Below, piece by piece: positions 1 to 64,000 of a stretch of DNA of 64,000 nt. Positions within the stretch are counted from its first letter, which is position 1; each line of letters opens with the position of its first letter. This DNA is from SAR86 cluster bacterium (GTDB taxonomy: Bacteria > Pseudomonadota > Gammaproteobacteria > Pseudomonadales > Pseudohongiellaceae). Below the pieces are notes generated by a model that had not been told where the DNA came from, did not search any database, and saw nothing but the letters and a program-made list of their open reading frames with translations. The stretch covers positions 610 through 64,609 of the forward strand of contig NVVJ01000011.1 in assembly GCA_002402175.1 (NCBI GenBank). Direction: 5' to 3'. The position numbers and the translations under genes were made by a program.

Positions 1-932
1 ACTGAGGCTATCAATATAGCCAGCAGCATGTTGTCCCGCGACATGGCAGCACCATTTGGATCGCCGCCGTAAGCGAGAACAAAACCAATTAAAATATAAA
101 AAGTAACCTGTATCGAGAGAAAGGCACCGGCTGCGAGTGCTATGCGTTTCGGGTATTTAGCAAGCGCCTCCAACACCGGTGAACGACGAACTGGAGCTGC
201 TTCCGGCGAAGCAGCATCTTTGGCTTCTTTTAGTGCCTGTAATTCTTTAAAAGCATCGGTATCTTCCATATGAAGTTGCACATACATGCTAATACCGATT
301 AGCAATATGCTTGAGATAAATGGAATGCGCCAGCCCCACTGCATAAACGCATCTTCGGACACCGTTGCACTGATAATAATGAAGGCGATATTAGCCAGAA
401 TAACCCCCACTGGAGCACCTGCCTGAGCAAAAGCTCCGTAGTAGCCACGCTTATCCGCCGGAGCACTTTCTGTTACCAGCAACATCGCCCCGCCCCATTG
501 CCCACCAATGGCTAGACCCTGAGTAAAACGCAGCACACTTAACAATATAGGCGCCGCGATACCGATGGTTGCAAACGTTGGCAGCAAACCGATTAGTGTA
601 GAGGCAATACCCATCATCGCCAGGGCGATAACAAGAACCCGTTTTCTTCCTATTCGGTCACCATAGTGTCCAAATATAATTCCACCTAACGGACGAGCGA
701 TAAAACCAAAGGCAAAGGTAGCGAAGGAAAGAATAAGCCCAACAGTGGGTGTACTGTCTGGGAAAAAGACAGTTGGAAAAACCAGTGCCGCGGCTGTTGC
801 ATAGAGAAAGAAGTCGTACCACTCGATACTGGCTCCCGCCAGAGCTGTCAGCGCAACTTTGCGCATATTGGATTTTTGATGTGCTCCCTCAACGGAGTCT
901 GCATCAGGTGAGGAATTCATGTCAGTGGTCAT
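1..932 (-). CDS. MFS transporter, metabolite:H+ symporter family (N-terminal part; ORF runs off the window start)
   Basis: Own minus-strand translation from ATG at 932: MTTDMNSSPDADSVEGAHQKSNMRKVALTALAGASIEWYDFFLYATAAALVF... The G-x-x-IEWYDFxLY motif and glycine-rich TM segments are typical of ProP/KgtP/ShiA-type MFS symporters. Not in the ORF track because it is open at the edge. Confidence 0.8.
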   Translation of the reverse strand, partial: MTTDMNSSPDADSVEGAHQKSNMRKVALTALAGASIEWYDFFLYATAAALVFPTVFFPDSTPTVGLILSFATFAFGFIARPLGGIIFGHYGDRIGRKRVLVIALAMMGIASTLIGLLPTFATIGIAAPILLSVLRFTQGLAIGGQWGGAMLLVTESAPADKRGYYGAFAQAGAPVGVILANIAFIIISATVSEDAFMQWGWRIPFISSILLIGISMYVQLHMEDTDAFKELQALKEAKDAASPEAAPVRRSPVLEALAKYPKRIALAAGAFLSIQVTFYILIGFVLAYGGDPNGAAMSRDNMLLAILIAS

Positions 933-1089
933 ACGCCCTCCTACATTAGGCTTATTCTTATTTGCGGACTACTTTTAACTAGAGTTTGTTGATTCGCAGC
1001 ATAGCAGGGAATTTCAGGTAGCCGTATTAAAATAAGTTCAAATGAAGGTGTAGCGCATTGAACAGTTAATTACAGCTGCAGAATCCAGT

Positions 1090-1539
1090 ATGATTCGCTG
1101 CATGGGATATGAACTGTTACGACTGCTGCATTTTGCCGCGATATTCGCGTTTACCGGCGCGCTGTTTATCGAAAATATGGCAATCAAACCGGAAATAACC
1201 GGCGAGGACGCACGCAATCTGGCAAAGGTGGATGCAGTCTGTGGCGCCAGCGCCGTACTTGTTTTCCTGATTGGAATGGCTCTGTGGTTATGGGTAGGCA
1301 AGCCCAGTGAGTTTTATTCTAGTAATCCAGTTTTCCAACTCAAACTGGGCTTGTTTGCCCTTCTGGTTTTACTGGCTGCCTATCCGACTGTTTTTTTCGC
1401 CAGACACCGCCAGTCCAATGCCAGCACCATCGCCGTACCAGGAATAATTAGAGTACTGCTCAAAGCGGAAGTGTGTGTGCTGATAGTGATACCAGTGTTC
1501 GCGTTTCTAATGGCTCGCGGAGTTGGCTTAAGTGGGTAA
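1090..1539 (+). CDS. Small polytopic membrane protein of unknown function (DUF2214-like by recollection)
   Basis: 149 aa with about four hydrophobic segments (LLHFAAIFAFTGALFI, AVCGASAVLVFLIGMALWLWV, LGLFALLVLLAAYPTVFF, VCVLIVIPVFAFLMA). Divergent from the MFS gene. Confidence 0.55.
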   Translation: MIRCMGYELLRLLHFAAIFAFTGALFIENMAIKPEITGEDARNLAKVDAVCGASAVLVFLIGMALWLWVGKPSEFYSSNPVFQLKLGLFALLVLLAAYPTVFFARHRQSNASTIAVPGIIRVLLKAEVCVLIVIPVFAFLMARGVGLSG

Positions 1540-1579
1540 TAGACGGGTAATAGACCGGTAGCATTAGGGCTATAATAAA

Positions 1580-2362
1580 GTGATGAATTCAAAGAGGCTC
1601 TCCGTGAAGCATTTCACCAAAATCTGTTTTGGTCTACTGATTCTATTAGCGTCTACAGCACACATTAATGCACTCGATACAGAAGCACTGCTACGTGCTA
1701 TATCAGGATCAGACAGAGAGGTAACGGATTACGCCAGAGATGCTGCCAGAAAACCCGTAGAAGTTCTGAATTTTCTTGGCCTGGAAGCAGGCATGACCGT
1801 GCTTGACCTTTATGCGGCTGGCGGATACTACACCTTCATTTTGTCCAAGGCCGTGGGTCCAGACGGGATCGTCTATGCGCAAAATACACCCAGGGGATTA
1901 CGCTTCGAAGAAGACCGACAGAACATTACTCAAGGCGAGGCACTGGATACGAAGATTCAACGCGGTGAGCTAAATAACGTGACTCAGATTGTTCGGCCAC
2001 TACGGGAAATCGACTTGCCAGAGAATTCGCTGGATATGGTAATAATCGCGCAGACACTACACGACTCCTATAATCCTAATCCCCAACGCGCGTTAGAGAT
2101 GTTGTTACAGATTAAGGCCCTGGTAAAGCCAGGCGGGGTAGTAGGTATTACTGACCATGTGGGTGTAGCCGGTCGTAACAATCGCGAGTTGCATAGAATG
2201 CAAACGCAACAGGCAATTGATGTAGCCGAACAGGCTGGATTTACTGTGGAAGTCAGCGATTTATTGCATTCACCAAATGACGACCACCGCCGTAGCATCT
2301 TTGACCCAAGCCTCAATCGCAATACTGATCGTTTTCTTTTGAAGCTACGGAAGCCGCTGTAG
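1580..2362 (+). CDS. Exported class I SAM-dependent methyltransferase-like protein
   Basis: 260 aa. N-terminal signal-like segment ICFGLLILLASTAHINA. Motif I-like VLDLYAAGGYYT, then a VKPGGVVGITDH segment typical of the class I MTase fold. Confidence 0.65.
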   Translation: MMNSKRLSVKHFTKICFGLLILLASTAHINALDTEALLRAISGSDREVTDYARDAARKPVEVLNFLGLEAGMTVLDLYAAGGYYTFILSKAVGPDGIVYAQNTPRGLRFEEDRQNITQGEALDTKIQRGELNNVTQIVRPLREIDLPENSLDMVIIAQTLHDSYNPNPQRALEMLLQIKALVKPGGVVGITDHVGVAGRNNRELHRMQTQQAIDVAEQAGFTVEVSDLLHSPNDDHRRSIFDPSLNRNTDRFLLKLRKPL

Positions 2363-2492
2363 TAGCTGCTGCTATAGCCCCATTGTCATTTCCTGCGAGA
2401 TAGCCCTTGGAAGTGTTAGTTTATATTTGATAACCTCATGTCATTGAAAGAAAGTGATATTGGACGGCTGGCCGAATCAAAAGGAAGTAATC

Positions 2493-3806
2493 ATGAATAA
2501 GAACAAAAAGGCTGGAATAAACAAACTGTACAGCAAAGATCCTCTGAAAGCGGATCAAATTCTATGGGGTCGTCAGAGCCATCGGGTAAGTCGTCGTGGG
2601 TTTCTGAAAAATAGCGGCCTTATGGCAATGAGCACAGCACTAGGTATGGCAATACCATTCTCCCGCTTTATGCCTGCTGGATTAATTCCCGCCGCGTTTG
2701 CAGCCGAAAGCTCACCACTGGAAATCGAAGGAAAAGAAGGCTTGATCGTTCTCAACGACAGGCCACTGAATGCCGAAACGCCTGCTCATTTACTGGATGA
2801 TGATATTACGCCAAACCGCTATATGTTCATTCGCAACAATGGAATACCTCCGATAAATGTGAACCCAGACACCTGGTCTCTGGAGATAAGTGGCGAATCA
2901 GTCGAGCGACCTACCAGCTTTTCAATAGCCGAACTTAAACAGAATTTTGAAGAAGTTACACTACAACTGCAGCTGGAATGCGGCGGCAATGGTCGCAGTG
3001 AATTTACCCCTGCCGCCAGTGGCAATCAATGGACACTGGGCGCCGTTGGATGCCCAACTTTTACCGGTGTTCGCCTTAGAGATGTATTGAATTATTGCGG
3101 CGTATTAAGTGATGCCGAGTATGTAGGTTATTACGGCGCCGACACCCATATTAGTGGCGATGCATCTCGCGATCCTATTTCCCGTGGAGTGCCAATTGGC
3201 AAAGCGTTAGAAAGGGAATCTCTGATAGCGTGGCAGATGAACGGTGAAGACATTCCCCCGCAAAATGGCTATCCGCTACGCATGGTATGTGCAGGCTGGC
3301 CCGGCTCAGTTTCGGGCAAGTGGTTAAACCGCATTGTCGTCAGAAACCAGGTTCACGATGGCGAAAAAATGGCAGCTCCGTCGTATTCTGTACCGATCAA
3401 CTCTGTTGCACCAGGCTCTCGGGTGCCCAATGAGGACATGCGCACTATTGAATCCATGCCAGTTAAATCCCTGGTCACCTTTCCGCAGTCTGGCATTACT
3501 CACGATATACGAGAACGCCTGGTTGTGCGCGGCCACGCCTGGGCTGGCGATAATCAGGTCAGCGGCGTATTTATTTCCATAGACTTTGGAGCTACCTGGC
3601 TACCTTCGGCCGTACAACCAGCCAGTAATCGACTCGCCTGGCAGAACTGGCAATCCTGGGTGCAGTTTCCCGAACCAGGCTACTATGAAATCTGGGCCAG
3701 AGCGATGGATGACCGCGGGCGTTCACAACCCATGGTGGTTCCTGGCTGGAACCCAAGAGGATATTTAAATAATGCCTGCCATCGTGTTGCTGTGCAGGTG
3801 GTTTAA
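2493..3806 (+). CDS. sorA: Sulfite dehydrogenase molybdopterin subunit (sulfite oxidase family, Tat-exported)
   Basis: Tat motif SRRGFLKNSG. Moco-Cys region LQLECGGNGR. YPLRMVCAGWPGSVSGKWL is typical of the sulfite oxidase family. ATG at 2493 has AAGGAAG a few nt upstream, so it is preferred over the track start at 2454. Confidence 0.75.
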   Translation: MNKNKKAGINKLYSKDPLKADQILWGRQSHRVSRRGFLKNSGLMAMSTALGMAIPFSRFMPAGLIPAAFAAESSPLEIEGKEGLIVLNDRPLNAETPAHLLDDDITPNRYMFIRNNGIPPINVNPDTWSLEISGESVERPTSFSIAELKQNFEEVTLQLQLECGGNGRSEFTPAASGNQWTLGAVGCPTFTGVRLRDVLNYCGVLSDAEYVGYYGADTHISGDASRDPISRGVPIGKALERESLIAWQMNGEDIPPQNGYPLRMVCAGWPGSVSGKWLNRIVVRNQVHDGEKMAAPSYSVPINSVAPGSRVPNEDMRTIESMPVKSLVTFPQSGITHDIRERLVVRGHAWAGDNQVSGVFISIDFGATWLPSAVQPASNRLAWQNWQSWVQFPEPGYYEIWARAMDDRGRSQPMVVPGWNPRGYLNNACHRVAVQVV

Positions 3807-3811
3807 AGAAA

Positions 3812-4192
3812 ATGAAAAGTCTAATGGCAGATACTCTCAGATTTGGCCCACTAATCTTTGCCGTCGCCGTAATGCTATTGCCCTCAGCCAATGCTCAGGA
3901 AAGTGATCGTGTTACTGGCCTAATCAAGGAAGAAGGCTGGCAGTTGGTGCAGGCAAACTGTACTGAATGTCATACTGCTCAAATAATTATGCAAAATTCT
4001 GGCAATCGAGAAGTGTGGAAGAGCCGCATAGCATGGATGCAGAATACGCAAGGCCTGGGCGAATTAGACAATGATGTTGAAAACTCGATAGTTAATTATT
4101 TGAGTACAAACTACGGGCAAAAAGACGCATCACGACGCGCGGGACTGTCTGCGCATTTGTTCCCTGATAACCCCTACTCCGAAGCTAAATAA
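3812..4192 (+). CDS. sorB: Monoheme cytochrome c subunit of sulfite dehydrogenase
   Basis: 126 aa with signal peptide and a single CxxCH motif (CTECH). Begins 6 nt after sorA. Confidence 0.7.
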   Translation: MKSLMADTLRFGPLIFAVAVMLLPSANAQESDRVTGLIKEEGWQLVQANCTECHTAQIIMQNSGNREVWKSRIAWMQNTQGLGELDNDVENSIVNYLSTNYGQKDASRRAGLSAHLFPDNPYSEAK

Positions 4193-4193
4193 A

Positions 4194-4688
4194 ATGACTA
4201 GCGATCAATTGTCCATGTTTGAAGGTGAAAGTATTCCTGCTCCCAGACCGAGCAATGCAAAACCTTTTAATTTTTCTGTCAGTCGAACCATTGCGGCTCC
4301 CGCCGAAAAAATATTTGATCGCTGGCTAATTCCAACCTTCATTGGCAACTGGATGTTCGGACCCAAGGTTGGTAACGAAAAAGTACTCGATCTAAAAAAT
4401 GAGGTACGACCCAAGGGGGAATTCACCTATAAAATTCAGCGTGATGGAAGAGAAATAATCTGTCGCGGTGAATATAAGGTCATTGACCGACCAAAGCGCC
4501 TTAGCTTCAGCTGGCAGGAAAATGACCTTGAAGCAGGCAAGGTAAATGTTAGTTTTGAACAACATGAAGACAAAACAAAACTAAAAATATCAGTTCAAGT
4601 GCCCCAGTCCCTTTCTGATCAGTTAGAGAAAATCAAGCAGCAATGGACTGCCCGATGCAAAGCACTATCCGTGCAACTGTCAAAGTAA
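4194..4688 (+). CDS. SRPBCC (Aha1/START-like) domain protein
   Basis: 164 aa. The AAPAEKIFDRWLIP...W pattern and size are typical of AHSA1/SRPBCC ligand-binding proteins. Starts 2 nt after sorB. Confidence 0.55.
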   Translation: MTSDQLSMFEGESIPAPRPSNAKPFNFSVSRTIAAPAEKIFDRWLIPTFIGNWMFGPKVGNEKVLDLKNEVRPKGEFTYKIQRDGREIICRGEYKVIDRPKRLSFSWQENDLEAGKVNVSFEQHEDKTKLKISVQVPQSLSDQLEKIKQQWTARCKALSVQLSK

Positions 4689-4700
4689 CGATCACACTGC

Positions 4701-6113
4701 ATGCAATTTGACAGCTTCACATTTGCCGCCTTCCTTATTCTTGTAGGTATTCTGTTTCAGCTTGCGCCAAGCTGGAAATTACAAAAACTGGTACTTCTTC
4801 TTGCCAGTTATCTGTTTTACGCGGCCTGGTCTCCACCGCTAGTTATTCTTATCTGGATTTCAACCCTGACGGATTTTTCCATTGCTCGACTTATGCAAAA
4901 CGCTGCTTCTTCTGGCAGACGCCGAGCGCTGCTTGTTGTGAGTTTAGTGGTTAATTTGGGCCTGCTTTCCTATTTTAAATACGCCAGCTTTCTGATGAAT
5001 AGCTTTATAGACTTGATGGCTCAATTTGACGTTATTTATGTGGCGCCCGAGTTCGATATTATTCTGCCTATTGGTATTTCTTTTTATACATTTCAAACGC
5101 TTTCTTACAGCATCGATGTTTATCGCAAACGTATAAAGGCAAGCAATTCACTGCTGGATTTTTCTCTATTCGTTACTTTTTTCCCGCAACTGGTCGCCGG
5201 CCCCATCATGCGAGCCCAGGAGTTATTGCCGCAATTTGAAATCCCAAGAAGAATACGCCAACCACAGCTTGTTCTCGGCATAAGCCTCTTGGCGTGGGGT
5301 TTGTTTCAAAAAACAGTATTAGCTGATGGTCTGTACGCACCACTGGTGGATGAGTTTTTCAATGGACAGGCAGTGGCCAACATGTCAGTCAGCGCATTAG
5401 CAAGCTGGCTGGCTATATTCAGCTTTTCGATGCAAATCTATTTTGATTTTTCGGGTTATTCACTTTGCGCCGTAGGTACAGCACTGATTTTTGGATTTTC
5501 TCTGGTGGACAATTTTCACTCACCTTATGCGGCACTTGGATTTTCAGACTTCTGGCGCCGATGGCATATCAGTCTTTCACAATGGCTGCGTGACTATTTA
5601 TATATTTCGCTTGGTGGCAATCAGGGGTCTAAATTTCTAACCCTGCGCAACTTGAGTATTACTATGTTACTTGGTGGCTTATGGCATGGCGCCAGTTGGA
5701 ACTTCGTAGTATGGGGATTGTTACACGCTTTCTTATTGGTTTTTGAAAACTTATTGAGAAACCTGCCAGTGAAACGTCCACCGGACTTTGTAATAATATT
5801 ACTAACGTTCATAGTGGTAACGCTGTGTTGGATTCCATTTCGCAGTCCGGATTTTTCAACTTCGATAATGATAGTCCAGAATTTATTTACTCCAGGTCAA
5901 TTTATAAGCGCGCTAAGCATTCAACAAATACTAGCCACACTTGGCATAGCATTGGTTTTTAGCTATCAATACTGGCGCCGAAATCAAACCCTGGACGAAC
6001 TCATTGCTACAGTGCCTAGCGGTTTGCAGGCTGCACTACTCGCTGCTGTTGTAACAACTATTGCCCTTACCGCTACTGGAGATAGTCATGCCTTTATCTA
6101 CTTCCAGTTTTAA
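4701..6113 (+). CDS. MBOAT family membrane-bound O-acyltransferase (AlgI/DltB/PatA-like)
   Basis: 470 aa polytopic protein. Conserved MBOAT His region FWRRWHISLSQWLRDYLYISLGGN and the GGLWHGASWNF block. Confidence 0.85.
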   Translation: MQFDSFTFAAFLILVGILFQLAPSWKLQKLVLLLASYLFYAAWSPPLVILIWISTLTDFSIARLMQNAASSGRRRALLVVSLVVNLGLLSYFKYASFLMNSFIDLMAQFDVIYVAPEFDIILPIGISFYTFQTLSYSIDVYRKRIKASNSLLDFSLFVTFFPQLVAGPIMRAQELLPQFEIPRRIRQPQLVLGISLLAWGLFQKTVLADGLYAPLVDEFFNGQAVANMSVSALASWLAIFSFSMQIYFDFSGYSLCAVGTALIFGFSLVDNFHSPYAALGFSDFWRRWHISLSQWLRDYLYISLGGNQGSKFLTLRNLSITMLLGGLWHGASWNFVVWGLLHAFLLVFENLLRNLPVKRPPDFVIILLTFIVVTLCWIPFRSPDFSTSIMIVQNLFTPGQFISALSIQQILATLGIALVFSYQYWRRNQTLDELIATVPSGLQAALLAAVVTTIALTATGDSHAFIYFQF

Positions 6114-7158
6114 GCGCAGGGAGCCTGGTCAAGACCTTGTCAAACTGCTAATAGCAGGATTGCTCGCGGGATTACTGTTGGTGGTGGCTTCGGAGAATAT
6201 TCTACGAGCACTTGGAGCCAGAGCTAGTACACGTGAAACTGCCACGTTGTGGGCAGAGCATAGAGCGACGGCCTCTGCTATAGATATCGAAAAAATCATA
6301 ATCATTGGCAGTTCTCGTGCACAGCTAGGAGTTGATATTGAAGAGTTAGAAAACCTAAGTGGCACGCGAGTTGTACAACTTGCTATCGATGGCAGTCCTT
6401 ATTCGGCAATACTGGAAAGTCTTGCAAACGACCCGGCAGTAACCGGCACAATCATAATATCGACTACTCTGGACCGATTACAGCCGAGTGATGTGACTGG
6501 TCGTGCTGAACAATGGTTAGAAGAATTTGAAATTGAGTTTCAAGATGCCAGCTTTTTGCATCTAGAGAATAACCTGGTAGCCGGATTGCAATCTATTTCA
6601 GCGCTATACGCCAATGTGATTCCCTTAACTAGAATAGCCAGATCGATTGTAGGATTTGACGATTTCCCAACAACCTTCGTCTCAACACAGCGAAATCGAG
6701 AGCGCAACGCCGATTACAATCTTGCTCCCTATCCAGATGTGTATGTCACGCGGGTGATGTCGACACTTGATCTGACTCTGGAACAGGAGAGCTTTGTTGA
6801 TATAGATGCATTTGATGCCGAGGTAATTCTAGCGGCCAGAGAAGACGCTACACGCAATTCGAGACAGTTGCCTAATTTAAGTTTTATAAACACTCAGCTT
6901 ACAAAATTGCAGGCACGCTCAGTCAATGTAATTTTCGTTCAATTTCCTATGAGCGGAGCTGTAGCCGCAATCAACGATATTCGATATCCCAAAGCCATGT
7001 GGGACGTAGCGACCCAACAACTAAACGCAAACGTGATTGACTACCGAGACTATCCAGCCCTGCAATATGAATTGGTCGATGGCTCGCATTTAGACGTGCG
7101 ACAGAAAACTGAATTCACCAGAAACCTTTATCGAATCATCAACCAGCTTGCACCCTAA
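6088..7158 (+). CDS. Membrane-anchored periplasmic protein, putative SGNH/DltD-like partner of the MBOAT enzyme
   Basis: N-terminal anchor LLIAGLLAGLLLVVA. Candidate block I IIIIGSSRAQLG and C-terminal DGSHLD (D-x-x-H-like). Overlaps the MBOAT stop. Start taken at the second ATG (track ORF 6061..7158). Confidence 0.45.
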   Translation: MPLSTSSFKRREPGQDLVKLLIAGLLAGLLLVVASENILRALGARASTRETATLWAEHRATASAIDIEKIIIIGSSRAQLGVDIEELENLSGTRVVQLAIDGSPYSAILESLANDPAVTGTIIISTTLDRLQPSDVTGRAEQWLEEFEIEFQDASFLHLENNLVAGLQSISALYANVIPLTRIARSIVGFDDFPTTFVSTQRNRERNADYNLAPYPDVYVTRVMSTLDLTLEQESFVDIDAFDAEVILAAREDATRNSRQLPNLSFINTQLTKLQARSVNVIFVQFPMSGAVAAINDIRYPKAMWDVATQQLNANVIDYRDYPALQYELVDGSHLDVRQKTEFTRNLYRIINQLAP

Positions 7159-7181
7159 TATCGAATAGAACTAGCGACCTA

Positions 7182-8594
7182 CTAACGACCTATACTAGAC
7201 GCCTGCGCCTGCCGAATCGTTAGCTCAGCCGCATAGGGCAAAATGTAACCATCGGCCAGGTTTTGCTCAACGACTTCCTTTACCGCATTCACATAAGCTT
7301 CATGACTTGGATACAGCTTGTCCAATGTTGCCTCATCGAAAGACTCATACGAGCCATAAAGAAAGCAAAAGCGATTACTGCCAGTATTCATGCCTGTGTT
7401 TTTCGCCGTAGCAACAACATGTTCTGCCAAGCGAATTCCACCTAATACGTTTCCGTACTCATCCCTGGCTAGCTCAAGGTTAGGCATCATTTGTGCTACT
7501 TGTAACGGATCTGCCGTTGGCGGCGCTATATCATCTCTAATCCACACCACAAGGTGTTCAAACGCGGCGTTCATAACATCTCTGAAAGGAACATGGCTAT
7601 AGGTTGGCAGAGCACAGCCCTGATCCCGCGGTTGTGCATTGTCAGGAGACAAACCTTCACGCAGATTTCTAACCTTGGCATATTCGATTTCGAAAGGCAC
7701 ATCAACGTGTGAGCTTCCAGCGATTTCCCACTGTCGAAATGTGTTGGTATTAGGCTGAGGGTTTGCGGCTCTTCGAGGCATATCGGTTTCGGACATAATC
7801 TTGAATATTTTGGTTTGCTGGTCATCCCGTATTCGTCCGCCGCCACCATGCACCATCACGCCGTCATAAACCGGCTCCAATGGGTGGATAGTATTCAGGT
7901 AGGTTGCAAGCCGTGCAGCTGATTGCGAATGTCCTGTTGCGATAATTTGCTCTGCCTTCAGGCCGCCTAGTATATCAACGCCGCCTTGAGCTGTGTTTTC
8001 GCCCACTCGGTTTATTGCCTTTCCTACGGCGGAAAAAATATCGTAAGACAGATCATCGTTGGCAACCATTCCGTCATGGGTGGTGTCCAGACCCGCGTAG
8101 CGCTGCTCACTCCAGGCCTGCGTAGTATCAATTCCCAGCTGTTGAGCAGACACCACAACAAAGGCGTAACCATTGCGAATAAAGTGTGTGCCTGATTGCC
8201 ACCAGTCGATGTCCTTGTCTGTGCCACCGGTTACATTGACCCACTCCACTACCACAATGCCGTTAAAATCAGCGGCAGATTCAGGACGACGAACAATAAG
8301 ACGAGTTTTGTAGCGATGTCCTTGATCAAGAATTTCGGCATTCTCCAACTCTGAACTGCTATAACGATTTGCCCTACCCTCTATGAAATACTCTTCTTCG
8401 ATATAGCCATTCGCTGCCAATTCGATACCGGTAGCATTGTAAATCATATTCAAGCTTCCACTACTGGCTTCATCTGCTGCTATTGGCCCAGTAATAGTTG
8501 CATTTGGCACTTCTGCCCATGAGCTCAAGGAAGCAAAAACCATGGCTAAGGCTATCGCGCTTGATTTGAGAACAAGATTAGTTTGCTTCTTCAT
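7182..8594 (-). CDS. Secreted alpha/beta-hydrolase-like protein of unknown specificity
   Basis: 470 aa. Signal peptide ALAMVFASLSSWA. Nucleophile-elbow-like ATGHSQSAARL. Lies 25 nt downstream of the SBP gene on the same strand. Confidence 0.5.
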   Translation of the reverse strand: MKKQTNLVLKSSAIALAMVFASLSSWAEVPNATITGPIAADEASSGSLNMIYNATGIELAANGYIEEEYFIEGRANRYSSSELENAEILDQGHRYKTRLIVRRPESAADFNGIVVVEWVNVTGGTDKDIDWWQSGTHFIRNGYAFVVVSAQQLGIDTTQAWSEQRYAGLDTTHDGMVANDDLSYDIFSAVGKAINRVGENTAQGGVDILGGLKAEQIIATGHSQSAARLATYLNTIHPLEPVYDGVMVHGGGGRIRDDQQTKIFKIMSETDMPRRAANPQPNTNTFRQWEIAGSSHVDVPFEIEYAKVRNLREGLSPDNAQPRDQGCALPTYSHVPFRDVMNAAFEHLVVWIRDDIAPPTADPLQVAQMMPNLELARDEYGNVLGGIRLAEHVVATAKNTGMNTGSNRFCFLYGSYESFDEATLDKLYPSHEAYVNAVKEVVEQNLADGYILPYAAELTIRQAQASSIGR

Positions 8595-8619
8595 AACAGA
8601 GCTCCAGTAGATATTTTTT

Positions 8620-10359
8620 TTATTGTTGCCAGGATTGAACTAACTCATCGTAGTCGATAGTCATTGGCTGAGGTTTTTCATTTGCCAGCTTAGGCTTTGG
8701 CGCACCTGGCTGACTCAACCAATACTCACGACTGCGAGGTTCATTCAGTCGCGGGCCACACTCCCCTAATACATCGGCTCTTTGCAGCCGCTGTAACAAA
8801 CGTTCCTGAGCTACCGCCAGGGCTGTCATCGCTTCCTGCGGAGTTTTAGCTCCTGAAGATGCATCACCAATATTCTGCCACCAAAGCTGCGCCAGTCGCG
8901 GATAGTCCGGGACATTGGTGCCCGTAGGCGTCCATTGTACGCGTGCCGGTGAGCGATAGAATTCAACCAGCCCACCCAGCTCTGCTGAGCGTGCAGTAAA
9001 GCTCTCATGGCGAATATCCGAGTCTCGAATAATAGTCAATCCAACATGGCTCTTCTTCAGGGAAACTGTTTTTGAGGTGACAAACTGAGCATATAACCAG
9101 GCTGCCTTGGCTCGCTCTGTTGGAGTAGACTTCATCAAAGTCCAGGAACCGGTGTCCTGATACCCTAGCTTCTGGCCTTCTTCCCAATAAGCGCCATGAG
9201 GCGAAGGCGCCATTCTCCACTTCGGTGTTCCATCATCGTTCATTACCGGAAGACCGGGAACTATCATGTCCGCGGTAAACGTTGTGTACCAGAAAATCTG
9301 CTGCGCAATATTTCCCTGGGCAGGAACCGGCCCTGCTTCACTGAACACCATGCCAGCCGCTTCTGGTGGTGCATATTTGCGCAACCACTCTACATATTTT
9401 GTGACTGAGTAAACGGCAGCCGGTCCGTCAGTCGCGCCTCCTCGCTCAACGGTGAAGCCAACAGGCCTGCAGCCGTCTACACGTAAGCCCCATTCATCAA
9501 CAGGCAGGCCATTTGGAATACCTTTGTCGCCAGCACCCGCCATGGATAGCCAGGCATCGGTGAAACGCCAACCGAGTGAGGGATCTTTTTTGCCATAGTC
9601 CATATGACCATAGATTTTTTTCCCATCGATCTCACCAATGTCATTACTAAAGAAATCAGCAATATCTTCATAGGCAGACCAGTTAACAGGCACGCCAAGT
9701 TCATAGCCATACTTATTCTGGAATTTTTGTTTAATTTCCGGGTCGGTGAACCAGTCATAGCGAAACCAGTACAGATTGGCAAACTGCTGATCCGGTAATT
9801 GATATAACTTGCCATCAGGCCCGGTGGTAAATGAAATGCCAATAAAATCATCCAGATCCAGAGTGGGTGACGTTACGTCACTGGCTTCACCATTCATCCA
9901 GTCGGTAAGATTGCGAACCTGCTGGTATCTAAAGTGGGTTCCTATAAGGTCAGAATCATTAACATAGGCATCGTAAATATTCTCACCTGACTGCATTTGA
10001 GTTTGCAGTTTTTCTACGACGTCGCCCTCTCCTATCAGGTCATGAGTGACTTTAATGCCGGTAATTTCAAAAAATGCTCTGGCCAGAGTTTGTGATTCAT
10101 ATTCGTGAGTGGTGATTGTTTCTGACACCACTTTAAGTTCCATACCGACAAACGGTTTGGCGGCATCAATAAACCACTGCATCTCTGCAAGCTGTTGCTC
10201 GGTGCTCAGAGTTGACGGTTGGAATTCAGGCAACCATTGCTCGGCTTCTTCGATATCAGCCACCGCAGTGACCATGAAACCTGCCAGGATGAATAAAATT
10301 GCCCCTTTTGTTAATTGCAAAATATTGCTGTTAATCAAACCCGCATACTTCTCAAGCAT
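8620..10359 (-). CDS. Large ABC transporter substrate-binding protein, glycerol-type (GlpV-like)
   Basis: 579 aa with an N-terminal anchor/signal. Extracellular solute-binding family. Its size and its pairing with a DUF2160 gene are typical of the rhizobial-type glycerol ABC system. Confidence 0.75.
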   Translation of the reverse strand: MLEKYAGLINSNILQLTKGAILFILAGFMVTAVADIEEAEQWLPEFQPSTLSTEQQLAEMQWFIDAAKPFVGMELKVVSETITTHEYESQTLARAFFEITGIKVTHDLIGEGDVVEKLQTQMQSGENIYDAYVNDSDLIGTHFRYQQVRNLTDWMNGEASDVTSPTLDLDDFIGISFTTGPDGKLYQLPDQQFANLYWFRYDWFTDPEIKQKFQNKYGYELGVPVNWSAYEDIADFFSNDIGEIDGKKIYGHMDYGKKDPSLGWRFTDAWLSMAGAGDKGIPNGLPVDEWGLRVDGCRPVGFTVERGGATDGPAAVYSVTKYVEWLRKYAPPEAAGMVFSEAGPVPAQGNIAQQIFWYTTFTADMIVPGLPVMNDDGTPKWRMAPSPHGAYWEEGQKLGYQDTGSWTLMKSTPTERAKAAWLYAQFVTSKTVSLKKSHVGLTIIRDSDIRHESFTARSAELGGLVEFYRSPARVQWTPTGTNVPDYPRLAQLWWQNIGDASSGAKTPQEAMTALAVAQERLLQRLQRADVLGECGPRLNEPRSREYWLSQPGAPKPKLANEKPQPMTIDYDELVQSWQQ

Positions 10360-10433
10360 TGAAAGCTCCTTGGTATAATTTAATTCGGTCTTTTATTATT
10401 CGATTTATTAGTAATACCTAGTAGCTGCGATAT

Positions 10434-10715
10434 TTATACGAATATAAATACCAGCAAGGCATATACACAACTTGCTGCCAAACCCCACCACAGACTGGCA
10501 GCCACAAGCCCCAACCAGGCCATACAAATAAAAGCACTACCCAGTAGAGAGATGAACAATCTGTCACCCCTGGTGGTTTCAAATCTTAATATTCCCACAC
10601 GCGGCGCGCCGCCGGGGCTAATGAATTCCCACAGTGAAAGGCACACAATCAGGCTTGCGATTACGATGAAGAAGATTGCGGTGGGCTGAGTCCAGCCCAT
10701 CCAGGACAGATCCAT
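10434..10715 (-). CDS. DUF2160 small integral membrane protein (GlpU-like accessory of glycerol ABC systems)
   Basis: 93 aa with 3 TM segments. The RFETTRGDRLFISLLGSAFICMAWLG block matches my recollection of DUF2160. Confidence 0.7.
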   Translation of the reverse strand: MDLSWMGWTQPTAIFFIVIASLIVCLSLWEFISPGGAPRVGILRFETTRGDRLFISLLGSAFICMAWLGLVAASLWWGLAASCVYALLVFIFV

Positions 10716-10807
10716 AGGTTCTCGATTCTAATTTCGTTGTAGTATTTGGATTGTCTGAGCTTAGCAAAATTTTACTCTGACCCCAATTGTTTATATGCTG
10801 ACCCGCT

Positions 10808-12229
10808 ATGCCCGCCATACAAACATCGAATCCAAATCCAAGCCGCTTTTTACAGGCTTTTACATGCTTTTTCGGCGTAATTCTGATCATTGCTGTGGGC
10901 TTGTTTAAATACGCTATCGACCTTCACAGCCTGATGTTTCTTTGTCTGGTGTGGGCAGGCTTGAATGCTCGCTATCTTGGACATACCTTTGAAGGTATAC
11001 GCGGCTTAATGAGCGATGCCATTAGCCGTGCCTTGCCGGCGATATATATTTTCATCCTCATCGGCATGGTGATCTCCAGCTTCATGCAAAGCGGCACCAT
11101 CGCCACGCTGATGTATTTTGGGCTCGACTGGTTATCGCCCTCGCTATTTTTAGCGATAGGCATGTTGCTATGCGCCATCATGTCACTGGCAACTGGTACC
11201 TCCTGGGGAACTGTAGGTACATTAGGCGTGGTTTTTATCGGCATAGGCGGCGCCATGGGCATTCCCTTGCCAATAGTGGCGGGGATGATTGTTTGCGGCG
11301 CGACCTTTGGCGACAAAATGTCGCCAATCTCAGACACCACCAACCTTGCTGCCATGAGTGCAGAAACAAGCCTGTATAGACATATTTACGCGATGTTGTT
11401 CACTACCGTGCCTTCGTTTTTAATAAGCCTGCTTATTTTTATTGTTATAGGACGTAACTATTCGGAAAGTTCATTTGCTCTTAGTGAAATTGCCAGTATC
11501 CAGTTAGCCCTTGAACACACTTATCGCCTGTCGCCCTTTATTACGCTAATCCCAATTATTGTTCTGGCTACGCTCAGCATAAAAAAAGTGCCTGCTGAAA
11601 TAACTATGTCGATCAGTGTATTGACCGCGACAATTATCGCCATTGTCTATCAAGGTCAGGGGGGAGTGACAGTATTGAATGCATTGTGGTTAAACACGCC
11701 AGGCAACACCGGCATTGAAAGCCTGGACGCCTTGTTAGGCAGAGGAGGTATATCCAGCATGAGCTGGACTCTTCTACTCGCCTTGATGGCATTAGCACTG
11801 GGCGGGATATTACATGGAGCGGGGTTTCTCGCTACATTACTAGCGGGCGTTATTAGCCGCATTAAAAGTACTACTGCGCTTATAGCCACAACGATTTGCT
11901 CAGGACTGCTGGGTAATATAGCGATGGGCGAAGCCTATATCTCCATTATTTTGAATTGTCAGTTGTTTCGTGAAAAATATGAGCAGCAGGGTCTGGATAA
12001 ATCCATTCTATCTCGATCGGTGGAGGAAGGCTCCACCATGACCACCGGCCTAATACCCTGGACCACAGCAGGGGCTTTTTATACTGCAACGCTCGGAGTA
12101 TCAGTTCTGGATTACCTGCCCTATGCGTTTTTTAATTATATGAATGCTTTTGTCTCTGTGGGCATGGCGGCTCTGGGTATTGGCTTATTAGGAAAGGCTA
12201 GAAGCGCAGCAGTGAATCTAACCGACTGA
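10808..12229 (+). CDS. Na+/H+ antiporter NhaC family
   Basis: 473 aa polytopic protein with GTSWGTVGTLGVVFIGIG and FGDKMSPISDTTNLAA motifs typical of NhaC. Confidence 0.8.
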   Translation: MPAIQTSNPNPSRFLQAFTCFFGVILIIAVGLFKYAIDLHSLMFLCLVWAGLNARYLGHTFEGIRGLMSDAISRALPAIYIFILIGMVISSFMQSGTIATLMYFGLDWLSPSLFLAIGMLLCAIMSLATGTSWGTVGTLGVVFIGIGGAMGIPLPIVAGMIVCGATFGDKMSPISDTTNLAAMSAETSLYRHIYAMLFTTVPSFLISLLIFIVIGRNYSESSFALSEIASIQLALEHTYRLSPFITLIPIIVLATLSIKKVPAEITMSISVLTATIIAIVYQGQGGVTVLNALWLNTPGNTGIESLDALLGRGGISSMSWTLLLALMALALGGILHGAGFLATLLAGVISRIKSTTALIATTICSGLLGNIAMGEAYISIILNCQLFREKYEQQGLDKSILSRSVEEGSTMTTGLIPWTTAGAFYTATLGVSVLDYLPYAFFNYMNAFVSVGMAALGIGLLGKARSAAVNLTD

Positions 12230-12261
12230 ACCTAATTGGCATCGTACCTTTTTGCATTTAC

Positions 12262-13785
12262 TTAACTGTTTTTCGCTACAGGCAATGAAAAGCTGAACAC
12301 TGAGCCTACACCTTCCTGACTTTCAACCCTTATCTTAGATCCATGAAGCGCCAGTAATCGCTTGGTAATAGCCAGACCGAGACCAGAACCTTGCTGATAG
12401 TGCTTATCCTGATTAGAGGCTCTGAAGTAAGGCTCGAATAATTGTGCCAATTCCCCTGCCGGAATTCCTGATCCAGAATCCGAAATTTTTATTTCAAGCG
12501 ATGTGAAATTCTGATCTTTTGCCACATTAGGTTTAATGGAAATTTGTATTTGTGATCCCTCTTTGCTGTGTCTAATTGCATTGTCGAGAAGGTTATTGAA
12601 AATTCGATTCAACTGCTTAACATCAGCAAATACGAAAGGCAGCGAAGTGTCTGCCTCATTGATAATCTGAATGTTTTTCTGTTCGGCTTTTATATGCAAT
12701 TTCTGAACAATGTCATCTACTAATTCTTCAAGAGGAAAAGCCTCAAAAATAGACTGAATATCATCCGCTTCAAGCCTTGATAATTCAAACAAATCCTCAA
12801 CCATGCATTCAAGCTGCTCGCAGTTCTTAGTAGCGGTTTCGATCAGGTGTTGAGCATCTTCCCGAGACTGGGTATCGTAATTAATCTGCCAGCTTTCCAG
12901 ATATCCTTTTACGCTTGCTAGAGGTGTTTTCAAATCGTGGGATATGTGTGTTACCAGCTCTTGTCGCAACTGTCTTGTTTTAATCATTTCGTTAAACTGC
13001 AGCACTATTCGCTCAGCCATTTCGTCGAATATTGTTGCCAATCGATGTAGCTCGTCTTTCTCGTCACCTGGAGGTAGAAGCGCTGTCGGTTTCTGTAAAA
13101 AACTGTCATCTCGAAAAGTTGTCATCGCATCTGCTAACTTTCTAATAGGCCGAGTCATGAAGAAAAAAAGCAGCAATAACACTAATAGAAAGAACAATAA
13201 TCCAGCAGCCAGAGTACTAAGTCCCAAACTGGCAATACGACTTGAACTAAGCATATCGACAACCGAATCATAGTTTTCCCCACCGATAATGATATATAGA
13301 TAAGCCATGGGAAGCGCTGAATTTAGCAATTCAACGGCTGTGTCATTAGCATAAATTGGAGCAACAGAAAAAATCTTTTGAATATCAGTCGATCGAGGAT
13401 CATCACCCAGAATCGGCAACATTGTATTGTCGGCAAGCAAGCGAAGTACAGGCTCCATGCTTACCACATCGCGCACAACGGTGCCCTCGGGGTCGGAGTA
13501 GTTCATGATATTGCCGTCAGGTGAGATGATATAAAGCTCTATTGCGGGGCCTAGTAGCATCATCATATGGAACGCATCTTCAATGGTGCTCTGATCGATA
13601 TCTCCTTCGAGCCAAAGCGGTGAATCCTTGACGATATTTTTCGCGAGCTCAAGGTGTAACTTTTGCAGGGTTTCTTCTTGAAAAGCCTGAGCCGAATTAT
13701 CAATTCTGCTGACCAGCAAGCCACCAAGCACAATGAAAATAGCCAGCAGGCTTAATGAGATTTTTGCAAATAATGTCTTAAACAC
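12262..13785 (-). CDS. Sensor histidine kinase (HAMP-HisKA-HATPase, periplasmic sensor domain)
   Basis: 507 aa. Two TM segments flank a ~170-aa periplasmic region. H-box THISHDLKTPLASV, N-box NLLDNAIRHS, G-boxes DSGSGI and GSGLGLAI. Confidence 0.85.
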   Translation of the reverse strand: MFKTLFAKISLSLLAIFIVLGGLLVSRIDNSAQAFQEETLQKLHLELAKNIVKDSPLWLEGDIDQSTIEDAFHMMMLLGPAIELYIISPDGNIMNYSDPEGTVVRDVVSMEPVLRLLADNTMLPILGDDPRSTDIQKIFSVAPIYANDTAVELLNSALPMAYLYIIIGGENYDSVVDMLSSSRIASLGLSTLAAGLLFFLLVLLLLFFFMTRPIRKLADAMTTFRDDSFLQKPTALLPPGDEKDELHRLATIFDEMAERIVLQFNEMIKTRQLRQELVTHISHDLKTPLASVKGYLESWQINYDTQSREDAQHLIETATKNCEQLECMVEDLFELSRLEADDIQSIFEAFPLEELVDDIVQKLHIKAEQKNIQIINEADTSLPFVFADVKQLNRIFNNLLDNAIRHSKEGSQIQISIKPNVAKDQNFTSLEIKISDSGSGIPAGELAQLFEPYFRASNQDKHYQQGSGLGLAITKRLLALHGSKIRVESQEGVGSVFSFSLPVAKNS

Positions 13786-13818
13786 AATTGGCCCGCCTTT
13801 TGATTACTATTTTTCCCA

Positions 13819-14547
13819 TTATAATACAGCCTCGTTTTTACAGATCATGGCTTCATCAAATTTGTAACCAATACCACGTAGAGTAATAATATATTTAGGT
13901 TGGGAAAGATCATTCTCTATTTTTGCGCGCAGACGATTAATATTTGAATTCACCGTGTGCTCGTAATAGCTATTGGTATACCCCCAAATCTGATCAAGCA
14001 ATTGCTCTCTGCTGTATACCTTGCCCGGATTTGATGACAGAAAATAAAGCAGATCGAATTCTTTGGCTGTTAAATTAACACTTTTATCCTTGCACGTTAC
14101 TAGACGCTTGGCAGGATTTATAAGCAGCCCTCTACAGGAGATTATGTCTTCTGTGTTGTTACTCTGACGAGCTTGAAGCAGAAGATTTTGCCTTCGCAGA
14201 ATGGCTTTCACTCTGGCCTGTAATTCTCTTATGCTGAACGGTTTGCCCAGGTAATCATCAGCGCCCATTTCAAGCCCAATGACCTTGTCTATTTCTGTGT
14301 CTCGTGCTGTTAGCATAAGAATTGGAGTCAATTCATTGCTTTGTCGGTAGGTTTTACATACATCCAGACCGTCCATTCCCGGCAGGCCCAAATCCAAAAT
14401 TATCAGCTCATATTCATGCGCCTGTGCCTGTTTTAAGCCAGTTGCACCATTATCGCAAACATCTACCTGGTAATTCATGCTGAGTAAATGCGAACAAATC
14501 AAAGAGGAGAGGTCTATATCGTCCTCTAGAATCAGAATATTGGCCAT
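13819..14547 (-). CDS. OmpR/PhoB-family response regulator
   Basis: REC domain (ILILEDD, LIILDLGLPGMDG, KPF) plus winged-helix C-terminus (LTAKEFDLLYFL, RGIGYKF). ATG at 14547 preferred to the TTG at 14559. Confidence 0.9.
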   Translation of the reverse strand: MANILILEDDIDLSSLICSHLLSMNYQVDVCDNGATGLKQAQAHEYELIILDLGLPGMDGLDVCKTYRQSNELTPILMLTARDTEIDKVIGLEMGADDYLGKPFSIRELQARVKAILRRQNLLLQARQSNNTEDIISCRGLLINPAKRLVTCKDKSVNLTAKEFDLLYFLSSNPGKVYSREQLLDQIWGYTNSYYEHTVNSNINRLRAKIENDLSQPKYIITLRGIGYKFDEAMICKNEAVL

Positions 14548-14600
14548 TGTCGAATACAATCCTTATAACAGAGCTAGGATTGAATGACATATGGAAGCTT

Positions 14601-14619
14601 AAAGCAACTGAAAGCAACT
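14601..14619 (-). promoter_or_regulatory. Perfect 9-bp tandem direct repeat with 10-bp phasing upstream of the OmpR-family regulator gene
   Basis: Plus strand AAAGCAACT-G-AAAGCAACT. It lies 54-72 nt upstream of the RR ATG and downstream of the spondin terminator. Confidence 0.4.
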
Positions 14620-14621
14620 AT

Positions 14622-14659
14622 GAAAAGCAGGGCTCTCCCTCTGTTAAGAAAGAAAGCCC
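14622..14659 (-). terminator. Rho-independent terminator after the spondin-domain gene
   Basis: Minus-strand RNA GGGCUUUCUUUC-UUAACA-GAGGGAGAGCCC (12-bp stem including 3 G-U pairs) followed by UGCUUUUC. The G-U pairs make it minus-strand specific. Confidence 0.6.
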
Positions 14660-14676
14660 GGCAAAAGATGAATATC

Positions 14677-15333
14677 TTATATTTTAGTAATGGTGATTAT
14701 CGCCGCGGGGTTGTTCCAGTCGTAGGTTTCTGCTGCAAGATCACCTATGCCATGAATTCCAGAGTGTACATAGATATACCCTTCGCCATCTTCACCAGGA
14801 GAACCACCTTCGCCTCCACAGACCGGGCCTGGAATGTTGCTACACAGCTCATCATTAATTTCGCTGCCAGCATCGTAAACTGTCGCTCGATAGGTGATGC
14901 TACCCGACTCAGGCAACGCTATAGCATTCACTCCAATAAAAGCATCGTTAGTTGGAATAAGCATATTTAACAACGAAAAAGAGCTTCCAGGATTACCTTC
15001 AATAGTAATGGTTTCACTGGCTCCAGGCATCAATAGCCCGGCTCCTACTTGCATATCTGTGACAACGTCGCCAAAGCCTTCGAGCACCGCCATCATCGGA
15101 GCAATATCACCTCCCTCGGCAATAATGGCCAGCTCTTCAATCGCTGGCTCACCTAGCATGAAAATTTTGCCCTCAGTATGAGTTATTGCTAAACGAGGAG
15201 TAAAAGCCTGGCCCGCTGTTACGTTTTTGATCGTCACTTCATAAGTATCAGCAAAACTGGCTGAAGTACAAAATAAAACGCCCAGAGCCAAAGAAGTAAC
15301 GCCAAAAGCTCGTTTATATACAGATAAATTCAT
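14677..15333 (-). CDS. Secreted spondin-N domain protein
   Basis: 218 aa with signal peptide. YEVTIKNVTAGQAFTPRLAITH...LAIIAEGGD matches my recollection of the bacterial Spond_N pattern. Confidence 0.6.
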   Translation of the reverse strand: MNLSVYKRAFGVTSLALGVLFCTSASFADTYEVTIKNVTAGQAFTPRLAITHTEGKIFMLGEPAIEELAIIAEGGDIAPMMAVLEGFGDVVTDMQVGAGLLMPGASETITIEGNPGSSFSLLNMLIPTNDAFIGVNAIALPESGSITYRATVYDAGSEINDELCSNIPGPVCGGEGGSPGEDGEGYIYVHSGIHGIGDLAAETYDWNNPAAIITITKI

Positions 15334-15335
15334 GA

Positions 15336-15382
15336 TGCTTCCCTTTTAGTATCAGTAGTTAATTGATGTTAATCGGGAAGCA
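15336..15382 (-). promoter_or_regulatory. 5' leader hairpin able to sequester the spondin gene Shine-Dalgarno
   Basis: Minus-strand GUGCUUCCC...(31 nt AT-rich loop)...GGGAAGCAU directly before CAUG. The 3' arm contains the SD-like AAGGGAAG. Confidence 0.3.
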
Positions 15383-15489
15383 CGATAACGAAAGAAGTTC
15401 ACATGGGTATCACGGTATTATCACCGTTCTATCACAGCGTCAGAATTTTACGCGACACCTTGCAAGTCTAACTATGGGCAAGCAGAAAA

Positions 15490-18033
15490 TTAGTTTAGTT
15501 TGCTACGGTAAACTTGCCGCGCTTCTTCAAATTGTGCAAACACATGCTCTTTTTCAGATTCGGAACGCCATCCTGGCCAGGCATTTGCCAGTTCCTGAAG
15601 TTTGTCTATCCAGCGAATGGCGTAGTCCACTGACTGTGGGTTTTTAATAGGCTGATCACCCACCTGAAACCACACGGGGTTGGTAAATGCCTGAACATAG
15701 GCTACATCCATGGGGTAGCGCTGTTCGGGGTCTCCCTCGGTACGCAAATGACACCAGCCACTTCTTTCGATTGTTAATTCGTAAGACAGATCGAGGCTTT
15801 TTGAATTACCCCTCAGCGGAAAGGTTTCAATAAGTTCACCATTACAGACCAAAGACACTTCTTCCAAATCAGTTACAGAGCGCAGGCGACCCGTAATCGT
15901 AAGCTTGCCGCCAGTTGCCGGTAGTTGCACGGTATCACCAGGCATAGACGAGCCAACTTGCATCTCTAGCAGAGGGCCGGAAGTGACGAAAGCACGGCCG
16001 CGCCTTAAACCATCAAACCAAGCCTCCATACTCAAACCTGAGTTTGCTGTATATACATAAGTTCTAAACGACCCTACCAGTTTTGTTCTGTGCAGTGATG
16101 AGATTGAGTCCTCGCCACCGGTGGCGGTAATATGCAGGCCGTTATTCCACACAGCGTATAGCGGAAAAAAGCCAGAGGTGGCCGAGTCGGACCATTCCAG
16201 CGCATCTGTGGCTCCAAGCGCTGCATCAACAATAAATCCTTTGCCGCCACCAAGATTACCCAGCAAAGGATCGACCTCGCCCAAATAGGGATGAACGTAG
16301 CCAGTATAGGCTCCCTGTGATTTTGCCTTTAGAAGCATATCGGTGTTGCTTGGGTAGAGGCTCTCTACAGCCGTGCCCTCATAACCTGTTACAAAGGGAG
16401 AGATCAGATGCTCTTTCAAGCCAAACATGTACACATGCCCGTAAAACGGAGGTCGGTATTCCTGGCCCACTACAACTATTTGATCTACCTCAGAGACCGG
16501 ATGAGCCCCGCCGCCAGGTACAAAGTATTGGTAGTCCAAAATTCGATTATCTTTATTGGCGACTTGTTCCAGAACAAGGTCCTGATCTTCTGCGCGAGAC
16601 ATCATCATCAAGTTTTCAAGGGTGTTGTGTAAATTACCCCCGTAGTTAGAATGCACATGGGTAGATGCGTTGTACCAGCCCTTGGCGGCCATATCTGTCA
16701 TGCGATTCATGCTGACATTAAGCTGAGTTACTTCGCCTTCTTCAATGTTCGCCGTAATGGCCTGTGGGAAAAACTCAAACCCTTTTACAAAATTCAACGC
16801 CACTTCACCCACCGGTAATGTCACTTCAAATTCACCAGTGTTGTGAAAAATTAAGTCCCCACGTGTACCCGCCCGCGCGTAGGCATTGTTAGGAGTATAG
16901 AGTTTTCCATCAGCGGCCTCTAAATGGACTCGGTTGTGTAATGGTGTATTACTGCCAGCTTCAGTGACCCTCACCTTCAAAACCCCCATAGGACGTTTGA
17001 AATGCTGCTCGCTAATTGCAACGGTTATAAGTTTTCCGCCATAGGTCTCAAGGAGCATTAACTGAGAAAGCCCTGGCTCATTGGAGATAAAAGCTATCCA
17101 TTCGCCATCGGGAGACCAGCGCGGGTGAAAAGCATCGTGCTCGAAGAAGGTCATCTTGTAAGGCTCGCCACCAGCCGTTGGTTGCACATACAGATTATTA
17201 AACTGATCGGCAGAGCCGCTAGTAGAGGTGTAGACAAATCGCCTGCCATCGATAGATGCATCAGGTCGCGTGCGATATAGAGTTTGTTCAGCCAACACTG
17301 TTTTGGCCTGAAGAATGCCATTTTCTACCGCCGGCACTCGCAATACATTACCTGAACCCAGCGGCACATTACGATTGGATACCAGCAACAGCTCGGTGCC
17401 ATCTGGCAGCCAGTTCGGCGTAATGTGCATATCACCACTGCCGAAGTAAAGTCGATTGCTACCGTAGTCATTGTCGCGGGTTACCGCAATTGGGTCACCA
17501 GTAAACTGACCATTTTGAAAAGATGTTATATAGACATTGAAGTAACCGCTGGGGTTGGTGGAGACATAGGCTACTCTGGTTCCGTCTGGAGAGAATACAG
17601 GGTCGGTGTACACCGCTTGATCATCGGTGAGCTTTTGGGTTGTTCCAGTTTGTGTATCGAGTATTTCCAGCTGAATTCGTTGATGCTCATAGTCTGCGGT
17701 ATAAATTATCCAACGACCGTCAGGAGACCAGTTTGGTGATGAATGATAAGCCCCATCGTGAGTTAGCTCATAGGCAACACCCGTTTTCGGATCGACTTTC
17801 CAGATACTTCCCTGCATAGCAACGGCGATCCATTCACCATCCGGTGACCAGTCGGGAGCCCAGGGTGTTGCGCTAGGAGACGGCGGGAAGTGGAAATTGT
17901 ACATATAATTCCCACCACTGTTAGCCGCCGGATAGAACCGAGGCTGCGCCAGTAGAGCACTGCTCATAAAAAGCAGAGAGATCAGTAAAGAAATACAAGG
18001 AATCGGCTTACGCAGAAATAAAAGCATCAACAT
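15490..18033 (-). CDS. Exported TolB-like beta-propeller fused to a CehA/McbA (PHP-like) metallohydrolase domain
   Basis: Repeated PD40 motifs (PDWSPDGEWIAV, PNWSPDGRWIIY, PVFSPDGTRVAY, PRWSPDGEWIAF). C-terminal ASTHVHSNYGGN metal motif. Start moved to ATG 18033 (MLMLLFLRKP signal peptide) because the track ORF start at 18225 overlaps the upstream permease gene by 109 nt. Confidence 0.6.
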   Translation of the reverse strand: MLMLLFLRKPIPCISLLISLLFMSSALLAQPRFYPAANSGGNYMYNFHFPPSPSATPWAPDWSPDGEWIAVAMQGSIWKVDPKTGVAYELTHDGAYHSSPNWSPDGRWIIYTADYEHQRIQLEILDTQTGTTQKLTDDQAVYTDPVFSPDGTRVAYVSTNPSGYFNVYITSFQNGQFTGDPIAVTRDNDYGSNRLYFGSGDMHITPNWLPDGTELLLVSNRNVPLGSGNVLRVPAVENGILQAKTVLAEQTLYRTRPDASIDGRRFVYTSTSGSADQFNNLYVQPTAGGEPYKMTFFEHDAFHPRWSPDGEWIAFISNEPGLSQLMLLETYGGKLITVAISEQHFKRPMGVLKVRVTEAGSNTPLHNRVHLEAADGKLYTPNNAYARAGTRGDLIFHNTGEFEVTLPVGEVALNFVKGFEFFPQAITANIEEGEVTQLNVSMNRMTDMAAKGWYNASTHVHSNYGGNLHNTLENLMMMSRAEDQDLVLEQVANKDNRILDYQYFVPGGGAHPVSEVDQIVVVGQEYRPPFYGHVYMFGLKEHLISPFVTGYEGTAVESLYPSNTDMLLKAKSQGAYTGYVHPYLGEVDPLLGNLGGGKGFIVDAALGATDALEWSDSATSGFFPLYAVWNNGLHITATGGEDSISSLHRTKLVGSFRTYVYTANSGLSMEAWFDGLRRGRAFVTSGPLLEMQVGSSMPGDTVQLPATGGKLTITGRLRSVTDLEEVSLVCNGELIETFPLRGNSKSLDLSYELTIERSGWCHLRTEGDPEQRYPMDVAYVQAFTNPVWFQVGDQPIKNPQSVDYAIRWIDKLQELANAWPGWRSESEKEHVFAQFEEARQVYRSKLN

Positions 18034-18116
18034 GTAAACTCCCAAATCAAAGAGAAAGAGGTAGTAAGTAGTTTCAAATTCGCCGTTGCCACATAAACTA
18101 CCTGAGCCACTTGCTA

Positions 18117-18938
18117 CTATACCCGGCCCAGCGCAAATCCTTTGGCAATGTGATGTCTTACAAAATAAATCACTAAGGCACCAGGAATAATAGTCAGTAT
18201 TCCAGCTGCTGCCAATACCCCCCAATCCAGACCAGAGGCAGAAACCGTGCGCGTCATTACGGCGCTAATAGGTTTAGCATCGGTCACCGTCAGTGTTCTC
18301 GCTATTAGCAATTCTACCCAGGAAAACATGAAGCAGAAAAATGCAGCGACCCCAATACCGGAAGAGATCAAGGGCGTAAATATTTTTGTAAAAAATCGAG
18401 GAAAAGAATAGCCATCAATGTAGGCTGTTTCATCGATTTCTTTTGGAATGCCAGACATAAAGCCCTCAAGTATCCACACGGCGAGCGGTACGTTAAACAG
18501 ACAATGTGCGAGCGCTACAGCAATATGTGTATCGATAAGACCAAACGCTGAATACAGCTGAAAAAATGGTAATACGAAAACCGCCGGCGGCGCCATTCGA
18601 TTAGTCAGCAGCCAGAAGAATAAATGCTTGTCGCCGACAAACCGATAGCGAGAAAAAGCATACGCTGCCGGCAGAGCCACTCCTATTGCAATGACCATAT
18701 TCATCACAACATAGATCATGGAATTTATGTAACCGTTATACCAGGAAGGGTCAGTGAAAATCGTTTTGTAATTTTCTAAGGTAAAGTTCTGTGGCCAGAG
18801 GGTAAATGTCGACAGAATCTCCTGATTGGTTTTAAAGCTCATATTGAGTAACCAATACAGAGGAATCATTAGAAACACTATATATAGACACAGGCTCAAC
18901 GCTTTTAATCTGCTAGCCTGTTTTATAGATAAAGCCAT
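18117..18938 (-). CDS. ABC transporter permease (MalG-type; GlpQ-like)
   Basis: 273 aa, 6 TM segments, EAA-loop region IDETAYIDGYSFPRFFTKIFTPL. Confidence 0.85.
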   Translation of the reverse strand: MALSIKQASRLKALSLCLYIVFLMIPLYWLLNMSFKTNQEILSTFTLWPQNFTLENYKTIFTDPSWYNGYINSMIYVVMNMVIAIGVALPAAYAFSRYRFVGDKHLFFWLLTNRMAPPAVFVLPFFQLYSAFGLIDTHIAVALAHCLFNVPLAVWILEGFMSGIPKEIDETAYIDGYSFPRFFTKIFTPLISSGIGVAAFFCFMFSWVELLIARTLTVTDAKPISAVMTRTVSASGLDWGVLAAAGILTIIPGALVIYFVRHHIAKGFALGRV

Positions 18939-19828
18939 TATGATCTGCCTTTGGCTGACGCAGACTGCTCTTCATTATCATCAATGGTCATGACCGTATA
19001 GAACACCCAACTGACCAGCAAAATAATGAGAAAGTAAATTAGAGACATTGCCGCTGCGGGGCCTAGGTCAAACTGCCCTATCGCCATCTGCACTAAATCT
19101 ATCGAAAGAAAGGTAGTTGCATTGCCTGGCCCGCCACCGGTGACGACAAAGGGTTCGGTGTAAATCATGAATGAATCCATAAACCGAAGTAATAATGCGA
19201 TTACCAACACACGCTTAATTTTAGGCAGTTGAATATAGCGGAATATCGCCCAACGAGAAGCGCCATCAATACGAGCAGCCTGATAATAAACCTCCGGAAT
19301 CGCTGCCAGCCCGGAATAACATAGCAATACAACCAGGCTGGTCCAGTGCCAAACATCCATGGCAATCAAGGTAAGCCAGGCATCTAAGGTATCTTGCGTA
19401 TAGTTATAGTCAATTCCAAGGCTCGCCAAAGTATGCCCGAGCAAGCCTATATCGACCCTGCCAAAAACCTGCCAGATAGTGCCAACAACATTCCAGGGTA
19501 TTAGTAGCGGCAATGCCATTAGCACCAGGCAAACCGACACTCCTATTCCTCGTCTTGGCATAGCCAGTGCCACTGCGATTCCTAACGGTATTTCTATGGC
19601 GAGAATCAGACCGGAAAAAAGCAGAGTCCGCATCAAGGCGTTATGAAAACGCTCAGATGCCAATATTTCTTGAAACCACTCCATGCCCACCCAGAAGAAT
19701 TCATTATTTCCAAACGTGTCTTGCACTGAGTAGTTCACCACAGTCATTAATGGAATAATGGCGCTAATGGCGACTAATACCAATACAGGTAGAACCATGA
19801 ACCAGGCTTTGTTGTTTTGAACTTTCAT
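18938..19828 (-). CDS. ABC transporter permease (MalF-type; GlpP-like)
   Basis: 296 aa, 6 TM segments, EAA-loop YQAARIDGASRWAIFRYIQLP. Overlaps the next gene by 1 nt. Confidence 0.85.
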   Translation of the reverse strand: MKVQNNKAWFMVLPVLVLVAISAIIPLMTVVNYSVQDTFGNNEFFWVGMEWFQEILASERFHNALMRTLLFSGLILAIEIPLGIAVALAMPRRGIGVSVCLVLMALPLLIPWNVVGTIWQVFGRVDIGLLGHTLASLGIDYNYTQDTLDAWLTLIAMDVWHWTSLVVLLCYSGLAAIPEVYYQAARIDGASRWAIFRYIQLPKIKRVLVIALLLRFMDSFMIYTEPFVVTGGGPGNATTFLSIDLVQMAIGQFDLGPAAAMSLIYFLIILLVSWVFYTVMTIDDNEEQSASAKGRS

Positions 19829-19847
19829 TTTCTGTTATTTTTCATTA

Positions 19848-20927
19848 TTAGTTATTGTCAGCCACTCGATAGTCATTGGCATACAGATTAATCTTGTCTA
19901 TATCAAAAATAACTTTAGGAGACTCTGGAATCGCAACACCTTCGCTCACAATAATATTGATCTCAATGCCTTCTAATCTGGCGCGCAAAATTACGTGCCT
20001 CCCTACATCCTCGATAGCAACAACCTCAACCGACATTCCTGTCTCGGCGCTCAATTGAATATGCTCAGGCCTCACACCAATCTCGAACTTCTCACCTGTG
20101 TTATTTATTGTTCGCTGAAGGTTTATTCTAATACCACCAATCAAAACCTCTGAACCCTCTATCTGGCACGGCAATACATTCATGCCTGGAGAACCGATGA
20201 ATTTGCCAACAAAGGTATGTCCGGGTTGTTCAAATAATTGTTGCGGGGTTCCTATTTGGACAATTGAACCCTCGTGCATAACGATTACTTTATCAGCAAA
20301 GGTCAGGGCTTCTGTCTGGTCATGAGTGACATATATCATGGTGTGTTTAAATTGTTGATGGATTTTTTTTAGCTCAGTCCGTAATTGCCATTTAAGGTGC
20401 GGATCGATTACTGTCAAAGGCTCGTCAAAAAGAATAGCCTTAACATCTGTTCGAACCAAACCTCTTCCTAGAGATATTTTCTGTTTGTCATCTGCATTTA
20501 GGCTTCTTGCTCTGCTGTCAGCCCTTGAGTCCAGGCCGAGCATTGACAGCACGGTCTTCACCCGCGATTCGATTTCCGCTGCAGCCATACCCCGGTTTCG
20601 CAAGGGAAATGCCAGGTTTTCCGCGACTGTCATGGTGTCGTAAACAACCGGAAACTGAAAAACCTGAGCAATATTTCGCTGCTCAGGAATTAGGTCGGTT
20701 ACATCAACATCATCAAACAATATCCGGCCTTCGGTCGGTTTTATTAAACCTGAAATAATATTAAGCAGTGTTGTTTTCCCACAACCCGACGGCCCCAGTA
20801 ATGCATAAGCTCCACCATCTTGCCAACACTGATTAAGTGAATTTACCGCGTAGTCGGCCGGTTTAATAATCCCAGCTGATTTATCATTGTAGCTGTGGGC
20901 AATGCCCTGAAGTTTTATAGTGGCCAT
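19848..20927 (-). CDS. ABC transporter ATP-binding protein (GlpT-like, MalK family)
   Basis: Walker A GPSGCGKTT, Walker B ILFDEPL, H-loop YVTHD, C-terminal TOBE-like domain. Confidence 0.9.
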   Translation of the reverse strand: MATIKLQGIAHSYNDKSAGIIKPADYAVNSLNQCWQDGGAYALLGPSGCGKTTLLNIISGLIKPTEGRILFDDVDVTDLIPEQRNIAQVFQFPVVYDTMTVAENLAFPLRNRGMAAAEIESRVKTVLSMLGLDSRADSRARSLNADDKQKISLGRGLVRTDVKAILFDEPLTVIDPHLKWQLRTELKKIHQQFKHTMIYVTHDQTEALTFADKVIVMHEGSIVQIGTPQQLFEQPGHTFVGKFIGSPGMNVLPCQIEGSEVLIGGIRINLQRTINNTGEKFEIGVRPEHIQLSAETGMSVEVVAIEDVGRHVILRARLEGIEINIIVSEGVAIPESPKVIFDIDKINLYANDYRVADNN

Positions 20928-20929
20928 TG

Positions 20930-22021
20930 CTACTGTTCCGGTGACAATTCGTTAGCGCAGTGCTCGACCACCAGCTTATCGTGGCTATCAAAAACTAGCA
21001 CGTCACGAGGCCGCACATAGAAACGGACAATTTCATTCTCTGAAAATTCTTCAATACCGTGTAGAAGCGCCACCCATGGTCTGTTTTCAAACTCAAAATG
21101 CACGAAGCTTTCGGAGCCGGTGATTTCAGTAACAGTGACTGAACCGTTAAGCGCAATATCATCAGTCCCCATTTTTTCGAGCCTCAAATGATGCGGCCTA
21201 ATACCCAGAGTGTAGTCTCCATTGGCAAGAGAATTGAATGGCAGATCTATTATCTGCTTGTTTCCTTGAATTTGAAGTTTGCCAGCACTGCATTCCAAAG
21301 CAGTAATGTTCAGCGGCGGATCGGAGAATATTTCTGCGGAGCGTAACGCCTCTGGATGTCGATACAATTCCAAAGTTGATCCGAATTGCGCAATCTTGCC
21401 CTGATGCATACAGGCTGTGTTGCCACCAAGTAATAAAGCCTCCGTTGGCTCTGTCGTGGCATAAACCAGAACAGCCCCCATCTCTGCAAACAACACAGGC
21501 AGTTCAGCACGCAGCTCTTCTCGCAGTTTGTAGTCCAGATTAGCCAGTGGTTCATCGAGAAGCACCAGATCCGCCTGGCGTATTAATGCGCGAGCAAGTG
21601 CCACTCGCTGTTGCTGGCCTCCCGAAAGAGAGTCTGGTGTACGTTGCAATACCGCCTGCAACTGCAACAACTCAGCTACTTCATCAACGCGTTTTACAAT
21701 CTGGCTTTTTTCTACTCTAGCCACACGAAGTGGCGAAGCGATATTTTCAAAGACAGTCAAACTGGGGTAGTTAATAAACTGTTGATACACCATTGCCACG
21801 TTACGCTTTTGTACCGGCATTCCCAACACGGACTTTCCATCAAAACGAACGTCGCCTGAGTCTGGTTTATCCAATCCGGCCATAACTCGCATCAGTGAAG
21901 TTTTACCTGACAAGGTAGGGCCTAACAATATATTTAACTCGCCGCGATTGAGGCGAAGGCTGACATTATCAAGATAGACTTCATCACCGATCTTGCGTGA
22001 AATATTCTGCAACTCAAGCAT
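20930..22021 (-). CDS. ABC transporter ATP-binding protein (GlpS-like, MalK family)
   Basis: Walker A GPTLSGKTS, signature LSGGQQQR, Walker B VLLDEPL. Confidence 0.9.
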   Translation of the reverse strand: MLELQNISRKIGDEVYLDNVSLRLNRGELNILLGPTLSGKTSLMRVMAGLDKPDSGDVRFDGKSVLGMPVQKRNVAMVYQQFINYPSLTVFENIASPLRVARVEKSQIVKRVDEVAELLQLQAVLQRTPDSLSGGQQQRVALARALIRQADLVLLDEPLANLDYKLREELRAELPVLFAEMGAVLVYATTEPTEALLLGGNTACMHQGKIAQFGSTLELYRHPEALRSAEIFSDPPLNITALECSAGKLQIQGNKQIIDLPFNSLANGDYTLGIRPHHLRLEKMGTDDIALNGSVTVTEITGSESFVHFEFENRPWVALLHGIEEFSENEIVRFYVRPRDVLVFDSHDKLVVEHCANELSPEQ

Positions 22022-22036
22022 CAGGGTTCCGGTGAC

Positions 22037-23605
22037 TCAGCTAGGAGGGAAGGATTGCTCGATATAGTTAGCCAAAGAAGTACGCTCACTGCGACTAAAA
22101 CCATAACCTAGTTTTGACCTGCGCCACAGGATATCGTCTGCGGTCTTCGCCCATTCGTTATTGCATAAATAGTCGACTTCTTTCTGGTACAAGTTTTGGC
22201 CAAACTTAACTCCAAGGTCTTCAGTGCCTTTGGCATCGCCCAAAATTTCAAAACTTATAGTGCCATAGCTATTTTGCCAGCGGCTAATGATATCCGGTCC
22301 TAGCCAGGCGTAGCGCGAAGTTAACTGTCCGAATAGGTTCTCTGGCAAATCAAAGTCTCCACCTGGAAGCTTGGCCTTACTAGTCCAGGCAGGCCCCATA
22401 TCCGGGAAAATGCCTTGTAGTTTATTCATCGCTTCCTCGGCAAGAATACGATATGTAGTTACTTTTCCGCCATAGATCGACAACAATGGATGCGGCTGAG
22501 TACCAAGCTCCAAACGGTAGTCTCTTGACACACTACTGGCATCTTTTCCCAGCTCTTCGATTAGAGGCCGCACGCCGGCAAAGCTGTAAACAATGTCTGA
22601 ACGCAGTATTGATTTTTTGAAATACAGATTCACTATTGAAATTAGATAAGTAATTTCTTCATTGGATATCTCTGCCTGATCGGGGTCGCCAGTAAATTCC
22701 TGGTCAGTGGTTCCCACTAAAGAATACTTCTGCAAATAAGGAATAACAAATATTACTCTGCCATCGTGATGTTGCAGCAGGTAAGCCTGTTTCCCTGAGT
22801 GAATTCGCGGCACAACTATGTGGCTACCTTTAACCATCCGAATGTTGTGAGCCGCAGCTTGTTTGACGATGTTTTTCTCGACAGACGCCACCCAGGGCCC
22901 CGTAGCATTAACTATGGCCTTAACATTGAGTTTGGTATCAACATTGCTGTCCTTATTGCTTAAAGTGACGCTCCAACCTTGATCGCCAGCTTCAATGGCT
23001 GTGCATTCGGTTCGAGTTTGTATGTTAGCGCCATGCTTTTTAGCCTGTAGAGCATTAAGTACCACCAGCCGTGAATCATCAACCTGAGCATCCCAGTACT
23101 CGAAGCCATGTCGAATCGCGGAATTTAAGGGGCCATCGTCGTCCATTCGAATGCCTCGAGAGCGTCCAAAGCGTTTACGACTTGCGAGGTTGTCATACAA
23201 AAACAGACCCGCTCTTAACAATAAACCACTTCGAGAATGGGGCAATTGTGGAATATGAAAAGCCATTGGCTGAATAACATGAGGTGCTGCCTCTATTAGT
23301 AACTCTCTTTCTTTAAGTGATTTTCTCACCATGGCGAATTCATAGTTTTCGAGGTATCTCAATCCACCATGAATCAATTTGCTACTACTGGAAGATGTCG
23401 CCGAAGCCAAATCGGCTTTTTCGCAGAGAACAACATCTAAGCCGCGCCCGGAAGCATCGGCTGCGATGCCAACACCATTGATTCCCCCGCCTATAATCAG
23501 GAGGTCATGTGAATTTTGTGATTGAGTCACTTCAGATCTTCTAGTCTTTAAACAGTGCAGGCTTATCTCTAATAATTCCGAAAGTTGGGTTAACGCGCCC
23601 AACAT
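22037..23605 (-). CDS. glpD: Aerobic glycerol-3-phosphate dehydrogenase (FAD)
   Basis: FAD motif DLLIIGGGINGVGIAADASGRGL and family-typical length. The true start may be the GTG at 23530 (VTQSQNSHDLLIIGGG). Confidence 0.9.
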   Translation of the reverse strand: MLGALTQLSELLEISLHCLKTRRSEVTQSQNSHDLLIIGGGINGVGIAADASGRGLDVVLCEKADLASATSSSSSKLIHGGLRYLENYEFAMVRKSLKERELLIEAAPHVIQPMAFHIPQLPHSRSGLLLRAGLFLYDNLASRKRFGRSRGIRMDDDGPLNSAIRHGFEYWDAQVDDSRLVVLNALQAKKHGANIQTRTECTAIEAGDQGWSVTLSNKDSNVDTKLNVKAIVNATGPWVASVEKNIVKQAAAHNIRMVKGSHIVVPRIHSGKQAYLLQHHDGRVIFVIPYLQKYSLVGTTDQEFTGDPDQAEISNEEITYLISIVNLYFKKSILRSDIVYSFAGVRPLIEELGKDASSVSRDYRLELGTQPHPLLSIYGGKVTTYRILAEEAMNKLQGIFPDMGPAWTSKAKLPGGDFDLPENLFGQLTSRYAWLGPDIISRWQNSYGTISFEILGDAKGTEDLGVKFGQNLYQKEVDYLCNNEWAKTADDILWRRSKLGYGFSRSERTSLANYIEQSFPPS

Positions 23606-23724
23606 TCGAACGCTTAGTGTAACATGGCTATTCGTTGCTTATCAGCTCAAACAACTAGATCCAGCGCTGATCAGAAACTTGCCATCACACTCATTTGATA
23701 AACAAATTTTGGCGATTCTTGTGC

Positions 23725-25224
23725 ATGAGTAAATTGATTCTCTCTATCGACCAGGGCACTACAAGTAGTCGTGCGATCGTTTTCGATGACAATGGCAATC
23801 GGCGCGGCGTGGGCCAACAGGAATTCACCCAGCATTTCCCCGCCAACGGCTGGGTTGAGCATGATGTTGCTGACATATGGCAAACCACTCTTCAGAGCTG
23901 CCAAATGGCCTTAAGCGATGCAGGGGTTCCTGCGGAATCCATTCACTGCATTGGCATCACCAATCAAAGAGAAACCACCATTGTCTGGGATAGGCAATCA
24001 GGGGAGCCCATCTACAATGCGATTGTATGGCAGGATCGCCGTACCAGTGAATACTGTGAACAACTAAAGCTCAAAAAAGACAAGCTGGGCAACGCGCTGG
24101 AAAAATCCATTCAGGAAAAAACCGGCCTCCTGATTGACCCGTATTTTTCAGCTACCAAAATTCGATGGATTCTTGAAGAAGTTCCCGGCGCACGACAAAA
24201 AGCTGAAAATGGGGAGCTAATTTTTGGCACGGTTGATTGCTTCCTTCTCTGGAAATTAACAAACGGCAAACAACATTGTACCGATGCAACCAATGCCTCG
24301 CGCACCATGTTGTTCGACATCCGTCAACAGCAGTGGGATGAAGAGTTACTTGAGATATTCGACATACCCGCAAGTATGCTACCTGAGGTTAAAGATTGCA
24401 CCGCGGACTTTGGTTACACCGAAGCAAATTTACTAGGCGCAGAAATTCCCATTACCGGTCTAATTGGTGATCAACAAGCGGCTGCATTTGGACAATGTTG
24501 TTTTCAGGAAGGAATGGCAAAAAGCACCTATGGCACAGGTTGCTTCCTTTTGCTGAATACAGGAAAAAGCATACTGAAATCGGAGAATCGCTTATTAAGC
24601 ACTGTAGCCTACAGACTTTCGGGCGAAACCACCTACGCTATTGAAGGCAGCATTTTCATGGCAGGGGCTACCATGCAATGGATACGTGATGGCCTAAAGC
24701 TGATTGACAACGCCGCTGAATCAGAGGCTCTGGCCAGAGAAACAACAGACGATCTTAGCGTGTATCTTGTTCCCGCGTTCACAGGACTAGGGGCACCCTA
24801 CTGGGACCCACATGCTCGTGGCGCATTGTATGGATTGACCCGAGACACCGGCATAAAGGAAGTGGTTACCGCCGCACTTCTATCTGTATGCTACCAAAGT
24901 AAAGATCTGGTAGAAGCTATAGCGGCAGATGGTGCAATTGTAAAAAGCCTTCGTGTTGACGGCGGCATGGCAAACAACAACTATGTTATGCAAAAACTGG
25001 CAGATATTCTCGATTGCCAGATTCACAGGCCAGAAATTACAGAAACCACCGCACTGGGCGCAGCCTACGTAGCCGGCTTGCAGGCTGGCGTTTTTGATTC
25101 ACTTGAATCTATCAGTCAGATGTGGAATCTGGACCAATCCTTCCAGTCAGAGAAAGGTACATCCTGGCGAGATCGACAATACAAGGGCTGGCTAGATGCC
25201 GTCGAACGCACCAGGGTAAAATGA
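23725..25224 (+). CDS. glpK: Glycerol kinase
   Basis: The [22 protein letters not shown]-terminus and FGGY kinase motifs throughout. ATG 23725 preferred over the track start 23695. Divergent from glpD. Confidence 0.95.
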
Positions 25225-25293
25225 CCAACCTATTGTAAACTTTATGTATAACTCACGTACTACGTACCACCTACCCGCTGGAGAGCTATTGAT

Positions 25294-25920
25294 ATGGAAC
25301 TACATTTAATTCGTCATGGGCAAACCAACTGGAATGAAGAGCGCCGGGTACAGGGACAAAGTGAATCAACCTTAACCGAGCGGGGCATACAGCAAGCAAA
25401 ACAGCTTGGAGAACGTATCACTCATTTAAAGTTCGACCAGGTCTTTTGTAGCAGTAGCGTGCGCACCCGGCAAACCGCAGACCACGTATTTGCAAATCGA
25501 AATTTTAATATTGAATATCTAGATTCACTACGCGAAATTTTCCTTGGTTCATGGGAAGGCCATTTGTACGATGATATTGCGGATAGAGAGCCAGACTCAC
25601 ACCGACATTTTTGGGAACAACCACATTTATTTAATGTTGAAGGCGCTGAAACTTTCTTCGACCTGCAGAATCGTGCGGTTAAAGCAGTTAGCAAGATGGC
25701 TACAGATTTTAATCAGAAAAAAATCGCCATTGTCAGCCATGGCGCACTAATAAAATCCTTTTTAAGCCATGTAGAAGGCAGGGCAATGGAAAACTTATGG
25801 GCGCCACCAAAAATGCATAATTGCGCCCACAGCATTGTCGAGATTAAATTTGATAAAGAAAACCAATTAGAAGGGAAAATTGTACAATACGCTGATCAGA
25901 ACGTAGGAAATAAGAATTGA
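25294..25920 (+). CDS. Histidine phosphatase family protein (GpmB-like)
   Basis: RHG motif LIRHGQTNWN and second catalytic His in VSHGALIK. Confidence 0.8.
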   Translation: MELHLIRHGQTNWNEERRVQGQSESTLTERGIQQAKQLGERITHLKFDQVFCSSSVRTRQTADHVFANRNFNIEYLDSLREIFLGSWEGHLYDDIADREPDSHRHFWEQPHLFNVEGAETFFDLQNRAVKAVSKMATDFNQKKIAIVSHGALIKSFLSHVEGRAMENLWAPPKMHNCAHSIVEIKFDKENQLEGKIVQYADQNVGNKN

Positions 25921-26402
25921 ACCCAATCAAGAAAAATATGACACTGTTTTCCGCAATCGCAATCAGTGTTCTAGGAATATCTCAGCTGATTGGTTATTGG
26001 GTAAACAGCAATATTGCGCTCAATACCTCTGTTGAAATAAATAGCCTAATCCATTTTACCCACATTCGTAATTACGGCGGCGTATTCGGTATGCTGCAAG
26101 GCATGGGCTGGGTTTTTGGTGTTATTAGTGTTGGCTTGCTGGTCGCGGTTGTCGCTTACCTGTGGTTTAGCAAATCAATTCAACGCGTAGAGTATATATG
26201 TTTTGGATTCATTGTTGGCGGTGGCGCCAGCAACATACTTGATCGCTTTATTTATGGTAGCGTTATCGACTTCATCGATATACAGCACATTCCATATTGG
26301 AATTATATCTTTAACACTGCCGATGTCATGGTGCATGTCGGCATCTGGCCTTTATTGTTTTTTAGTTTCTTCAACAAGCAAGAAAACACAGGTCAAAACT
26401 AA
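25917..26402 (+). CDS. Signal peptidase II (LspA)-family protein, probably a paralog
   Basis: 4 TM segments. LspA blocks NYGGVFGM, GGGASNILDR, VIDFIDI and FNTADV (both catalytic Asp positions retained). The start is either TTG 25917 (AGGAA 8 nt upstream, overlaps the upstream stop) or ATG 25938. Confidence 0.65.
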   Translation: MNPIKKNMTLFSAIAISVLGISQLIGYWVNSNIALNTSVEINSLIHFTHIRNYGGVFGMLQGMGWVFGVISVGLLVAVVAYLWFSKSIQRVEYICFGFIVGGGASNILDRFIYGSVIDFIDIQHIPYWNYIFNTADVMVHVGIWPLLFFSFFNKQENTGQN

Positions 26403-26433
26403 ACTGTATTCAAGCCGCTTTGAGATAGTTCAT

Positions 26434-26468
26434 AAAAAAACCCGACTGCCATTAAGCAATCGGGTTTT
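26434..26468. terminator. Bidirectional rho-independent terminator between the convergent lspA-like and pilin genes
   Basis: AAAAAAA-CCCGACTGC-cattaa-GCAATCGGG-TTTT. The 9-bp stem has one mismatch and is flanked by an A-run and a T-run. Confidence 0.6.
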
Positions 26469-26496
26469 GGAACTACTACTAGTTAATAGTCAGTAA

Positions 26497-27168
26497 CTAT
26501 ATTCTGTAGCAAATTGTATACACGTTGTCTTCAGAGTATAGCGCAGCAAGAACAGCATTATTAGGATTAGTATTGACACCACCACCACCTAAAGTAGCTC
26601 GCAATCTACCAGTCGCACCTAAACCATCGTCAAGCTCACCGTCAATGGATATAGCTGCAGAACCAGGCACCTGACTCAGGCACACTTTAGTTCCTGTAAG
26701 ATTACCACCCATATTGGATGTAGTGACGCCCATGAGTCCGCCCCAGGGGTTTGTAGGTAACGCTAGAACGCCTGCGTCAGCCGGGTTGCCAGAAATAAAT
26801 CCTGCGGCTCTCAAATGCTGCCAGAATTCCTGCGCCTCACCCGCGCCATTAAAAACCTGATTGGTCGCAATTTCTAATCGACCATCGGCATCACCGGCGC
26901 TGACAGCGGCCCATGCAGAACCACGAGCGGCAAGAGTTGCAGCGGGCCCGTCGTCACCCGGAAGGCGGCCATATCTATCTTGATAGGCAAAAAGTGCTGC
27001 GGCTGATCCATTCATGTCTTTCACGGCCTGCTTCACTCGTGAATTGGCAATCAATTCTTGACCTTGCAAAACTCCGCCAACCAAAAGGCCTATAATGACC
27101 AGTACGATGGCTATTTCGATTAGAGTAAAACCCTGTTGCTTCTTCATTGACTTCATTGAACGTTTCAT
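26497..27168 (-). CDS. Prepilin-type (pseudo)pilin, candidate major subunit of the filament locus
   Basis: Class III signal KKQQG/FTLIEIAIVLVIIGLLVGGV. GspG-like YQDRYGRLPGDD. Two C-terminal Cys residues (VCLSQ...TICYRI) could form a D-region disulfide. A shorter leader is possible from ATG 27147. Confidence 0.8.
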   Translation of the reverse strand: MKRSMKSMKKQQGFTLIEIAIVLVIIGLLVGGVLQGQELIANSRVKQAVKDMNGSAAALFAYQDRYGRLPGDDGPAATLAARGSAWAAVSAGDADGRLEIATNQVFNGAGEAQEFWQHLRAAGFISGNPADAGVLALPTNPWGGLMGVTTSNMGGNLTGTKVCLSQVPGSAAISIDGELDDGLGATGRLRATLGGGGVNTNPNNAVLAALYSEDNVYTICYRI

Positions 27169-27230
27169 CGATTTTATCCCCTCGGAATAAAGTTTAACTA
27201 TTTAAAATTCAGTAATTTTTCAGCGTTATT

Positions 27231-27273
27231 CTCAACTGTGACGCCACTATATCTATCGTCCACAAGTGGCGCA
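27231..27273 (-). promoter_or_regulatory. Cluster of CGCCAC/GTGGCG repeats and a weak -24/-12-like element upstream of the pilin gene
   Basis: Minus strand TTGCGCCAC-TT-GTGGAC-GATAGATATA-GTGGCG-TCACAGTTGAG. This gives the inverted repeat CGCCAC/GTGGCG and TGGCGT-N5-TTGAG, in which the conserved -12 GC is not kept. Confidence 0.3.
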
Positions 27274-27288
27274 ATATGTAGGTTTTTT

Positions 27289-28347
27289 TTACACTGCCTT
27301 CGGGAGATTCAAAACGAACGTCATCGGCGCATTTTCTGGCGTTATTGCCACTAATGCCCCTCCAGCGCCTGTAGCTAGCTGCCTGGCGTGATATAGCCCA
27401 ATGCCAAGCCCATCGCCTTTCTCGCTCCAAAACGGCTCAAATAGCCTTTCTGGCCATAAACAAGGGCTGCCGTTAGTATCTTTTATTGAAATTTCTATAT
27501 TTTTCTCTAACTCTTTGATATCTATGCTTATTGAGAGCATTGAGTCAGGATTTCGTCGATTTTGATCAATATAGTTACCAAACAGATTGTCACAGATGCT
27601 GCTCAGAGACTGCTGATTAATCAGGGCATCACCTGTTCCGCTGATATTGACCTTCAGTTCATGTATGTCTGCCGTGGTAAGAAATGCGTCATTCAAGCTA
27701 ATCCTCTCCATATTACTACTGGGTACCGGGCTGGAAAGCGTACTTAAAAACCGGTCCGAGCGCTCGTGTAATGTTGGCATAACCGTTCGCAGGCTATTAA
27801 GTAACTTCTCTTCTTTACCCTGGGGAGTGTTTTCTAGCTGGTCTGCTACAAGAGAAATCAATTGTACGATGTTCTTCATATCGTGTTGCAGAAACACGCT
27901 GAGCTTCGCTGTTTGTGCAAAGGCGCCTTGCACAGTACCCAGTTTCACCCACATGTCGGTGTACAAAAGCAGGAAAAAACTTTCTGATAATATGTTGCTG
28001 AAATATCTCTGCTCAAAGCGTCGCTTGCCATCGTATAAATTTACCACCAGCGTTATGTCATCAACCTCTAGTTTACGATGAATAAAAACCTCACCTTCCT
28101 TACCCAGAGTTTTTGAAAGCGTTGAACCGAACCAGTCCAAATGCCAACTGATACCCATGAAACCTGCTTTTTCCAAAGGCTCCCAGCAGTGCCTTAGGAA
28201 ATCGGGCAAATCAAATTCAAGCTGCTCATTGAGATTCACTAATTCGTTGGTAATACGAGCACGACGAGTTGCCTGCCTCAGCAACCAGGATGTCGCTAAT
28301 ATGATACTAATACCGATTAAAATCAGATAAGGGTAAAGACTAGCCAT
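27289..28347 (-). CDS. Membrane-anchored histidine kinase without a periplasmic sensor domain
   Basis: Single N-terminal TM LYPYLILIGISIILATSWLL. H-box FLQHDMKNIVQLISLV. HATPase G-boxes GDGLGIGLYHARQL. ATG 28347 overlaps the RR stop by 8 nt (gATGGCTAG). Confidence 0.8.
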   Translation of the reverse strand: MASLYPYLILIGISIILATSWLLRQATRRARITNELVNLNEQLEFDLPDFLRHCWEPLEKAGFMGISWHLDWFGSTLSKTLGKEGEVFIHRKLEVDDITLVVNLYDGKRRFEQRYFSNILSESFFLLLYTDMWVKLGTVQGAFAQTAKLSVFLQHDMKNIVQLISLVADQLENTPQGKEEKLLNSLRTVMPTLHERSDRFLSTLSSPVPSSNMERISLNDAFLTTADIHELKVNISGTGDALINQQSLSSICDNLFGNYIDQNRRNPDSMLSISIDIKELEKNIEISIKDTNGSPCLWPERLFEPFWSEKGDGLGIGLYHARQLATGAGGALVAITPENAPMTFVLNLPKAV

Positions 28348-29011
28348 CGTCACGTTTGATACCAAATTTTTTCAGAAAATAGTAGATGCTCTCTCGTTTT
28401 AGCCCAAGCCTCGCTGCACTTTGATACACGTTAAATCCCGTGTCTTTTAATACATGACGCACCAGCTTTTCCTCCGCTTCCTCACGTACGGCTTTCAATC
28501 CATCCGCCACTCTCGCATTGATCTGTAGGCGCGTTAGACCTTCGGTGTCAGATAGGGTTTTCTCATTCTCGAAAAACATCACCGCTCTTTGTACAGAGTT
28601 TAAAATAGCTTCGGAACGAGAAGGCTTGGACAAAAAATCAAATGCCCCCTCTTTAATGGCCGCCAGAGCAGAGCTTTCCTCATCCTGCCCGGTAAGCACG
28701 ACTATTTTTGCTGGGTGCAACTGTGCAATCACAGACTTGATAACCGCCAGTCCCTCGACAGTGGTGTGGGGCGACGGAGGCAAACCGAGATCAAGAATGA
28801 TAACTGCAATTCCAGAGTCGGATTTTAAAATGGCCTCTGCACTAAGTTTGCTATCTGCTTCTTGTACGTGATATCCCTTAATCTCCAAGACATTTCGAAG
28901 TATGTGCCGCAAAGCCGGATCATCTTCGACCAGCAGAATTTTCGCAATATTCTCGCTCTCAGCTTTCTCTGCATTATTGTCAGGAGAGTTATTATCAGAT
29001 TGTTTGTTCAA
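28340..29011 (-). CDS. Response regulator, REC plus Fis-type HTH, lacking an AAA+ sigma54-activation domain
   Basis: REC domain KILLVEDD, VIILDLGLPPSP, FDFLSKP. C-terminal HTH_8-like NVYQSAARLGLKRESIYYFLKKFGI. At 223 aa there is no room for an AAA+ module. Only a TTG start is available, at 29011. Confidence 0.8.
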   Translation of the reverse strand: MNKQSDNNSPDNNAEKAESENIAKILLVEDDPALRHILRNVLEIKGYHVQEADSKLSAEAILKSDSGIAVIILDLGLPPSPHTTVEGLAVIKSVIAQLHPAKIVVLTGQDEESSALAAIKEGAFDFLSKPSRSEAILNSVQRAVMFFENEKTLSDTEGLTRLQINARVADGLKAVREEAEEKLVRHVLKDTGFNVYQSAARLGLKRESIYYFLKKFGIKRDDG

Positions 29012-29058
29012 TTCTATGCCTTACGATTTCGAATGAGAAAGACAACAGGAGTATTAGA

Positions 29059-29802
29059 TTAGGGCAATTGACCGGCTGCAATCATTCTAGTGAACAATAT
29101 GCCCGGAGAAATCCATGTAACCAGGTCGTCAAACGTATCTTCGATATATGCGCTTTGTACAAAGTCATCGTCATTAGGTAAACGATAGCCATTAAGTGTT
29201 CTCTCTCCTGAGTTTTCTGTCTCATCTACATCGGCCCCGGTAAAATCTACCCAGTCGGCACCTAGAGACATAATCACCACGGGAACCGCATCGGCAATTA
29301 CAGTTCCGCAGGCGGCCGCGTCACAGACTCGAAAAGTCGGGGCCATTGCTGCTATTCCCACACCTCTAATACCATTAGAGGTGGTAAATGCATCACCGTT
29401 AGAATCGCTGACCGAATAACGATAAGCGCCCAGCCATTTATCCATTAGTAATCCATTAATATCGAGCGCACCACTGAGCCCCAGTGTTGCTGATGGAACA
29501 AGGCCATGTTCTTCCGTGCATGCGCCTCCACCTACAGGTACTTCGGCGCCGTTACTGGTTGGAGTTGCCGGGCATGGCAACCTGCCCGTAGCTTGAGCAT
29601 AGCCATAAAGGGCTTCAACAATATCATCAAGTTTTGCTTCAGCATTGCGGCGGTTGTTCATTTCCTGAGTCTGGCTCAGTGAAATTAGTAAACCACCCAA
29701 TAGTGTAGACACGATGACTAAAACAATAGCCATCTCAATAAGACTAAACCCTAAAGAAGATTTTGCACTTTTAATTTTATTTCTCCTTGTCGTCGTTAGC
29801 AT
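29059..29802 (-). CDS. Prepilin-type minor (pseudo)pilin
   Basis: SSLG/FSLIEMAIVLVIVSTLLGGLL cleavage-methylation motif. YAQATGRLPCPA motif. Four Cys residues. Confidence 0.8.
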   Translation of the reverse strand: MLTTTRRNKIKSAKSSLGFSLIEMAIVLVIVSTLLGGLLISLSQTQEMNNRRNAEAKLDDIVEALYGYAQATGRLPCPATPTSNGAEVPVGGGACTEEHGLVPSATLGLSGALDINGLLMDKWLGAYRYSVSDSNGDAFTTSNGIRGVGIAAMAPTFRVCDAAACGTVIADAVPVVIMSLGADWVDFTGADVDETENSGERTLNGYRLPNDDDFVQSAYIEDTFDDLVTWISPGILFTRMIAAGQLP

Positions 29803-30725
29803 CGCACACCAGCTTTACTAATACCGGGCACTCCAACATTAAGCGTATAGACAATATTGCAATTACTAAACGCTAACGTGGCACTGTCAGCTGTTACTTG
29901 CGTGTATAGGGTATTTAACACCCACGTATTCGCCCCAATCCACGCTGGCGCAGCACCCATTGCAGTGATAAATTCAGCTTGATCCAAGGGATAGATCCCA
30001 TTTAACACATGAAATACATTCAACTCTAGCTTCATGGCTTCTGCAACTCGTGCAGAAACTGGTGATAAGATCTCACTAGTTGTTATCGTCAAGACTCTGT
30101 CATTAAAATTTTCTGGGTCAAGTGCATCACTGCTTACATAGGTTGGGCCGGCGACATTATCAGCTTCAAGATAATTCGCACTGGTATTGTTCCCTCTAAG
30201 TTGCACTCCAGTAGCCCCGCCGGGAGCAATCAGAATAGCTGCTATCCCTCCTTGCCCATCAAGAGATAAATTACCGTTTGATGTTGTATTCAAAATTCCT
30301 GTTGGACTTCGCTTGAAATCGTCTGACAACGTATACCAGAATTGTTCATCAATGCCACTATTGAAGTTTGAAAATGAGAACACTGCCGCAGATGGAAGTA
30401 TTATCGAGACAGGAAGACGCCCAAGGGAATTACCTGGACATGGCGAATCTTCGATACCATCTCCATTGGTGTCGGGACAAATTAAACGCCCCGGGGCTCC
30501 ATCCGTAGCCGAGTAATAATCACCATGCAATACGGCGTAGGCTATTAGCGCATCCTTTGCGTCACGCATAGCCAACATAACATTGCTGTCGCGTTGTCGT
30601 GTCAGTATATTGTTATCGAATATCACAAGAATTGCACTGGTGCTGGCAAGAACAAAAACGATCATTAATACAATAAGTATGACGCCGCGCTGCCGAACTG
30701 CTGGCGCAGAAACAAGCCTAGTCAT
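29796..30725 (-). CDS. GspK/PilX-like pilin-related protein (no canonical G/F-x-x-x-E site)
   Basis: The N-terminus VRQRGVILIVLMIVFVLASTSAIL resembles the GspK QRGVAL... start. GRLICPD and LGRLP motifs are shared with the neighbouring pilins. Confidence 0.55.
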   Translation of the reverse strand: MTRLVSAPAVRQRGVILIVLMIVFVLASTSAILVIFDNNILTRQRDSNVMLAMRDAKDALIAYAVLHGDYYSATDGAPGRLICPDTNGDGIEDSPCPGNSLGRLPVSIILPSAAVFSFSNFNSGIDEQFWYTLSDDFKRSPTGILNTTSNGNLSLDGQGGIAAILIAPGGATGVQLRGNNTSANYLEADNVAGPTYVSSDALDPENFNDRVLTITTSEILSPVSARVAEAMKLELNVFHVLNGIYPLDQAEFITAMGAAPAWIGANTWVLNTLYTQVTADSATLAFSNCNIVYTLNVGVPGISKAGVRC

Positions 30726-31330
30726 TGTGTAATATCTCGAATTTCCTGTGCTTGTTCAATCAACACCTGAACGTCTTCTTCGCGAACTGGCAGTTCTTGC
30801 TCGCGAACAATCTCTGATTCATCTACAACGTCGGCTACAGCACGATATTGATAGGATTCATACAACTGACCTGTAGTCAGGTTTAGAACCTGACCTGGTT
30901 TTAAATGAAAGCTGACATTGGAATCAGGGTCATGAATTCGAAGCTGTCCTTTATTGAAAGGCGTTAACAACTGAATGTTTTCTGGTAAGTTGTCCTGATC
31001 ATATGACTGATTATTTATCCAAACGGTATAGCGGCCATCGCTGCGCAACATGGCACCCCCTACACTATAAATAATGTCTTCTAGCTCTCCATTGTCGAGC
31101 TCGGTAACATTTGGAAGCTGTGCTATGTCGGTTAGAATCTCAGTTACGGATTCTGGATGTAAAGAACCATTTCGCAAGCGGTCCAGTTCAGCTCGTAAAG
31201 CAGGTGTGCTAAACAAACGCTGTAACGATTGAGCACTGACAAAGCTCGGCCACAATAGTGCTAAGACCGCCGTTGTGATTGCAGTAATTGCCTGTATCTT
31301 ATGCCTGTTGTTATTCAAATACATAAGCAC
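30722..31330 (-). CDS. Secreted periplasmic protein in the PilP/MshK/GspC position
   Basis: 202 aa with signal peptide AVLALLWPSFVSA/Q. ATGA overlap with the next gene. No motif recognisable by eye. Confidence 0.4.
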   Translation of the reverse strand: MLMYLNNNRHKIQAITAITTAVLALLWPSFVSAQSLQRLFSTPALRAELDRLRNGSLHPESVTEILTDIAQLPNVTELDNGELEDIIYSVGGAMLRSDGRYTVWINNQSYDQDNLPENIQLLTPFNKGQLRIHDPDSNVSFHLKPGQVLNLTTGQLYESYQYRAVADVVDESEIVREQELPVREEDVQVLIEQAQEIRDITQ

Positions 31331-31339
31331 TCTTGCTCT

Positions 31340-31999
31340 CTATTCATCGTATCCAAACGCGTCTGGCCCAGTATTGGATTCTCGTCGTAATGTGTACCAG
31401 GTAAATTCACACGTAGCCACCTGGTGCTCCACAAATTCGAGTAAATTTCTGCCATCAAGCAAGGTAGCAACAATGGTGCATTCGTTGCTTACCATTAGCC
31501 TTCCTGTGTTTAGAAAATCAGCCAGGAAGCGAGTCAGATCTTCCTCGTGTAGAAGTGGCAAGCGGATCTGTACAATACTACTACGCAGAGAAATATCTTC
31601 GTCGGGGTAATCTATACCCTCTTCGTAAAGTAGCGGCTGACTATTTTGCTCTCTCACATCAACATCAATAGGAAACAATTGATATTTGTTACGTATATTT
31701 CGAATATCTTCAAGTAGGGAAACTCGGTCTTCATCTGCCATGATTTGATTAGCGGTCATAGTGTTAAAACGATCTATGTTTTCAACTATTATTCTTTCCG
31801 ATGACTCAATTTGTCGTATTTCCTGTGATATCACATCAAAGTCTGTAAGAATCCCGTTTTCGAGTCGCCGCATCTCTCCCTGATAATAGAACGCCCCCCA
31901 ATAAATAGCAGTCGATACAGTTATTGCAAAAAGCAGCAACAGTATCCACCACTTAAGCCATTGCAAATCTTCGCTTCTTTGACGTTGGTGTGAGGCCAT
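31340..31999 (-). CDS. Bitopic inner-membrane protein, PilO/GspM/MshJ-like
   Basis: 219 aa. Short cytoplasmic N-terminus, TM WWILLLLFAITVSTAIYWGAFYY, predicted coiled-coil, then a globular periplasmic domain. Confidence 0.45.
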   Translation of the reverse strand: MASHQRQRSEDLQWLKWWILLLLFAITVSTAIYWGAFYYQGEMRRLENGILTDFDVISQEIRQIESSERIIVENIDRFNTMTANQIMADEDRVSLLEDIRNIRNKYQLFPIDVDVREQNSQPLLYEEGIDYPDEDISLRSSIVQIRLPLLHEEDLTRFLADFLNTGRLMVSNECTIVATLLDGRNLLEFVEHQVATCEFTWYTLRRESNTGPDAFGYDE

Positions 32000-32001
32000 A
32001 A

Positions 32002-33534
32002 TCAGCTATCGAACCTCACATTCAATGAAAACTCCAGATCTAGTATTTCGTCACCAACAATGGTGTTCAATGATGCATTAGCGCCTGACTCTATAGGCAG
32101 TTTTATAGGCGTAACAGTTGCTCCCTCAATCAAATTTAGAGAATTTATAAAACTCTTTAACTCCGTGTCGGAGTTTTCAAAACTGCTACTGCCAACCTGA
32201 CTTCCGTTGAGTTCAATGTTCACTGATGTACTGTCAGTCAACAGCGCATCAGTAAGGCTTGAATCCACCTGGTCTGAGACAAGCTCCCAGGTAACAGAAG
32301 TCAGCGTGATTGCAGAATAACCCTGAATTGCCCTACTTATTGCAGCAAGCAGATCTGTGGGTTGTTGCATCTGACCCCGAATTAACTCGTAGTTGCTAAC
32401 TGCAAGTTCCATGGCTTCGGAAGGTATAGGGGTTTCAGGAAACTGCGCACGTAAGGCATCATATTGATCCCGCACCGGCAATAAGCTCTGGCTTAAGCCG
32501 AAGTAATTGTTCCTTCTTTCTAAGGCATCATTCAAAGCAGGGGCGCTTAACACCCCACTCAATACCATAAATAATACACAGCTCAATACGATGAGGTTGC
32601 GGGCTTGTTTAAGCTCTTTGAAACGAAGTGCCGCAGGTGATGCATATATGTTTCCAAATTTTCCTGTTCGAACCCCCCAGTCAAGACATAACAGTATCGC
32701 TGTAATTTCGTTCTGAGGACCCCCATATTGATCAATAGGCATTAAATCAATTGAGTTGTGATGCTCCACTCTACCAAATTGGCTCGTATCAGCATTGTCA
32801 TCAAATGCGTGGTCTTCAAGCACTGGAGTCACTACGTGTAAGTCCAATTGTTGAGCATTCTTTAATAGTCCAATTCGGTCTAAATATTCTTTAGATTGGA
32901 GTGAAGCAGTCATTATAACTCCCACGAGGTCTGAGTCATGACCGGAGGGCAGCGGTGTAAGCCGGCTAAAAATTAATTTGTCATTGGCGATTAACGACTG
33001 GCGTATCCCGTTTCTTTGCCAGTTGACCAGAAGAATTTCATCACTTGTAACTAGACCTAGCTCTTTCGCAACTTTACATATAGCAAACGCTGGGCTTGTA
33101 ATACTCTTTATTGATATTTCCTGTTCCAATAACAGGCTTACCCAGCCATCTATATTCTGGGACTGTGTGAGCGCGCTGAATAGAACTCTATCATCCCGCC
33201 TGCCAGATTCTTCTCTTCCTAACACTTTAGCTGAACAATATTCTATATTTCGAAAATGCTGATCCATCTTTCTTTCCAGGAAAGACTTACGATCAAAACT
33301 ATTTACATGCGCCACTTTTTCAACAATAAAATCCTCGGCGGGAGAGTCAACCACTACAGTCACAGCAGAAGGTTTGTTCTCGGCTAAATAGTGTTGAAAT
33401 TCCTCATGTCCAAACTCATCTTCTGAGAAAGTAGCTAGCTTCATCAAGCGAGAATTATCCAGGCCATAGATTGCCAAACCCTCAAAATTTATGAGAATAA
33501 TCCGGCGCTCTGAAGACTTAAAAAATCCGAACAT
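32002..33534 (-). CDS. PilM-PilN fusion-like (MshI/GspL-like) assembly protein
   Basis: 510 aa. About 315 aa cytoplasmic domain, one TM (LIVLSCVLFMVLSGVLSAPAL), and about 175 aa periplasmic domain. The architecture matches MshI/GspL. Confidence 0.5.
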   Translation of the reverse strand: MFGFFKSSERRIILINFEGLAIYGLDNSRLMKLATFSEDEFGHEEFQHYLAENKPSAVTVVVDSPAEDFIVEKVAHVNSFDRKSFLERKMDQHFRNIEYCSAKVLGREESGRRDDRVLFSALTQSQNIDGWVSLLLEQEISIKSITSPAFAICKVAKELGLVTSDEILLVNWQRNGIRQSLIANDKLIFSRLTPLPSGHDSDLVGVIMTASLQSKEYLDRIGLLKNAQQLDLHVVTPVLEDHAFDDNADTSQFGRVEHHNSIDLMPIDQYGGPQNEITAILLCLDWGVRTGKFGNIYASPAALRFKELKQARNLIVLSCVLFMVLSGVLSAPALNDALERRNNYFGLSQSLLPVRDQYDALRAQFPETPIPSEAMELAVSNYELIRGQMQQPTDLLAAISRAIQGYSAITLTSVTWELVSDQVDSSLTDALLTDSTSVNIELNGSQVGSSSFENSDTELKSFINSLNLIEGATVTPIKLPIESGANASLNTIVGDEILDLEFSLNVRFDS

Positions 33535-33542
33535 GCCTGCCC

Positions 33543-34748
33543 TTATAGCTGCATACTGCCAATTGAGTCATACACGGGACCCATTACCGAAACCATAACC
33601 CAGCCCAATATTCCACCCAGAAGAACGGTCATCGCAGGCTGTATAAGCGCCTGGACTTTTTCTATTGAGTCTTTGATATCTCGTTCATAGAAATAACTTA
33701 CATTCAGAAGTGCCTGGTCTAACTGACCTGTTGTTTCCCCCACTCGTATCATCCTTACCACTAACGGCGGGAACAACCCGGTATTGTGAAAACTGTCAGA
33801 CACGCCATTGCCATCCTGAATTTCTTCTCGAGCTTTTTTTAGGGCATATCTAATCGCCTCATTGCCCGACACTTTTTCAGTAATTTCAATGCAACGCAAA
33901 ACGGGAATTCCAGCCTTGTACATCATGGCAAACAGGTTAGCGAAACGAGCCAGAATTATCTTTTTAAGAACAGGACCAATTTGCCAGGCGCGCAGCTTGA
34001 ATGCATCTACCTGATATCTTATATCAACACTAACAGCCATGAGGACTCGAAGTATTATAAATAGCACTATTGGAATCAAGGTAAAGAGATACCAATAGTT
34101 AACAAAGAAATTGGAGGTAGCAATAAGTGCTTTCGTATGCGCAGGCAATTCCTGCCCTATGCCTTCAATAAAACTGACTAATTGTGGAACCAGATAAACC
34201 ATTAGGAAGCCAACAACCGCAAATACCACACCGCCAACGAATGCTGGAAATATTAATAATTTTTTTGTAGTGGATATTAATTCATCCTGCCACTTTATCA
34301 TTTCATTTAATGATAGAAACACATCCGGTAATTGACCGCTCTCTTCCCCCGCTGCGATTAAATTAACGAATAAATCATCGAATACTTTGGGGTGCTCTCC
34401 TAAGGCCTGAGACAAGGTTTTACCGGTTTCAATGCTGTCAATTATTTGAGCAATAATTCGACGAAACGCTGCCTGCTCAACACTGTCTCGTAGATCAACC
34501 AGGCCATCAATAATCGATACGCCAGAACGAGTTAGTTGCTCCATATGGAAGCAGAAATTTATCAGGTCTATTCGACGAATATTTCCAGCACCGCTCAATA
34601 TTGACTTGTCTTCAACAAATTTGCACTTAATGAGATCCATGCTCATATGGCTCAGGCGTATTTCCAGATCTGCCTCATTCGCTGCATCCAGCTTGCCGCT
34701 ATGGGACCGCCCCTGAGAATCTATAGCTTTGTAAGTAAATAATGCCAT
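33543..34748 (-). CDS. GspF/PilC/MshG-family inner-membrane platform protein
   Basis: 401 aa. The N-terminus MALFTYKAIDSQGRSHSGKL is typical of the family. Two T2SSF repeats and three TM segments. Confidence 0.9.
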   Translation of the reverse strand: MALFTYKAIDSQGRSHSGKLDAANEADLEIRLSHMSMDLIKCKFVEDKSILSGAGNIRRIDLINFCFHMEQLTRSGVSIIDGLVDLRDSVEQAAFRRIIAQIIDSIETGKTLSQALGEHPKVFDDLFVNLIAAGEESGQLPDVFLSLNEMIKWQDELISTTKKLLIFPAFVGGVVFAVVGFLMVYLVPQLVSFIEGIGQELPAHTKALIATSNFFVNYWYLFTLIPIVLFIILRVLMAVSVDIRYQVDAFKLRAWQIGPVLKKIILARFANLFAMMYKAGIPVLRCIEITEKVSGNEAIRYALKKAREEIQDGNGVSDSFHNTGLFPPLVVRMIRVGETTGQLDQALLNVSYFYERDIKDSIEKVQALIQPAMTVLLGGILGWVMVSVMGPVYDSIGSMQL

Positions 34749-34754
34749 CTTAGC

Positions 34755-36491
34755 TCACACACCAATTCGATCAGTAAGGTCCACCACTCGAGTAATCTCC
34801 TCAAGACTGGTAGTGCCATCAAGTACACGGCGACAGGCGTCGTCGGCCAAGGTACGAAAACCACCTTGTGCTGCCGCCTTTTGCAAAGCATGAGCAGGAG
34901 TACCTTCGGAAATAAGCCTTTGTAAGTCATCACCAATTTGAAGTATTTCTACAATTGCGGTTCTACCTTTGTAGCCCACATGATCACAATCAGGACAACC
35001 AACTGCACGATAAATTTGCGGCGCTTTATCCGTGTCGCTAATGCCCAATAGTTTTCCTTCCAGTTCATCGACATCATGTGATTCTTTACACTTGATACAT
35101 AATTTTCGTAGCAATCGCTGAGCAATAATTCCAATTAAGTTTGCAGATAAAATATCGGGTAGCACGCCAAGGTCTGATAACCGGGGAACGGACCCTACGG
35201 CAGAATTTGTATGAAGTGTAGAGAATACCTGGTGGCCAGTCATGGCTGCACGAAACGCCATTTCTGCAGTGATATCGTCTCTAATTTCTCCCACTAGAAT
35301 GACATCCGGATCTTGCCGCATCATAGATCGAATACCTTCAGCAAAACCCATTTTCGCGGCAGAATTAATCGATGTCTGCCGGATCATAGGCATCGGATAT
35401 TCAACGGGGTCTTCCATCGTCATGATATTGATTGCTTCCGTGTTTATATGGCTAAGCACAGAATAAAGCGTGGTTGTTTTACCGCTGCCGGTAGGACCGG
35501 TTACCAGAATTACTCCCTCTGGCTTAGCCAACATCATTTTGATGGCATATAAATTTTCTTCACTTAGTCCCAAAGAGTCCAGAGGTACAATACCAGTTCT
35601 TCGATCTAGAATTCTCAGGACAACATTCTCGCCATAAGAAGTAGGTTGCGCTGCAACCCTGAAATCAATCTTCCTTCCTATCAGGGTTAGCGAAATACGC
35701 CCGTCCTGGGGCGCCCTGGATTCGGCTATATTCATATTGCTGATTACTTTCAACCTGACAACCATTGCCGGCCAATAACTTTTATGAATACTTCTGACCT
35801 GCCGCAACACACCGTCTATTCGATAACGAATCCGAAGAAAAGCTTCTTCCGGCTCGAAGTGAATATCAGATGCTCCCTGCTGCACTGCATCCGCTAACAG
35901 GGCATTAATCAGGCGGACCATCGGATGACTGTATTGATCGCCTTCTGTTTGCAGGCTATCAAGATCGACTTCACCTGTTTCAATTTCCTGAAGAATTCCA
36001 TCTATTGAAAGATCGAATCCGTAAACCTCTTCGATTATTGTGGTTATATCAATTTCGCTGCCAAGCACAGGGGTGATTTTCAGAGTGTTGTCATGCAGTG
36101 CCCGAATTTGATCCAGAGCAACAATGTTATAAGTGTCTGGCATTGCCACACTCAATTCATTCAGATGAGCACTGTAAGACAGGGGCAAAATTTTATAGCG
36201 CCGCGCCATATCCTGTGGAACCATCTTGAGCGCTTCAGCGCCAATAACCGCGCCGGTCAAATCAACTGTAGAAAATCCGGTATTTTCGGACAAGGCATCA
36301 CGAATAATTGAATCGGTTACGAATCCTAGCTGGATAAGCACCGCACCAATTCTCAAGCCCATTGATTCCTGCTCGCGTAACGCAATCATCAATTGATCTC
36401 TGGTGATAATGCCTTTGTCGATGAGTGCATCACCAAGTTGCTTCTTGCCAGTCCTTGGTTTTTTCGCAGCAGTTTGAGTTTGTTCTGTCAT
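34755..36491 (-). CDS. GspE/MshE-family assembly ATPase with N-terminal MshEN-type domain
   Basis: Walker A GPTGSGKTT, Walker B DPDVILVGEIRD, His box GHQVFSTLHTNSA, tetracysteine CIKCK...CPDCDHVGYKGR. N-terminal motifs QLGDALIDKGIITRDQLMIALREQ and RIGAVLIQLGFVTDSIIRDALSEN. Confidence 0.9.
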   Translation of the reverse strand: MTEQTQTAAKKPRTGKKQLGDALIDKGIITRDQLMIALREQESMGLRIGAVLIQLGFVTDSIIRDALSENTGFSTVDLTGAVIGAEALKMVPQDMARRYKILPLSYSAHLNELSVAMPDTYNIVALDQIRALHDNTLKITPVLGSEIDITTIIEEVYGFDLSIDGILQEIETGEVDLDSLQTEGDQYSHPMVRLINALLADAVQQGASDIHFEPEEAFLRIRYRIDGVLRQVRSIHKSYWPAMVVRLKVISNMNIAESRAPQDGRISLTLIGRKIDFRVAAQPTSYGENVVLRILDRRTGIVPLDSLGLSEENLYAIKMMLAKPEGVILVTGPTGSGKTTTLYSVLSHINTEAINIMTMEDPVEYPMPMIRQTSINSAAKMGFAEGIRSMMRQDPDVILVGEIRDDITAEMAFRAAMTGHQVFSTLHTNSAVGSVPRLSDLGVLPDILSANLIGIIAQRLLRKLCIKCKESHDVDELEGKLLGISDTDKAPQIYRAVGCPDCDHVGYKGRTAIVEILQIGDDLQRLISEGTPAHALQKAAAQGGFRTLADDACRRVLDGTTSLEEITRVVDLTDRIGV

Positions 36492-38383
36492 TCTGCTTGC
36501 ATCCTACTTGTGTTTGTCAGGCGATTGCGTACAAGTTGCACATCAAAACCCGCAGGATGAACTGCAGAAAACTCCAGGGCCTGTTGGTAATAGGTTTGTG
36601 CCGAGCGCACCTGATTCAAATGCTCAAGGCTTACGGCCAGGTTAAAAGCATAGTCAGGGTTTACCTGCCCGGCCTCCAATGCGTTCGTTTTTGCGAGTTG
36701 TAATGCATTAAAATAGGCCTGCTGCGCCTCAGGCCATCGTTGTTGCAAAGCCAAAAAATTTCCCAGGGCATAAGCCAGAGGTGCTACAGATGGATGCTCC
36801 GCAACCAATCGCTTCAACTCTGCCTCCTGCTGCTGAGGCGTCCCGGACGGCATGATTTTCGACAAACCGACGCGAGCGACAGGGTCACTGGGGTCACGTG
36901 CTATTAATCTTGAATAGAGCTCTATTGCCTGAGATGTTTCATTGTTTATTACCGCAATAGTGGCTAGGCCAAGAAGTGCGTTTCGATGAAGAGGAGAGTT
37001 CACTAATACTTGCTGGTATAGACTTTTTGCCTGTTCCAGAGAACCCGCCTGATAGGCGCTATACGCCTGAGATGCCAATGGATTAATGCTGCTGGTTGTT
37101 ACCCGATGAGAGAAGCTGATTAGATTAACCGGCTCAGCCAAATCAGTCGGCATACTCAGCTCAGTCTGACCTACAGAGGATATCGCTAAGTTTGCATCGC
37201 CTAATGAAGTATCCGCAGGCACGGTCGAATTTTCTTCGATGGTGTTATCAGGCTCAACCGATATTGACTCATTCAGCTCCGCTACTGTAACCACATTAAC
37301 CGGAATGTTTGAATCCTCAATAGGCGGCTCATTTACTACAGCGATATCTTCAGTGTTATCGCGCTCAATTACTCCAGAGATGGAATTTTCAATTTGCACA
37401 CTATCAATTTGTACGTCTTCAGTAGTTGCGACAAAGGTGTCGAGGCCAGGTTCTTCGATTTCAGAATTCACTACCGCAGAATCAATAACATTAGTATCGC
37501 TAACCGATGACGTAGAAAAATCACGCGCAGCATAAGAATTCAAAGGAATGACTATTCCACTAGTGTTGTTTAACTCCGTATAGAGATAAATTCCAAAACC
37601 TAATACTACAATTACAACAGCAGTACCGGCGACTTGAAATTTCTGCTTTGGTCCAAAGGGCATCTTTTTCGCCGCAAATACACTTTTAGCTGAACGCCTG
37701 TCCCGGTCACTAGAGCCATGGGCGGCCTGAGTTTTTAGAGCATCAGCATCTAAAGGGCGACCTGGCGTAGCCGCCTGATTTTTCAGTTGCCTACTTGCGA
37801 TCTCAGCATTTTTCTGTGCTACTGCGGCAGTAACTGTGTCTCGCAGTTCAAGTTCACTCGGCAATGCTTCATGAACTTGTGCATTGTCATCGGTCGGTTC
37901 TTCGGATTCGGCTACAGGCTCATCAAATTGGCCCTTTGTGCTTTCAAACGAATAAGGCAATGTAATAACATTTACTGTCTCAGCTTCTGTCTTAGTCTTT
38001 ACCTCAGCACTACTATCTGGTGCATCCTTTTCGCTAATCTCTTCCTTCACCTGTGCTGTAATGTTTGTATCGGGTAGCTCAGGTTCAGAATAAGCTCCTA
38101 CTTTTTCTGCATTCAAAACAGAGGGGCTATCTTGCACGTCTTCGACGGCATCATCTGCCTCAAATTCAATTGTGGTGTCTAGTTTGATTTTCGAATCGAT
38201 GGGGGAGTCTTCAACAGCTAAAATATCGAGCGTCGGTGACACTGTTGTTGGGGCATCAGCTACGGCTAGGAGTTCTTCCGTTTGCGTCACTTCGGCCTCA
38301 ACCGTCATATTGAGCTTACTGTCTTGCTCGGCCTTTTTCTTTGCTTGCTCGGCCTTGCGCAACGCGTCCATTAGTAAACTCAT
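36488..38383 (-). CDS. Bitopic TPR protein with GspB-like N-terminus (MshN position)
   Basis: N-terminus MSLLMDALRKAEQAKKKAEQ. Long acidic cytoplasmic linker. TM AVVIVVLGFGIYLY. C-terminal TPR repeats (AYQAGSLEQAKSLYQQVL..., ALGNFLALQQRWPEAQQAYFNAL...). Confidence 0.65.
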   Translation of the reverse strand: MSLLMDALRKAEQAKKKAEQDSKLNMTVEAEVTQTEELLAVADAPTTVSPTLDILAVEDSPIDSKIKLDTTIEFEADDAVEDVQDSPSVLNAEKVGAYSEPELPDTNITAQVKEEISEKDAPDSSAEVKTKTEAETVNVITLPYSFESTKGQFDEPVAESEEPTDDNAQVHEALPSELELRDTVTAAVAQKNAEIASRQLKNQAATPGRPLDADALKTQAAHGSSDRDRRSAKSVFAAKKMPFGPKQKFQVAGTAVVIVVLGFGIYLYTELNNTSGIVIPLNSYAARDFSTSSVSDTNVIDSAVVNSEIEEPGLDTFVATTEDVQIDSVQIENSISGVIERDNTEDIAVVNEPPIEDSNIPVNVVTVAELNESISVEPDNTIEENSTVPADTSLGDANLAISSVGQTELSMPTDLAEPVNLISFSHRVTTSSINPLASQAYSAYQAGSLEQAKSLYQQVLVNSPLHRNALLGLATIAVINNETSQAIELYSRLIARDPSDPVARVGLSKIMPSGTPQQQEAELKRLVAEHPSVAPLAYALGNFLALQQRWPEAQQAYFNALQLAKTNALEAGQVNPDYAFNLAVSLEHLNQVRSAQTYYQQALEFSAVHPAGFDVQLVRNRLTNTSRMQAE

Positions 38384-38427
38384 GGGCTTGTCTCTGTATT
38401 CTGATTTTTACACACGATGTATATGAA

Positions 38428-40044
38428 TTAAAATGTAAGAAGCGATTTTTGAGCAGCAGTATTACCCGCGCTAACCGGCAAGTATTCTCTATATTCTTGA
38501 AAATCTGCATTAATACTGGCTCGCTTTATCACTGTCGGTCGAATAAATATTATTAACTCTGTTTTAACTGTATTTCTGTCTTTGATACCAAACAAACCAC
38601 CAATAATGGGCAGTCGGTTCAAACCTGGAAGACCGGTGTTACTATAATCTATAGTATCCTGCATCAAGCCGCCCAAGATAGCGATCTGGCCGCTATCAAC
38701 TTTAAGAATAGATTCAATCTCTCTAATCTGGATTTCCGGAATCGAGCTGATGACACCGGCGTCTGCAAGTGCTGGATTCGGATCATCGACGAAACGAATG
38801 ATTCGTGAAATTGTTGGTCGAACATTCAGCGTAACCTGATCGTTCTGACTTATCTGTGGCGTAACCGCCATGGTAAATCCTACTGGAACACTATGTACTT
38901 CACTGGTGTATACTGTAGGAGTTCCTGGCCCCGCTGCACTGGCCGCTGTTCCCGCCTCTACTTCTATAGTGAAATAAATTCGGTTATCTACAACCCGCAA
39001 CATAGCAGTCTGATTATTAAGCGCCATCAACTTGGGACTCGACAATACTTGTGTATCGCCAAACTGTGACAGCAGCTTTATGGTTGCGCTGATCGCGTCA
39101 GGCCCCGCGCTCTTGTCTATTGTCAATACATTTGTCGGAGTATCATCTAATTCAAGCCCAAGCAAATCCTGACTAAAGCTGACTTGTCCATTATCCCTTG
39201 CTAGCAGAGACCAATCGACACCAGATCTAAAACGATCATTCAGGTTTACCTCTACTATTGTCGCTTCAATCAACACTTGAAACAGCGCTCGAGTGCGAAC
39301 TGATTCAATAAAATCGTATATTTCGCGATGCTGGCGACTATTAGCACGTACCGTCACTAACCCACTTTCTGGACTGACTATAACCGAACGAGTACCACCT
39401 TCATCATCTATCGATTCTCCCAGAATAGCAGAGAGATTTTCCTGCAGCGTTTGCCAGAAATCATTGCTAGAAGCCTGGGTTAGAACACTAGTCGAAACAT
39501 TCGTATCGTCCTCACCTACGCCAGTTGAAACACTTACCACTGACTGTGCACTTCTAGAAACATTAACATAGTCAATTCGATAACTACGCAGTCCAGGCAA
39601 GTCAGGCTCCACAATTAAGTAATCTGCGCGCTCAAAATTCCAGCGGATGTCTATTTGCCGAGAAATACGATCGAGTATTTGAGGTAAAGTCTGATCAATT
39701 ACATTGAGGCTAACTGCTCCTCTCACATCAGTGTGCACATCGACATTTATACCTGCATCTCGCGCCATAGCAAATAGCAACTCCGACACTTGAACATCCT
39801 GAACCACCACCGAATACAACTCCAGTTGCGGCACAATCTGCGGCGCAGCCACTACTGGTAATGGTCTGACAATATCAGGAATACCAACTGACGAAATCGG
39901 TTCCGCAACTGACAAATGCCGACCCGAATCTGGTCGATTCTGAATTTGTTCTTTTTCCCCATTAGTCAGGTTATTACACGCCGTTAGTAGCGGCAATCCA
40001 GTAATAAGCAAAACAATTTTCCAATAGTTTTTCGACATACCCAT
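38428..40044 (-). CDS. MshL-type secretin lipoprotein
   Basis: Lipobox LLTAC. N-domain block YSVVVQDVQVSELLFAMARDAGINVDVH...LPQILDRISRQIDIRW. C-terminal secretin core LPIIGGLFG...TELIIFIRPTVI. Confidence 0.85.
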   Translation of the reverse strand: MGMSKNYWKIVLLITGLPLLTACNNLTNGEKEQIQNRPDSGRHLSVAEPISSVGIPDIVRPLPVVAAPQIVPQLELYSVVVQDVQVSELLFAMARDAGINVDVHTDVRGAVSLNVIDQTLPQILDRISRQIDIRWNFERADYLIVEPDLPGLRSYRIDYVNVSRSAQSVVSVSTGVGEDDTNVSTSVLTQASSNDFWQTLQENLSAILGESIDDEGGTRSVIVSPESGLVTVRANSRQHREIYDFIESVRTRALFQVLIEATIVEVNLNDRFRSGVDWSLLARDNGQVSFSQDLLGLELDDTPTNVLTIDKSAGPDAISATIKLLSQFGDTQVLSSPKLMALNNQTAMLRVVDNRIYFTIEVEAGTAASAAGPGTPTVYTSEVHSVPVGFTMAVTPQISQNDQVTLNVRPTISRIIRFVDDPNPALADAGVISSIPEIQIREIESILKVDSGQIAILGGLMQDTIDYSNTGLPGLNRLPIIGGLFGIKDRNTVKTELIIFIRPTVIKRASINADFQEYREYLPVSAGNTAAQKSLLTF

Positions 40045-40045
40045 T

Positions 40046-41767
40046 TTACTCCAATGTCAGGGCGGCAATTATGTTGTTTGCATTGCACTCAACACTGCTC
40101 ATATTTTGAACAAATGGCTTGTAACCATAAATAGGCGCGGGCAACTTATCGATAAATTCCTGCGCCAGGCTTAAACCATTGAAATTTCCATATTTGATGG
40201 TCCAGTACCCATTACTACCATCCGTAGACATGCACACATAGGATTCAGAAATTAGGTCTGCTTGTTCCAGCACTCTCAGAAAGGATTCTGCAAACTCTAG
40301 ATCGCCGGTCTCACCTGAGACAAACTGAACCGTATAGCTATCTCTATTTGTCGCTTTTAGCCAGTCTATAGAAGCGATCACTCGCTCCTGAACATGATTC
40401 CGCTCAATAGAAGTCGGCCTTTTTTCGCCTTGATCCGCTTCGCTATAGGTATTTAATTCCAGATTACTAAGCTGCTCATTTGTTACAACAGCGCCTTCGA
40501 TGAGTTCAACTTGATCAATGCTTACATAAATTGTGTTTTTGTCGTTAGTGTCAGCGGCGCCACTGTCTACCTCTGCAAGCCTGCGATCGACTATTTCACT
40601 TTTCTCTTCATTAAGAGTTGAAGCGTCCTCTATGACTTGTGGTGCAGATTTATTTTCGAAGGAACCCGAAGTAGATTCAATTTTCTCTGAAGTATTCGAA
40701 GAGAGCTCGGTAGTAATATTGCCCGCAAGGAACTCCTCCGGCAGATTGCCTAAGGTATTCACAGCTGCAAAGTTGTTTGGCCCAGGCTCAACCGACGCCT
40801 GATATCGCTCATCAATAACATCGGATTCCAACCACATTAGTAACGTAAACGCCATGAGGGCCACTACTACGCCGGCGCTTAACATGCGAAATGGAGATAG
40901 AAGGTTATGGAAAATAGGAGATATACAGTCGCTGTCCTGAATCGCCGCATAAACATGCCGCCAACCAATCATCGGTGCTGTCCCAGAGTTTAGCTCGGTA
41001 AATTCCAGTACATTGCCTGCATACGCTGCGAGTAATGCTTTATCTACCAGTATATTTATACGCCGAGTTAGCCCTCCTGATGCTTTGGCAAGCAACCATT
41101 CCGCCCCTGGAGTTAGTAATTGTGGGCACGGACATCCCGCCGCCCCGAGGCGAAAACGTACATATTCAGAAACCTGAGTAGTCGTCAGAGGATTCAGATG
41201 AAAACTGTGAGTAATCCGCTCTCGAAGCTGCCTAATGTGTTTTACGCTAAGGTTTTTATCCAGCTCTGGCTGACCAAATAAAATTATTTGCATCAACTTG
41301 TCACGATGAGTTTCCAGATTACTGAAAAGACGAATCTCTTCCAATGTGTCAACTGGCATACCCTGAGCTTCTTCAATAATTACCAGTACTCTTCGGTTCG
41401 CTCCATGTTGTTTTAACAGGTAGTTTTGCAACTGCTGCATTACTAACAACTTTGAAGTATCTCTACGTACAGGTAATTTAAGCTCAAATGCTACTGCGTA
41501 TAAAATTTCATCAGGGCTCAAATTTGGATTAGCCAAATACACCACTTCTGTGGAATCTGGTAAGCGTTCTTCCAGCATGCGGCATAACATTGTTTTCCCG
41601 CTGCCAACTTCACCAACAACCTTCAGTATGCCTTCGCCGCTTTCAATGGCGTACAGCATTGCTTCCAGTACTACTCCCCTACCCTGATGCCCGCCCGGAA
41701 AAAACAGCGATGTATCGGGTGTGATACGAAAAGGATGTCGCTCAAGCGAAAAGTAGTCCAGATACAT
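40046..41767 (-). CDS. ExeA/MshM-family AAA+ ATPase fused to a TM segment and a periplasmic SPOR-like domain
   Basis: Walker A GEVGSGKT, Walker B VLVIIEEAQ, TM AGVVVALMAFTLLMWL. The C-terminus YTVQFVSGE...GYWTIKYGNFNGLSLAQEFIDKL resembles a SPOR fold pattern. Confidence 0.75.
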   Translation of the reverse strand: MYLDYFSLERHPFRITPDTSLFFPGGHQGRGVVLEAMLYAIESGEGILKVVGEVGSGKTMLCRMLEERLPDSTEVVYLANPNLSPDEILYAVAFELKLPVRRDTSKLLVMQQLQNYLLKQHGANRRVLVIIEEAQGMPVDTLEEIRLFSNLETHRDKLMQIILFGQPELDKNLSVKHIRQLRERITHSFHLNPLTTTQVSEYVRFRLGAAGCPCPQLLTPGAEWLLAKASGGLTRRINILVDKALLAAYAGNVLEFTELNSGTAPMIGWRHVYAAIQDSDCISPIFHNLLSPFRMLSAGVVVALMAFTLLMWLESDVIDERYQASVEPGPNNFAAVNTLGNLPEEFLAGNITTELSSNTSEKIESTSGSFENKSAPQVIEDASTLNEEKSEIVDRRLAEVDSGAADTNDKNTIYVSIDQVELIEGAVVTNEQLSNLELNTYSEADQGEKRPTSIERNHVQERVIASIDWLKATNRDSYTVQFVSGETGDLEFAESFLRVLEQADLISESYVCMSTDGSNGYWTIKYGNFNGLSLAQEFIDKLPAPIYGYKPFVQNMSSVECNANNIIAALTLE

Positions 41768-41961
41768 TGCTATTGGCTCCTGCCAGCAAAAATCAACAAA
41801 TGACGAGACTTTTTAAGTTCGCCACCAAGTCCTGATCAAAAAACCAGCCCTAGTCACTTGTATCGGTCTACTTAAGAAGATATTGATTAAAAACGGAGAA
41901 ATAGGCGACTTTTTTTACCGCCGAAGATAAACAGGAATATAAATTACTAATTTGAATGTTT

Positions 41962-42621
41962 TCAGAGGCTTAAATCTAATCCAATCTCGTAATCTGGCAG
42001 AATTTCCAGCTCCTTACTGGCAGATTCCTGCCACTGTAAAATTGCCGGGTTTTCTAGCAGGAAATCCAGGTAAGCCTGGCTCGTATCGCTGATCTTGACG
42101 CCGTAGGTCCTAAATCGCATTGCCATGGGCGCAAACATACAGTCCGCAAGCGAGAAGTCGCCAAACAGGTAGCTTCCACGAGAGCAATGTCTGCTTCTTG
42201 CTTCAGCCCATAATTGATCCAGCCTTTTGCACTGTGTTAAAACTTCGGGAGTGAATTCGATTTCTTTTCTCGCCCTACAGTTCATGGGCATTTGCGAGCG
42301 TATTTCCATGAAGCCCGCATGCATTTCGCTGCAATAGGATCGACAAAGAGCACGAGTGTTCAAATCCTTGGGCAAGGCGAGTCCTTTAAGGTATTTCTCT
42401 GACACATATTCCAGTATGGCCAAAGAGTCCCAAATTCTATTTTCTCCGTCGAGCAATACTGGCACTTTCAATGTAGGGGAATACCTGGACAGTTCGATCT
42501 CATAGCCTTCAGTAAATAGCGGAATCCTAATCTCTTCAAAGGAAATTTCGAAATGCCGGAGTAATATCCAGGGCCGCATAGACCATGACGAATAATTTTT
42601 GTTGCCTATAACCAACTGCAT
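41962..42621 (-). CDS. Glutathione S-transferase family protein
   Basis: 219 aa. N-terminus LVIGNKNYSSWSMRPWILL is typical of a GST subfamily, followed by a GST C-terminal helical domain. Confidence 0.75.
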   Translation of the reverse strand: MQLVIGNKNYSSWSMRPWILLRHFEISFEEIRIPLFTEGYEIELSRYSPTLKVPVLLDGENRIWDSLAILEYVSEKYLKGLALPKDLNTRALCRSYCSEMHAGFMEIRSQMPMNCRARKEIEFTPEVLTQCKRLDQLWAEARSRHCSRGSYLFGDFSLADCMFAPMAMRFRTYGVKISDTSQAYLDFLLENPAILQWQESASKELEILPDYEIGLDLSL

Positions 42622-42773
42622 TTACATATCTCCATAGACGCAAGCACAGGCACTATGCTTATCACTTCCACCACGCCACCTTGTGTCTATTGCCCGAAAT
42701 ATGGGACTATAACTGAATCCTGTTGTAGCGGGCAATTGATCATTAAGATAGAATTTTTAAAGAGGTTTTTAGC

Positions 42774-43685
42774 GTGAGTACTCATAGATTTAACGGTGTT
42801 TTGACTCCTGTAATTACACCATTTCAGGAAGATCTAAGCCCTGATGGCGAACGCCTTGTTGCGCATTGCAAATGGCTGGTAAACCAAGGTGTCGGCCTCG
42901 CTGTTTTTGGCACCAATAGCGAAGCCAATTCTCTATCTATCAACGAAAAAATTCTATTGCTGAATCAACTGGTGGAAAGCGGCATTGATCCCGCGCTAAT
43001 GATGCCCGGAACGGGTAGCTGCGCTCTTACAGACTGTGTAAAGCTGACAGCTCACGCCGTTACACTTGGCTGTGCAGGCTCGCTGATGCTTCCTCCTTTT
43101 TTCTATAAAGCAGTCTCAGATGATGGTTTGTTTGGTTTCTATTCTGAAGTAATCGAACGAGTAAGCAGTTCAAATTTGAGGATATATCTATATCACATAC
43201 CCCCTTTTTCTCAGATTCCTATTTCGCTAAGTCTCATCGATCGCCTCGTTAAAGCCTATCCTCAAAACATAGTCGGCATTAAAGATAGTTCTGGAGATTG
43301 GGAAAATACAAAAGCATTTAATGCAGGAGGATGGCCTGACTTTAGGGTATTTTGCGGGTCTGAAAGCTTTCTGCTACAGAATATGCAACACGGCGGCGCA
43401 GGATGTATTTCTGCAACTGCAAACGTGAATCCTGCGGCTATAGTAGCTCTATACAACAATTGGGAAAGCCCAGAGGCCGATCAGGCACAGCAACAATTAA
43501 ATCTAATACGAAATATTTTCCAATCTTATCCAATGATCCCTGCACTTAAAGCGGCAACTTCACTCTATAGTAAAGACTCTAACTGGTTAAGAGTCAGGCC
43601 CCCTATAGTGGCCATGCATAATGATCAACTTGATCAACTAAAATCTCAATTGTCGTCAGCAGAATTCGATATGCCTGGGCTATAG
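42774..43685 (+). CDS. Dihydrodipicolinate synthase/N-acetylneuraminate lyase family (class I aldolase) protein
   Basis: GVLTPVITPF, GTNSEANSLS, YHIP, and Schiff-base Lys in VGIKDSSGD. GTG start. Confidence 0.8.
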   Translation: MSTHRFNGVLTPVITPFQEDLSPDGERLVAHCKWLVNQGVGLAVFGTNSEANSLSINEKILLLNQLVESGIDPALMMPGTGSCALTDCVKLTAHAVTLGCAGSLMLPPFFYKAVSDDGLFGFYSEVIERVSSSNLRIYLYHIPPFSQIPISLSLIDRLVKAYPQNIVGIKDSSGDWENTKAFNAGGWPDFRVFCGSESFLLQNMQHGGAGCISATANVNPAAIVALYNNWESPEADQAQQQLNLIRNIFQSYPMIPALKAATSLYSKDSNWLRVRPPIVAMHNDQLDQLKSQLSSAEFDMPGL

Positions 43686-43732
43686 GCATAAGCATCCGAT
43701 TACACGAAGGCAAACAGTACGCAGCAGGCTAG

Positions 43733-46225
43733 CTACATTGTTCGTATTTGTGTGTAATCAGTATATCCAAGGAGTATTTTCTCTATACCGTCTTGCTTGC
43801 GAGTACGCATACCATCCTCTATAGCCGCCATATGTATTTCTGATGCAGGAGCACGCCTTAAAATCATTTTTTTGATATCTGACGAGCTCATCAGTAATTC
43901 ATGAACTCCCATTCTTCCGCGATAGCCAGCATCCAAGCAATCAAGGCAACCTGGCGCTTTATATAAGGTGAATTCTCCTTTCTGAGTAAAGTCTTTCTCC
44001 CAATCTTCAAGTTGTTTCATAACATCTTCGTCACGAGGATCTGATCGTGATCCATCGGGTATTAACTCGCGGCAATATTCTACAGCCAGAAACTCCAACT
44101 CTCGTTGCTCTGGTTTGTAAGGCTTTTTACACGATGTACACAGTGTTTTTGTCAGCCGTTGAGATAACACACCTATCATAGAATCAGCAAAATTAAATGG
44201 ATCCATTCCCATATCAAGCAAGCGAATGACACTCTCAGCTGCGCTATTGGTATGCAAAGTCGACAGTACCAAATGGCCGGTAAGAGACGCTTCAATTGCT
44301 GTCGAAGCCGTTTCTTTATCTCGCATTTCGCCAATCATTATGATGTCGGGGTCAGCACGAAGAAAAGCACGCATGGCACCGGAAAATGTCATTCCAACCT
44401 TTTCATTAACTTCTACCTGGCGCAACCCTGGCTGGGTAATTTCCACTGGATCTTCAGCTGTCCAGATTTTGCGCTCAGTTGCATTCAGGTAATTTAAAAC
44501 TGAATGTAAGGTGGTACTTTTACCCGAACCGGTAGGGCCACATACTAAAAAGAGCCCGTGAGGTCGGGATATTCCATCTAAAAGCTTATCCAGGTTTTTA
44601 CTACTCAGGCCAATAGCATTCACTGGCATACATTTTCCACCGCTCAGGATACGAATAACTACATCTTCGATACCGCCGGCGGTGGGAATAGTGGCGACAC
44701 GCAATTCGATATCAATGGGTGAAAAATGCCGGAAATTAATCTTTCCGTCCTGAGGCTTGTACTTATTCGAAATATCCAGATGGGACATAACTTTTATCCT
44801 GGATACAAATACCGCTCTATATTTAGCTGGAAACTTATAATACGTTGAAAGTACGCCATCTTTACGAAATCGAACTATCAATTTCTGCTTACCCTGGCCC
44901 GGCTCTATGTGTATGTCTGACACTTTCTGTCGATACGCATCCTCAATAATTTTATTGACGATTCGCACAATAACATTGTCCGTTACCTGGGACGTTTCAG
45001 CTGCTGAGAAAATACTGGAATCGTAGGAATCATCTTCCTCGGCGTCCATATCCTCTTCGTCGTAGTCCGCTATGGTTGATTCAATATCTTCAGAAGAATA
45101 ATAAAACTGCAGGGCCCAGTTAATGTCTTCCGGCGAAGCCATTACCGGTTCTACGTACTTATTAATGTTAAAACTGAGTGCGTCGGTGACCTGCCAGTCC
45201 ATCGGGTTCTCAATGGCTACTACGATTTTCCCTTCGTAAACATATAAGGGCACAACTTTATGCTTGAACGCTATAGCTGCTGTTAATACTCGAATTACTT
45301 CAGGGTCAACAATAAACTCTCTGAGATTTACGAAAGGAATACCTAATTTCTTGGCAAGGCTTTGCTGAATTTCGTCTTTATCAATAACACCGCGGCTAAC
45401 CAGTATTTCGCCAAGCGCACTTTTCCGTTTCTTCTTTTGCTCTTTTAAAGCTTCCTGAAGCTGAGCTTCTGTAACCAAATTTTCAGATAGAAGAATTTCA
45501 CCAAGCTTCAAATTAGGCATATTCTTCTGACGAGAAAGAGCATTTTCCAATTCGTCCGCATCAACAATTTTTTGATTAACCAGGTAATCACCGATTAATC
45601 GAGATCGTTCGTTCTGTTGATCTTTTAACGCTGTCTCCAACGACTCTTTAGAAATTTGTTTTTCCTGCACCAGCAAATCACCAATTTGCCCGCCAATGAT
45701 ATGGCTTTCAATGGCGACGTTGGATACAAAAAGATGGGTGCAGTAGCGCCATTTTCGACCTACTTTAGTTTGTTCGTAAAAGTGAATGCCGTTTTTATCT
45801 GCTCTTGAACCGAAAGTTTTTCCGCTAATTTCCGTACGGTCCTTGAAAAATACTTCAAAGGACCTAGAGGCTGTATCGACATTAATTCCCTTACGCTTTT
45901 CTTCAGTGCCGTGGTTTTCTATCATTAGCTGATAGGGCTTTTCAAGACGCATAAGTTTTATAGCGCCCATTCCGATATCAATGGGCACCGTGGCACGCGG
46001 CTCTAAAATAGTAATGATTTCTGTCGCCGCACAAAACTGTAATAATTTACCCTTGGTGCGAGTATTGTTATTAAGCTCAATGGTGACTGCTGTATTGGTG
46101 TATTCGGGGCCTTCGTCCACTTCTGAGAAAGGAGGTGGCTGGAGATCAATCTTCATAGACACTAGTGCATCTGACGTGCCCTGGTTTTCAGGAGTCTCAG
46201 TTGATATAGCAGAGTCGGTTTGCAT
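43733..46225 (-). CDS. Orphan 830-aa GspE-family ATPase with an extended N-terminus (unknown domain plus four MshEN-like motifs)
   Basis: Walker A GPTGSGKST, Walker B DPDIIMIGEMRD, His box GHLVLSTLHTNSA, CTSCKK...CLDCLDAGYRGR. Residues ~180-293 hold four tandem 24-mer motifs. Residues 1-179 are unassigned. Confidence 0.85.
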   Translation of the reverse strand: MQTDSAISTETPENQGTSDALVSMKIDLQPPPFSEVDEGPEYTNTAVTIELNNNTRTKGKLLQFCAATEIITILEPRATVPIDIGMGAIKLMRLEKPYQLMIENHGTEEKRKGINVDTASRSFEVFFKDRTEISGKTFGSRADKNGIHFYEQTKVGRKWRYCTHLFVSNVAIESHIIGGQIGDLLVQEKQISKESLETALKDQQNERSRLIGDYLVNQKIVDADELENALSRQKNMPNLKLGEILLSENLVTEAQLQEALKEQKKKRKSALGEILVSRGVIDKDEIQQSLAKKLGIPFVNLREFIVDPEVIRVLTAAIAFKHKVVPLYVYEGKIVVAIENPMDWQVTDALSFNINKYVEPVMASPEDINWALQFYYSSEDIESTIADYDEEDMDAEEDDSYDSSIFSAAETSQVTDNVIVRIVNKIIEDAYRQKVSDIHIEPGQGKQKLIVRFRKDGVLSTYYKFPAKYRAVFVSRIKVMSHLDISNKYKPQDGKINFRHFSPIDIELRVATIPTAGGIEDVVIRILSGGKCMPVNAIGLSSKNLDKLLDGISRPHGLFLVCGPTGSGKSTTLHSVLNYLNATERKIWTAEDPVEITQPGLRQVEVNEKVGMTFSGAMRAFLRADPDIIMIGEMRDKETASTAIEASLTGHLVLSTLHTNSAAESVIRLLDMGMDPFNFADSMIGVLSQRLTKTLCTSCKKPYKPEQRELEFLAVEYCRELIPDGSRSDPRDEDVMKQLEDWEKDFTQKGEFTLYKAPGCLDCLDAGYRGRMGVHELLMSSSDIKKMILRRAPASEIHMAAIEDGMRTRKQDGIEKILLGYTDYTQIRTM

Positions 46226-46498
46226 GCCTTTGCCTCAGTTCGTGCTTATCACAGTAATAGCCAATAATAAATATAGCATTCAACATCTTGAGACAGTGTA
46301 TATGTGCCGTGTCGAATTGACTACACAGCCTAATGCTAGGTGAGTATCTCAGGACAAATCGCTGATTACTTTAGCAGGAATTGGAATTCTGTACAATTTA
46401 CCCAATCAGCAGGGCTTAAGCATACAGCCATGCTGTATAGATACTGAGACGTCCTTAGCAAGAAATTGAATTTCCTTTCCTTTCTATTACATTACATT

Positions 46499-47680
46499 CT
46501 ATTGTGAAGAATAAACCGATTTTGCAGCTGCAGTCGCCCTGGCTGAACTTGCATCCATACCAGAGTCAGTCAATACGTTACCCAAAGCTGACAAGCAAAA
46601 AAGGACATTTTTCCTATTACTCGCGAAGCCCATTAGACCAATTCTCCAAACACTGCCTGCAAGTGCACCAAGACCCGCTCCAATTTCTAGACTGTAATCA
46701 TTTAGTAATGCCGACCGCACGCTTGCATCATCGATCGAGTCTGGAAAAGAAACAGCATTTAGTTGTGGTAGCCGATAGTCCTCTTCAACTACAAAGGATA
46801 AGCCAAGCGCCTCTATGCCCGCGGCAAATGCCTGATAGTTTAATGCATGACGATCCCATGCATTCTCTAAACCTTCTTCCTGAAGAATTACTAATGATTC
46901 ATGCAATGCATACAGCGAATTTACTGGTGCGGTGTGATGGTATGATCTTTTTGCATCCGAGCCCCAGTACCCCATGACCAAATTCAGGTCCAGGAACCAG
47001 CTTTGTACTTTTGTTTTTCGATTCTGAATAACTTTGGCGGCCCTTTCAGAAAAAGAAACCGGAGATAGACCTGGAACACAGGAGAGACATTTTTGTGTAC
47101 CGGAATAAATCGCGTCTATTCCCCAATCATCAACTTTTAACTCTATTCCACCTAATGATGTCACTGCATCTACTATCGACAGGCAATCATTTTTTGCTGC
47201 CAGTTCGCATAAAACTTTAACGTCGGAACGTACGCCCGTTGATGTTTCTGCGTGCACAAACGCTAGCGCTTTTGCGTCTGGGTTCTCCGTTAATGCCTTC
47301 TCTACTTTCTCAACGCTAACCGTACAGCCCCACTGATCCTCAACCATAATGGCTTCAGCCGAACAACGCTCAACATTCTCTTTCATCCGAGATCCAAATA
47401 CGCCGTTCTGACATACAATTACTTTATCGCCAGGCTCTAATAAGTTGGTAAAAACTGTTTCCATTCCAGCAGAACCGGGAGCAGATACTGGCAACGTTAG
47501 TTTGTTATCAGTCTGAAACGCATATTGTAGTAATTCCTTGGTCTCATCCATCATCTGAATAAATGCAGGATCCAGATGGCCTATTGTAGGCCTGGAAAGC
47601 GCTTCCAAAACACGTGGATTTACATCGGATGGACCCGGGCCCATTAAAGTTCGAACAGGTGGATGAAATGAATTTGTCAT
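46499..47680 (-). CDS. Class V aminotransferase (alanine/serine-glyoxylate aminotransferase family)
   Basis: 393 aa. PLP-Lys context [13 protein letters not shown]-like N-terminus [16 protein letters not shown]. Confidence 0.8.
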
Positions 47681-47704
47681 TTTTAACCCCTTGATTTTTT
47701 ATAC

Positions 47705-47733
47705 AAAAAAGCCGAGAACAACTCGGCTTTTTA
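47705..47733 (-). terminator. Rho-independent terminator ending the alpha operon after rplQ
   Basis: AAAAAA-GCCGAG-aacaa-CTCGGC-TTTTT, a perfect GC-rich stem followed by a U-run on the minus strand. Confidence 0.75.
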
Positions 47734-47757
47734 AAACATTTTATTTCTTCGTAGCGG

Positions 47758-48156
47758 TTAAGCTTCTGCTGCTTCTTCGTCTTGCTCGGGTTCCCTTATA
47801 GGACGATCGACCAATTCAACATAAGCCATTGTTGCTTTATCGCCTGCTCGCTCGCCACATTTAAGAATGCGAATGTAGCCACCTGGACGATCTTTATAGC
47901 GTGGGCCTATTTCATTAAAAAGTTTACCCACAATAGACTTACTACGAGTTCGACTAAATGCAAGTCGGCGATTTGCCACACTGTCATTTTTCGCTAAAGT
48001 AATCAAAGGCTCAGCTACCGACCTTAGCTCTTTGGCCTTAATCAGTGTTGTTTTGATAATCTCATGCTCGACTAATGAAATAGTCATATTTCGAAACATG
48101 GCTTTTCGATGCGAACTATTTCGATTTAGTTGGCGACCGCTTTGACGATGACGCAT
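47758..48156 (-). CDS. rplQ: 50S ribosomal protein L17
   Basis: [21 protein letters not shown]-terminus and position after rpoA. Confidence 0.97.
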
Positions 48157-48208
48157 AACTCTTTACCTTATTTATTCTAACTAGATCAGACTGTGTATTT
48201 TAGTTTAC

Positions 48209-49207
48209 TCAGGCTGCCCGATCATCTGATTTAAGACTGGATGGAGGCCAATTTTCAAGACGCAGACCTAAGGAAAGCCCTCGAGTAGCTAGCACATCCT
48301 TAATTTCTGTTAGAGACTTTTTACCCAAATTTGGAGTCTTTAATAATTCTACTTCCGTACGCTGAATAAGGTCGCCGATATAGTAAATATCTTCAGCCTT
48401 TAAGCAATTTGCGGAACGTACAGTTAATTCAAGATCATCAACTGGGCGAAGTAAAATTGGATCAATTTCATCTTCACGCTCTTCTGGCTCAGCAATAATT
48501 TCGCTCTGCAAGTCAACGAAAACAGCTAGCTGATGCTGAAGTATTGTTGCAGCACGCCTAATTGCTTCTTCCGGATCAATAGTTCCGTTTGTTTCCAGAT
48601 CAATAATCAATTTATCAAGATTAGTTCGCTGCTCTACACGAGCACTTTCAACAGAATACGACACTCTGCTTACAGGGCTATAGGAAGCGTCTAATACTAG
48701 CTTTCCAACTGATCTGGTTTCGTCGTCTTCCGAAACGCGGCTGTCTGCAGGTGAATAGCCCCTGCCTTTACGTACTGTTAATCTCATATTGAGCGAACCA
48801 TTGTCATTCAGGTGCGCTATAACATGATCAGGATTGATGATTTCTACATCGTGATCTACAACGATATCACCAGCGGTTACCGTACCAGAACCACTTTTGG
48901 ACAAGTTAAGAACAACTTCGTCCTTGTTATTCAGTACAATAGCTACGCCTTTCAAATTGAGAAGAATTTCAATTACATCCTCTCTAACACCTTCGATAGT
49001 GCTGTATTCATGGACAACACCATCGATTTCGACTTCCTCGATAGCGCAACCAGGCATTGAAGAAAGTAGTATTCGTCGCAGCGCGTTTCCAAGCGTATGG
49101 CCAAAGCCTCGCTCTAATGGTTCCAAAACCACTTTGGAGTGACACTTGTTGAATTCATCAACTTGTATCACTTGTGGTGTTAAAAAATCTGATAAAGAAA
49201 TTTGCAT
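48209..49207 (-). CDS. rpoA: DNA-directed RNA polymerase alpha subunit
   Basis: [18 protein letters not shown]...[26 protein letters not shown] 49207 gives 332 aa. The track ORF start at 49324 would overlap rpsD. Confidence 0.97.
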
Positions 49208-49235
49208 GTAATCTACCCTTTGTGTGATTAAGTCA

Positions 49236-49856
49236 CTACTTGGAATATAGCTCGACGATAAGGCTCTCATTGATCTCTTGTGGTAAATCTTCTCGCTCAG
49301 GCTTGCGAGTAAACTGACCTTCAAGTTTATTCTGATCTACTGAAACCCAATCTATCGGATTACGCTGAGAAGCTAATTCCAACGCTGATTTAATTCGTAA
49401 CTGCTCTTTGGCTTTCTGTCGAATGGCTACCGCGTCACCTTCAGAAACCTGATATGACGCTATGTTTACAACATCACCATTAACAGTAATTGATTTGTGA
49501 GCTACCAACTGCCGCGATTCAGCACGGGTCGAACCAAACCCCATTCTATAAACGACATTATCAAGACGGCATTCAAGAAGCTGTAACAAGTTTTCGCCTG
49601 TTGCACCCTTCTGGCGCGCAGCCTCTTTATAGTATCCGCGGAATTGCTTCTCCAGAACGCCATATATCCTTCTGACTTTCTGCTTCTCACGAAGCTGTAC
49701 ACCGTAGTCAGATAAACGACCACGACGAGCACCATGTTGGCCTGGAATAGTGTCAGCCTTACATTTGCTGTCAAGCGGACGAACACCACTCTTCAGAAAC
49801 AAATCAGTTCCTTCACGGCGGGATAACTTACATTTTGGGCCTAAATAGCGGGCCAT
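49236..49856 (-). CDS. rpsD: 30S ribosomal protein S4
   Basis: [23 protein letters not shown]. Confidence 0.97.
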
Positions 49857-49875
49857 AGTCTATCTCCTGATATTG

Positions 49876-50271
49876 TTAAACCCGACGCTTCTTCGGGGGT
49901 CTGCAACCATTATGTGGTATTGGGGTAACGTCAGTAATGTTTCCAACTTTAAGTCCACAGTTATTAAGTGCTCTTACAGCTGATTCACGGCCTGGGCCTG
50001 GGCCATTTACTTTTACGTCCAGATTCTGCAAGCCATAAAGTTCAATAGCTGATTTTCCAGCTTTCTCAGCAGCAACCTGCGCAGCGAAAGGAGTACTTTT
50101 ACGAGAGCCGCGAAATCCGGACCCTCCCGCAGTAGCCCAACTCAATGCATTACCCTGACGATCTGTGATCGTAATGATGGTGTTATTAAAGGACGCATGG
50201 ATAAATGCAATGCCATCAATAACGGCTGAGCGTGATTTTTTCTTGGTAGCTTTCACTGCTGGCTTGGCCAT
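49876..50271 (-). CDS. rpsK: 30S ribosomal protein S11
   Basis: [26 protein letters not shown]. Confidence 0.97.
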
Positions 50272-50334
50272 AAATTATTCCATCTAACTCTATTTTCTAA
50301 CGTTCCAACAAATTACGTTATATTTAAGTTTCTG

Positions 50335-50691
50335 TTACTTGCGAATAGGTTTGCGAGGACCTTTACGGGTTCTGGCATTAGTCTTAGTACGTTGTCCACG
50401 CACAGGCAATGAACGGCGATGACGTATTCCTCGGTTACATCCCAGGTCCATCAAGCGCTTAATATTCATTGAAATTTCGCGCCTCAAATCACCTTCAGTA
50501 GTGACATTAGCTACTTCTGCGCGAATGCTATCCAGTTGTTCTGGGTCTAGCTCACTGGTTCTGATCGAAGGTGTAATTCCAGTCTTCTCACAAATTGCGC
50601 TTGCTATAGTAGGACCAATCCCAAAAACATAGCGTAATGAAATTACAATATGCTTGTTATCAGGTATGTTGACTCCGGCAATACGTGCCAT
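50335..50691 (-). CDS. rpsM: 30S ribosomal protein S13
   Basis: [26 protein letters not shown]. Confidence 0.97.
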
Positions 50692-50746
50692 AAAAGTGCT
50701 CCGCTCTCTTTATTCGATCCAATCGGCCATTTACTCTGGCCTGGTT

Positions 50747-50863
50747 TTAACCCTGACGTTGTTTATGCCTAGGTTCTGATTTACAAATCACTCTAACTGC
50801 ACCGTGTCGTTTAATAATTTTACAATTCCGGCAGATCTTCTTAACAGATGCTCTTACTTTCAT
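50747..50863 (-). CDS. rpmJ: 50S ribosomal protein L36 (zinc-ribbon form)
   Basis: Own translation: [38 protein letters not shown]. Absent from the ORF track because it is too short. Lies between secY and rpsM. Confidence 0.95.
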
Positions 50864-50950
50864 CGTTACTCTCCGATATTCCTGATTAGAAACTTAACTA
50901 AGCTCAAGCCAGGGTAATGAAATTCTTTATACTTGCGGTAATACCGCTAC

Positions 50951-52276
50951 TTATATGCCACTACGGCCATAACTGCCCAATTTCGATTTTTTCATCAGGG
51001 AATCATATTGATGAGACATCAAATGTGATTGTACCTGTGACCAAAAATCCATGGTTACCACTACAGAAATCAGCAGCGCTGTACCACCCAAATTAAAAGG
51101 CACATTGGCAAACATCTGCATAAAATTCGGCAGCAAACACACCAACGTAATATACACAGCACCAAACATAGTTAACCTAGTTATAACGCCATCGATATAT
51201 TTGGCTGTATGCTCTCCCGGTCGTATTCCGGGAATAAAAGCACCTGAACGCTTCAAGTTTTCTGCTACGTCCCGCGGATTAAAAACCAGCGCTGTATAGA
51301 AAAAACAGAAGAACATAATCATTGCACTAAACACGATGATATATAGAGGCTGACCCGGGCCTATCAGGAAAGCCAGTTCCTGTAACCATTCTGAGCCATC
51401 GGATTGTCCAAACCAGTTCGCGATAGAAGCAGGAAACAATAAAATACTACTGGCAAAAATCGCCGGAATAACACCTGCCATATTTATCTTTAAAGGCAAA
51501 TGACTCGCCTGCGCCTGATATAACTTTCGCCCTTGCTGACGCTTGGCATAATTTACCGTAATACGACGCTGCGCTCTTTCGATATAGACAATCATTGCTA
51601 TCACAGCGATGGCAATCACACCTACAACCAGCAACAGAATGCCGTTAATCTGACCTTCATAAGCCTGCGTTAGCGAGGTTCCAATAGCCGCTGGAAAACC
51701 TGCAACGATGCCTGCAAAAATAAGCATGGAAATACCGTTTCCAATGCCTTTTTCTGTAATTTGCTCACCCAGCCACATCAAGAACATTGCACCGGTAACT
51801 AAAGAAACAATCGCTGTAAGGTTAAACGCAATACCAGGCGCATAAGCCATTGGCGCTAACAACCCAACCGTCATGCCTGTACCCTGTACGGTAGCTAACA
51901 CAAGCGCACCATAGCGTGTGTACTGAGAAATTTTACGACGACCTGATTCGCCTTCTTTCTTAAGCTGATCAAGCTGTGGACTCACAGCCGAAAGCAGTTG
52001 CATAATAATAGACGCGGAAATATAAGGCATAATTCCAAGAGCTAAAATGCTCATTCTTTCAAGAGCACCACCACCAAACATATTTATCATGTCGGTGAAT
52101 GTACCTTCCTGTGAAGAGAAGAAAGCCGCTAGCTGCAATGGGTCAATGCCAGGAACAGGTATGTGAGTACCAATTCGATACACAAACAATGCAAACAGCA
52201 AAAACAATAGACGTGACTTCAACTCACCAAGCCCGGCGCCTATATTTTCTGGATTAATGTTTGGTTTATTTGCCAT
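50951..52276 (-). CDS. secY: Preprotein translocase subunit SecY
   Basis: 441 aa, 10 TM segments, [30 protein letters not shown]. Confidence 0.97.
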
Positions 52277-52299
52277 TATCTTTATTCAGTTATTACTGC

Positions 52300-52896
52300 T
52301 TATTCTTTATCTGCTTTCTTATCTGCCGCAGGCTTTTCTTCAACTACTGCAGCCTCGACCTTTGGCTTTGCCGCTTTTTTTCGGGCAGGCTTCTTGACCG
52401 TTTCTTTAGCTTCTACTTTAGCTACTTCTTTTTTAACTAATTTGCCTTTCTTTACTGGTTCGTCTTCGACGATTTTTCCACCAGCTGACTCTATTGCGGC
52501 TCGAGCACCTTTTGTAACTCCGATGCCTTGTAAGGTAAGCGATTTACTGATTTCGCCTGAAAGCATTACCTTAACTCGCTTAATATTTGCTGTGACCAAA
52601 TTGGCCTTACGTAATACTTCAATATCAATCACATCTGCATCTAGCTTATTAAGTTCTGAAGTACGAACTTCTGCAGAGACTCGTCCTATACGAGAGCTGA
52701 AACCATATTTTGGCAAACGCATTTGTAAAGGCATTTGGCCGCCTTCAAAACCAGGACGTATAGAACCACCACTTCGAGACTTTTGCCCCTTATGACCAGT
52801 ACCACATGTTTTTCCTGATCCGCTACCGATGCCGCGACCAACGCGTTTTCTCGCTTTGGTGCTACCTGGAGCTGGACTCAATCTATTTAATTCCAT
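52300..52896 (-). CDS. rplO: 50S ribosomal protein L15 with a ~54-aa Lys/Ala/Glu-rich C-terminal extension
   Basis: Canonical L15 core up to ...[14 protein letters not shown], followed by [54 protein letters not shown]. Confidence 0.95.
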
Positions 52897-52906
52897 ATCG
52901 ATTTCC

Positions 52907-53086
52907 TCAGTCTACGGCAAGCATGTAGCTAATTTTATTAATCATTCCGCGCACCGCAGGTGTATCTTCAACCTCTACAGATTGATGCATACGCCTTAAG
53001 CCCAAACCTTTAACGCAGAGCTTGTGCCTGGGAAGTGCGCCGATAGGGCTGCGTACTAATGTAATTTTGACTGTTTTCTTCGCCAT
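52907..53086 (-). CDS. rpmD: 50S ribosomal protein L30
   Basis: Own translation: [59 protein letters not shown]. Absent from the ORF track. Confidence 0.95.
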
Positions 53087-53090
53087 CTTC

Positions 53091-53600
53091 CTAACCTACT
53101 ATTTCTTCAACCGACTTGCCGCGCTTCATGGCAATGTCTTCTGGGGAACGCATTTGTTGTAAGCCTTTAAAGGTTGCTCGCACAACATTTACAGGATTAG
53201 TTGAGCCATAGCACTTGGCCAATACATTCTGAACACCAGCTAATTCCAGGATTGAGCGCATTGCGCCACCGGCAATTACGCCTGTACCCTCGGATGCTGG
53301 CTGCATGTAAATCTTTGAAGCTCCATGCCTGGCTTTAATTGGATACTGCAAGGTATGGCCGTCAAGGTTTACTGTAATCATGTTGCGACGAGCAGCTTCC
53401 ATGGCTTTCTGAATTGCCAAAGGAACTTCACGAGCTTTGCCACGACCAAAGCCAACACGACCGTTGCCATCACCCACAGCTGTTAGCGCAGTAAAACCAA
53501 AAATTCGCCCACCCTTAACAACCTTAGCCACTCGGTTAACTTGAATCAGTTTTTCCTGAAGGCCTTCTTCGTTCTTATTGGGATCGTCTCTAAATGCCAT
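53091..53600 (-). CDS. rpsE: 30S ribosomal protein S5
   Basis: [35 protein letters not shown]. Confidence 0.97.
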
Positions 53601-53611
53601 ATCTGAAACCC

Positions 53612-53962
53612 TTAAAAGTCTAATCCGCCTTCACGAGCTGCATCGGCTAAAGCCTTAATGCGGCCATGATAGGCATAACCTGATCGATCAAAAGCAACTT
53701 TCTCAATTCCAGCTGCTTTAGCTCTTTCAGCGATTAATTTTCCAACTTTTCCTGCTGCATCGACGTTGCCGTTTTTATCACTCTTGACATCTTTTTCAAC
53801 AGTGGACGCGCTGGCTAGTATTTGATTACCTGCAGGCGAAATCACCTGAGCATAAATATGTCTCGGTGAACGATACACACAAAGGCGATTCATACGTAAC
53901 TCGCTAATCTTTGCTCTTGCTCTTTTTGCTCGCCTTAGGCGAGCTACTTTCTTAACACTCAT
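53612..53962 (-). CDS. rplR: 50S ribosomal protein L18
   Basis: [13 protein letters not shown]...[15 protein letters not shown]. Confidence 0.97.
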
Positions 53963-53972
53963 AGCTTATGCC

Positions 53973-54506
53973 TTATTTCTTCTTCGCTTCTTTTCTATAA
54001 ACACGTTCGTCAGCATAGCGAATTCCCTTGCCTTTATAAGGCTCAGGTGGACGAAATTTTCTGATTTCTGCTGCAACCTGCCCAACTAATTGCTTGTCCG
54101 CACCGGATACTACAATTTCGGTTTGTGATGGAGTTTCAACTGTCACTCCGTCAGGCAATTTATAATCAATAGGATGGGAATACCCAACCGTTAGATTTAC
54201 TGTATTACCCTGTGACTTCGCTCTGTAACCAACGCCCTGAAGTAGAAGTTTCTTTTCGTACCCGTGACTAACTCCGTAAACCATATTGTTAATCAGTGAA
54301 CGAAAAGTGCCGGCCAATGCATCAGCCTGCCTTGTTTTATCTTTTGCTGAAATTTTCAATATTCCATCATTTTCTGACACGACAACCAGTCGGTGCAAAG
54401 ACAACTGTAAGTTACCCTTGCTTCCCTTAACCGATATTTCAGAATCGCTTAATTTTGTTTCAACGCCTTTAGGTATTTCTACCGGGCTGTTCGCTACTCT
54501 TGACAT
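53973..54506 (-). CDS. rplF: 50S ribosomal protein L6
   Basis: MSRVANSPVEIPKGVE...GVGYRA. Confidence 0.97.
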   Translation of the reverse strand: MSRVANSPVEIPKGVETKLSDSEISVKGSKGNLQLSLHRLVVVSENDGILKISAKDKTRQADALAGTFRSLINNMVYGVSHGYEKKLLLQGVGYRAKSQGNTVNLTVGYSHPIDYKLPDGVTVETPSQTEIVVSGADKQLVGQVAAEIRKFRPPEPYKGKGIRYADERVYRKEAKKK

Positions 54507-54576
54507 AATTTTGCTCTATTCTTAACTTCAGTGCCTAACGACTTGTTACTAATACTCTAGCCTTGAAAAGTATCGA

Positions 54577-54972
54577 TCAGAAAACTGTACACAACACTTC
54601 ACCACCAATACCTGCGGCTTGTGCTTGCTTATCTGTCATCAAACCTTTGTTGGTAGAAACTATAGCTATTCCTAATCCAGCTCTGTTTTTAGGCAAATCT
54701 TCTTTACCTTTGTAGCTGCGTAAGCCTGGTCGGCTAACACGTTTAATCTCTTCTATTACTGGTTTGCCCTGATAATATTTCAGTTCAACATTGATTACAG
54801 GCTTGCCTGCATTTTCATCAACTTCATAACCAGTTATGTAACCTTCACTCTGCAATACTTCGCTTAAAGCCACCTTGATTTTAGATGAAGGCATAGCGAC
54901 ATTTGGTAATTGCGCCATCTGCGCATTGCGAATGCGAGTCAAAAAATCTGCTATTGGATCTGACATGCTCAT
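54577..54972 (-). CDS. rpsH: 30S ribosomal protein S8
   Basis: [20 protein letters not shown]. Confidence 0.97.
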
Positions 54973-54986
54973 AATTGTTCTCCTGA

Positions 54987-55292
54987 CTACCAGCTTGCCT
55001 TAGTTAAACCAGGCACATCGCCTCGCATTGCTGCTTCACGCAATTTGTTACGACACAGCCCAAATTTTCGATAAACACCATGAGGTCGGCCTGTAATTTG
55101 GCATCGATTCCGCTGACGAACAGGGCTGGAATCACGCGGTAATTTTTGCCACTTTACCTGGGCTTCCCATCTCTCTTCATCACTGGCATTTACATCCTTA
55201 AGCACCGCTTTTATTGCAGCACGCTTGGCAGCATACTTCGCAACTGTTTTAGTGCGCTTAGCTTCTCTGGCTATCATTGAAGTTTTAGCCAT
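54987..55292 (-). CDS. rpsN: 30S ribosomal protein S14 (long form)
   Basis: [13 protein letters not shown]...[11 protein letters not shown]. Confidence 0.97.
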
Positions 55293-55293
55293 C

Positions 55294-55869
55294 TTAAGAC
55301 TCCTTCTCTTCTGTATCTGCTGTGGGTATTGTCCCTCGAAAAGGAAACCGCATCGCAGTTAACAATGCACGACCTTCTTCATCGGTTCGTGCTGAAGTTG
55401 TAATAGTAATATCCATGCCACGAAGAGTGTCGATTTTATCGTAGTCAATTTCTGGAAAAATAATCTGTTCTGTTACGCCCATTGCAAAATTACCACGGCC
55501 ATCGAAAGACTTAGGGTTTAAGCCTCGGAAATCCCTGATTCTAGGAATAGCAATGCCTACAAGCCTGTCCAGAAAATCATACATACGCTCCCCACGTAAG
55601 GTTACTTTGCAGCCTATAGGCCAACCTTCTCTAACCTTAAACGCAGCAATTGATTTTCTTGCCTTAGTGATAACTACTTTCTGACCACTAATCTGAACGA
55701 GGTCATTCACAGCGTTATCAAGTATCTTTTTATCTACCAGCGCCTCACCAACACCCATATTCAAAACAACCTTAGTTATTTTGGGCACGCGCATAGGATT
55801 GTCATAACCGAATTTTTCGGTCAATGCGGGTATTACATCTTTCTTATAATATTCTTTAAGCTGAGCCAT
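55294..55869 (-). CDS. rplE: 50S ribosomal protein L5
   Basis: [22 protein letters not shown]. Start taken at the second ATG. Short acidic C-terminal tail [13 protein letters not shown]. Confidence 0.95.
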
Positions 55870-55889
55870 GTGTGGCAACCTACCAGTAA

Positions 55890-56204
55890 TTAATCTATTT
55901 CTTGTCCGTTTGACTTAAAGACACGCTTCTTAGCGCCATCTTCAGCCACCTGTATACCAACTCGATCTGCCCGATTGGTTTCAGGATTAAAAATAGCAAC
56001 ATTGGAAATACTCATTGCCGCTTCTTTCTCTACTATTCCGCCGGCCTGACCCGCATTTGGGTTAGCCTTAGTATGGCGCTTAACCATATTCACACCATGA
56101 ACAACCACTCTCTCACTTCCAACAAGACGAGAAATTGTTCCGCGTTTACCCTTGTCTTTTCCAGTGATCACTATCACTTCATCATCACATTTCAGTTTGC
56201 GCAT
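55890..56204 (-). CDS. rplX: 50S ribosomal protein L24
   Basis: [24 protein letters not shown]. Confidence 0.97.
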
Positions 56205-56238
56205 TTCTTGCCTCTACCTCTTTGTTCTCTTGTGACGC

Positions 56239-56607
56239 TTACAGTACTTCCGGCGCCAACGAAATAATTCGCATGAACTTCTCGGTTCGCAGCTCTCTGG
56301 TCACAGGACCAAACACGCGAGTTCCGATAGGTGCATCCTGGGCGTTCAGCAAAATAGCTGCATTGTCATCGAAGCGGATAACTGAACCGTCGCTACGACG
56401 AACACCTTTTTTAGTTCGTACTACCAATGCAGTCAGAACCTGGCCCTTCTTAACTTTTCCGCGAGGAATCGCTTCTTTAACGGTTATCTTAATCATGTCG
56501 CCAACACTCGCGTATCGACGATGAGAACCGCCTAACACCTTAATGCACATTACGCGCTTGGCGCCGCTATTATCTGCGACATCTAAATATGATTGCACTT
56601 GAATCAT
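56239..56607 (-). CDS. rplN: 50S ribosomal protein L14
   Basis: [28 protein letters not shown]. Confidence 0.97.
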
Positions 56608-56661
56608 CGATTCACTCCATCAAGCAATTGCTGCGCAATTGCGCGATTCTTAAACTGGTTT

Positions 56662-56943
56662 TTAAACTCGAGTAGCTCGTCCGTCAATAGAAACCAAAGA
56701 CCAAGACTTGGTTTTTGATATTGGACGTACTTCTTTAATAGTTACTTTATCACCTGTCGAACACTCATTGTTTGCATCATGTGCATGTATTTTGGTAGAT
56801 CTTTTCATGATCTTTCCATAAACAGGATGCGTCACTCGTCGTTCTATTAACACAACAATGGACTTGTCCATCTTATTACTGATGACCTTACCGGAAACAG
56901 TACGAGCAGTTTGTTCTTGGTTTTCACTAGGAGACATATTCAT
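56662..56943 (-). CDS. rpsQ: 30S ribosomal protein S17
   Basis: [35 protein letters not shown] overlap with rpmC. Confidence 0.95.
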
Positions 56944-57137
56944 GATCCAGTTTTCTGTTTTTCGGTAATAATTGTTTTTACACGGGCGATATTCTTCCTT
57001 ACCGCTCCGATCAAGTGAACCTGACCTAGCTGTCCGGTACCATTTTGCATGCGATAGTTAAACTGATCCTTGTATAGATCCTGCAATTGGCTTTGCAGCT
57101 CCTCTACTGATTTTTCTCTCAATTCATTCGCTTTCAT
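56940..57137 (-). CDS. rpmC: 50S ribosomal protein L29
   Basis: [18 protein letters not shown]. Confidence 0.97.
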
Positions 57138-57550
57138 TACATCACCGTCCGTTTTACAAAAGCTGTATCAAACGGCAGTTTGGCAGACGCTAATGCGAAT
57201 GCTTCCCGTGCAACCGTTTCTTCTACACCTCCCATCTCAAACATAATTCGACCTGGTTGAATCTGAGCTACCCAGTATTCAACATTTCCCTTACCTTTAC
57301 CCTGCCTTACTTCCAGTGGCTTTTGTGTAATTGGCTTATCAGGAAATACTCGAATCCAAATTTTTCCACTACGTTTTACGTGTCTGGTCATGGCGCGACG
57401 AGCTGCTTCTATTTGCCTTGCTGTTAGACGGCCACGTGATAACGCTTTCAAACCATACTCACCAAAATCTACGTTACTGCCACGATGAGACAAACCGCGA
57501 TTACGGCCCTTCATCATTTTACGAAATTTTGTACGCTTTGGTTGTAACAC
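57137..57550 (-). CDS. rplP: 50S ribosomal protein L16
   Basis: [19 protein letters not shown]. Confidence 0.97.
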
Positions 57551-57562
57551 GTCAGTAATCCT

Positions 57563-58231
57563 CTAGTTAGACTTGGTCTGTGAAGGCACTATCGCCTCGT
57601 CCAAATCCATAACCTCGCCCTTAAATATCCAAACTTTTACACCAATCAAGCCGTAGGTTGTGCTTGCTTCGCAAGTGCCGTAATCAATATCAGCTCTTAG
57701 TGTGTGCAATGGAACACGGCCTTCTCGATACCATTCTGACCTGGCAATCTCTGCACCGCCCAATCGTCCACCAACTTGCACCTTAATTCCTTCAGCTCCC
57801 TGACGCATTGCGTTCTGAACCGCTCGTTTCATTGCTCGCCGAAACATAACTCGGCGCTCTAACTGCGAAGCGACTCCATCGGCAACCAATTGAGCATCCA
57901 GATCAGGTTTACGAATTTCTTCAATGTTGATCTGTACTGGAATGCCCATCTTTTTGGCAAGCGTTCCACGCAGCTTTTCAACATCTTCACCTTTCTTGCC
58001 AATTACAATTCCAGGGCGTGCGGTGTAAATCGTGATTTTTGCTGTTTGTGCCGGTCGTTCAATCTCGACTCTTGATACGGACGCGCTCGCCAATCGTTTT
58101 TTAATAAAATCTCGCACTTGCAAATCAACCAGCAAATTCTCCGCATACGCTTTGCCTTCGGCGTACCATATGGAAGTGTGCTTCTTGACTATGCCAAGAC
58201 GAATTCCAGTTGGATGTACTTTTTGACCCAT
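57563..58231 (-). CDS. rpsC: 30S ribosomal protein S3
   Basis: [24 protein letters not shown]. Confidence 0.97.
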
Positions 58232-58240
58232 CTGATACCC

Positions 58241-58573
58241 CTAGCTGTCTGCAACTGTAATAGTAATATGACATGAACGTTTAAGTATGCGATCAGCGCG
58301 ACCTTTCGCTCTTGGCATAATGCGTTTCATTGTCGTTCCTTCATCAACACAAATCGTTGATACCTTCAATTCATCTACATCGGCGCCTTCATTGTGCTCT
58401 GCGTTAGCAATAGCTGAATTCAACACCTTCTTAATAATTGCCGCCGCTTTTTTAGGGCTGTACGACAATAGCAATAACGCTTCTTCGACTGCCTTACCGC
58501 GTATCTGATCGGCTACCAGTCTGGCTTTTTGAGCCGAAAGACGTGCACCACTTAATTTCGCTACAACTTCCAT
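58241..58573 (-). CDS. rplV: 50S ribosomal protein L22
   Basis: [22 protein letters not shown]. Confidence 0.97.
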
Positions 58574-58586
58574 TTCAGACCCCTAA

Positions 58587-58859
58587 TTACCGTGCCTTCT
58601 TATCAGCAGAGTGACCGCGATAAGTACGTGTTGCAGAAAATTCACCGAGCTTATGGCCAACCATATCTTCATTAATGAAGACAGGAATGTGTTGCCGGCC
58701 ATTATGAACAGCAATAGTTAAGCCGATCATGTCCGGAGAAACCATCGAACGACGAGACCAGGTTTTGATAGGTCGTTTGTCATTAGTCTCACTGGCAGTC
58801 TGCACTTTCTTCATCAAATGAAGATCGATAAACGGGCCTTTTTTTAATGATCGTGGCAC
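58587..58859 (-). CDS. rpsS: 30S ribosomal protein S19
   Basis: [19 protein letters not shown]. Confidence 0.97.
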
Positions 58860-58882
58860 TAGGGTAATCCTCTGCTCTTGCC

Positions 58883-59713
58883 TTATCGGCTTGAATTTCT
58901 ACGACGAACAATCATTTTATCTGTTCGCTTGTTAGATCTTGTTTTATAACCTTTAGTCGGTGTGCCCCATGGAGATACCGGGTGACGACCGCCTGATGTT
59001 CTTCCTTCACCACCACCATGTGGGTGATCTACTGGGTTCATCGCAACTCCGCGTACAGTTGGTCTAACACCTCTCCAACGCTTGGCACCGGCTTTGCCGA
59101 GTGATCTTAAAGAATGCTCCGAATTGGACACATCACCAAGAGTTGCTCGACAGTCGCTAAGTACTTTACGCATTTCGCCAGACCTTAATCTCAGCGTTGC
59201 GTAATTGCCTTCTCTGGCAACCAGCTGTATGGAAGTTCCTGCACTACGTGCAATTTGCGCACCTTTACCAGGCTTTAACTCGGCACAATGTACAGTGCTG
59301 CCTAGTGGAATATTTCTAAGTGGCAAGCAGTTACCAACCTTAATTGGCGCACTCTCACCTGACATTACTGTGTCACCGGCTTTTACTTTACCTGGCGCAA
59401 TAATATATCTGCGCTCACCATCGGCGTATAACAACAGGGCAATATTTGCTGACCTGTTGGGATCATATTCCAGGCGCTCAACTTTGGCTTCAACGCCATC
59501 TTTGTTGCGCTTAAAATCGATGATGCGATATTTCTGTTTGTGACCACCACCAATATGACGTGTAGTGATGCGACCTTTGTTGTTTCTGCCGCCTGTTTTT
59601 GGCTTGGGGGCAGTTAAAGGCGCATATGGTGCACCTTTGTGTAAATCTGGGTGTACTACCTTAACGACAAAACGGCGTCCAGGTGAGGTAGGTTTACATT
59701 TTACGACTGGCAT
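58883..59713 (-). CDS. rplB: 50S ribosomal protein L2
   Basis: [15 protein letters not shown]...HPHGGGEGR. Confidence 0.97.
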
Positions 59714-59725
59714 GATTTACCCCTG

Positions 59726-60025
59726 TTACCCTATATCCGCGAAATCGATTTCATGACCTGCTTCGAGTCTGACATAGGCTTTCTTCCAATTTGAACGACG
59801 TCTGATCTTTCCTTTTGACGTTCGCTTGGTTTTGCCTTTTACATTCAGCACTTGCAAATCTGCAACCACGACTTTAAATATCGTTTCGACAGCTTGTTTG
59901 ATTTCAGCCTTGGTGGAATCGGTAGCAACCTTAAACGCATATTGGTTGTTAGCCTCACCTAGCATTGTTGTTTTCTCAGAAACATGTGGTCCAAGAATTA
60001 CCGTGTAGATTCGCTCGAGGTTCAT
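59726..60025 (-). CDS. rplW: 50S ribosomal protein L23
   Basis: [17 protein letters not shown]. Overlaps the rplD stop by 4 nt. Confidence 0.97.
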
Positions 60026-60642
60026 GACAACATCTCCTCTACTTTTTTAAGTGCGGAGACTGTAATAATGACATTATCAAATCCGATCAAACTAACTGGA
60101 TCAATACCTGCCACATCCAGCACATCAACCTTGTGCAGATTCCTGGCAGCCAGATACAGGTTTTTTTCTACTTGATCGGAAATAATGAGGACGTTATCTA
60201 ATTCAAATTCTTTTAATTTATTGACCAAATCTTTAGTCTTATGCGAGCCAAGCTCAAACTCGTTTACCGCGAAAAGTCTATCCTGGCGAATGAGTTCTGA
60301 CAGGATGCAGCTTAATGCGCCACGATACATTTTCTTATTGAGTTTCTTGCTGTGATCCTGAGGTCTAGCAGCAAATGTAATACCACCACCGCGCCAGATA
60401 GGACTTCTGATAGTTCCTGAGCGTGCCCGACCAGTGCCTTTTTGGCGCCATGGTTTACGACCGCCACCACGAACTTCTGAACGAGTCTTTTGCTTTACCG
60501 AACCCTGTCTGGCACCTGCCAGATAAGTTACTACACTCTGATGTACTAGAGGCTCGTTATATGCTCTGCCAAAAGATGCATCTGACAGTGAAATTTTTTC
60601 TTTGCCCGTTTTCTTGCCGGGCAGTGCAAGGCTTAATTCCAT
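60022..60642 (-). CDS. rplD: 50S ribosomal protein L4
   Basis: [29 protein letters not shown]. Confidence 0.97.
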
Positions 60643-60645
60643 TAC

Positions 60646-61290
60646 CTACCCCTTAATCTTTATTGCTGGACGGACGATTACATTTGAACCTGTGGCACCT
60701 GGAACCGCGCCCTTAATAAGAAGAAGGTTGTTCTCCAGGTCAATTTTTATCACTTCCAGGCTTTGGGTAGTTTGTCTTTCATTTCCCATTTGACCTGCCA
60801 TTTTCTTGCCTTTCCATACTCTACCTGGAGTCTGGCATTGGCCGATCGAACCAAGCGCACGGTGAGAAAGAGAGTTACCGTGTGTAGCGTCCTGCATTTG
60901 GAAATTGTGCCGCTTAACGCCACCTTGAAAACCTTTACCTTTTGAGGTGCCGGTTACATCGACTTTTTGGCCGACTTCAAACAGGTCTACCTTAATTTCA
61001 CTTCCGGTTGTGATCTCTGCCATATCACATCCTTCTGTACGAAATTCCCATAGCCCAGTACCAGCTTCGGTGCTGGCCTTGGCATAATGCCCCGCCATCG
61101 CTTTAGTGACGCGCGATGCACGACGTGCTCCGGTAGTAACCTGAATAGCACTGTAGCCATCTGTTTCTGGAGTCTTAATCTGCGTGACTCGATTTGGTTG
61201 TACTTCTACAACCGTAACAGGAACGGACGCACCGTCTTCAGTGAAAACGCGAGTCATCCCGCTCTTTCGACCGACTAAACCTATCGACAT
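60646..61290 (-). CDS. rplC: 50S ribosomal protein L3
   Basis: [23 protein letters not shown] 61290 preferred to the track start 61305. Confidence 0.96.
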
Positions 61291-61469
61291 TTTATTAAAC
61301 CTCACCGTGCAAGGGACTAAAACCCGCTATGGTCGCTGACGCGTTACACTATGTTTGCCACCGCTAATGGGTAGCAGAAATATCAGTGCGCCAGAACTTT
61401 ATTATTAAAGGGCAAAGAGGACTGAACTCTCATTGCCTGGTTATTTTGTATAACTTAGTAGGTTATTAA

Positions 61470-61781
61470 CTAACCCAAACTAATCTGTACTTCCACACCC
61501 GCCGCTAGATCTAGCTTCATCAAAGCATCAACTGTTTTCTCAGTTGGCTCGACAATGTCCAGTAACCGCTTATGGGTACGAATTTCATATTGATCTCTAG
61601 CATCTTTATTTACATGCGGAGAAATCAGTATGGTAAATCTTTCTTTATTTGTTGGCAGCGGGATAGGTCCTCGAACCTGAGCCCCGGTACGCCGAGCAGT
61701 ATCTACTATTTCCTGAGTCGATTGATCAATCAAACGATGGTCGAAGGCTTTGAGCCGGATTCTTATTCGCTGACTTTGCAT
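61470..61781 (-). CDS. rpsJ: 30S ribosomal protein S10
   Basis: [21 protein letters not shown]. Confidence 0.97.
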
Positions 61782-62026
61782 CTAACTCAAACTCCAAAAA
61801 AGACTTATAAATTAATTAGTTACTGCTACTTTTCTTGGCGCCAATACATTAAACGTCAAAAAGGGATGCGAATCTTAAGGTTTTGACCTCATAGTGTCAA
61901 GAAATAACCGCCCGAAAGCCGCTTTTTCTCTGACTTCCCGCCTTTTTGCCCGATGTTCATCCGAAAACTCAAAAGTGCCGCCATCCAGTGCTTAACGGAG
62001 TTTTATACGCCCCTCAAAAATCGCGT

Positions 62027-62084
62027 TTAAAACCATGCCCTTGCGGGCATATAACAAAGCCAGCACATCCTTTGATGCACTGGC
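62027..62084 (-). terminator. Two tandem hairpins downstream of tuf (terminator/attenuator before the S10 leader)
   Basis: Minus-strand GCCAGUGCAU-caaag-GAUGUGCUGGC (two G-U pairs, so strand specific) followed by UUUGUU. Then AUGCCC-gcaa-GGGCAU followed by GGUUUUA. Confidence 0.45.
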
Positions 62085-62105
62085 TTCATAATGTAAGCAG
62101 GCTGC

Positions 62106-63299
62106 TTATTCGATAATTTTAGCGACCACGCCCGCGCCTACTGTACGACCACCTTCTCGTATCGCAAACCGCAGACCTTCATCCATCGCTATCGGCGCCA
62201 ACAGCGTCACTACCATCTTAACGTTATCACCAGGCATAACCATTTCTATGCCCTCAGGTAATACACAAGATCCAGTCACGTCTGTGGTGCGGAAGTAAAA
62301 CTGTGGACGATAGCCCTTGAAAAATGGCGTATGACGGCCACCTTCATCTTTGCTCAAGATATACACTTCAGCTTCAAACTGCGTATGAGGCGTAATTGAA
62401 CCCACCGCCGCCAATACTTGACCGCGCTCTACGTCTTCACGCTTGGTTCCGCGAAGCAGAACACCTACGTTCTCTCCAGCTCGGCCTTCATCCAACAGCT
62501 TACGGAACATCTCAACACCCGTACATACTGTCTTCTCTGTGTCCTTGATGCCAACTATCTCTATTTCTTCGCCAACTTTTACAATGCCACGCTCTATACG
62601 ACCAGTCACTACCGTGCCACGGCCTGAAATTGAGAACACATCCTCAATTGGGAGCAAAAAGGGCTTTTCAATATCACGCGTTGGATCAGGAATATAGCTG
62701 TCCAACGTCTCAACCAACTTCTGTACTGAAGGCATGCCTATCTCGGAAGTATCACCTTCAAGGGCTTTAAGCGCAGAACCTATGATGATTGGTGTGTCGT
62801 CGCCTGGAAATTCGTACTGGTCCAGAAGCTCACGTATTTCCATTTCAACCAACTCAAGCAACTCATCGTCGTCAACCATGTCGGCTTTGTTCATGAAGAT
62901 AACAATGTAAGGTATACCTACCTGACGGGATAAAATAATGTGCTCGCGTGTTTGCGGCATCGGGCCATCGGCAGCCGATACAACCAGGATAGCGCCGTCC
63001 ATCTGCGCCGCGCCGGTAATCATGTTCTTCACGTAATCCGCGTGACCAGGACAGTCAACGTGGGCATAGTGACGATTGGCCGAATCGTATTCAACGTGTG
63101 ACGTCGAAATGGTAATACCGCGCTCTCTTTCTTCTGGCGCATTGTCTATCTGATCAAACGCCGAAATCTCTCCACCGCCATAAAGCTCCGAACATACTCG
63201 GGTCAATGCCGCTGTTAACGTTGTCTTACCATGGTCAACGTGTCCTATCGTGCCTACGTTTACATGTAGTTTATTTCGTTCGAATTTTTCCTTCGCCAT
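62106..63299 (-). CDS. tuf: Elongation factor Tu
   Basis: [32 protein letters not shown]..., 397 aa. Confidence 0.98.
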
Positions 63300-63392
63300 T
63301 TTCGACTGCCCCTATCTTCTCGATGCTTTGATCAATTAAATTCAGACTCATATAATCTCTATATAGAGAAGAACGAATCGTTCCTTTGTTCT

Positions 63393-63468
63393 TGGTGCTC
63401 ACACCCGGAGTTGAACCGGGGACCTCTTCATTACCAATGAAGTGCTCTACCGCCTGAGCTATGCGAGC
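63393..63468 (-). tRNA. tRNA-Thr (anticodon GGT)
   Basis: Reverse complement GCTCGCATAGCTCAGGCGGTAGAGCACTTCATTGGTAATGAAGAGGTCCCCGGTTCAACTCCGGGTGTGAGCACCA folds as a cloverleaf. Anticodon loop TTGGTAA. Encoded CCA. Confidence 0.9.
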
Positions 63469-63550
63469 TACACACTAGTAATTTAGCCCTTATCAAGCTA
63501 CTCAGGTAGCCTGTTTTCTACTCCGATTGCTATGTTAATGTAGCAAAAGT

Positions 63551-63624
63551 TGGAGCGGGTAGCGGGGATCGAACCCGCGCAACCAGCTTGGAAGGCTGGG
63601 GTTCTACCGCTGAACTATACCCGC
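63551..63624 (-). tRNA. tRNA-Gly (anticodon TCC)
   Basis: Reverse complement GCGGGTATAGTTCAGCGGTAGAACCCCAGCCTTCCAAGCTGGTTGCGCGGGTTCGATCCCCGCTACCCGCTCCA. Anticodon loop CTTCCAA. Confidence 0.9.
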
Positions 63625-63659
63625 CTGTAAAACTATTCCTCCAAAACCTGCAATATATA

Positions 63660-63743
63660 TGGTGGAGGGGGGTGGATTTGAACCACCGAAGCTTGCGCGT
63701 CAGATTTACAGTCTGATCCCTTTGGCCACTCGGGAACCCCTCC
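63660..63743 (-). tRNA. tRNA-Tyr (anticodon GTA, long variable arm)
   Basis: Reverse complement GGAGGGGTTCCCGAGTGGCCAAAGGGATCAGACTGTAAATCTGACGCGCAAGCTTCGGTGGTTCAAATCCACCCCCCTCCACCA. Confidence 0.9.
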
Positions 63744-63797
63744 CACGAGATCTAACAAGGGTCAAAAGCCCTGGCACTCTCACTCAGGAGCGGCATT

Positions 63798-64000
63798 TTA
63801 TGGGAATTGAGTCCCTTGTGCAATCGTTTCGCAGAGATTTTCTGTATGAGTTAAATACGACCTACCTGCCGCCAGCTCTAACCATATAGCGTTTTCGATT
63901 TGTTTGGCCTCTGAAGCCTGGAGCTCTACCCGAATGTTGCCTGTTGATTGGGGGATTTCATCGACTATTGCGCGATAACCGAGCGCTACCACCTGGTCTC
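63798..64000 (-). CDS. C-terminal fragment of an unidentified CDS running in from beyond the window end
   Basis: Open minus-strand frame to the window edge (...VALGYRAIVDEIPQSTGNIRVELQASEAKQIENAIWLELAAGRSYL...), stopping 54 nt before tRNA-Tyr. No recognisable motif. Confidence 0.3.
   Translation of the reverse strand, partial: DQVVALGYRAIVDEIPQSTGNIRVELQASEAKQIENAIWLELAAGRSYLTHTENLCETIAQGTQFP

Follow-up and report, generated by a model that had tools for sequence, protein, structure and literature searches.

The open reading frame (ORF) listing of the window, the whole 64-kb stretch of DNA analysed here, from a marine Pseudohongiella-like bacterium, returned thirteen minus-strand ORFs at the coordinates claimed in an earlier, sequence-only reading. 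They are called g01 to g13 below.

26497-41767, minus strand: type IV filament locus, 13 packed ORFs
40046-41767, minus strand: g01 (573 aa), MshM/ExeA-like AAA+ ATPase, residues 1-256 (Pfam AAA_22, 102.7 bits)
38428-40044, minus strand: g02 (538 aa), MshL-type secretin with a lipoprotein signal (Pfam Secretin, 128.6 bits)
36488-38383, minus strand: g03 (631 aa), bitopic protein (span 249-267) with C-terminal TPR repeats (about 430-606)
34755-36491, minus strand: g04 (578 aa), GspE/PilB/MshE-class extension ATPase (Pfam T2SSE, 429.5 bits; MshEN, 46.8 bits)
33543-34748, minus strand: g05 (401 aa), GspF/PilC/MshG-family inner-membrane platform (Pfam T2SSF twice, 172 bits)
32002-33534, minus strand: g06 (510 aa), PilM-like actin-fold cytoplasmic domain (about 10-290), helix (314-332) and PilN/GspL-like periplasmic alpha/beta domain (409-509)
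31340-31999, minus strand: g07 (219 aa), bitopic inner-membrane protein (span 14-32) in the position of MshJ/PilO/GspM
30722-31330, minus strand: g08 (202 aa), secreted periplasmic protein with a signal peptide, in the position of MshK/PilP
29796-30725, minus strand: g09 (309 aa), pilin-like protein without Glu5 (N-terminus QRG/VILIV), with a 58-residue N-terminal helix
29059-29802, minus strand: g10 (247 aa), prepilin (G/FSLIE; Pfam N_methyl)
28340-29011, minus strand: g11 (223 aa), response regulator with receiver (Pfam Response_reg, 75.3 bits) and Fis-type HTH_8 (25.7 bits)
27289-28365, minus strand: g12 (358 aa), histidine kinase (Pfam HATPase_c) with one membrane span, at the N-terminus, and without a periplasmic domain
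26497-27168, minus strand: g13 (223 aa), major prepilin (leader MKRSMKSMKKQQG/FTLIE; mature 210 aa; Pfam N_methyl, 35 bits)
27246-27293, minus strand: major pilin promoter with TGTAAAAAAAACCTACAT (27293-27276; palindromic ends TGTA-N9-TACA), read from the sequence
26434-26464, minus strand: intrinsic terminator closing the locus (9-bp stem CCCGATTGC ... GCAGTCGGG, then T7), read from the sequence
41768-41961, minus strand: intergenic region 5' of g01, with a terminator-like hairpin (41922-41904) for the upstream GST gene

The last region presumably holds the operon promoter and is only partly conserved across orthologous loci. Neighbouring genes are separated by 1, 44, 6, 8, 2, 9, 47, and 120 nt or overlap by 4, 4, and 7 nt, besides the g12/g11 pair. 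The tight packing described earlier (overlaps of at most 8 nt, gaps of at most 120 nt) agrees with these coordinates when g12 starts as in its 352-aa gene call, which gives an 8-nt overlap with g11; the longest TTG start of g12 gives 26 nt.

Orthologues of all thirteen genes, arranged alike, recur in about 25 of the 29 species-level Pseudohongiellaceae genomes searched for gene-order conservation, with median protein identities of 41-76% by gene. Pfam or NCBIfam domains support nine of the ORFs, and the other four had no match in either collection. Given the conserved order and the nine domain assignments, the ORFs can be taken as real genes rather than chance. The GC content of the locus (0.43-0.46) is that of its flanks, the only three tRNAs of the window lie at 63.4-63.7 kb, away from the locus, and the GST, lspA, and histidine-phosphatase genes on its flanks keep their synteny throughout the family. 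These results support the earlier view that the locus is not an obvious island, and it is vertically inherited.

Ten of the genes form a core that recurs in distant Gamma- and Betaproteobacteria (loci L031, L033-L036, L041, L042, and L044). Reduced versions occur as well: L026 lacks g09, g11, and g12, and L028 gave fragmented matches. These two would suit a locus gone cryptic or decaying and out of use, which we consider hardly credible: all 13 ORFs of the window are intact; order, motifs, promoter, and terminator are kept among genomes whose proteins share no more than 40-76% identity, a pattern that requires purifying selection; and the L028 fragmentation may be an assembly error.

Secretin, motor and platform

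For g01, Pfam, NCBIfam, and blastp agreed on the proposed MshM/ExeA-like AAA+ identity; TIGR03015 was the best NCBIfam model both for g01 and for canonical MshM, and g01 was 41% identical to Aeromonas MshM over 256 aa. A single membrane span (about 289-318) is followed by a C-terminal SPOR (peptidoglycan-binding) domain, which was matched in 20 of 22 C-termini of g01 orthologues and scored 19.8 bits in the window protein against a cut-off of 21. The MshL-type lipoprotein secretin was likewise recovered in g02, which has the lipobox LLTAC (read from the sequence), the Pfam Secretin domain, MshL as its best NCBIfam model (TIGR02519, 239.7; GspD, 160; PilQ, 92), and a stronger blastp match to MshL (145 bits) than to GspD (67 bits). 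The MshL cut-off is 250.2; the L031 orthologue exceeds it (270), and the window g02 falls just under it, which counts against MSH kinship.

The TPR assignment of g03 was upheld by several Pfam TPR families, and the GspB-like N-terminus once proposed for it was not recovered: only TPR families matched in Pfam at E <= 0.01, and the comparison with E. coli GspB was not significant. It is the least conserved gene of the locus (median identity 41%). From its position, which is that of MshN in MSH loci, and from the described MshN/TadD homology (PMC6668835), g03 may help assemble the secretin.

The identities suggested for g04 (MshE-type ATPase) and g05 (GspF-type platform) were supported by Pfam, NCBIfam, and blastp. 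The ATPase has an N-terminal c-di-GMP-binding-type MshEN domain as well as a CxxC...CxxC motif, and it passed the NCBIfam c-di-GMP motif NF053729 (60.4 against a cut-off of 38). MshE binds c-di-GMP, with an effect on pilus production (PMC4624765), and c-di-GMP-binding ATPases are known from type II secretion systems (T2SS) too (PMC4624772). PDB sequence matches of g04 were to PilF, PilB, and GspE (E of 1e-113 to 1e-125), and it is equidistant from PilB, GspE, and MshE (38-44% identity). A rough neighbour-joining tree did not group it with Aeromonas MshE, an observation that counts against MSH kinship. For g05, blastp gave MshG 195, PilC 162, and GspF 137 bits.

These components bear on a T2SS-like reading, in which g13 would form a short periplasmic endopilus (pseudopilus) pushing folded proteins through the secretin. 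We regard it as possible but rather unlikely. Among NCBIfam models, g04 and g05 score highest on GspE and GspF, g01 resembles ExeA and carries a peptidoglycan-binding domain, and the locus holds no retraction ATPase. However, the GspE and GspF matches are non-discriminating, since canonical MSH proteins score alike: g04 scored 528 on GspE and 518 on PilB, both below cut-off, Aeromonas MshE gave the same pattern with 524 and 526, and Aeromonas MshE, MshG, MshM, and MshL together repeat the pattern of g04, g05, g01, and g02. Every T2SS equivalog cut-off was missed by a wide margin (GspD 160/351, GspE 528/630, GspF 297/424, GspG 30/89), GspC, GspH, GspI, and GspJ were not detected, and g02 and g05 are nearer MshL and MshG than GspD and GspF.

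Alignment and prepilin-like proteins

The PilM-PilN/GspL-like fusion proposed for g06, which had no Pfam or NCBIfam match, was confirmed by structure prediction, one of the checks asked for: the AlphaFold2 model (mean pLDDT 86.6) matched PilM (5eox, E 2.7e-12), the GspL cytoplasmic domain (1yf5, 1.1e-8), and also FtsA in Foldseek. The g07 gene is kept in all related loci, and an LLHEEDL motif and two cysteines are conserved in its product. The PilO/GspM-like label given to it fits position and topology, from which g07 would be the MshJ/PilO/GspM-position alignment protein, but found no backing in Pfam (no match even at E <= 5), PDB sequences (no match), or hhalign against Aeromonas MshJ (not significant). 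In the alignment of g08, the motif LxRLFSTPxxRAELDRLR and a central core are conserved and the acidic tail varies; there was no Pfam or PDB match, and hhalign against Aeromonas MshK was not significant. Its position suggests a MshK/PilP-position envelope protein.

In g09, the alignments contain an invariant PGxLPCPD motif and conserved cysteines. The GspK-like label suits its N-terminal QRGV-hydrophobic segment, which is of GspK type and lacks Glu5, in agreement with secretion. For the rest the label fails: hhalign aligned only 18 N-terminal residues with E. coli GspK, and the head of the confident AlphaFold2 model (pLDDT 91.4, pTM 0.84) had no Foldseek match in the PDB (best E = 0.59) and does not match the GspK structure, against the secretion reading. 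We propose g09 as a tip or cap minor pilin and g10 as a minor pilin.

Both g10 and g13 carry Pfam N_methyl, in line with the two prepilins expected. In g10, ANGRLPCPA and the C-terminal FDDxxxWxS...AGQLP were kept together with the leader in 16 orthologues, distant ones included, and the NCBIfam GspH and GspG matches were weak and confined to the N-terminus. The motifs of g13 are YQDRYGRLPGDDG, LPxNPWGG, and LDDGxGATGR, besides two conserved cysteines. Its homologues numbered 5486, and the best 120 of these were all at least 59% identical. Identity across the family has a median of 71% and a maximum of 89%, and in L044 g13 is 62% identical against 54% for the ATPase. The major pilin is thus unusually conserved, on par with the ATPase or above it, a level typical of GspG that exposed major pilins seldom reach. 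The motifs GRLP and NPWGG in g13 and FDDxxxW in g10 resemble those of GspG. Both traits speak for secretion, and the conservation and GRLP/PWG motifs of g13 are no less compatible with an unexposed endopilus than with an adhesin on the surface. Against secretion, no conserved candidate cargo gene adjoins the locus in distant relatives.

A conserved pilin could also reflect a conserved ligand such as DNA, and DNA uptake is known for several classes of type IV filament (PMC6370729). A pilus for DNA uptake (competence), or for some other special task of type IV pili such as motility, is nevertheless very improbable: ComEA, ComEC, and DprA-like genes and a retraction ATPase are absent in and beside the locus, in the window and nine distant loci, and nothing specific points to competence or motility.

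Two-component system and pilin promoter

Pfam domains confirmed g11 and g12 as response regulator and histidine kinase. The regulator has no sigma-54 AAA+ domain, and the best NCBIfam models were far below cut-off (PrsR, 103 bits against 502.6, for g11; PrsK C-terminus, 62.8 bits against 300, for g12). The pair sits just upstream of g13, whose promoter has a -35 TTGCGC (27274-27269), a 17-nt spacer, and a -10 TATAGT (27251-27246). The TGTA-N9-TACA motif occurs once in the window. An identical or almost identical copy was read in every Pseudohongiellaceae locus with the two-component system, in L033, and ahead of each of the two pilin copies of L036, the second of which is unlinked from the kinase. 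Wherever the short regulator occurs, each copy of the major pilin gene has a perfectly conserved TGTA-N9-TACA element and a sigma-70 promoter in front of it. In L026, without the two-component system, the motif is degenerate.

In the betaproteobacterial L031 and L035, a full sigma-54 activator replaces the short regulator. Sigma-54-type pilin promoters were found in L031 and L042 (the activator lies in L031, and the stretch of L042 that was retrieved did not include one), and the kinases of these two loci have 6-7 spans against one in g12. The promoter element therefore co-varies with regulator type, and g11/g12 probably control the g13 promoter through this candidate site. The embedded two-component system, listed earlier as an oddity, is indeed present beside the major pilin gene, but PilS-PilR control of pilA is a well-known functional precedent, and such pilin-specific control, a type IV pilus trait, argues against secretion (PMC6058289). 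Whereas betaproteobacterial relatives keep a PilS/PilR-like multi-span kinase and sigma-54 activator, the Pseudohongiellaceae locus has a short regulator and a sigma-70 promoter.

Relation to the MSH pilus and proposed function

MSH is the nearest characterised system, with MshM, MshL, and MshG as nearest blastp references for g01, g02, and g05, but it is distant (26-41% identity). Compared with the fetched Aeromonas caviae locus (mshH-I-J-K-L-M-N-E-G-F-B-A-C-D-O-P), order and content differ, as had been noted against the Vibrio-type locus. The sequences of g06-g10 resemble none of MshI, J, K, O, or P, which counts against MSH kinship. No prepilin peptidase and no retraction ATPase turned up within the 64-kb window. 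Their absence from the locus stands, but not as a deviation from MSH: MSH loci are single loci that as a rule lack the peptidase (PMC6668835), and in V. cholerae the production of MSHA pili involves PilT, whose gene is not one of the msh genes (PMC4624765). The components do carry both MSH and T2SS traits, as first described, so that pilus and pseudopilus are not told apart by sequence. Our literature search found no paper describing this arrangement. The locus appears to hold a complete set of type IV filament machine parts and to be a distant, rearranged relative of the MSHA pilus that has not yet been studied. The conserved pilin promoter element, its sigma-54 counterpart in betaproteobacterial relatives, and the pilin conservation matching the ATPase are new here.

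As the probable explanation we favour a type IV filament machine that is complete and functional and belongs to a deep, uncharacterised lineage with kinship to the MSH pilus. An unlinked prepilin peptidase would process g13, g10, and g09 in the inner membrane, with g09 and g10 priming or capping the filament. Hexameric g04, switched on by c-di-GMP at its MshEN domain and held by the actin-like cytoplasmic domain of g06, would drive g05, and g06, g07, and g08 would form a trans-envelope alignment complex. The filament would exit through g02, whose assembly through peptidoglycan g01 and g03 may aid, as thought for ExeA/ExeB and MshM/MshN. Control of g13 by g12/g11 would act at the TGTA-N9-TACA site adjoining the -35, and this circuit may descend, in streamlined form, from a PilS/PilR-like one dependent on sigma-54 that betaproteobacterial relatives still have. 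The output is most likely a c-di-GMP-promoted surface pilus for attachment.

Layout, surroundings and distribution of the locus

The ORF listing returned exactly the 13 packed minus-strand ORFs that the sequence-only reading had claimed. By ORF coordinates, the gaps between them measure 1-120 nt and the overlaps 4-7 nt; with the start implied by the 352-aa gene call of an identical public contig, the overlap of the kinase gene is 8 nt. The genes, numbered g01-g13 in transcription order, and the other features of the window are the following.

26497-41767 (-): the locus, with g01 AAA+ protein, g02 secretin, g03 TPR protein, g04 ATPase, g05 platform, g06 510-aa protein, g07 219-aa protein, g08 202-aa protein, g09 309-aa protein, g10 247-aa prepilin, g11 response regulator, g12 kinase and g13 major prepilin
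26464-26434: 9-bp hairpin followed by T7, at the end of the locus
25917-26402 (+): lspA (signal peptidase II), convergent and immediately 3' of the locus
43733-46225 (-): second T2SSE-family ATPase, 830 aa
12262-14559 (-): unrelated OmpR-type two-component system, a HAMP/HisKA/HATPase_c kinase and a receiver/Trans_reg_C regulator
4701-7158 (+): MBOAT-family O-acyltransferase, then an overlapping 365-aa ORF without a Pfam match
63.4-63.7 kb: the only tRNAs in the window

The locus is surrounded by housekeeping genes. Downstream lie lspA, a histidine phosphatase and a sugar kinase; upstream lie a GST gene, a DHDPS-family gene and the second large T2SSE-family ATPase, and farther out rpoA, rpsD, secY and the ribosomal protein operons. 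No Rfam element, riboswitches included, was found in the locus. The region upstream of g01 is partially conserved across orthologous loci, and no promoter could be defined there from the orthologue comparison.

The lspA gene adjoins a locus whose secretin is a lipoprotein, a synteny that is family-wide in Pseudohongiellaceae, and the locus lies about 6.4 kb from rpoA, while gspAB/gspC-O of E. coli K-12 (L038) adjoin a ribosomal protein operon (rpsJ). Both are probably coincidences. Two stretches of the 830-aa ATPase matched the MshEN-type motif model for c-di-GMP binding, and its N terminus gave a weak DUF4388 match; no platform, secretin or pilin gene adjoins it, and in several Pseudohongiellaceae genomes it directly adjoins the GST gene that flanks the locus. 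It was rejected as a partner motor because unrelated genes intervene and it is missing from the distant loci.

A genome scan with one genome per species yielded 29 loci, all from Pseudohongiellaceae. The full gene order, together with the GST and lspA flanks, was recovered in about 25 of these 29 by tblastn with the 13 proteins and the flanking genes. The view that the locus is not an obvious island was supported by this conserved order, by a GC content (0.43-0.46) equal to that of the flanks, and by the lack of a nearby tRNA. Median protein identities within the family ranged from 41% to 76%.

Table. Median protein identity of the locus proteins in Pseudohongiellaceae
g04 ATPase: 76%
g05 platform: 76%
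g11 response regulator: 75%
g13 terminal pilin: 71%
g12 kinase: 70%
g02 secretin: 66%
g10: 62%
g01: 59%
g06-g09: 46-47%
g03 TPR protein: 41%

By these comparisons, the locus belongs to the vertically inherited core and is under purifying selection; it is not an island and not a remnant, and a cryptic remnant was rated extremely improbable.

Two loci of the family were noted in particular. In L026 (OX638378.1, a 6.59-Mb Pseudohongiella genome, about 12198-14876), the locus is reduced and lacks g09, g11 and g12. In L028 (CALSUH010000007.1), g01, g02, g05 and g06 each match as multiple fragments by tblastn, which suggests frameshifts, by real decay or assembly error.

More distant relatives keep the core order of secretin, TPR protein, ATPase, platform, g06-, g07-, g08-, g09- and g10-like genes, and pilin; the ExeA-like gene and the two-component system are variably present. 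These relatives comprise two Betaproteobacteria or Burkholderiales-like genomes (L031 and L042), a JGI metagenome contig with the same sigma-54-regulator layout (L035), a Sedimenticola genome (L041), a complete 5.85-Mb 'Pseudomonadota' genome (L044), and three metagenome contigs (L033, L034 and L036).

Components compared with MSH, T2SS and type IVa systems

As the canonical MSH reference locus, we used that of Aeromonas caviae KAM479 'pKAM479_3' (NZ_AP026896.1), an annotation-free chromosome mislabelled as a plasmid. The plasmid collection holds further multi-megabase chromosomes besides this 4.94-Mb record (several Acinetobacter and E. coli records), which distorts plasmid statistics. GspA and GspB of E. 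coli K-12 were too divergent to serve as references for ExeA and ExeB.

The g01 protein matched Pfam AAA_22 and showed 41% identity to Aeromonas MshM over 256 aa (blastp, E 4e-57). Beyond the MshM-like part it has a membrane span and, at its C terminus, a SPOR domain; Aeromonas MshM is 295 aa long. Of 22 orthologues, 20 matched SPOR; the window copy scored 19.8 bits against a cut-off of 21. The layout of g01 is accordingly an AAA+ domain, a membrane span and a peptidoglycan-binding domain. ExeA has the same layout, but its peptidoglycan-binding domain is of another type than SPOR. The top NCBIfam model of g01 was the XrtA-associated ATPase (TIGR03015).

For the secretin g02 (Pfam Secretin), NCBIfam MshL (TIGR02519) scored 239.7 against a cut-off of 250.2, GspD 160 and PilQ 92. 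On the same MshL model, Aeromonas MshL scored 279, the L031 orthologue passed with 270, and the L036 orthologue reached 240. By blastp, g02 was 26% identical to Aeromonas MshL (E 1e-40), with 145 bits for MshL and 67 for GspD. By NCBIfam model and by blastp alike, MshL is clearly the best reference for g02, which would make it an MshL-type secretin. The g03 protein contains TPR repeats (Pfam).

The ATPase g04 matched Pfam T2SSE and MshEN and passed the c-di-GMP motif model NF053729 (60.4 vs 38). Its blastp identity to MshE (38%) was no higher than to PilB (39%) or GspE (44%). Canonical Aeromonas MshE scored 526 for PilB and 524 for GspE, both under cut-off, the same pattern as g04. In a rough neighbor-joining tree of 100 representatives of the full-database search plus references, g04 and its syntenic relatives formed their own clade, apart from the MshE/GspE/HofB/PilB clade; the tree is crude and its sampling biased towards g04 matches, and it is therefore read only as g04 not being nested in canonical MshE. 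The names of the nearest ATPase clusters, such as 'GspE/PulE family' and 'secretion system protein E', were uninformative. The platform g05 gave two T2SSF matches (Pfam) and was 31.5% identical to Aeromonas MshG, with blastp scores of 195 bits for MshG, 162 for PilC, 137 for GspF and 103 for HofC. Canonical Aeromonas MshG itself scored higher for GspF (330) than for PilC (307) in NCBIfam.

The single proteins g06-g09, annotated only as hypothetical proteins, had no Pfam or NCBIfam match, and their family alignments gave no significant match in Pfam at E <= 5 or in profile searches of PDB sequences. Homologues of g06 came almost exclusively from Pseudohongiellaceae/Pseudohongiella metagenome-assembled genomes; those of g06 and g09 were all 'hypothetical protein' from metagenome-assembled genomes. 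The AlphaFold2 model of g06 (73-sequence alignment, pLDDT 86.6) consists of an actin-like domain, then a long membrane helix and, at the C terminus, an alpha/beta domain, and Foldseek matched it to PilM (E 2.7e-12), the GspL cytoplasmic domain (1e-8) and FtsA. The predicted fold therefore agrees with the earlier PilM-PilN/GspL-like reading of the 510-aa protein, for which sequence routes gave nothing significant, and g06 is predicted to be a PilM-PilN fusion, a layout also found in MshI and GspL. A membrane span lies at the N terminus of g07; g08 combines a signal peptide with a conserved central core. Their topology is as expected, and their position suggests that g07 is PilO/GspM/MshJ-like and g08 a PilP/MshK-like partner. 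No sequence method tied them to these families, and hhalign against the single Aeromonas MshJ and MshK sequences gave nothing significant.

The TXSScan definition of MSH has mshA, E, G, L and M as mandatory genes in a single locus, and all MSH loci lack a peptidase (PMC6668835). Judged by homology, the locus appears to match or nearly match the core of this description, but to depart from MSH in gene order, in all accessory genes and in ATPase grouping. It resembles MSH in being one locus without a prepilin peptidase or retraction ATPase (PMC6668835; PMC4624765). Its AAA+ protein is MshM-like, its secretin is a lipoprotein nearest to MshL, and a TPR protein takes the place of MshN. The ATPase has an MshEN domain predicted to bind c-di-GMP, and of the platform references MshG is the nearest. 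MshI-J-K find a parallel in the PilM-PilN-type protein and the two small envelope proteins after it, and the NCBIfam score patterns equal those of the canonical Msh proteins. The sequence-only reading had listed the lack of a prepilin peptidase and PilT as a deviation from MSH. The absence itself held, with no Peptidase_A24 among the scanned locus or window ORFs and no PilT-type ATPase among the window ORFs examined; as a deviation it did not, since no MSH locus has a peptidase (PMC6668835).

In Vibrio cholerae and Aeromonas, the MSH order is mshH-I-J-K-L-M-N-E-G-F followed by B-A-C-D-O-P-Q. The comparison with the A. caviae locus bore out the claimed differences: here the order is M-L-N-E-G and then I-J-K-like, with L and M swapped and the I-J-K block moved. 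The claimed absence of MshH, MshF and most minor pilins also stood, as counterparts of MshH, F, B, C, D, O, P and Q gave no blastp match beyond pilin N-termini. Further unlike MSH, identities are only 26-41%, the neighbor-joining tree keeps the ATPase apart from MshE, the MshI, J and K counterparts are unrecognizable by sequence, only three pilin-like proteins are present (one with a head lacking a structural match), and a two-component system with a dedicated pilin promoter is embedded.

With T2SS (Gsp/Exe), the locus shares an ATPase, a platform, a GspL-like actin-fold bitopic protein, a secretin and pilin-like subunits, as well as the g01 layout of ExeA from the ExeA-ExeB secretin-assembly pair. 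Unlike T2SS, the secretin resembles MshL rather than GspD and the peptidoglycan-binding domain is SPOR. All T2SS and type IVa equivalog cut-offs were missed. For T2SS, the scores were 160 vs 351 (GspD), 528 vs 630 (GspE) and 297 vs 424 (GspF), and canonical Msh proteins gave similar sub-threshold Gsp scores. The GspG and GspH models matched pilin N-termini only (22-33 bits vs cut-offs of 80-89), and no GspC, H, I or J was found in the locus with Pfam and NCBIfam. For type IVa pili, the scores were 518 vs 676 (PilB) and 92 vs 284 (PilQ), and the N-terminal domain of g06, whose best fold match is PilM, is fused to a PilN-like part, unlike the separate PilM, N, O and P. A competence pilus or other specialized pilus was considered very unlikely as the product of the locus.

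Pilins and their proposed control

Both g10 and g13 carry the prepilin N-methylation motif (Pfam). In g10, the G|FSLIE leader is conserved in 16 orthologues, along with ANGRLPCPA and C-terminal FDDxxxW motifs, and by these motifs it is a true prepilin. The g09 protein has the N-terminus QRG|VILIV without Glu5, an invariant PGxLPCPD motif and conserved cysteines. Its model (pLDDT 91.4, pTM 0.84) shows a 58-residue pilin-like N-terminal helix and a mixed head domain. The earlier 'GspK-like' label holds for the N-terminus, where the first 18 residues of E. coli GspK, and none beyond them, align with g09 (hhalign), but not for the head: Foldseek against PDB gave no match to GspK or any fold (best E 0.59).

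The major pilin g13 is conserved over its full length, globular part included, with the motifs YQDRYGRLPGDDG, FWQHLRAAGF, LPxNPWGG and LDDGxGATGR and two cysteines. From 5486 homologue matches, the best 120 were all at least 59% identical. In L044, identity is 62% for the pilin, 54% for the ATPase and 44% for the platform. Similarity to the Aeromonas Msh pilins is limited to the N-terminal segment (blastp). Major pilins of type IV systems tend to be among the components that evolve fastest; GspG of T2SS, in contrast, is highly conserved. If correct, the pace of g13, as slow as that of the ATPase or slower, would be a testable peculiarity of this branch.

This slow evolution is the strongest argument for the main rival reading, a T2SS-like endopilus, or, alternatively, for a filament that has a specific, conserved partner. 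Beyond the highly conserved major subunit, the likeness to T2SS includes the short GspG-like motifs in the pilins, which occur as claimed, and a Glu5-less pilin with a GspK-like N-terminus; on the other side stand the MshL-like secretin and the lack of a structural GspK match for g09. Overall, we regard an endopilus as unlikely.

Two pilin loci outside the family stood out. A Thiomicrospira-like contig (L043, 10001-10660) has a lone 65%-identical copy of g13 between gyrB and recF, near rpmH, rnpA and yidC and without machinery genes within 10 kb. In the metagenome contig L036 (16298-17972), the major pilin gene is tandemly duplicated, each copy with its own AAAACCTACAT(A/C)TTG promoter element.

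The two-component system inside the pilin block was confirmed, with g11 and g12 immediately upstream of g13. The g11 regulator has a receiver domain and HTH_8 but no sigma-54 AAA+ domain; g12 has HATPase_c and one membrane span. Directly past the kinase stop, the 120-nt g12-g13 gap reads TGTAAAAAAAACCTACAT, then TTGCGC, 17 nt and TATAGT. The pilin promoter is sigma-70-like, and the element has palindromic ends, TGTA-N9-TACA, centred near -45 by our own count. It is identical or nearly so in every Pseudohongiellaceae locus with the two-component system, is also present in the distant L033, and occurs once in the 64-kb window. It precedes both pilin copies of L036; because the second copy lies about 940 bp beyond the kinase stop, past the first pilin gene, the kinase reading frame does not account for this conservation. 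In L026, which lacks g09, g11 and g12, the corresponding sequence is degenerate, TGTAGAAACGCAACTTATTGC.

The betaproteobacterial-type relatives differ. The regulator of L031 and L035 is a full sigma-54 activator, and in L031 and L042 the kinase crosses the membrane 6-7 times; no activator gene was found in the fetched stretch of L042. Upstream of the pilin genes of L031 and L042 lie GG-N10-GC promoters of the sigma-54 type, e.g., TGGCACGCATCTTGC in L031. PilS senses the inner-membrane pilin, and PilR activates pilA with sigma-54 (PMC6058289).

As in PilS-PilR of Pseudomonas aeruginosa, the kinase and regulator genes lie immediately upstream of the major pilin gene, and pilS-pilR-pilA also occurs inside the pil clusters of Myxococcus and Geobacter. 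With its multi-span kinase, sigma-54 activator and GG-N10-GC promoters, the betaproteobacterial set follows the PilS/PilR/pilA design. The full feature set is present in L031, partly present in L042 and not present in the window, where the kinase spans the membrane once, the sigma-54 AAA+ domain has been lost from the regulator, and the pilin promoter, with its TGTA-N9-TACA element, is sigma-70-like. We infer that transcription of g13 is under the control of g12 and g11, and that Pseudohongiellaceae have a pared-down descendant of the betaproteobacterial-type circuit.

Also unlike PilS/PilR, the closest NCBIfam models of g12 and g11 are PrsK (TIGR02916, 62.8 vs cut-off 300) and PrsR (TIGR02915, 103 vs 502.6) of PEP-CTERM systems. 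A PEP-CTERM/exosortase link, raised by the top models of g01, g11 and g12, was rejected, as canonical Aeromonas MshM also has TIGR03015 as its top model and the g11 and g12 scores are far under cut-off. No exosortase or PEP-CTERM genes were seen among the window ORFs examined.

Proposed function and significance

Taken together, we propose that the locus encodes a c-di-GMP-gated, MSH-related filament machine, in which secretin assembly would be ExeAB/MshMN-like and pilin control PilSR-like. This machine and its logic are probable. The product is most likely an attachment pilus, the adhesive function being less certain than the machine. It is not a categorically new system, and the literature search found no paper on this arrangement or on any filament system in Pseudohongiella.

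A further reading, which we put forward as tentative and doubtful, is that the cluster is a separate type IV filament family, sister to MSH and widespread in uncultured marine and sediment Gamma- and Betaproteobacteria. Its alignment proteins would be specific to it, its priming complex would consist of two proteins and centre on a pilin whose head has a new fold, and it would have a major pilin constrained beyond the motor and an ancestral PilS/PilR-like pilin-sensing circuit. Under such a separate family, a pilin more constrained than its motor would probably reflect a conserved molecular task other than generic adhesion, which could be a dedicated secretion piston or the binding of one conserved ligand.

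If the main reading is correct, an unstudied, broadly distributed branch would be added to the type IV filament superfamily, with a minimal set of three pilins, one of whose heads has no match among solved structures. The conserved pilin promoter element and its link to the regulator type are new. They may provide a 'before and after' pair of regulation: in Betaproteobacteria the kinase is multi-span and both activator and promoter are of the sigma-54 type; in Pseudohongiellaceae the kinase has a single span, the regulator is truncated, and the sigma-70 promoter carries a conserved site with palindromic ends. For filament specialists, the interest lies in this rewiring, in the slow-evolving pilin and in the minimal, partly novel pilin set; g06-g09 are, in addition, four gene families without a Pfam or NCBIfam model. 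Pseudohongiellaceae are a common marine lineage; the system belongs to their conserved core and is therefore likely to be relevant to particle attachment or protein export there.

Follow-up and report, generated by a model that had tools for sequence, protein, structure and literature searches.

How does an ATPase that lacks a machine of its own fit into a genome that has more such ATPases than platform genes? The reason that bacteria carry several PilB-type motors is unsettled in the type IV pilus field (review PMC11656802). We studied one such ATPase, P0001, in a 64,000-nucleotide stretch of DNA from a SAR86 cluster bacterium (the window). It is encoded near a locus for MSH-type pili that includes an MshE motor (Table 1), and we asked which system P0001 is likely to serve.

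The gene and its neighborhood

The open reading frame for P0001 begins with ATG. Members of the family share a conserved beginning, MQ/MP-x-(D/E)-(S/T)-A, and translation of P0001 therefore probably starts at M1. The protein consists of the barrels, an extra MshEN_N module of the four-helix kind, a normal GSPII/N1 domain, and then the ATPase. In the AlphaFold 2 (AF2) model of the whole protein, the relative placement of these domains cannot be interpreted, as the pTM is only 0.38.

Table 1. Features of P0001 and of the nearby MSH-type pilus locus (positions in the window)
Feature	Residues	Positions	Strand	Basis
Orphan PilB/GspE-type ATPase (P0001), 830 aa	1-830	43733..46225	-	Pfam T2SSE and MshEN matches
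Acidic leader, poorly conserved	1-23	46157..46225	-	AF2 pLDDT <50
Predicted tandem Sm/SH3-like beta-barrel domain, divergent DUF6982	24-179	45689..46156	-	AF2, Foldseek, phmmer, sub-threshold Pfam
First MshEN_N-type module (24-mers 1 and 2, 53/54 residues)	180-233	45527..45688	-	NF053729
Second MshEN_N-type module (24-mers 3 and 4)	240-293	45347..45508	-	NF053729
GSPII/MshEN C-subdomain	294-380	45086..45346	-	Pfam PF05157, 69.5 bits
N2 domain and ATPase core	415-827	43745..44983	-	T2SSE, motifs, closest structures
Promoter-like element TTGTAC, 17 nt, TGC-TAAAGT (extended -10 type)		46368..46396	-	Upstream alignment of 15 Pseudohongiellaceae loci
MSH-type pilus locus (putative partner system)		26497..41767	-	Gene content
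MshE of the MSH locus, 578 aa		34755-36491	-	
MshG platform of the MSH locus		33543-34748	-	
Secretin of the MSH locus		38428-40044	-	
MshM of the MSH locus		40046-41767	-	

A gap of 1,966 bp, which holds two unrelated genes, separates the gene for P0001 from mshM, the last gene of the MSH locus on that side. We found no platform gene within 8 kb of P0001. The genome contains seven GspE/PilB-type ATPases versus four platform genes and four secretins, so P0001 is an orphan. This agrees with the preliminary description of this DNA, which had noted a second full-length secretion-type ATPase, with its motifs intact, about 2 kb from the filament locus and without a platform, pilin, or secretin of its own.

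When we compared gene neighborhoods, as that description had proposed, P0001 stood alone. The gene order is rplQ, aminotransferase, EamA, P0001, PQQ, DHDPS, and GST in the Pseudohongiellaceae; it is globin, FNR, P0001, and polysaccharide deacetylase in Chromatiaceae/Tenderia-like genomes; and the neighbors differ again in a third group. Across these three lineage contexts, we did not identify any conserved operon partner.

The promoter-like element is sigma-70-like and lies about 140 nt 5' of the ATG. It is the conservation of this element that suggests a promoter; a consensus scan did not flag the site. We also looked for a sigma-28 (FliA) promoter, but no such site was present upstream of the gene (0/47 loci).

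The ATPase core

The match of P0001 to Pfam's T2SSE family (PF00437) is strong (382.7 bits versus a cut-off of 24.9, across residues 415-827). It has a Walker A motif (GPTGSGKST at 563-571), an Asp box (EDPVE), a Walker B motif (DPDIIMIGEMRD), a His box (LVLSTLHTNSA at 652-662), and a tetracysteine zinc motif (C696, C699, C760, and C763, with about 60 residues between the two pairs of cysteines). All of these are identical or nearly identical to the motifs in PilB and MshE from the same genome. P0001 is an ATPase of the PilB clade with intact catalytic motifs, and by family type it would form a hexamer.

The solved structures that are closest to P0001 are PilF from Thermus (6F8L, E = 2.6e-125), followed by PilB from Myxococcus and from Geobacter. 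The best match among NCBIfam models is PilB (TIGR02538), at 528.1 bits, which is below the equivalog cut-off of 675.65. We do not consider P0001 to be PilB itself, given this score, its separate clade, and the lack of adjoining PilC or PilD; the pilB-pilC-pilD cluster of this genome is on another contig (C36). P0001 is also far below the cut-off for the accessory extension ATPase TfpB (NF053534, 416.3 bits versus 850), so it is not an ortholog of TfpB.

In a phylogenetic tree of ATPase cores, which the preliminary description had also proposed, P0001 and its relatives form a separate clade beside PilB, as a weakly supported sister group (SH-aLRT 81). This clade is apart from the in-locus MshE proteins, which form their own clades with 100% support. 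As P0001 clusters elsewhere and is outside of the msh operon, it is not an ortholog of MshE.

The same genome encodes a GAF-fused relative (769 aa; G000, C83:22278-24587), which is in the same clade (100% support) and is 47% identical to P0001 in the ATPase core. It too is an orphan and carries a sensor at its N-terminus, but the sensor is a different one (GAF, 31 bits) and there are no MshEN_N modules. Unlike P0001, it is mostly full-length in the MSH-less relatives that we examined, so it probably serves a system other than MSH.

Duplicated MshEN-type modules

The preliminary description reported four consecutive 24-mers of the MshEN pattern at residues ~180-293. We confirmed these: they begin at residues 180, 210, 240, and 270 (nt 45347-45688), with an exact period of 30 residues. 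NCBIfam has a model for the c-di-GMP module (NF053729, with a curated cut-off of 38), and both pairs exceed the cut-off, with 52.8 bits for residues 180-233 and 59.1 bits for residues 240-292. The in-locus MshE scores 65.1 bits. The preliminary description called this twice the usual number of repeats, which is true relative to MshE, although PilF from Thermus has tandem GSPII domains.

The 24-mers deviate from the published MshEN motif, which is RLGxxLVxxG... in its strict form and [RKPN]hGxxhhxx[GAS]hh....h...h..[QNKRYWST] in its relaxed form, with a 5-residue spacer. The spacers in P0001 are 6 residues instead of the canonical 5, and none of the four 24-mers passes even the relaxed motif. 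The residues that do not fit are Q, L, or A at position 1; K, K, and N at position 10; and Q at position 11 (in copy 1). Position 1 is Q or L in motifs 1 and 2, K in motif 3, and A in motif 4. Position 10 is K in motifs 1 and 2, N in motif 3, and G in motif 4, which also has K at its last position (24). The glycine at position 10 is indeed kept only in the fourth copy, as noted previously. If positions 1, 10, and 11 are left open, then all four 24-mers fit the core pattern, which has 0.062 matches per shuffled protein. Across 42 homologs, G3, L6, and Q24 (K24 in motif 4) do not vary at all, and positions 17 and 21 are always occupied by L or by I/V.

The first module has low confidence in the AF2 model (pLDDT of just 44-55) and does not have a GSPII C-subdomain of its own. 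The second module (pLDDT of 74-81) runs on into the GSPII C-subdomain.

MshE from Vibrio cholerae is the extension ATPase of the MSHA pilus, and its MshEN domain is a c-di-GMP receptor (Wang et al. 2016, PMC5013675). Like P0001, it has a T2SSE ATPase behind a GSPII/MshEN N-domain, its 53-residue helical module with two motifs is described by the same NCBIfam model, and it is linked to a pilus of the MSH type. However, P0001 is not the in-locus ATPase, and it adds another MshEN_N module and the tandem-barrel domain of ~155 residues. Its spacers (6 versus 5) and motif positions 1 and 10 also differ, and its ATPase core lies in a different clade from the MshE paralogs, beside PilB.

Another useful comparison is PilF from Thermus thermophilus, which has three tandem GSPII domains (PDB 6F8L), and only some of these units bind c-di-GMP (PMC11731258, PMC12002112). 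PilF is the best sequence match in PDB, and it also has several MshEN-type units ahead of a PilB-type ATPase. Unlike P0001, PilF is its machine's own motor, it lacks the Sm-like barrels, and it repeats the entire GSPII domain (N and C); in P0001, only the helical bundle of the N-subdomain is duplicated. In GSPII-A of PilF, the wild-type residues at positions 1 and 24 prevent binding of c-di-GMP (PMC12002112), and motif 4 of P0001 deviates at the same two positions. By analogy to PilF, it may well be that only some of the MshEN units in P0001 bind c-di-GMP. P0001 passes the profile for this module twice but does not fit the published motif, so we infer that c-di-GMP binding is likely.

The N-terminal domain

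The preliminary description stated that residues 1-179 lack a PilZ signature and match nothing recognizable. The first part stands: this region contains neither RxxxR nor D/NxSxxG, there is no match to PilZ in Pfam, and there is no PilZ domain among the Foldseek matches listed, so we rejected a PilZ reading. The second part does not stand, as domain analysis points to tandem Sm/SH3-like barrels that are remotely related to DUF6982.

The AF2 model of the barrel domain (pLDDT 79.9, pTM 0.78) has one lobe at residues ~45-101 and another at ~121-177. A conserved PxPP motif precedes the barrels, and an invariant GKTxGSRxDKNGxH stretch lies within the domain. According to Foldseek, a single lobe is similar to Hfq (TMt 0.59-0.69, with rmsd mostly 1.4-2.1 Å), and there is also a match to the tandem Tudor domain of 53BP1 (E = 8e-4). 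We do not consider this domain to be a member of the Hfq or LSM families. The likeness is one of fold only, and the sequence matches are below threshold and cover the Sm1 strands only. (Across 35 family members, sub-threshold matches were found to DUF6982 in 9, to LSM in 20, and to Hfq in 8.)

The predicted relationship to DUF6982 (PF22478) relies on intermediate sequences. P0001's own domain has no match to this family at E up to 5; its close relatives score 16-21 bits (the cut-off is 24.5); and remoter members of the ATPase family score 24.5-33.9 bits. In a phmmer search against 1.8 billion sequences, the barrel domain matched (E = 7e-5 to 9e-4) proteins that themselves reach the cut-off for DUF6982. 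Furthermore, in 400 gammaproteobacterial genomes, all six matches to DUF6982 are at the N-terminus of this same ATPase family, in frames of 802-838 amino acids. The profile covers both barrels (positions 5-129 of 134). DUF6982 is uncharacterized in Pfam, and we found no mention of it in the literature that we searched.

Co-retention with MSH-type systems

We compared the presence of P0001 and of MSH-type systems across 201 genomes from the family; the counts in this paragraph are for the bacterium's own genus (g1). All 21 genomes with an ortholog of the Msh1 platform contain P0001. In 20 of these we saw no lesion (two copies are cut by contig ends), and the other copy, which is in a complete genome, has a single frameshift. 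In the 8 genomes with Msh2 only, P0001 is intact in 3 and absent from 5. In the 54 genomes with neither Msh1 nor Msh2, P0001 is absent from 43, broken in 7, and without lesions in 4 (one of these is much diverged). The seven broken copies have differing lesions (stops, frameshifts, or a remnant). The decaying loci have point lesions with intact flanking genes, and in most of them the PQQ and DHDPS genes, which lie between P0001 and the former site of the MSH genes, are intact as well. This argues against a simple co-deletion of P0001 with the MSH locus.

In a sister genus (g329), both of the genomes with MSH have an intact P0001. The four MSH-less genomes all keep the full open reading frame but have lost the histidine of the His box and the glutamate of the Asp box. 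In this clade, the identity of the ATPase domain to that in the window drops from 85% to 52%, and the T2SSE score drops from ~380 to ~298 bits. While the ATPase degenerates, the barrels show the same level of conservation as those of the sister group, and every core residue of the MshEN motifs is still kept. Conversely, wherever MSH is present, the catalytic motifs are strictly kept. In all of the genomes with MSH, conservation of P0001 is highest in the ATPase core (85-93% identity, versus 54-81% for the barrels), which suggests that catalysis is important in these genomes. PilB, GspE, the GAF-type orphan, and a 600-aa orphan have mostly full-length frames in the same MSH-less genomes that we examined.

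Within the genus, P0001 and MSH-type systems are retained together. A naive Fisher test gives p = 1.4e-5 for this association, but this is overstated because the genomes are related. Using a tree of neighboring genes, we identified 4-5 independent contrasts for the loss of MSH; the decay of P0001 was concordant in 3-4 of these and discordant in none, which is too few pairs for significance (sign test, p = 0.125-0.25). In other genera of the family, Msh1 and/or Msh2 are present without P0001, so the MSH machine does not require it. Across the class, there was no signal of a link to MSH: an MshL-type secretin is present in 3 of the 6 genomes with a DUF6982-type ATPase, and its background frequency in the class-wide sample is 37-43% (146-173/400 genomes). 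Also, Msh1 and Msh2 largely co-vary, so their presence alone cannot assign P0001 to one of them.

Proposed role and alternatives

Within related genomes, P0001 is kept only where an MSH-type system is present (aside from the exceptions above), so it most likely serves the MSH pilus. We lean towards P0001 being an accessory to MSH-type pili, either as a motor that is gated by its sensors or as a regulator. The preliminary description had suggested an alternative or regulatory motor for the neighboring machine, and this has gained comparative support, as the retention and integrity of P0001 track MSH across the genus. The type IV pili that P0001 works with would be of the MSH type, and those of the locus 2 kb away are the likeliest, even though that locus has its own MshE. 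As a hexamer, P0001 might bind to the MSH platform, at MshG and the cytoplasmic ring (for which a 510-aa protein is a candidate), or it might act together with MshE. Whether it engages would depend on c-di-GMP at one or both MshEN_N modules and on a second input that the Sm-like barrels would read. We infer from sequence comparisons the coupling to MshG or MshE, the binding of c-di-GMP, and the direction of action (extension or regulation). There is a precedent in Acinetobacter baylyi, where two extension motors, PilB and TfpB, act on one pilus (PMC8213720). TfpB is also a distinct extra ATPase of the PilB family that is encoded away from the platform gene, and it serves a pilus that already has a motor, which is the role that we propose for P0001. 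TfpB differs in that it serves a type IVa pilus and lacks both the DUF6982 domain and the doubled MshEN_N.

The co-loss could instead reflect a shared lifestyle of surface attachment, not physical coupling. This would be closer to the other suggestion in the preliminary description, a c-di-GMP receptor that acts elsewhere. P0001 might then be a signaling ATPase that is independent of any pilus, such as an effector for c-di-GMP or another ligand with exopolysaccharide or matrix output; PilB from Myxococcus has a reported role in this output (PMC5544727). The absence of a conserved operon partner fits with this, as do the four MSH-less genomes that keep the gene without lesions, and two genomes outside the family (G275 and G240) that have the gene but no detected MshL-type secretin. 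The clade without the His box is also consistent with it: because the barrels are conserved there while the ATPase decays, at least the sensor half has an MSH-independent role. Nevertheless, we think that pilus-independent signaling is unlikely to be the main role, as all Msh1-containing genomes of the genus keep the gene, the MSH-less genomes have 11 copies of which 7 are broken, PilB and the other orphan ATPases are kept in the MSH-less genomes examined, and the catalytic motifs are strictly conserved alongside MSH. It is more doubtful still that the barrels are a sensor or adaptor with a role apart from ATP hydrolysis and the pilus (with a nucleotide, small RNA, or protein as the ligand), which would make P0001 an integrator of two inputs. 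If so, the clade without the His box would be a natural pseudo-ATPase that retains only sensing or scaffolding. Hfq and PilB1 form a partnership in Synechocystis, and if the barrels bound RNA, then P0001 would be a fused counterpart of this pair.

Two other explanations seem very unlikely. P0001 could drive the type IVa pilus (PilB/PilC) or the type II secretion system as a second motor, given that its clade is a weakly supported sister of PilB (see above), its best matches in NCBIfam and PDB are to PilB and PilF, and A. baylyi's TfpB sets a precedent (PMC8213720). But among the MSH-less genomes in which P0001 is broken, degenerate, or gone, nearly all still have the pairs PilB/PilC and GspE/GspF, and P0001 is below the equivalog cut-offs for both PilB (528 versus 675) and TfpB (416 versus 850). 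We also doubt that P0001 is mainly a non-motor regulator, with ATP hydrolysis being secondary, that titrates c-di-GMP or forms mixed or competing hexamers with MshE. A whole clade does keep the reading frame, the barrels, and the MshEN core residues after losing the His box, and PilB2 from Clostridium binds c-di-GMP with no change in its ATPase rate (review PMC11656802); however, the high conservation of the ATPase core, above that of any other part, in all of the genomes with MSH argues against such a role.

Significance

P0001 is best seen as a variant of a well-known type of regulated motor. Its family is widespread in uncultured Gammaproteobacteria from marine waters and sediments and is unstudied. 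The link to the MSH pilus is new in this analysis, and the comparative pattern offers a concrete candidate for the partner of P0001. The family also provides two natural experiments: a duplicated MshEN_N module with a motif that deviates at positions that are important in PilF, and a clade that kept the sensors but lost the catalytic His box. Overall, the pattern suggests that an MSH-type pilus, which already has a c-di-GMP-binding MshE, is also served by a second ATPase that is gated by sensors.

An orphan PilB-like ATPase

The genome (3.86 Mb, 91.5% complete) encodes seven GspE/PilB-type ATPases and two PilT-like ATPases, versus only four platform genes and four secretins. The ATPases that adjoin a platform gene are in pilBCD (contig C36), in the T2SS (contig C89), in a second MSH-like locus (Msh2, contig C60), and in the MSH-type locus of the window (Msh1). 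The others are orphans (see table), including the one that we consider here ("the target"), so the preliminary description was right that it lacks a platform and a secretin of its own. Residues 415-827 of the target match Pfam's T2SSE (382.7 bits) and residues 294-380 match MshEN. Its Walker A and B motifs, His box, and four zinc-motif cysteines are intact, as had been claimed, and so is the Asp box; these motifs are nearly identical to those of PilB and MshE from the same genome.

The target does not reach the equivalog cut-off for PilB, GspE, or TfpB, and the nearest solved structures are PilF from Thermus and then PilB from Myxococcus and Geobacter. In its core, the target shares 47% identity with the GAF-type orphan, versus 31-36% with the other ATPases of the genome. 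A tree of 28 ATPases from four genomes unites the proteins of the target's type (DUF6982-type, see below) with the GAF-type orphan in one clade (100% support). This clade groups as sister to the PilB clade with weak support (81), and MshE and GspE lie elsewhere. N-terminal sensor domains seem to have been swapped within it.

We also note that the ATPase region has roughly 48 extra residues relative to the Pfam profile alignment, and that the enlarged insert in the zinc motif is conserved in the family. The GspE-type orphan adjoins a run of large uncharacterised ORFs, and its orthologs (about 600 aa) are found in every Pseudohongiellaceae genome examined, regardless of MSH status. Msh2 is followed by a 3,624-aa ORF.

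Locations of the target, its upstream elements, and related loci. Positions are in the window unless a genome (G; G000 holds the window) or contig (C) is given.
Feature	Location	Strand	Description
Target	43733-46225	-	orphan ATPase, 830 aa
Zinc-motif Cys pairs	residues 696-763 (nt 43937-44140)	-	about 60 residues apart
Promoter-like element	46396-46368	-	TTGTAC, 17 nt, TGC-TAAAGT; conserved upstream in the family
Palindrome	46422-46438		ATACAGC-CAT-GCTGTAT, perfect
GAF-type orphan	G000 C83:22278-24587		769 aa, N-terminal GAF domain (31 bits)
GspE-type orphan	G000 C19:34387-36186		599 aa
Msh2	C60:1501-20599		582-aa ATPase with canonical MshEN motif, platform gene, several pilins
L088, damaged target	G549:C1:202300-205600		single frameshift near residue 675

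Two MshEN modules and tandem barrels

The target's 24-mers start at residues 180, 210, 240, and 270, with a spacing of exactly 30 residues. All four match the MshEN core pattern once positions 1, 10, and 11 are freed (background: 0.062 hits per shuffled protein). Submitted separately, the two pairs of 24-mers scored 52.8 and 59.1 bits against NCBIfam's NF053729, a c-di-GMP module with a curated cut-off of 38 bits (the in-locus MshE scores 65.1). So, the target has two tandem MshEN_N-type modules, and a GSPII C-subdomain follows only the second. The four consecutive copies were thus described at exactly the right positions, and glycine at position 10 is indeed confined to the fourth (K, K, N, and G across the copies).

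The helix-bundle core of these modules shows strong conservation across 42 full-length homologues: none departs from G3, L6, and Q24 (K24 in motif 4), and positions 17 and 21 hold L or I/V. None of the target's four 24-mers passes the relaxed motif of Wang et al. 2016 (PMC5013675). Where the published motif has R, at position 1, they have Q, L, K, and A, and the spacers are 6 residues instead of the published 5. In the GSPII-A domain of Thermus PilF, a wild-type serine at position 1 of motif II and non-glutamine residues at position 24 prevent binding, which only substitutions to Arg and Gln restored (PMC12002112); the same two positions hold A and K in motif 4 of the target. In remoter members of the family (such as locus L070), motif 4 has the canonical R...G...Q; the module therefore descends from a genuine MshEN unit. 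Judging from the sequence, at least one of the target's modules likely binds c-di-GMP.

The preliminary description found no PilZ signature in the N-terminus, and neither a motif scan nor Pfam gave one, but its statement that this region matches nothing recognisable did not hold up. An AlphaFold model from 35 homologues has two five-strand barrels (pLDDT 79.9, pTM 0.78). In Foldseek, a single lobe of the predicted model matches Hfq (TMt 0.59-0.69, mostly at rmsd 1.4-2.1 Å), and both lobes together weakly match the tandem Tudor domains of 53BP1 (E = 8e-4, TM about 0.3). The domain is rare: searching 1.8 billion representatives with residues 24-180 (phmmer) found only 28 proteins, most of them from the same family or fragments of it, and the remotest pass Pfam's DUF6982. 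The window's own domain scores below that threshold. Among 400 gammaproteobacterial genomes, DUF6982 matches occur in 6, always N-terminal in frames of 802-838 aa that share the target's architecture. Invariant residues are concentrated in PxPP, before lobe 1, and GKTxGSRxDKNGxH, in lobe 2.

Genomic context

The target's position is fixed in the Pseudohongiellaceae: a ribosomal/rpoA/rplQ block, an aminotransferase, sometimes an EamA gene, the target, sometimes a PQQ protein, a DHDPS-like gene, a GST, and then mshM and mshL. In a Chromatiaceae/Tenderia-like group, its neighbors are globin/FNR on one side and a polysaccharide deacetylase on the other, and a third group has different neighbors again. 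No partner operon is shared across the three lineage contexts. The conserved promoter-like element is consistent with a stand-alone transcription unit; there is no sigma-28 site upstream. The spacer of this element is also conserved, and in the window it holds AATTG-N10-CAATT, which may be an overlapping operator. The palindrome, which has no other exact match in the window, sits between the aminotransferase's stop codon and the promoter-like element and is not followed by a T-run; it might act as an operator or form a weak terminator hairpin.

Retention alongside MSH-type pili

Across 36 Pseudohongiellaceae loci, the target is intact wherever mshM/mshL are downstream. Where the MSH locus is missing from the syntenic site, the target has two in-frame stops (L030), a frameshift (L048), or two frameshifts (L049); is a 225-residue remnant (L050); is a full ORF without the His-box histidine and the Asp-box glutamate (L043, L044, L045, and L012); or is still intact (L023 and L032). 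Whole-genome searches found no ortholog of the MSH platform gene in these genomes, while MSH+ relatives have one at 67-76% identity.

We then considered a uniform sample of 201 Pseudohongiellaceae genomes. Within the target's own genus, it is present in 21/21 genomes with the Msh1 platform (two copies are cut by contig ends and one, in G549, has a frameshift). Of 8 genomes with Msh2 only, 3 have it intact and 5 lack it. Among 54 genomes with neither system, it is absent from 43, broken in 7 (each with a different lesion), and without lesions in 4, one of which has a strongly diverged N-terminal domain. In the sister genus, it is intact in two MSH+ genomes and lacks the His box in four MSH-less genomes. 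The frameshift in G549, the only damage among MSH+ genomes, is in a one-contig assembly and may be either genuine or an indel introduced in assembly.

At the decayed loci, the flanking genes are intact, and in most cases so are PQQ and DHDPS, which lie between the target and the site once occupied by MSH. Together with the point lesions, this argues against a simple co-deletion with MSH; relaxed selection after MSH loss would produce this pattern.

The sister-genus orthologs without a His box (in G401, G402, and G410) are confined to genomes with neither MSH-type system. STLHTNSA is replaced by AGLAVESA, AGLSAETA, or AGMSADSA, and the T2SSE score falls to about 298 bits, versus about 380. Conservation in MSH+ lineages is highest in the ATPase core (85-93% identity) and lowest in the barrels (54-81%); in this clade, the order is reversed. 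Its ATPases are 52% identical to the window's and 65-68% identical to each other. Its barrels are 80-85% identical to each other and as close to the window's (55%) as those of the MSH+ sister group are (54%), and all MshEN core residues are invariant. These are probably natural pseudo-ATPases. Because the barrels and the MshEN core were kept while the ATPase decayed, the sensor half appears to retain a function independent of both MSH pili and ATP hydrolysis.

Proposed role

The association should be read with its phylogeny. A tree of eight neighboring housekeeping genes has only 4-5 independent contrasts of MSH loss; the target decays in the same direction in 3-4 of these and in the opposite direction in none (sign test, p = 0.125-0.25, so significance is out of reach). 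A naive Fisher test (p = 1.4e-5) ignores the relatedness of the genomes and so overstates the association. Msh1 and Msh2 largely co-vary in the family, but retention with Msh1 versus with Msh2 alone, plus adjacency, favors Msh1. In other genera of the family, Msh1 and/or Msh2 occur in genomes that lack the target, which marks it as an accessory specific to its lineage, not a core component. Outside the family, we saw no link: an MshL-type secretin is present in 3 of the 6 genomes that carry a DUF6982-type ATPase, versus a base rate of 37-43% in a class-wide sample.

Co-loss could also reflect a shared lifestyle instead of physical coupling. The target might be a pilus-independent effector of c-di-GMP that was lost along with a surface lifestyle, as the retained sensor half might suggest; given its retention alongside Msh1, we consider this rather unlikely. 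That it is mainly a non-catalytic regulator would suit the clade without His boxes, and is improbable given how well the ATPase core is conserved in MSH+ lineages. Its kinship with PilB might suggest a second motor for T4aP or T2SS, which is just as doubtful: both systems persist where the target decays, and PilB, GspE, the GAF-type orphan, and the 600-aa orphan are mostly full-length frames in the MSH-less genomes examined.

On balance, we lean towards the target serving MSH-type pili as an accessory motor or motor-regulator under sensor control. c-di-GMP would act through one or both MshEN_N modules, and the Sm-like barrels would read a second input. There is a precedent for two motors in the PilB/TfpB pair of Acinetobacter baylyi (PMC8213720; reviewed in PMC11656802). 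An ATPase of the PilB/MshE family with c-di-GMP-type regulation is a known kind of system. The architecture of DUF6982 barrels, an extra MshEN_N module, GSPII, and ATPase is uncharacterised, and our literature search found no paper that mentions DUF6982. What is new is the link to MSH-type pili within the Pseudohongiellaceae, the common clade with the GAF-fused orphan, and the lineage that lost its His box.
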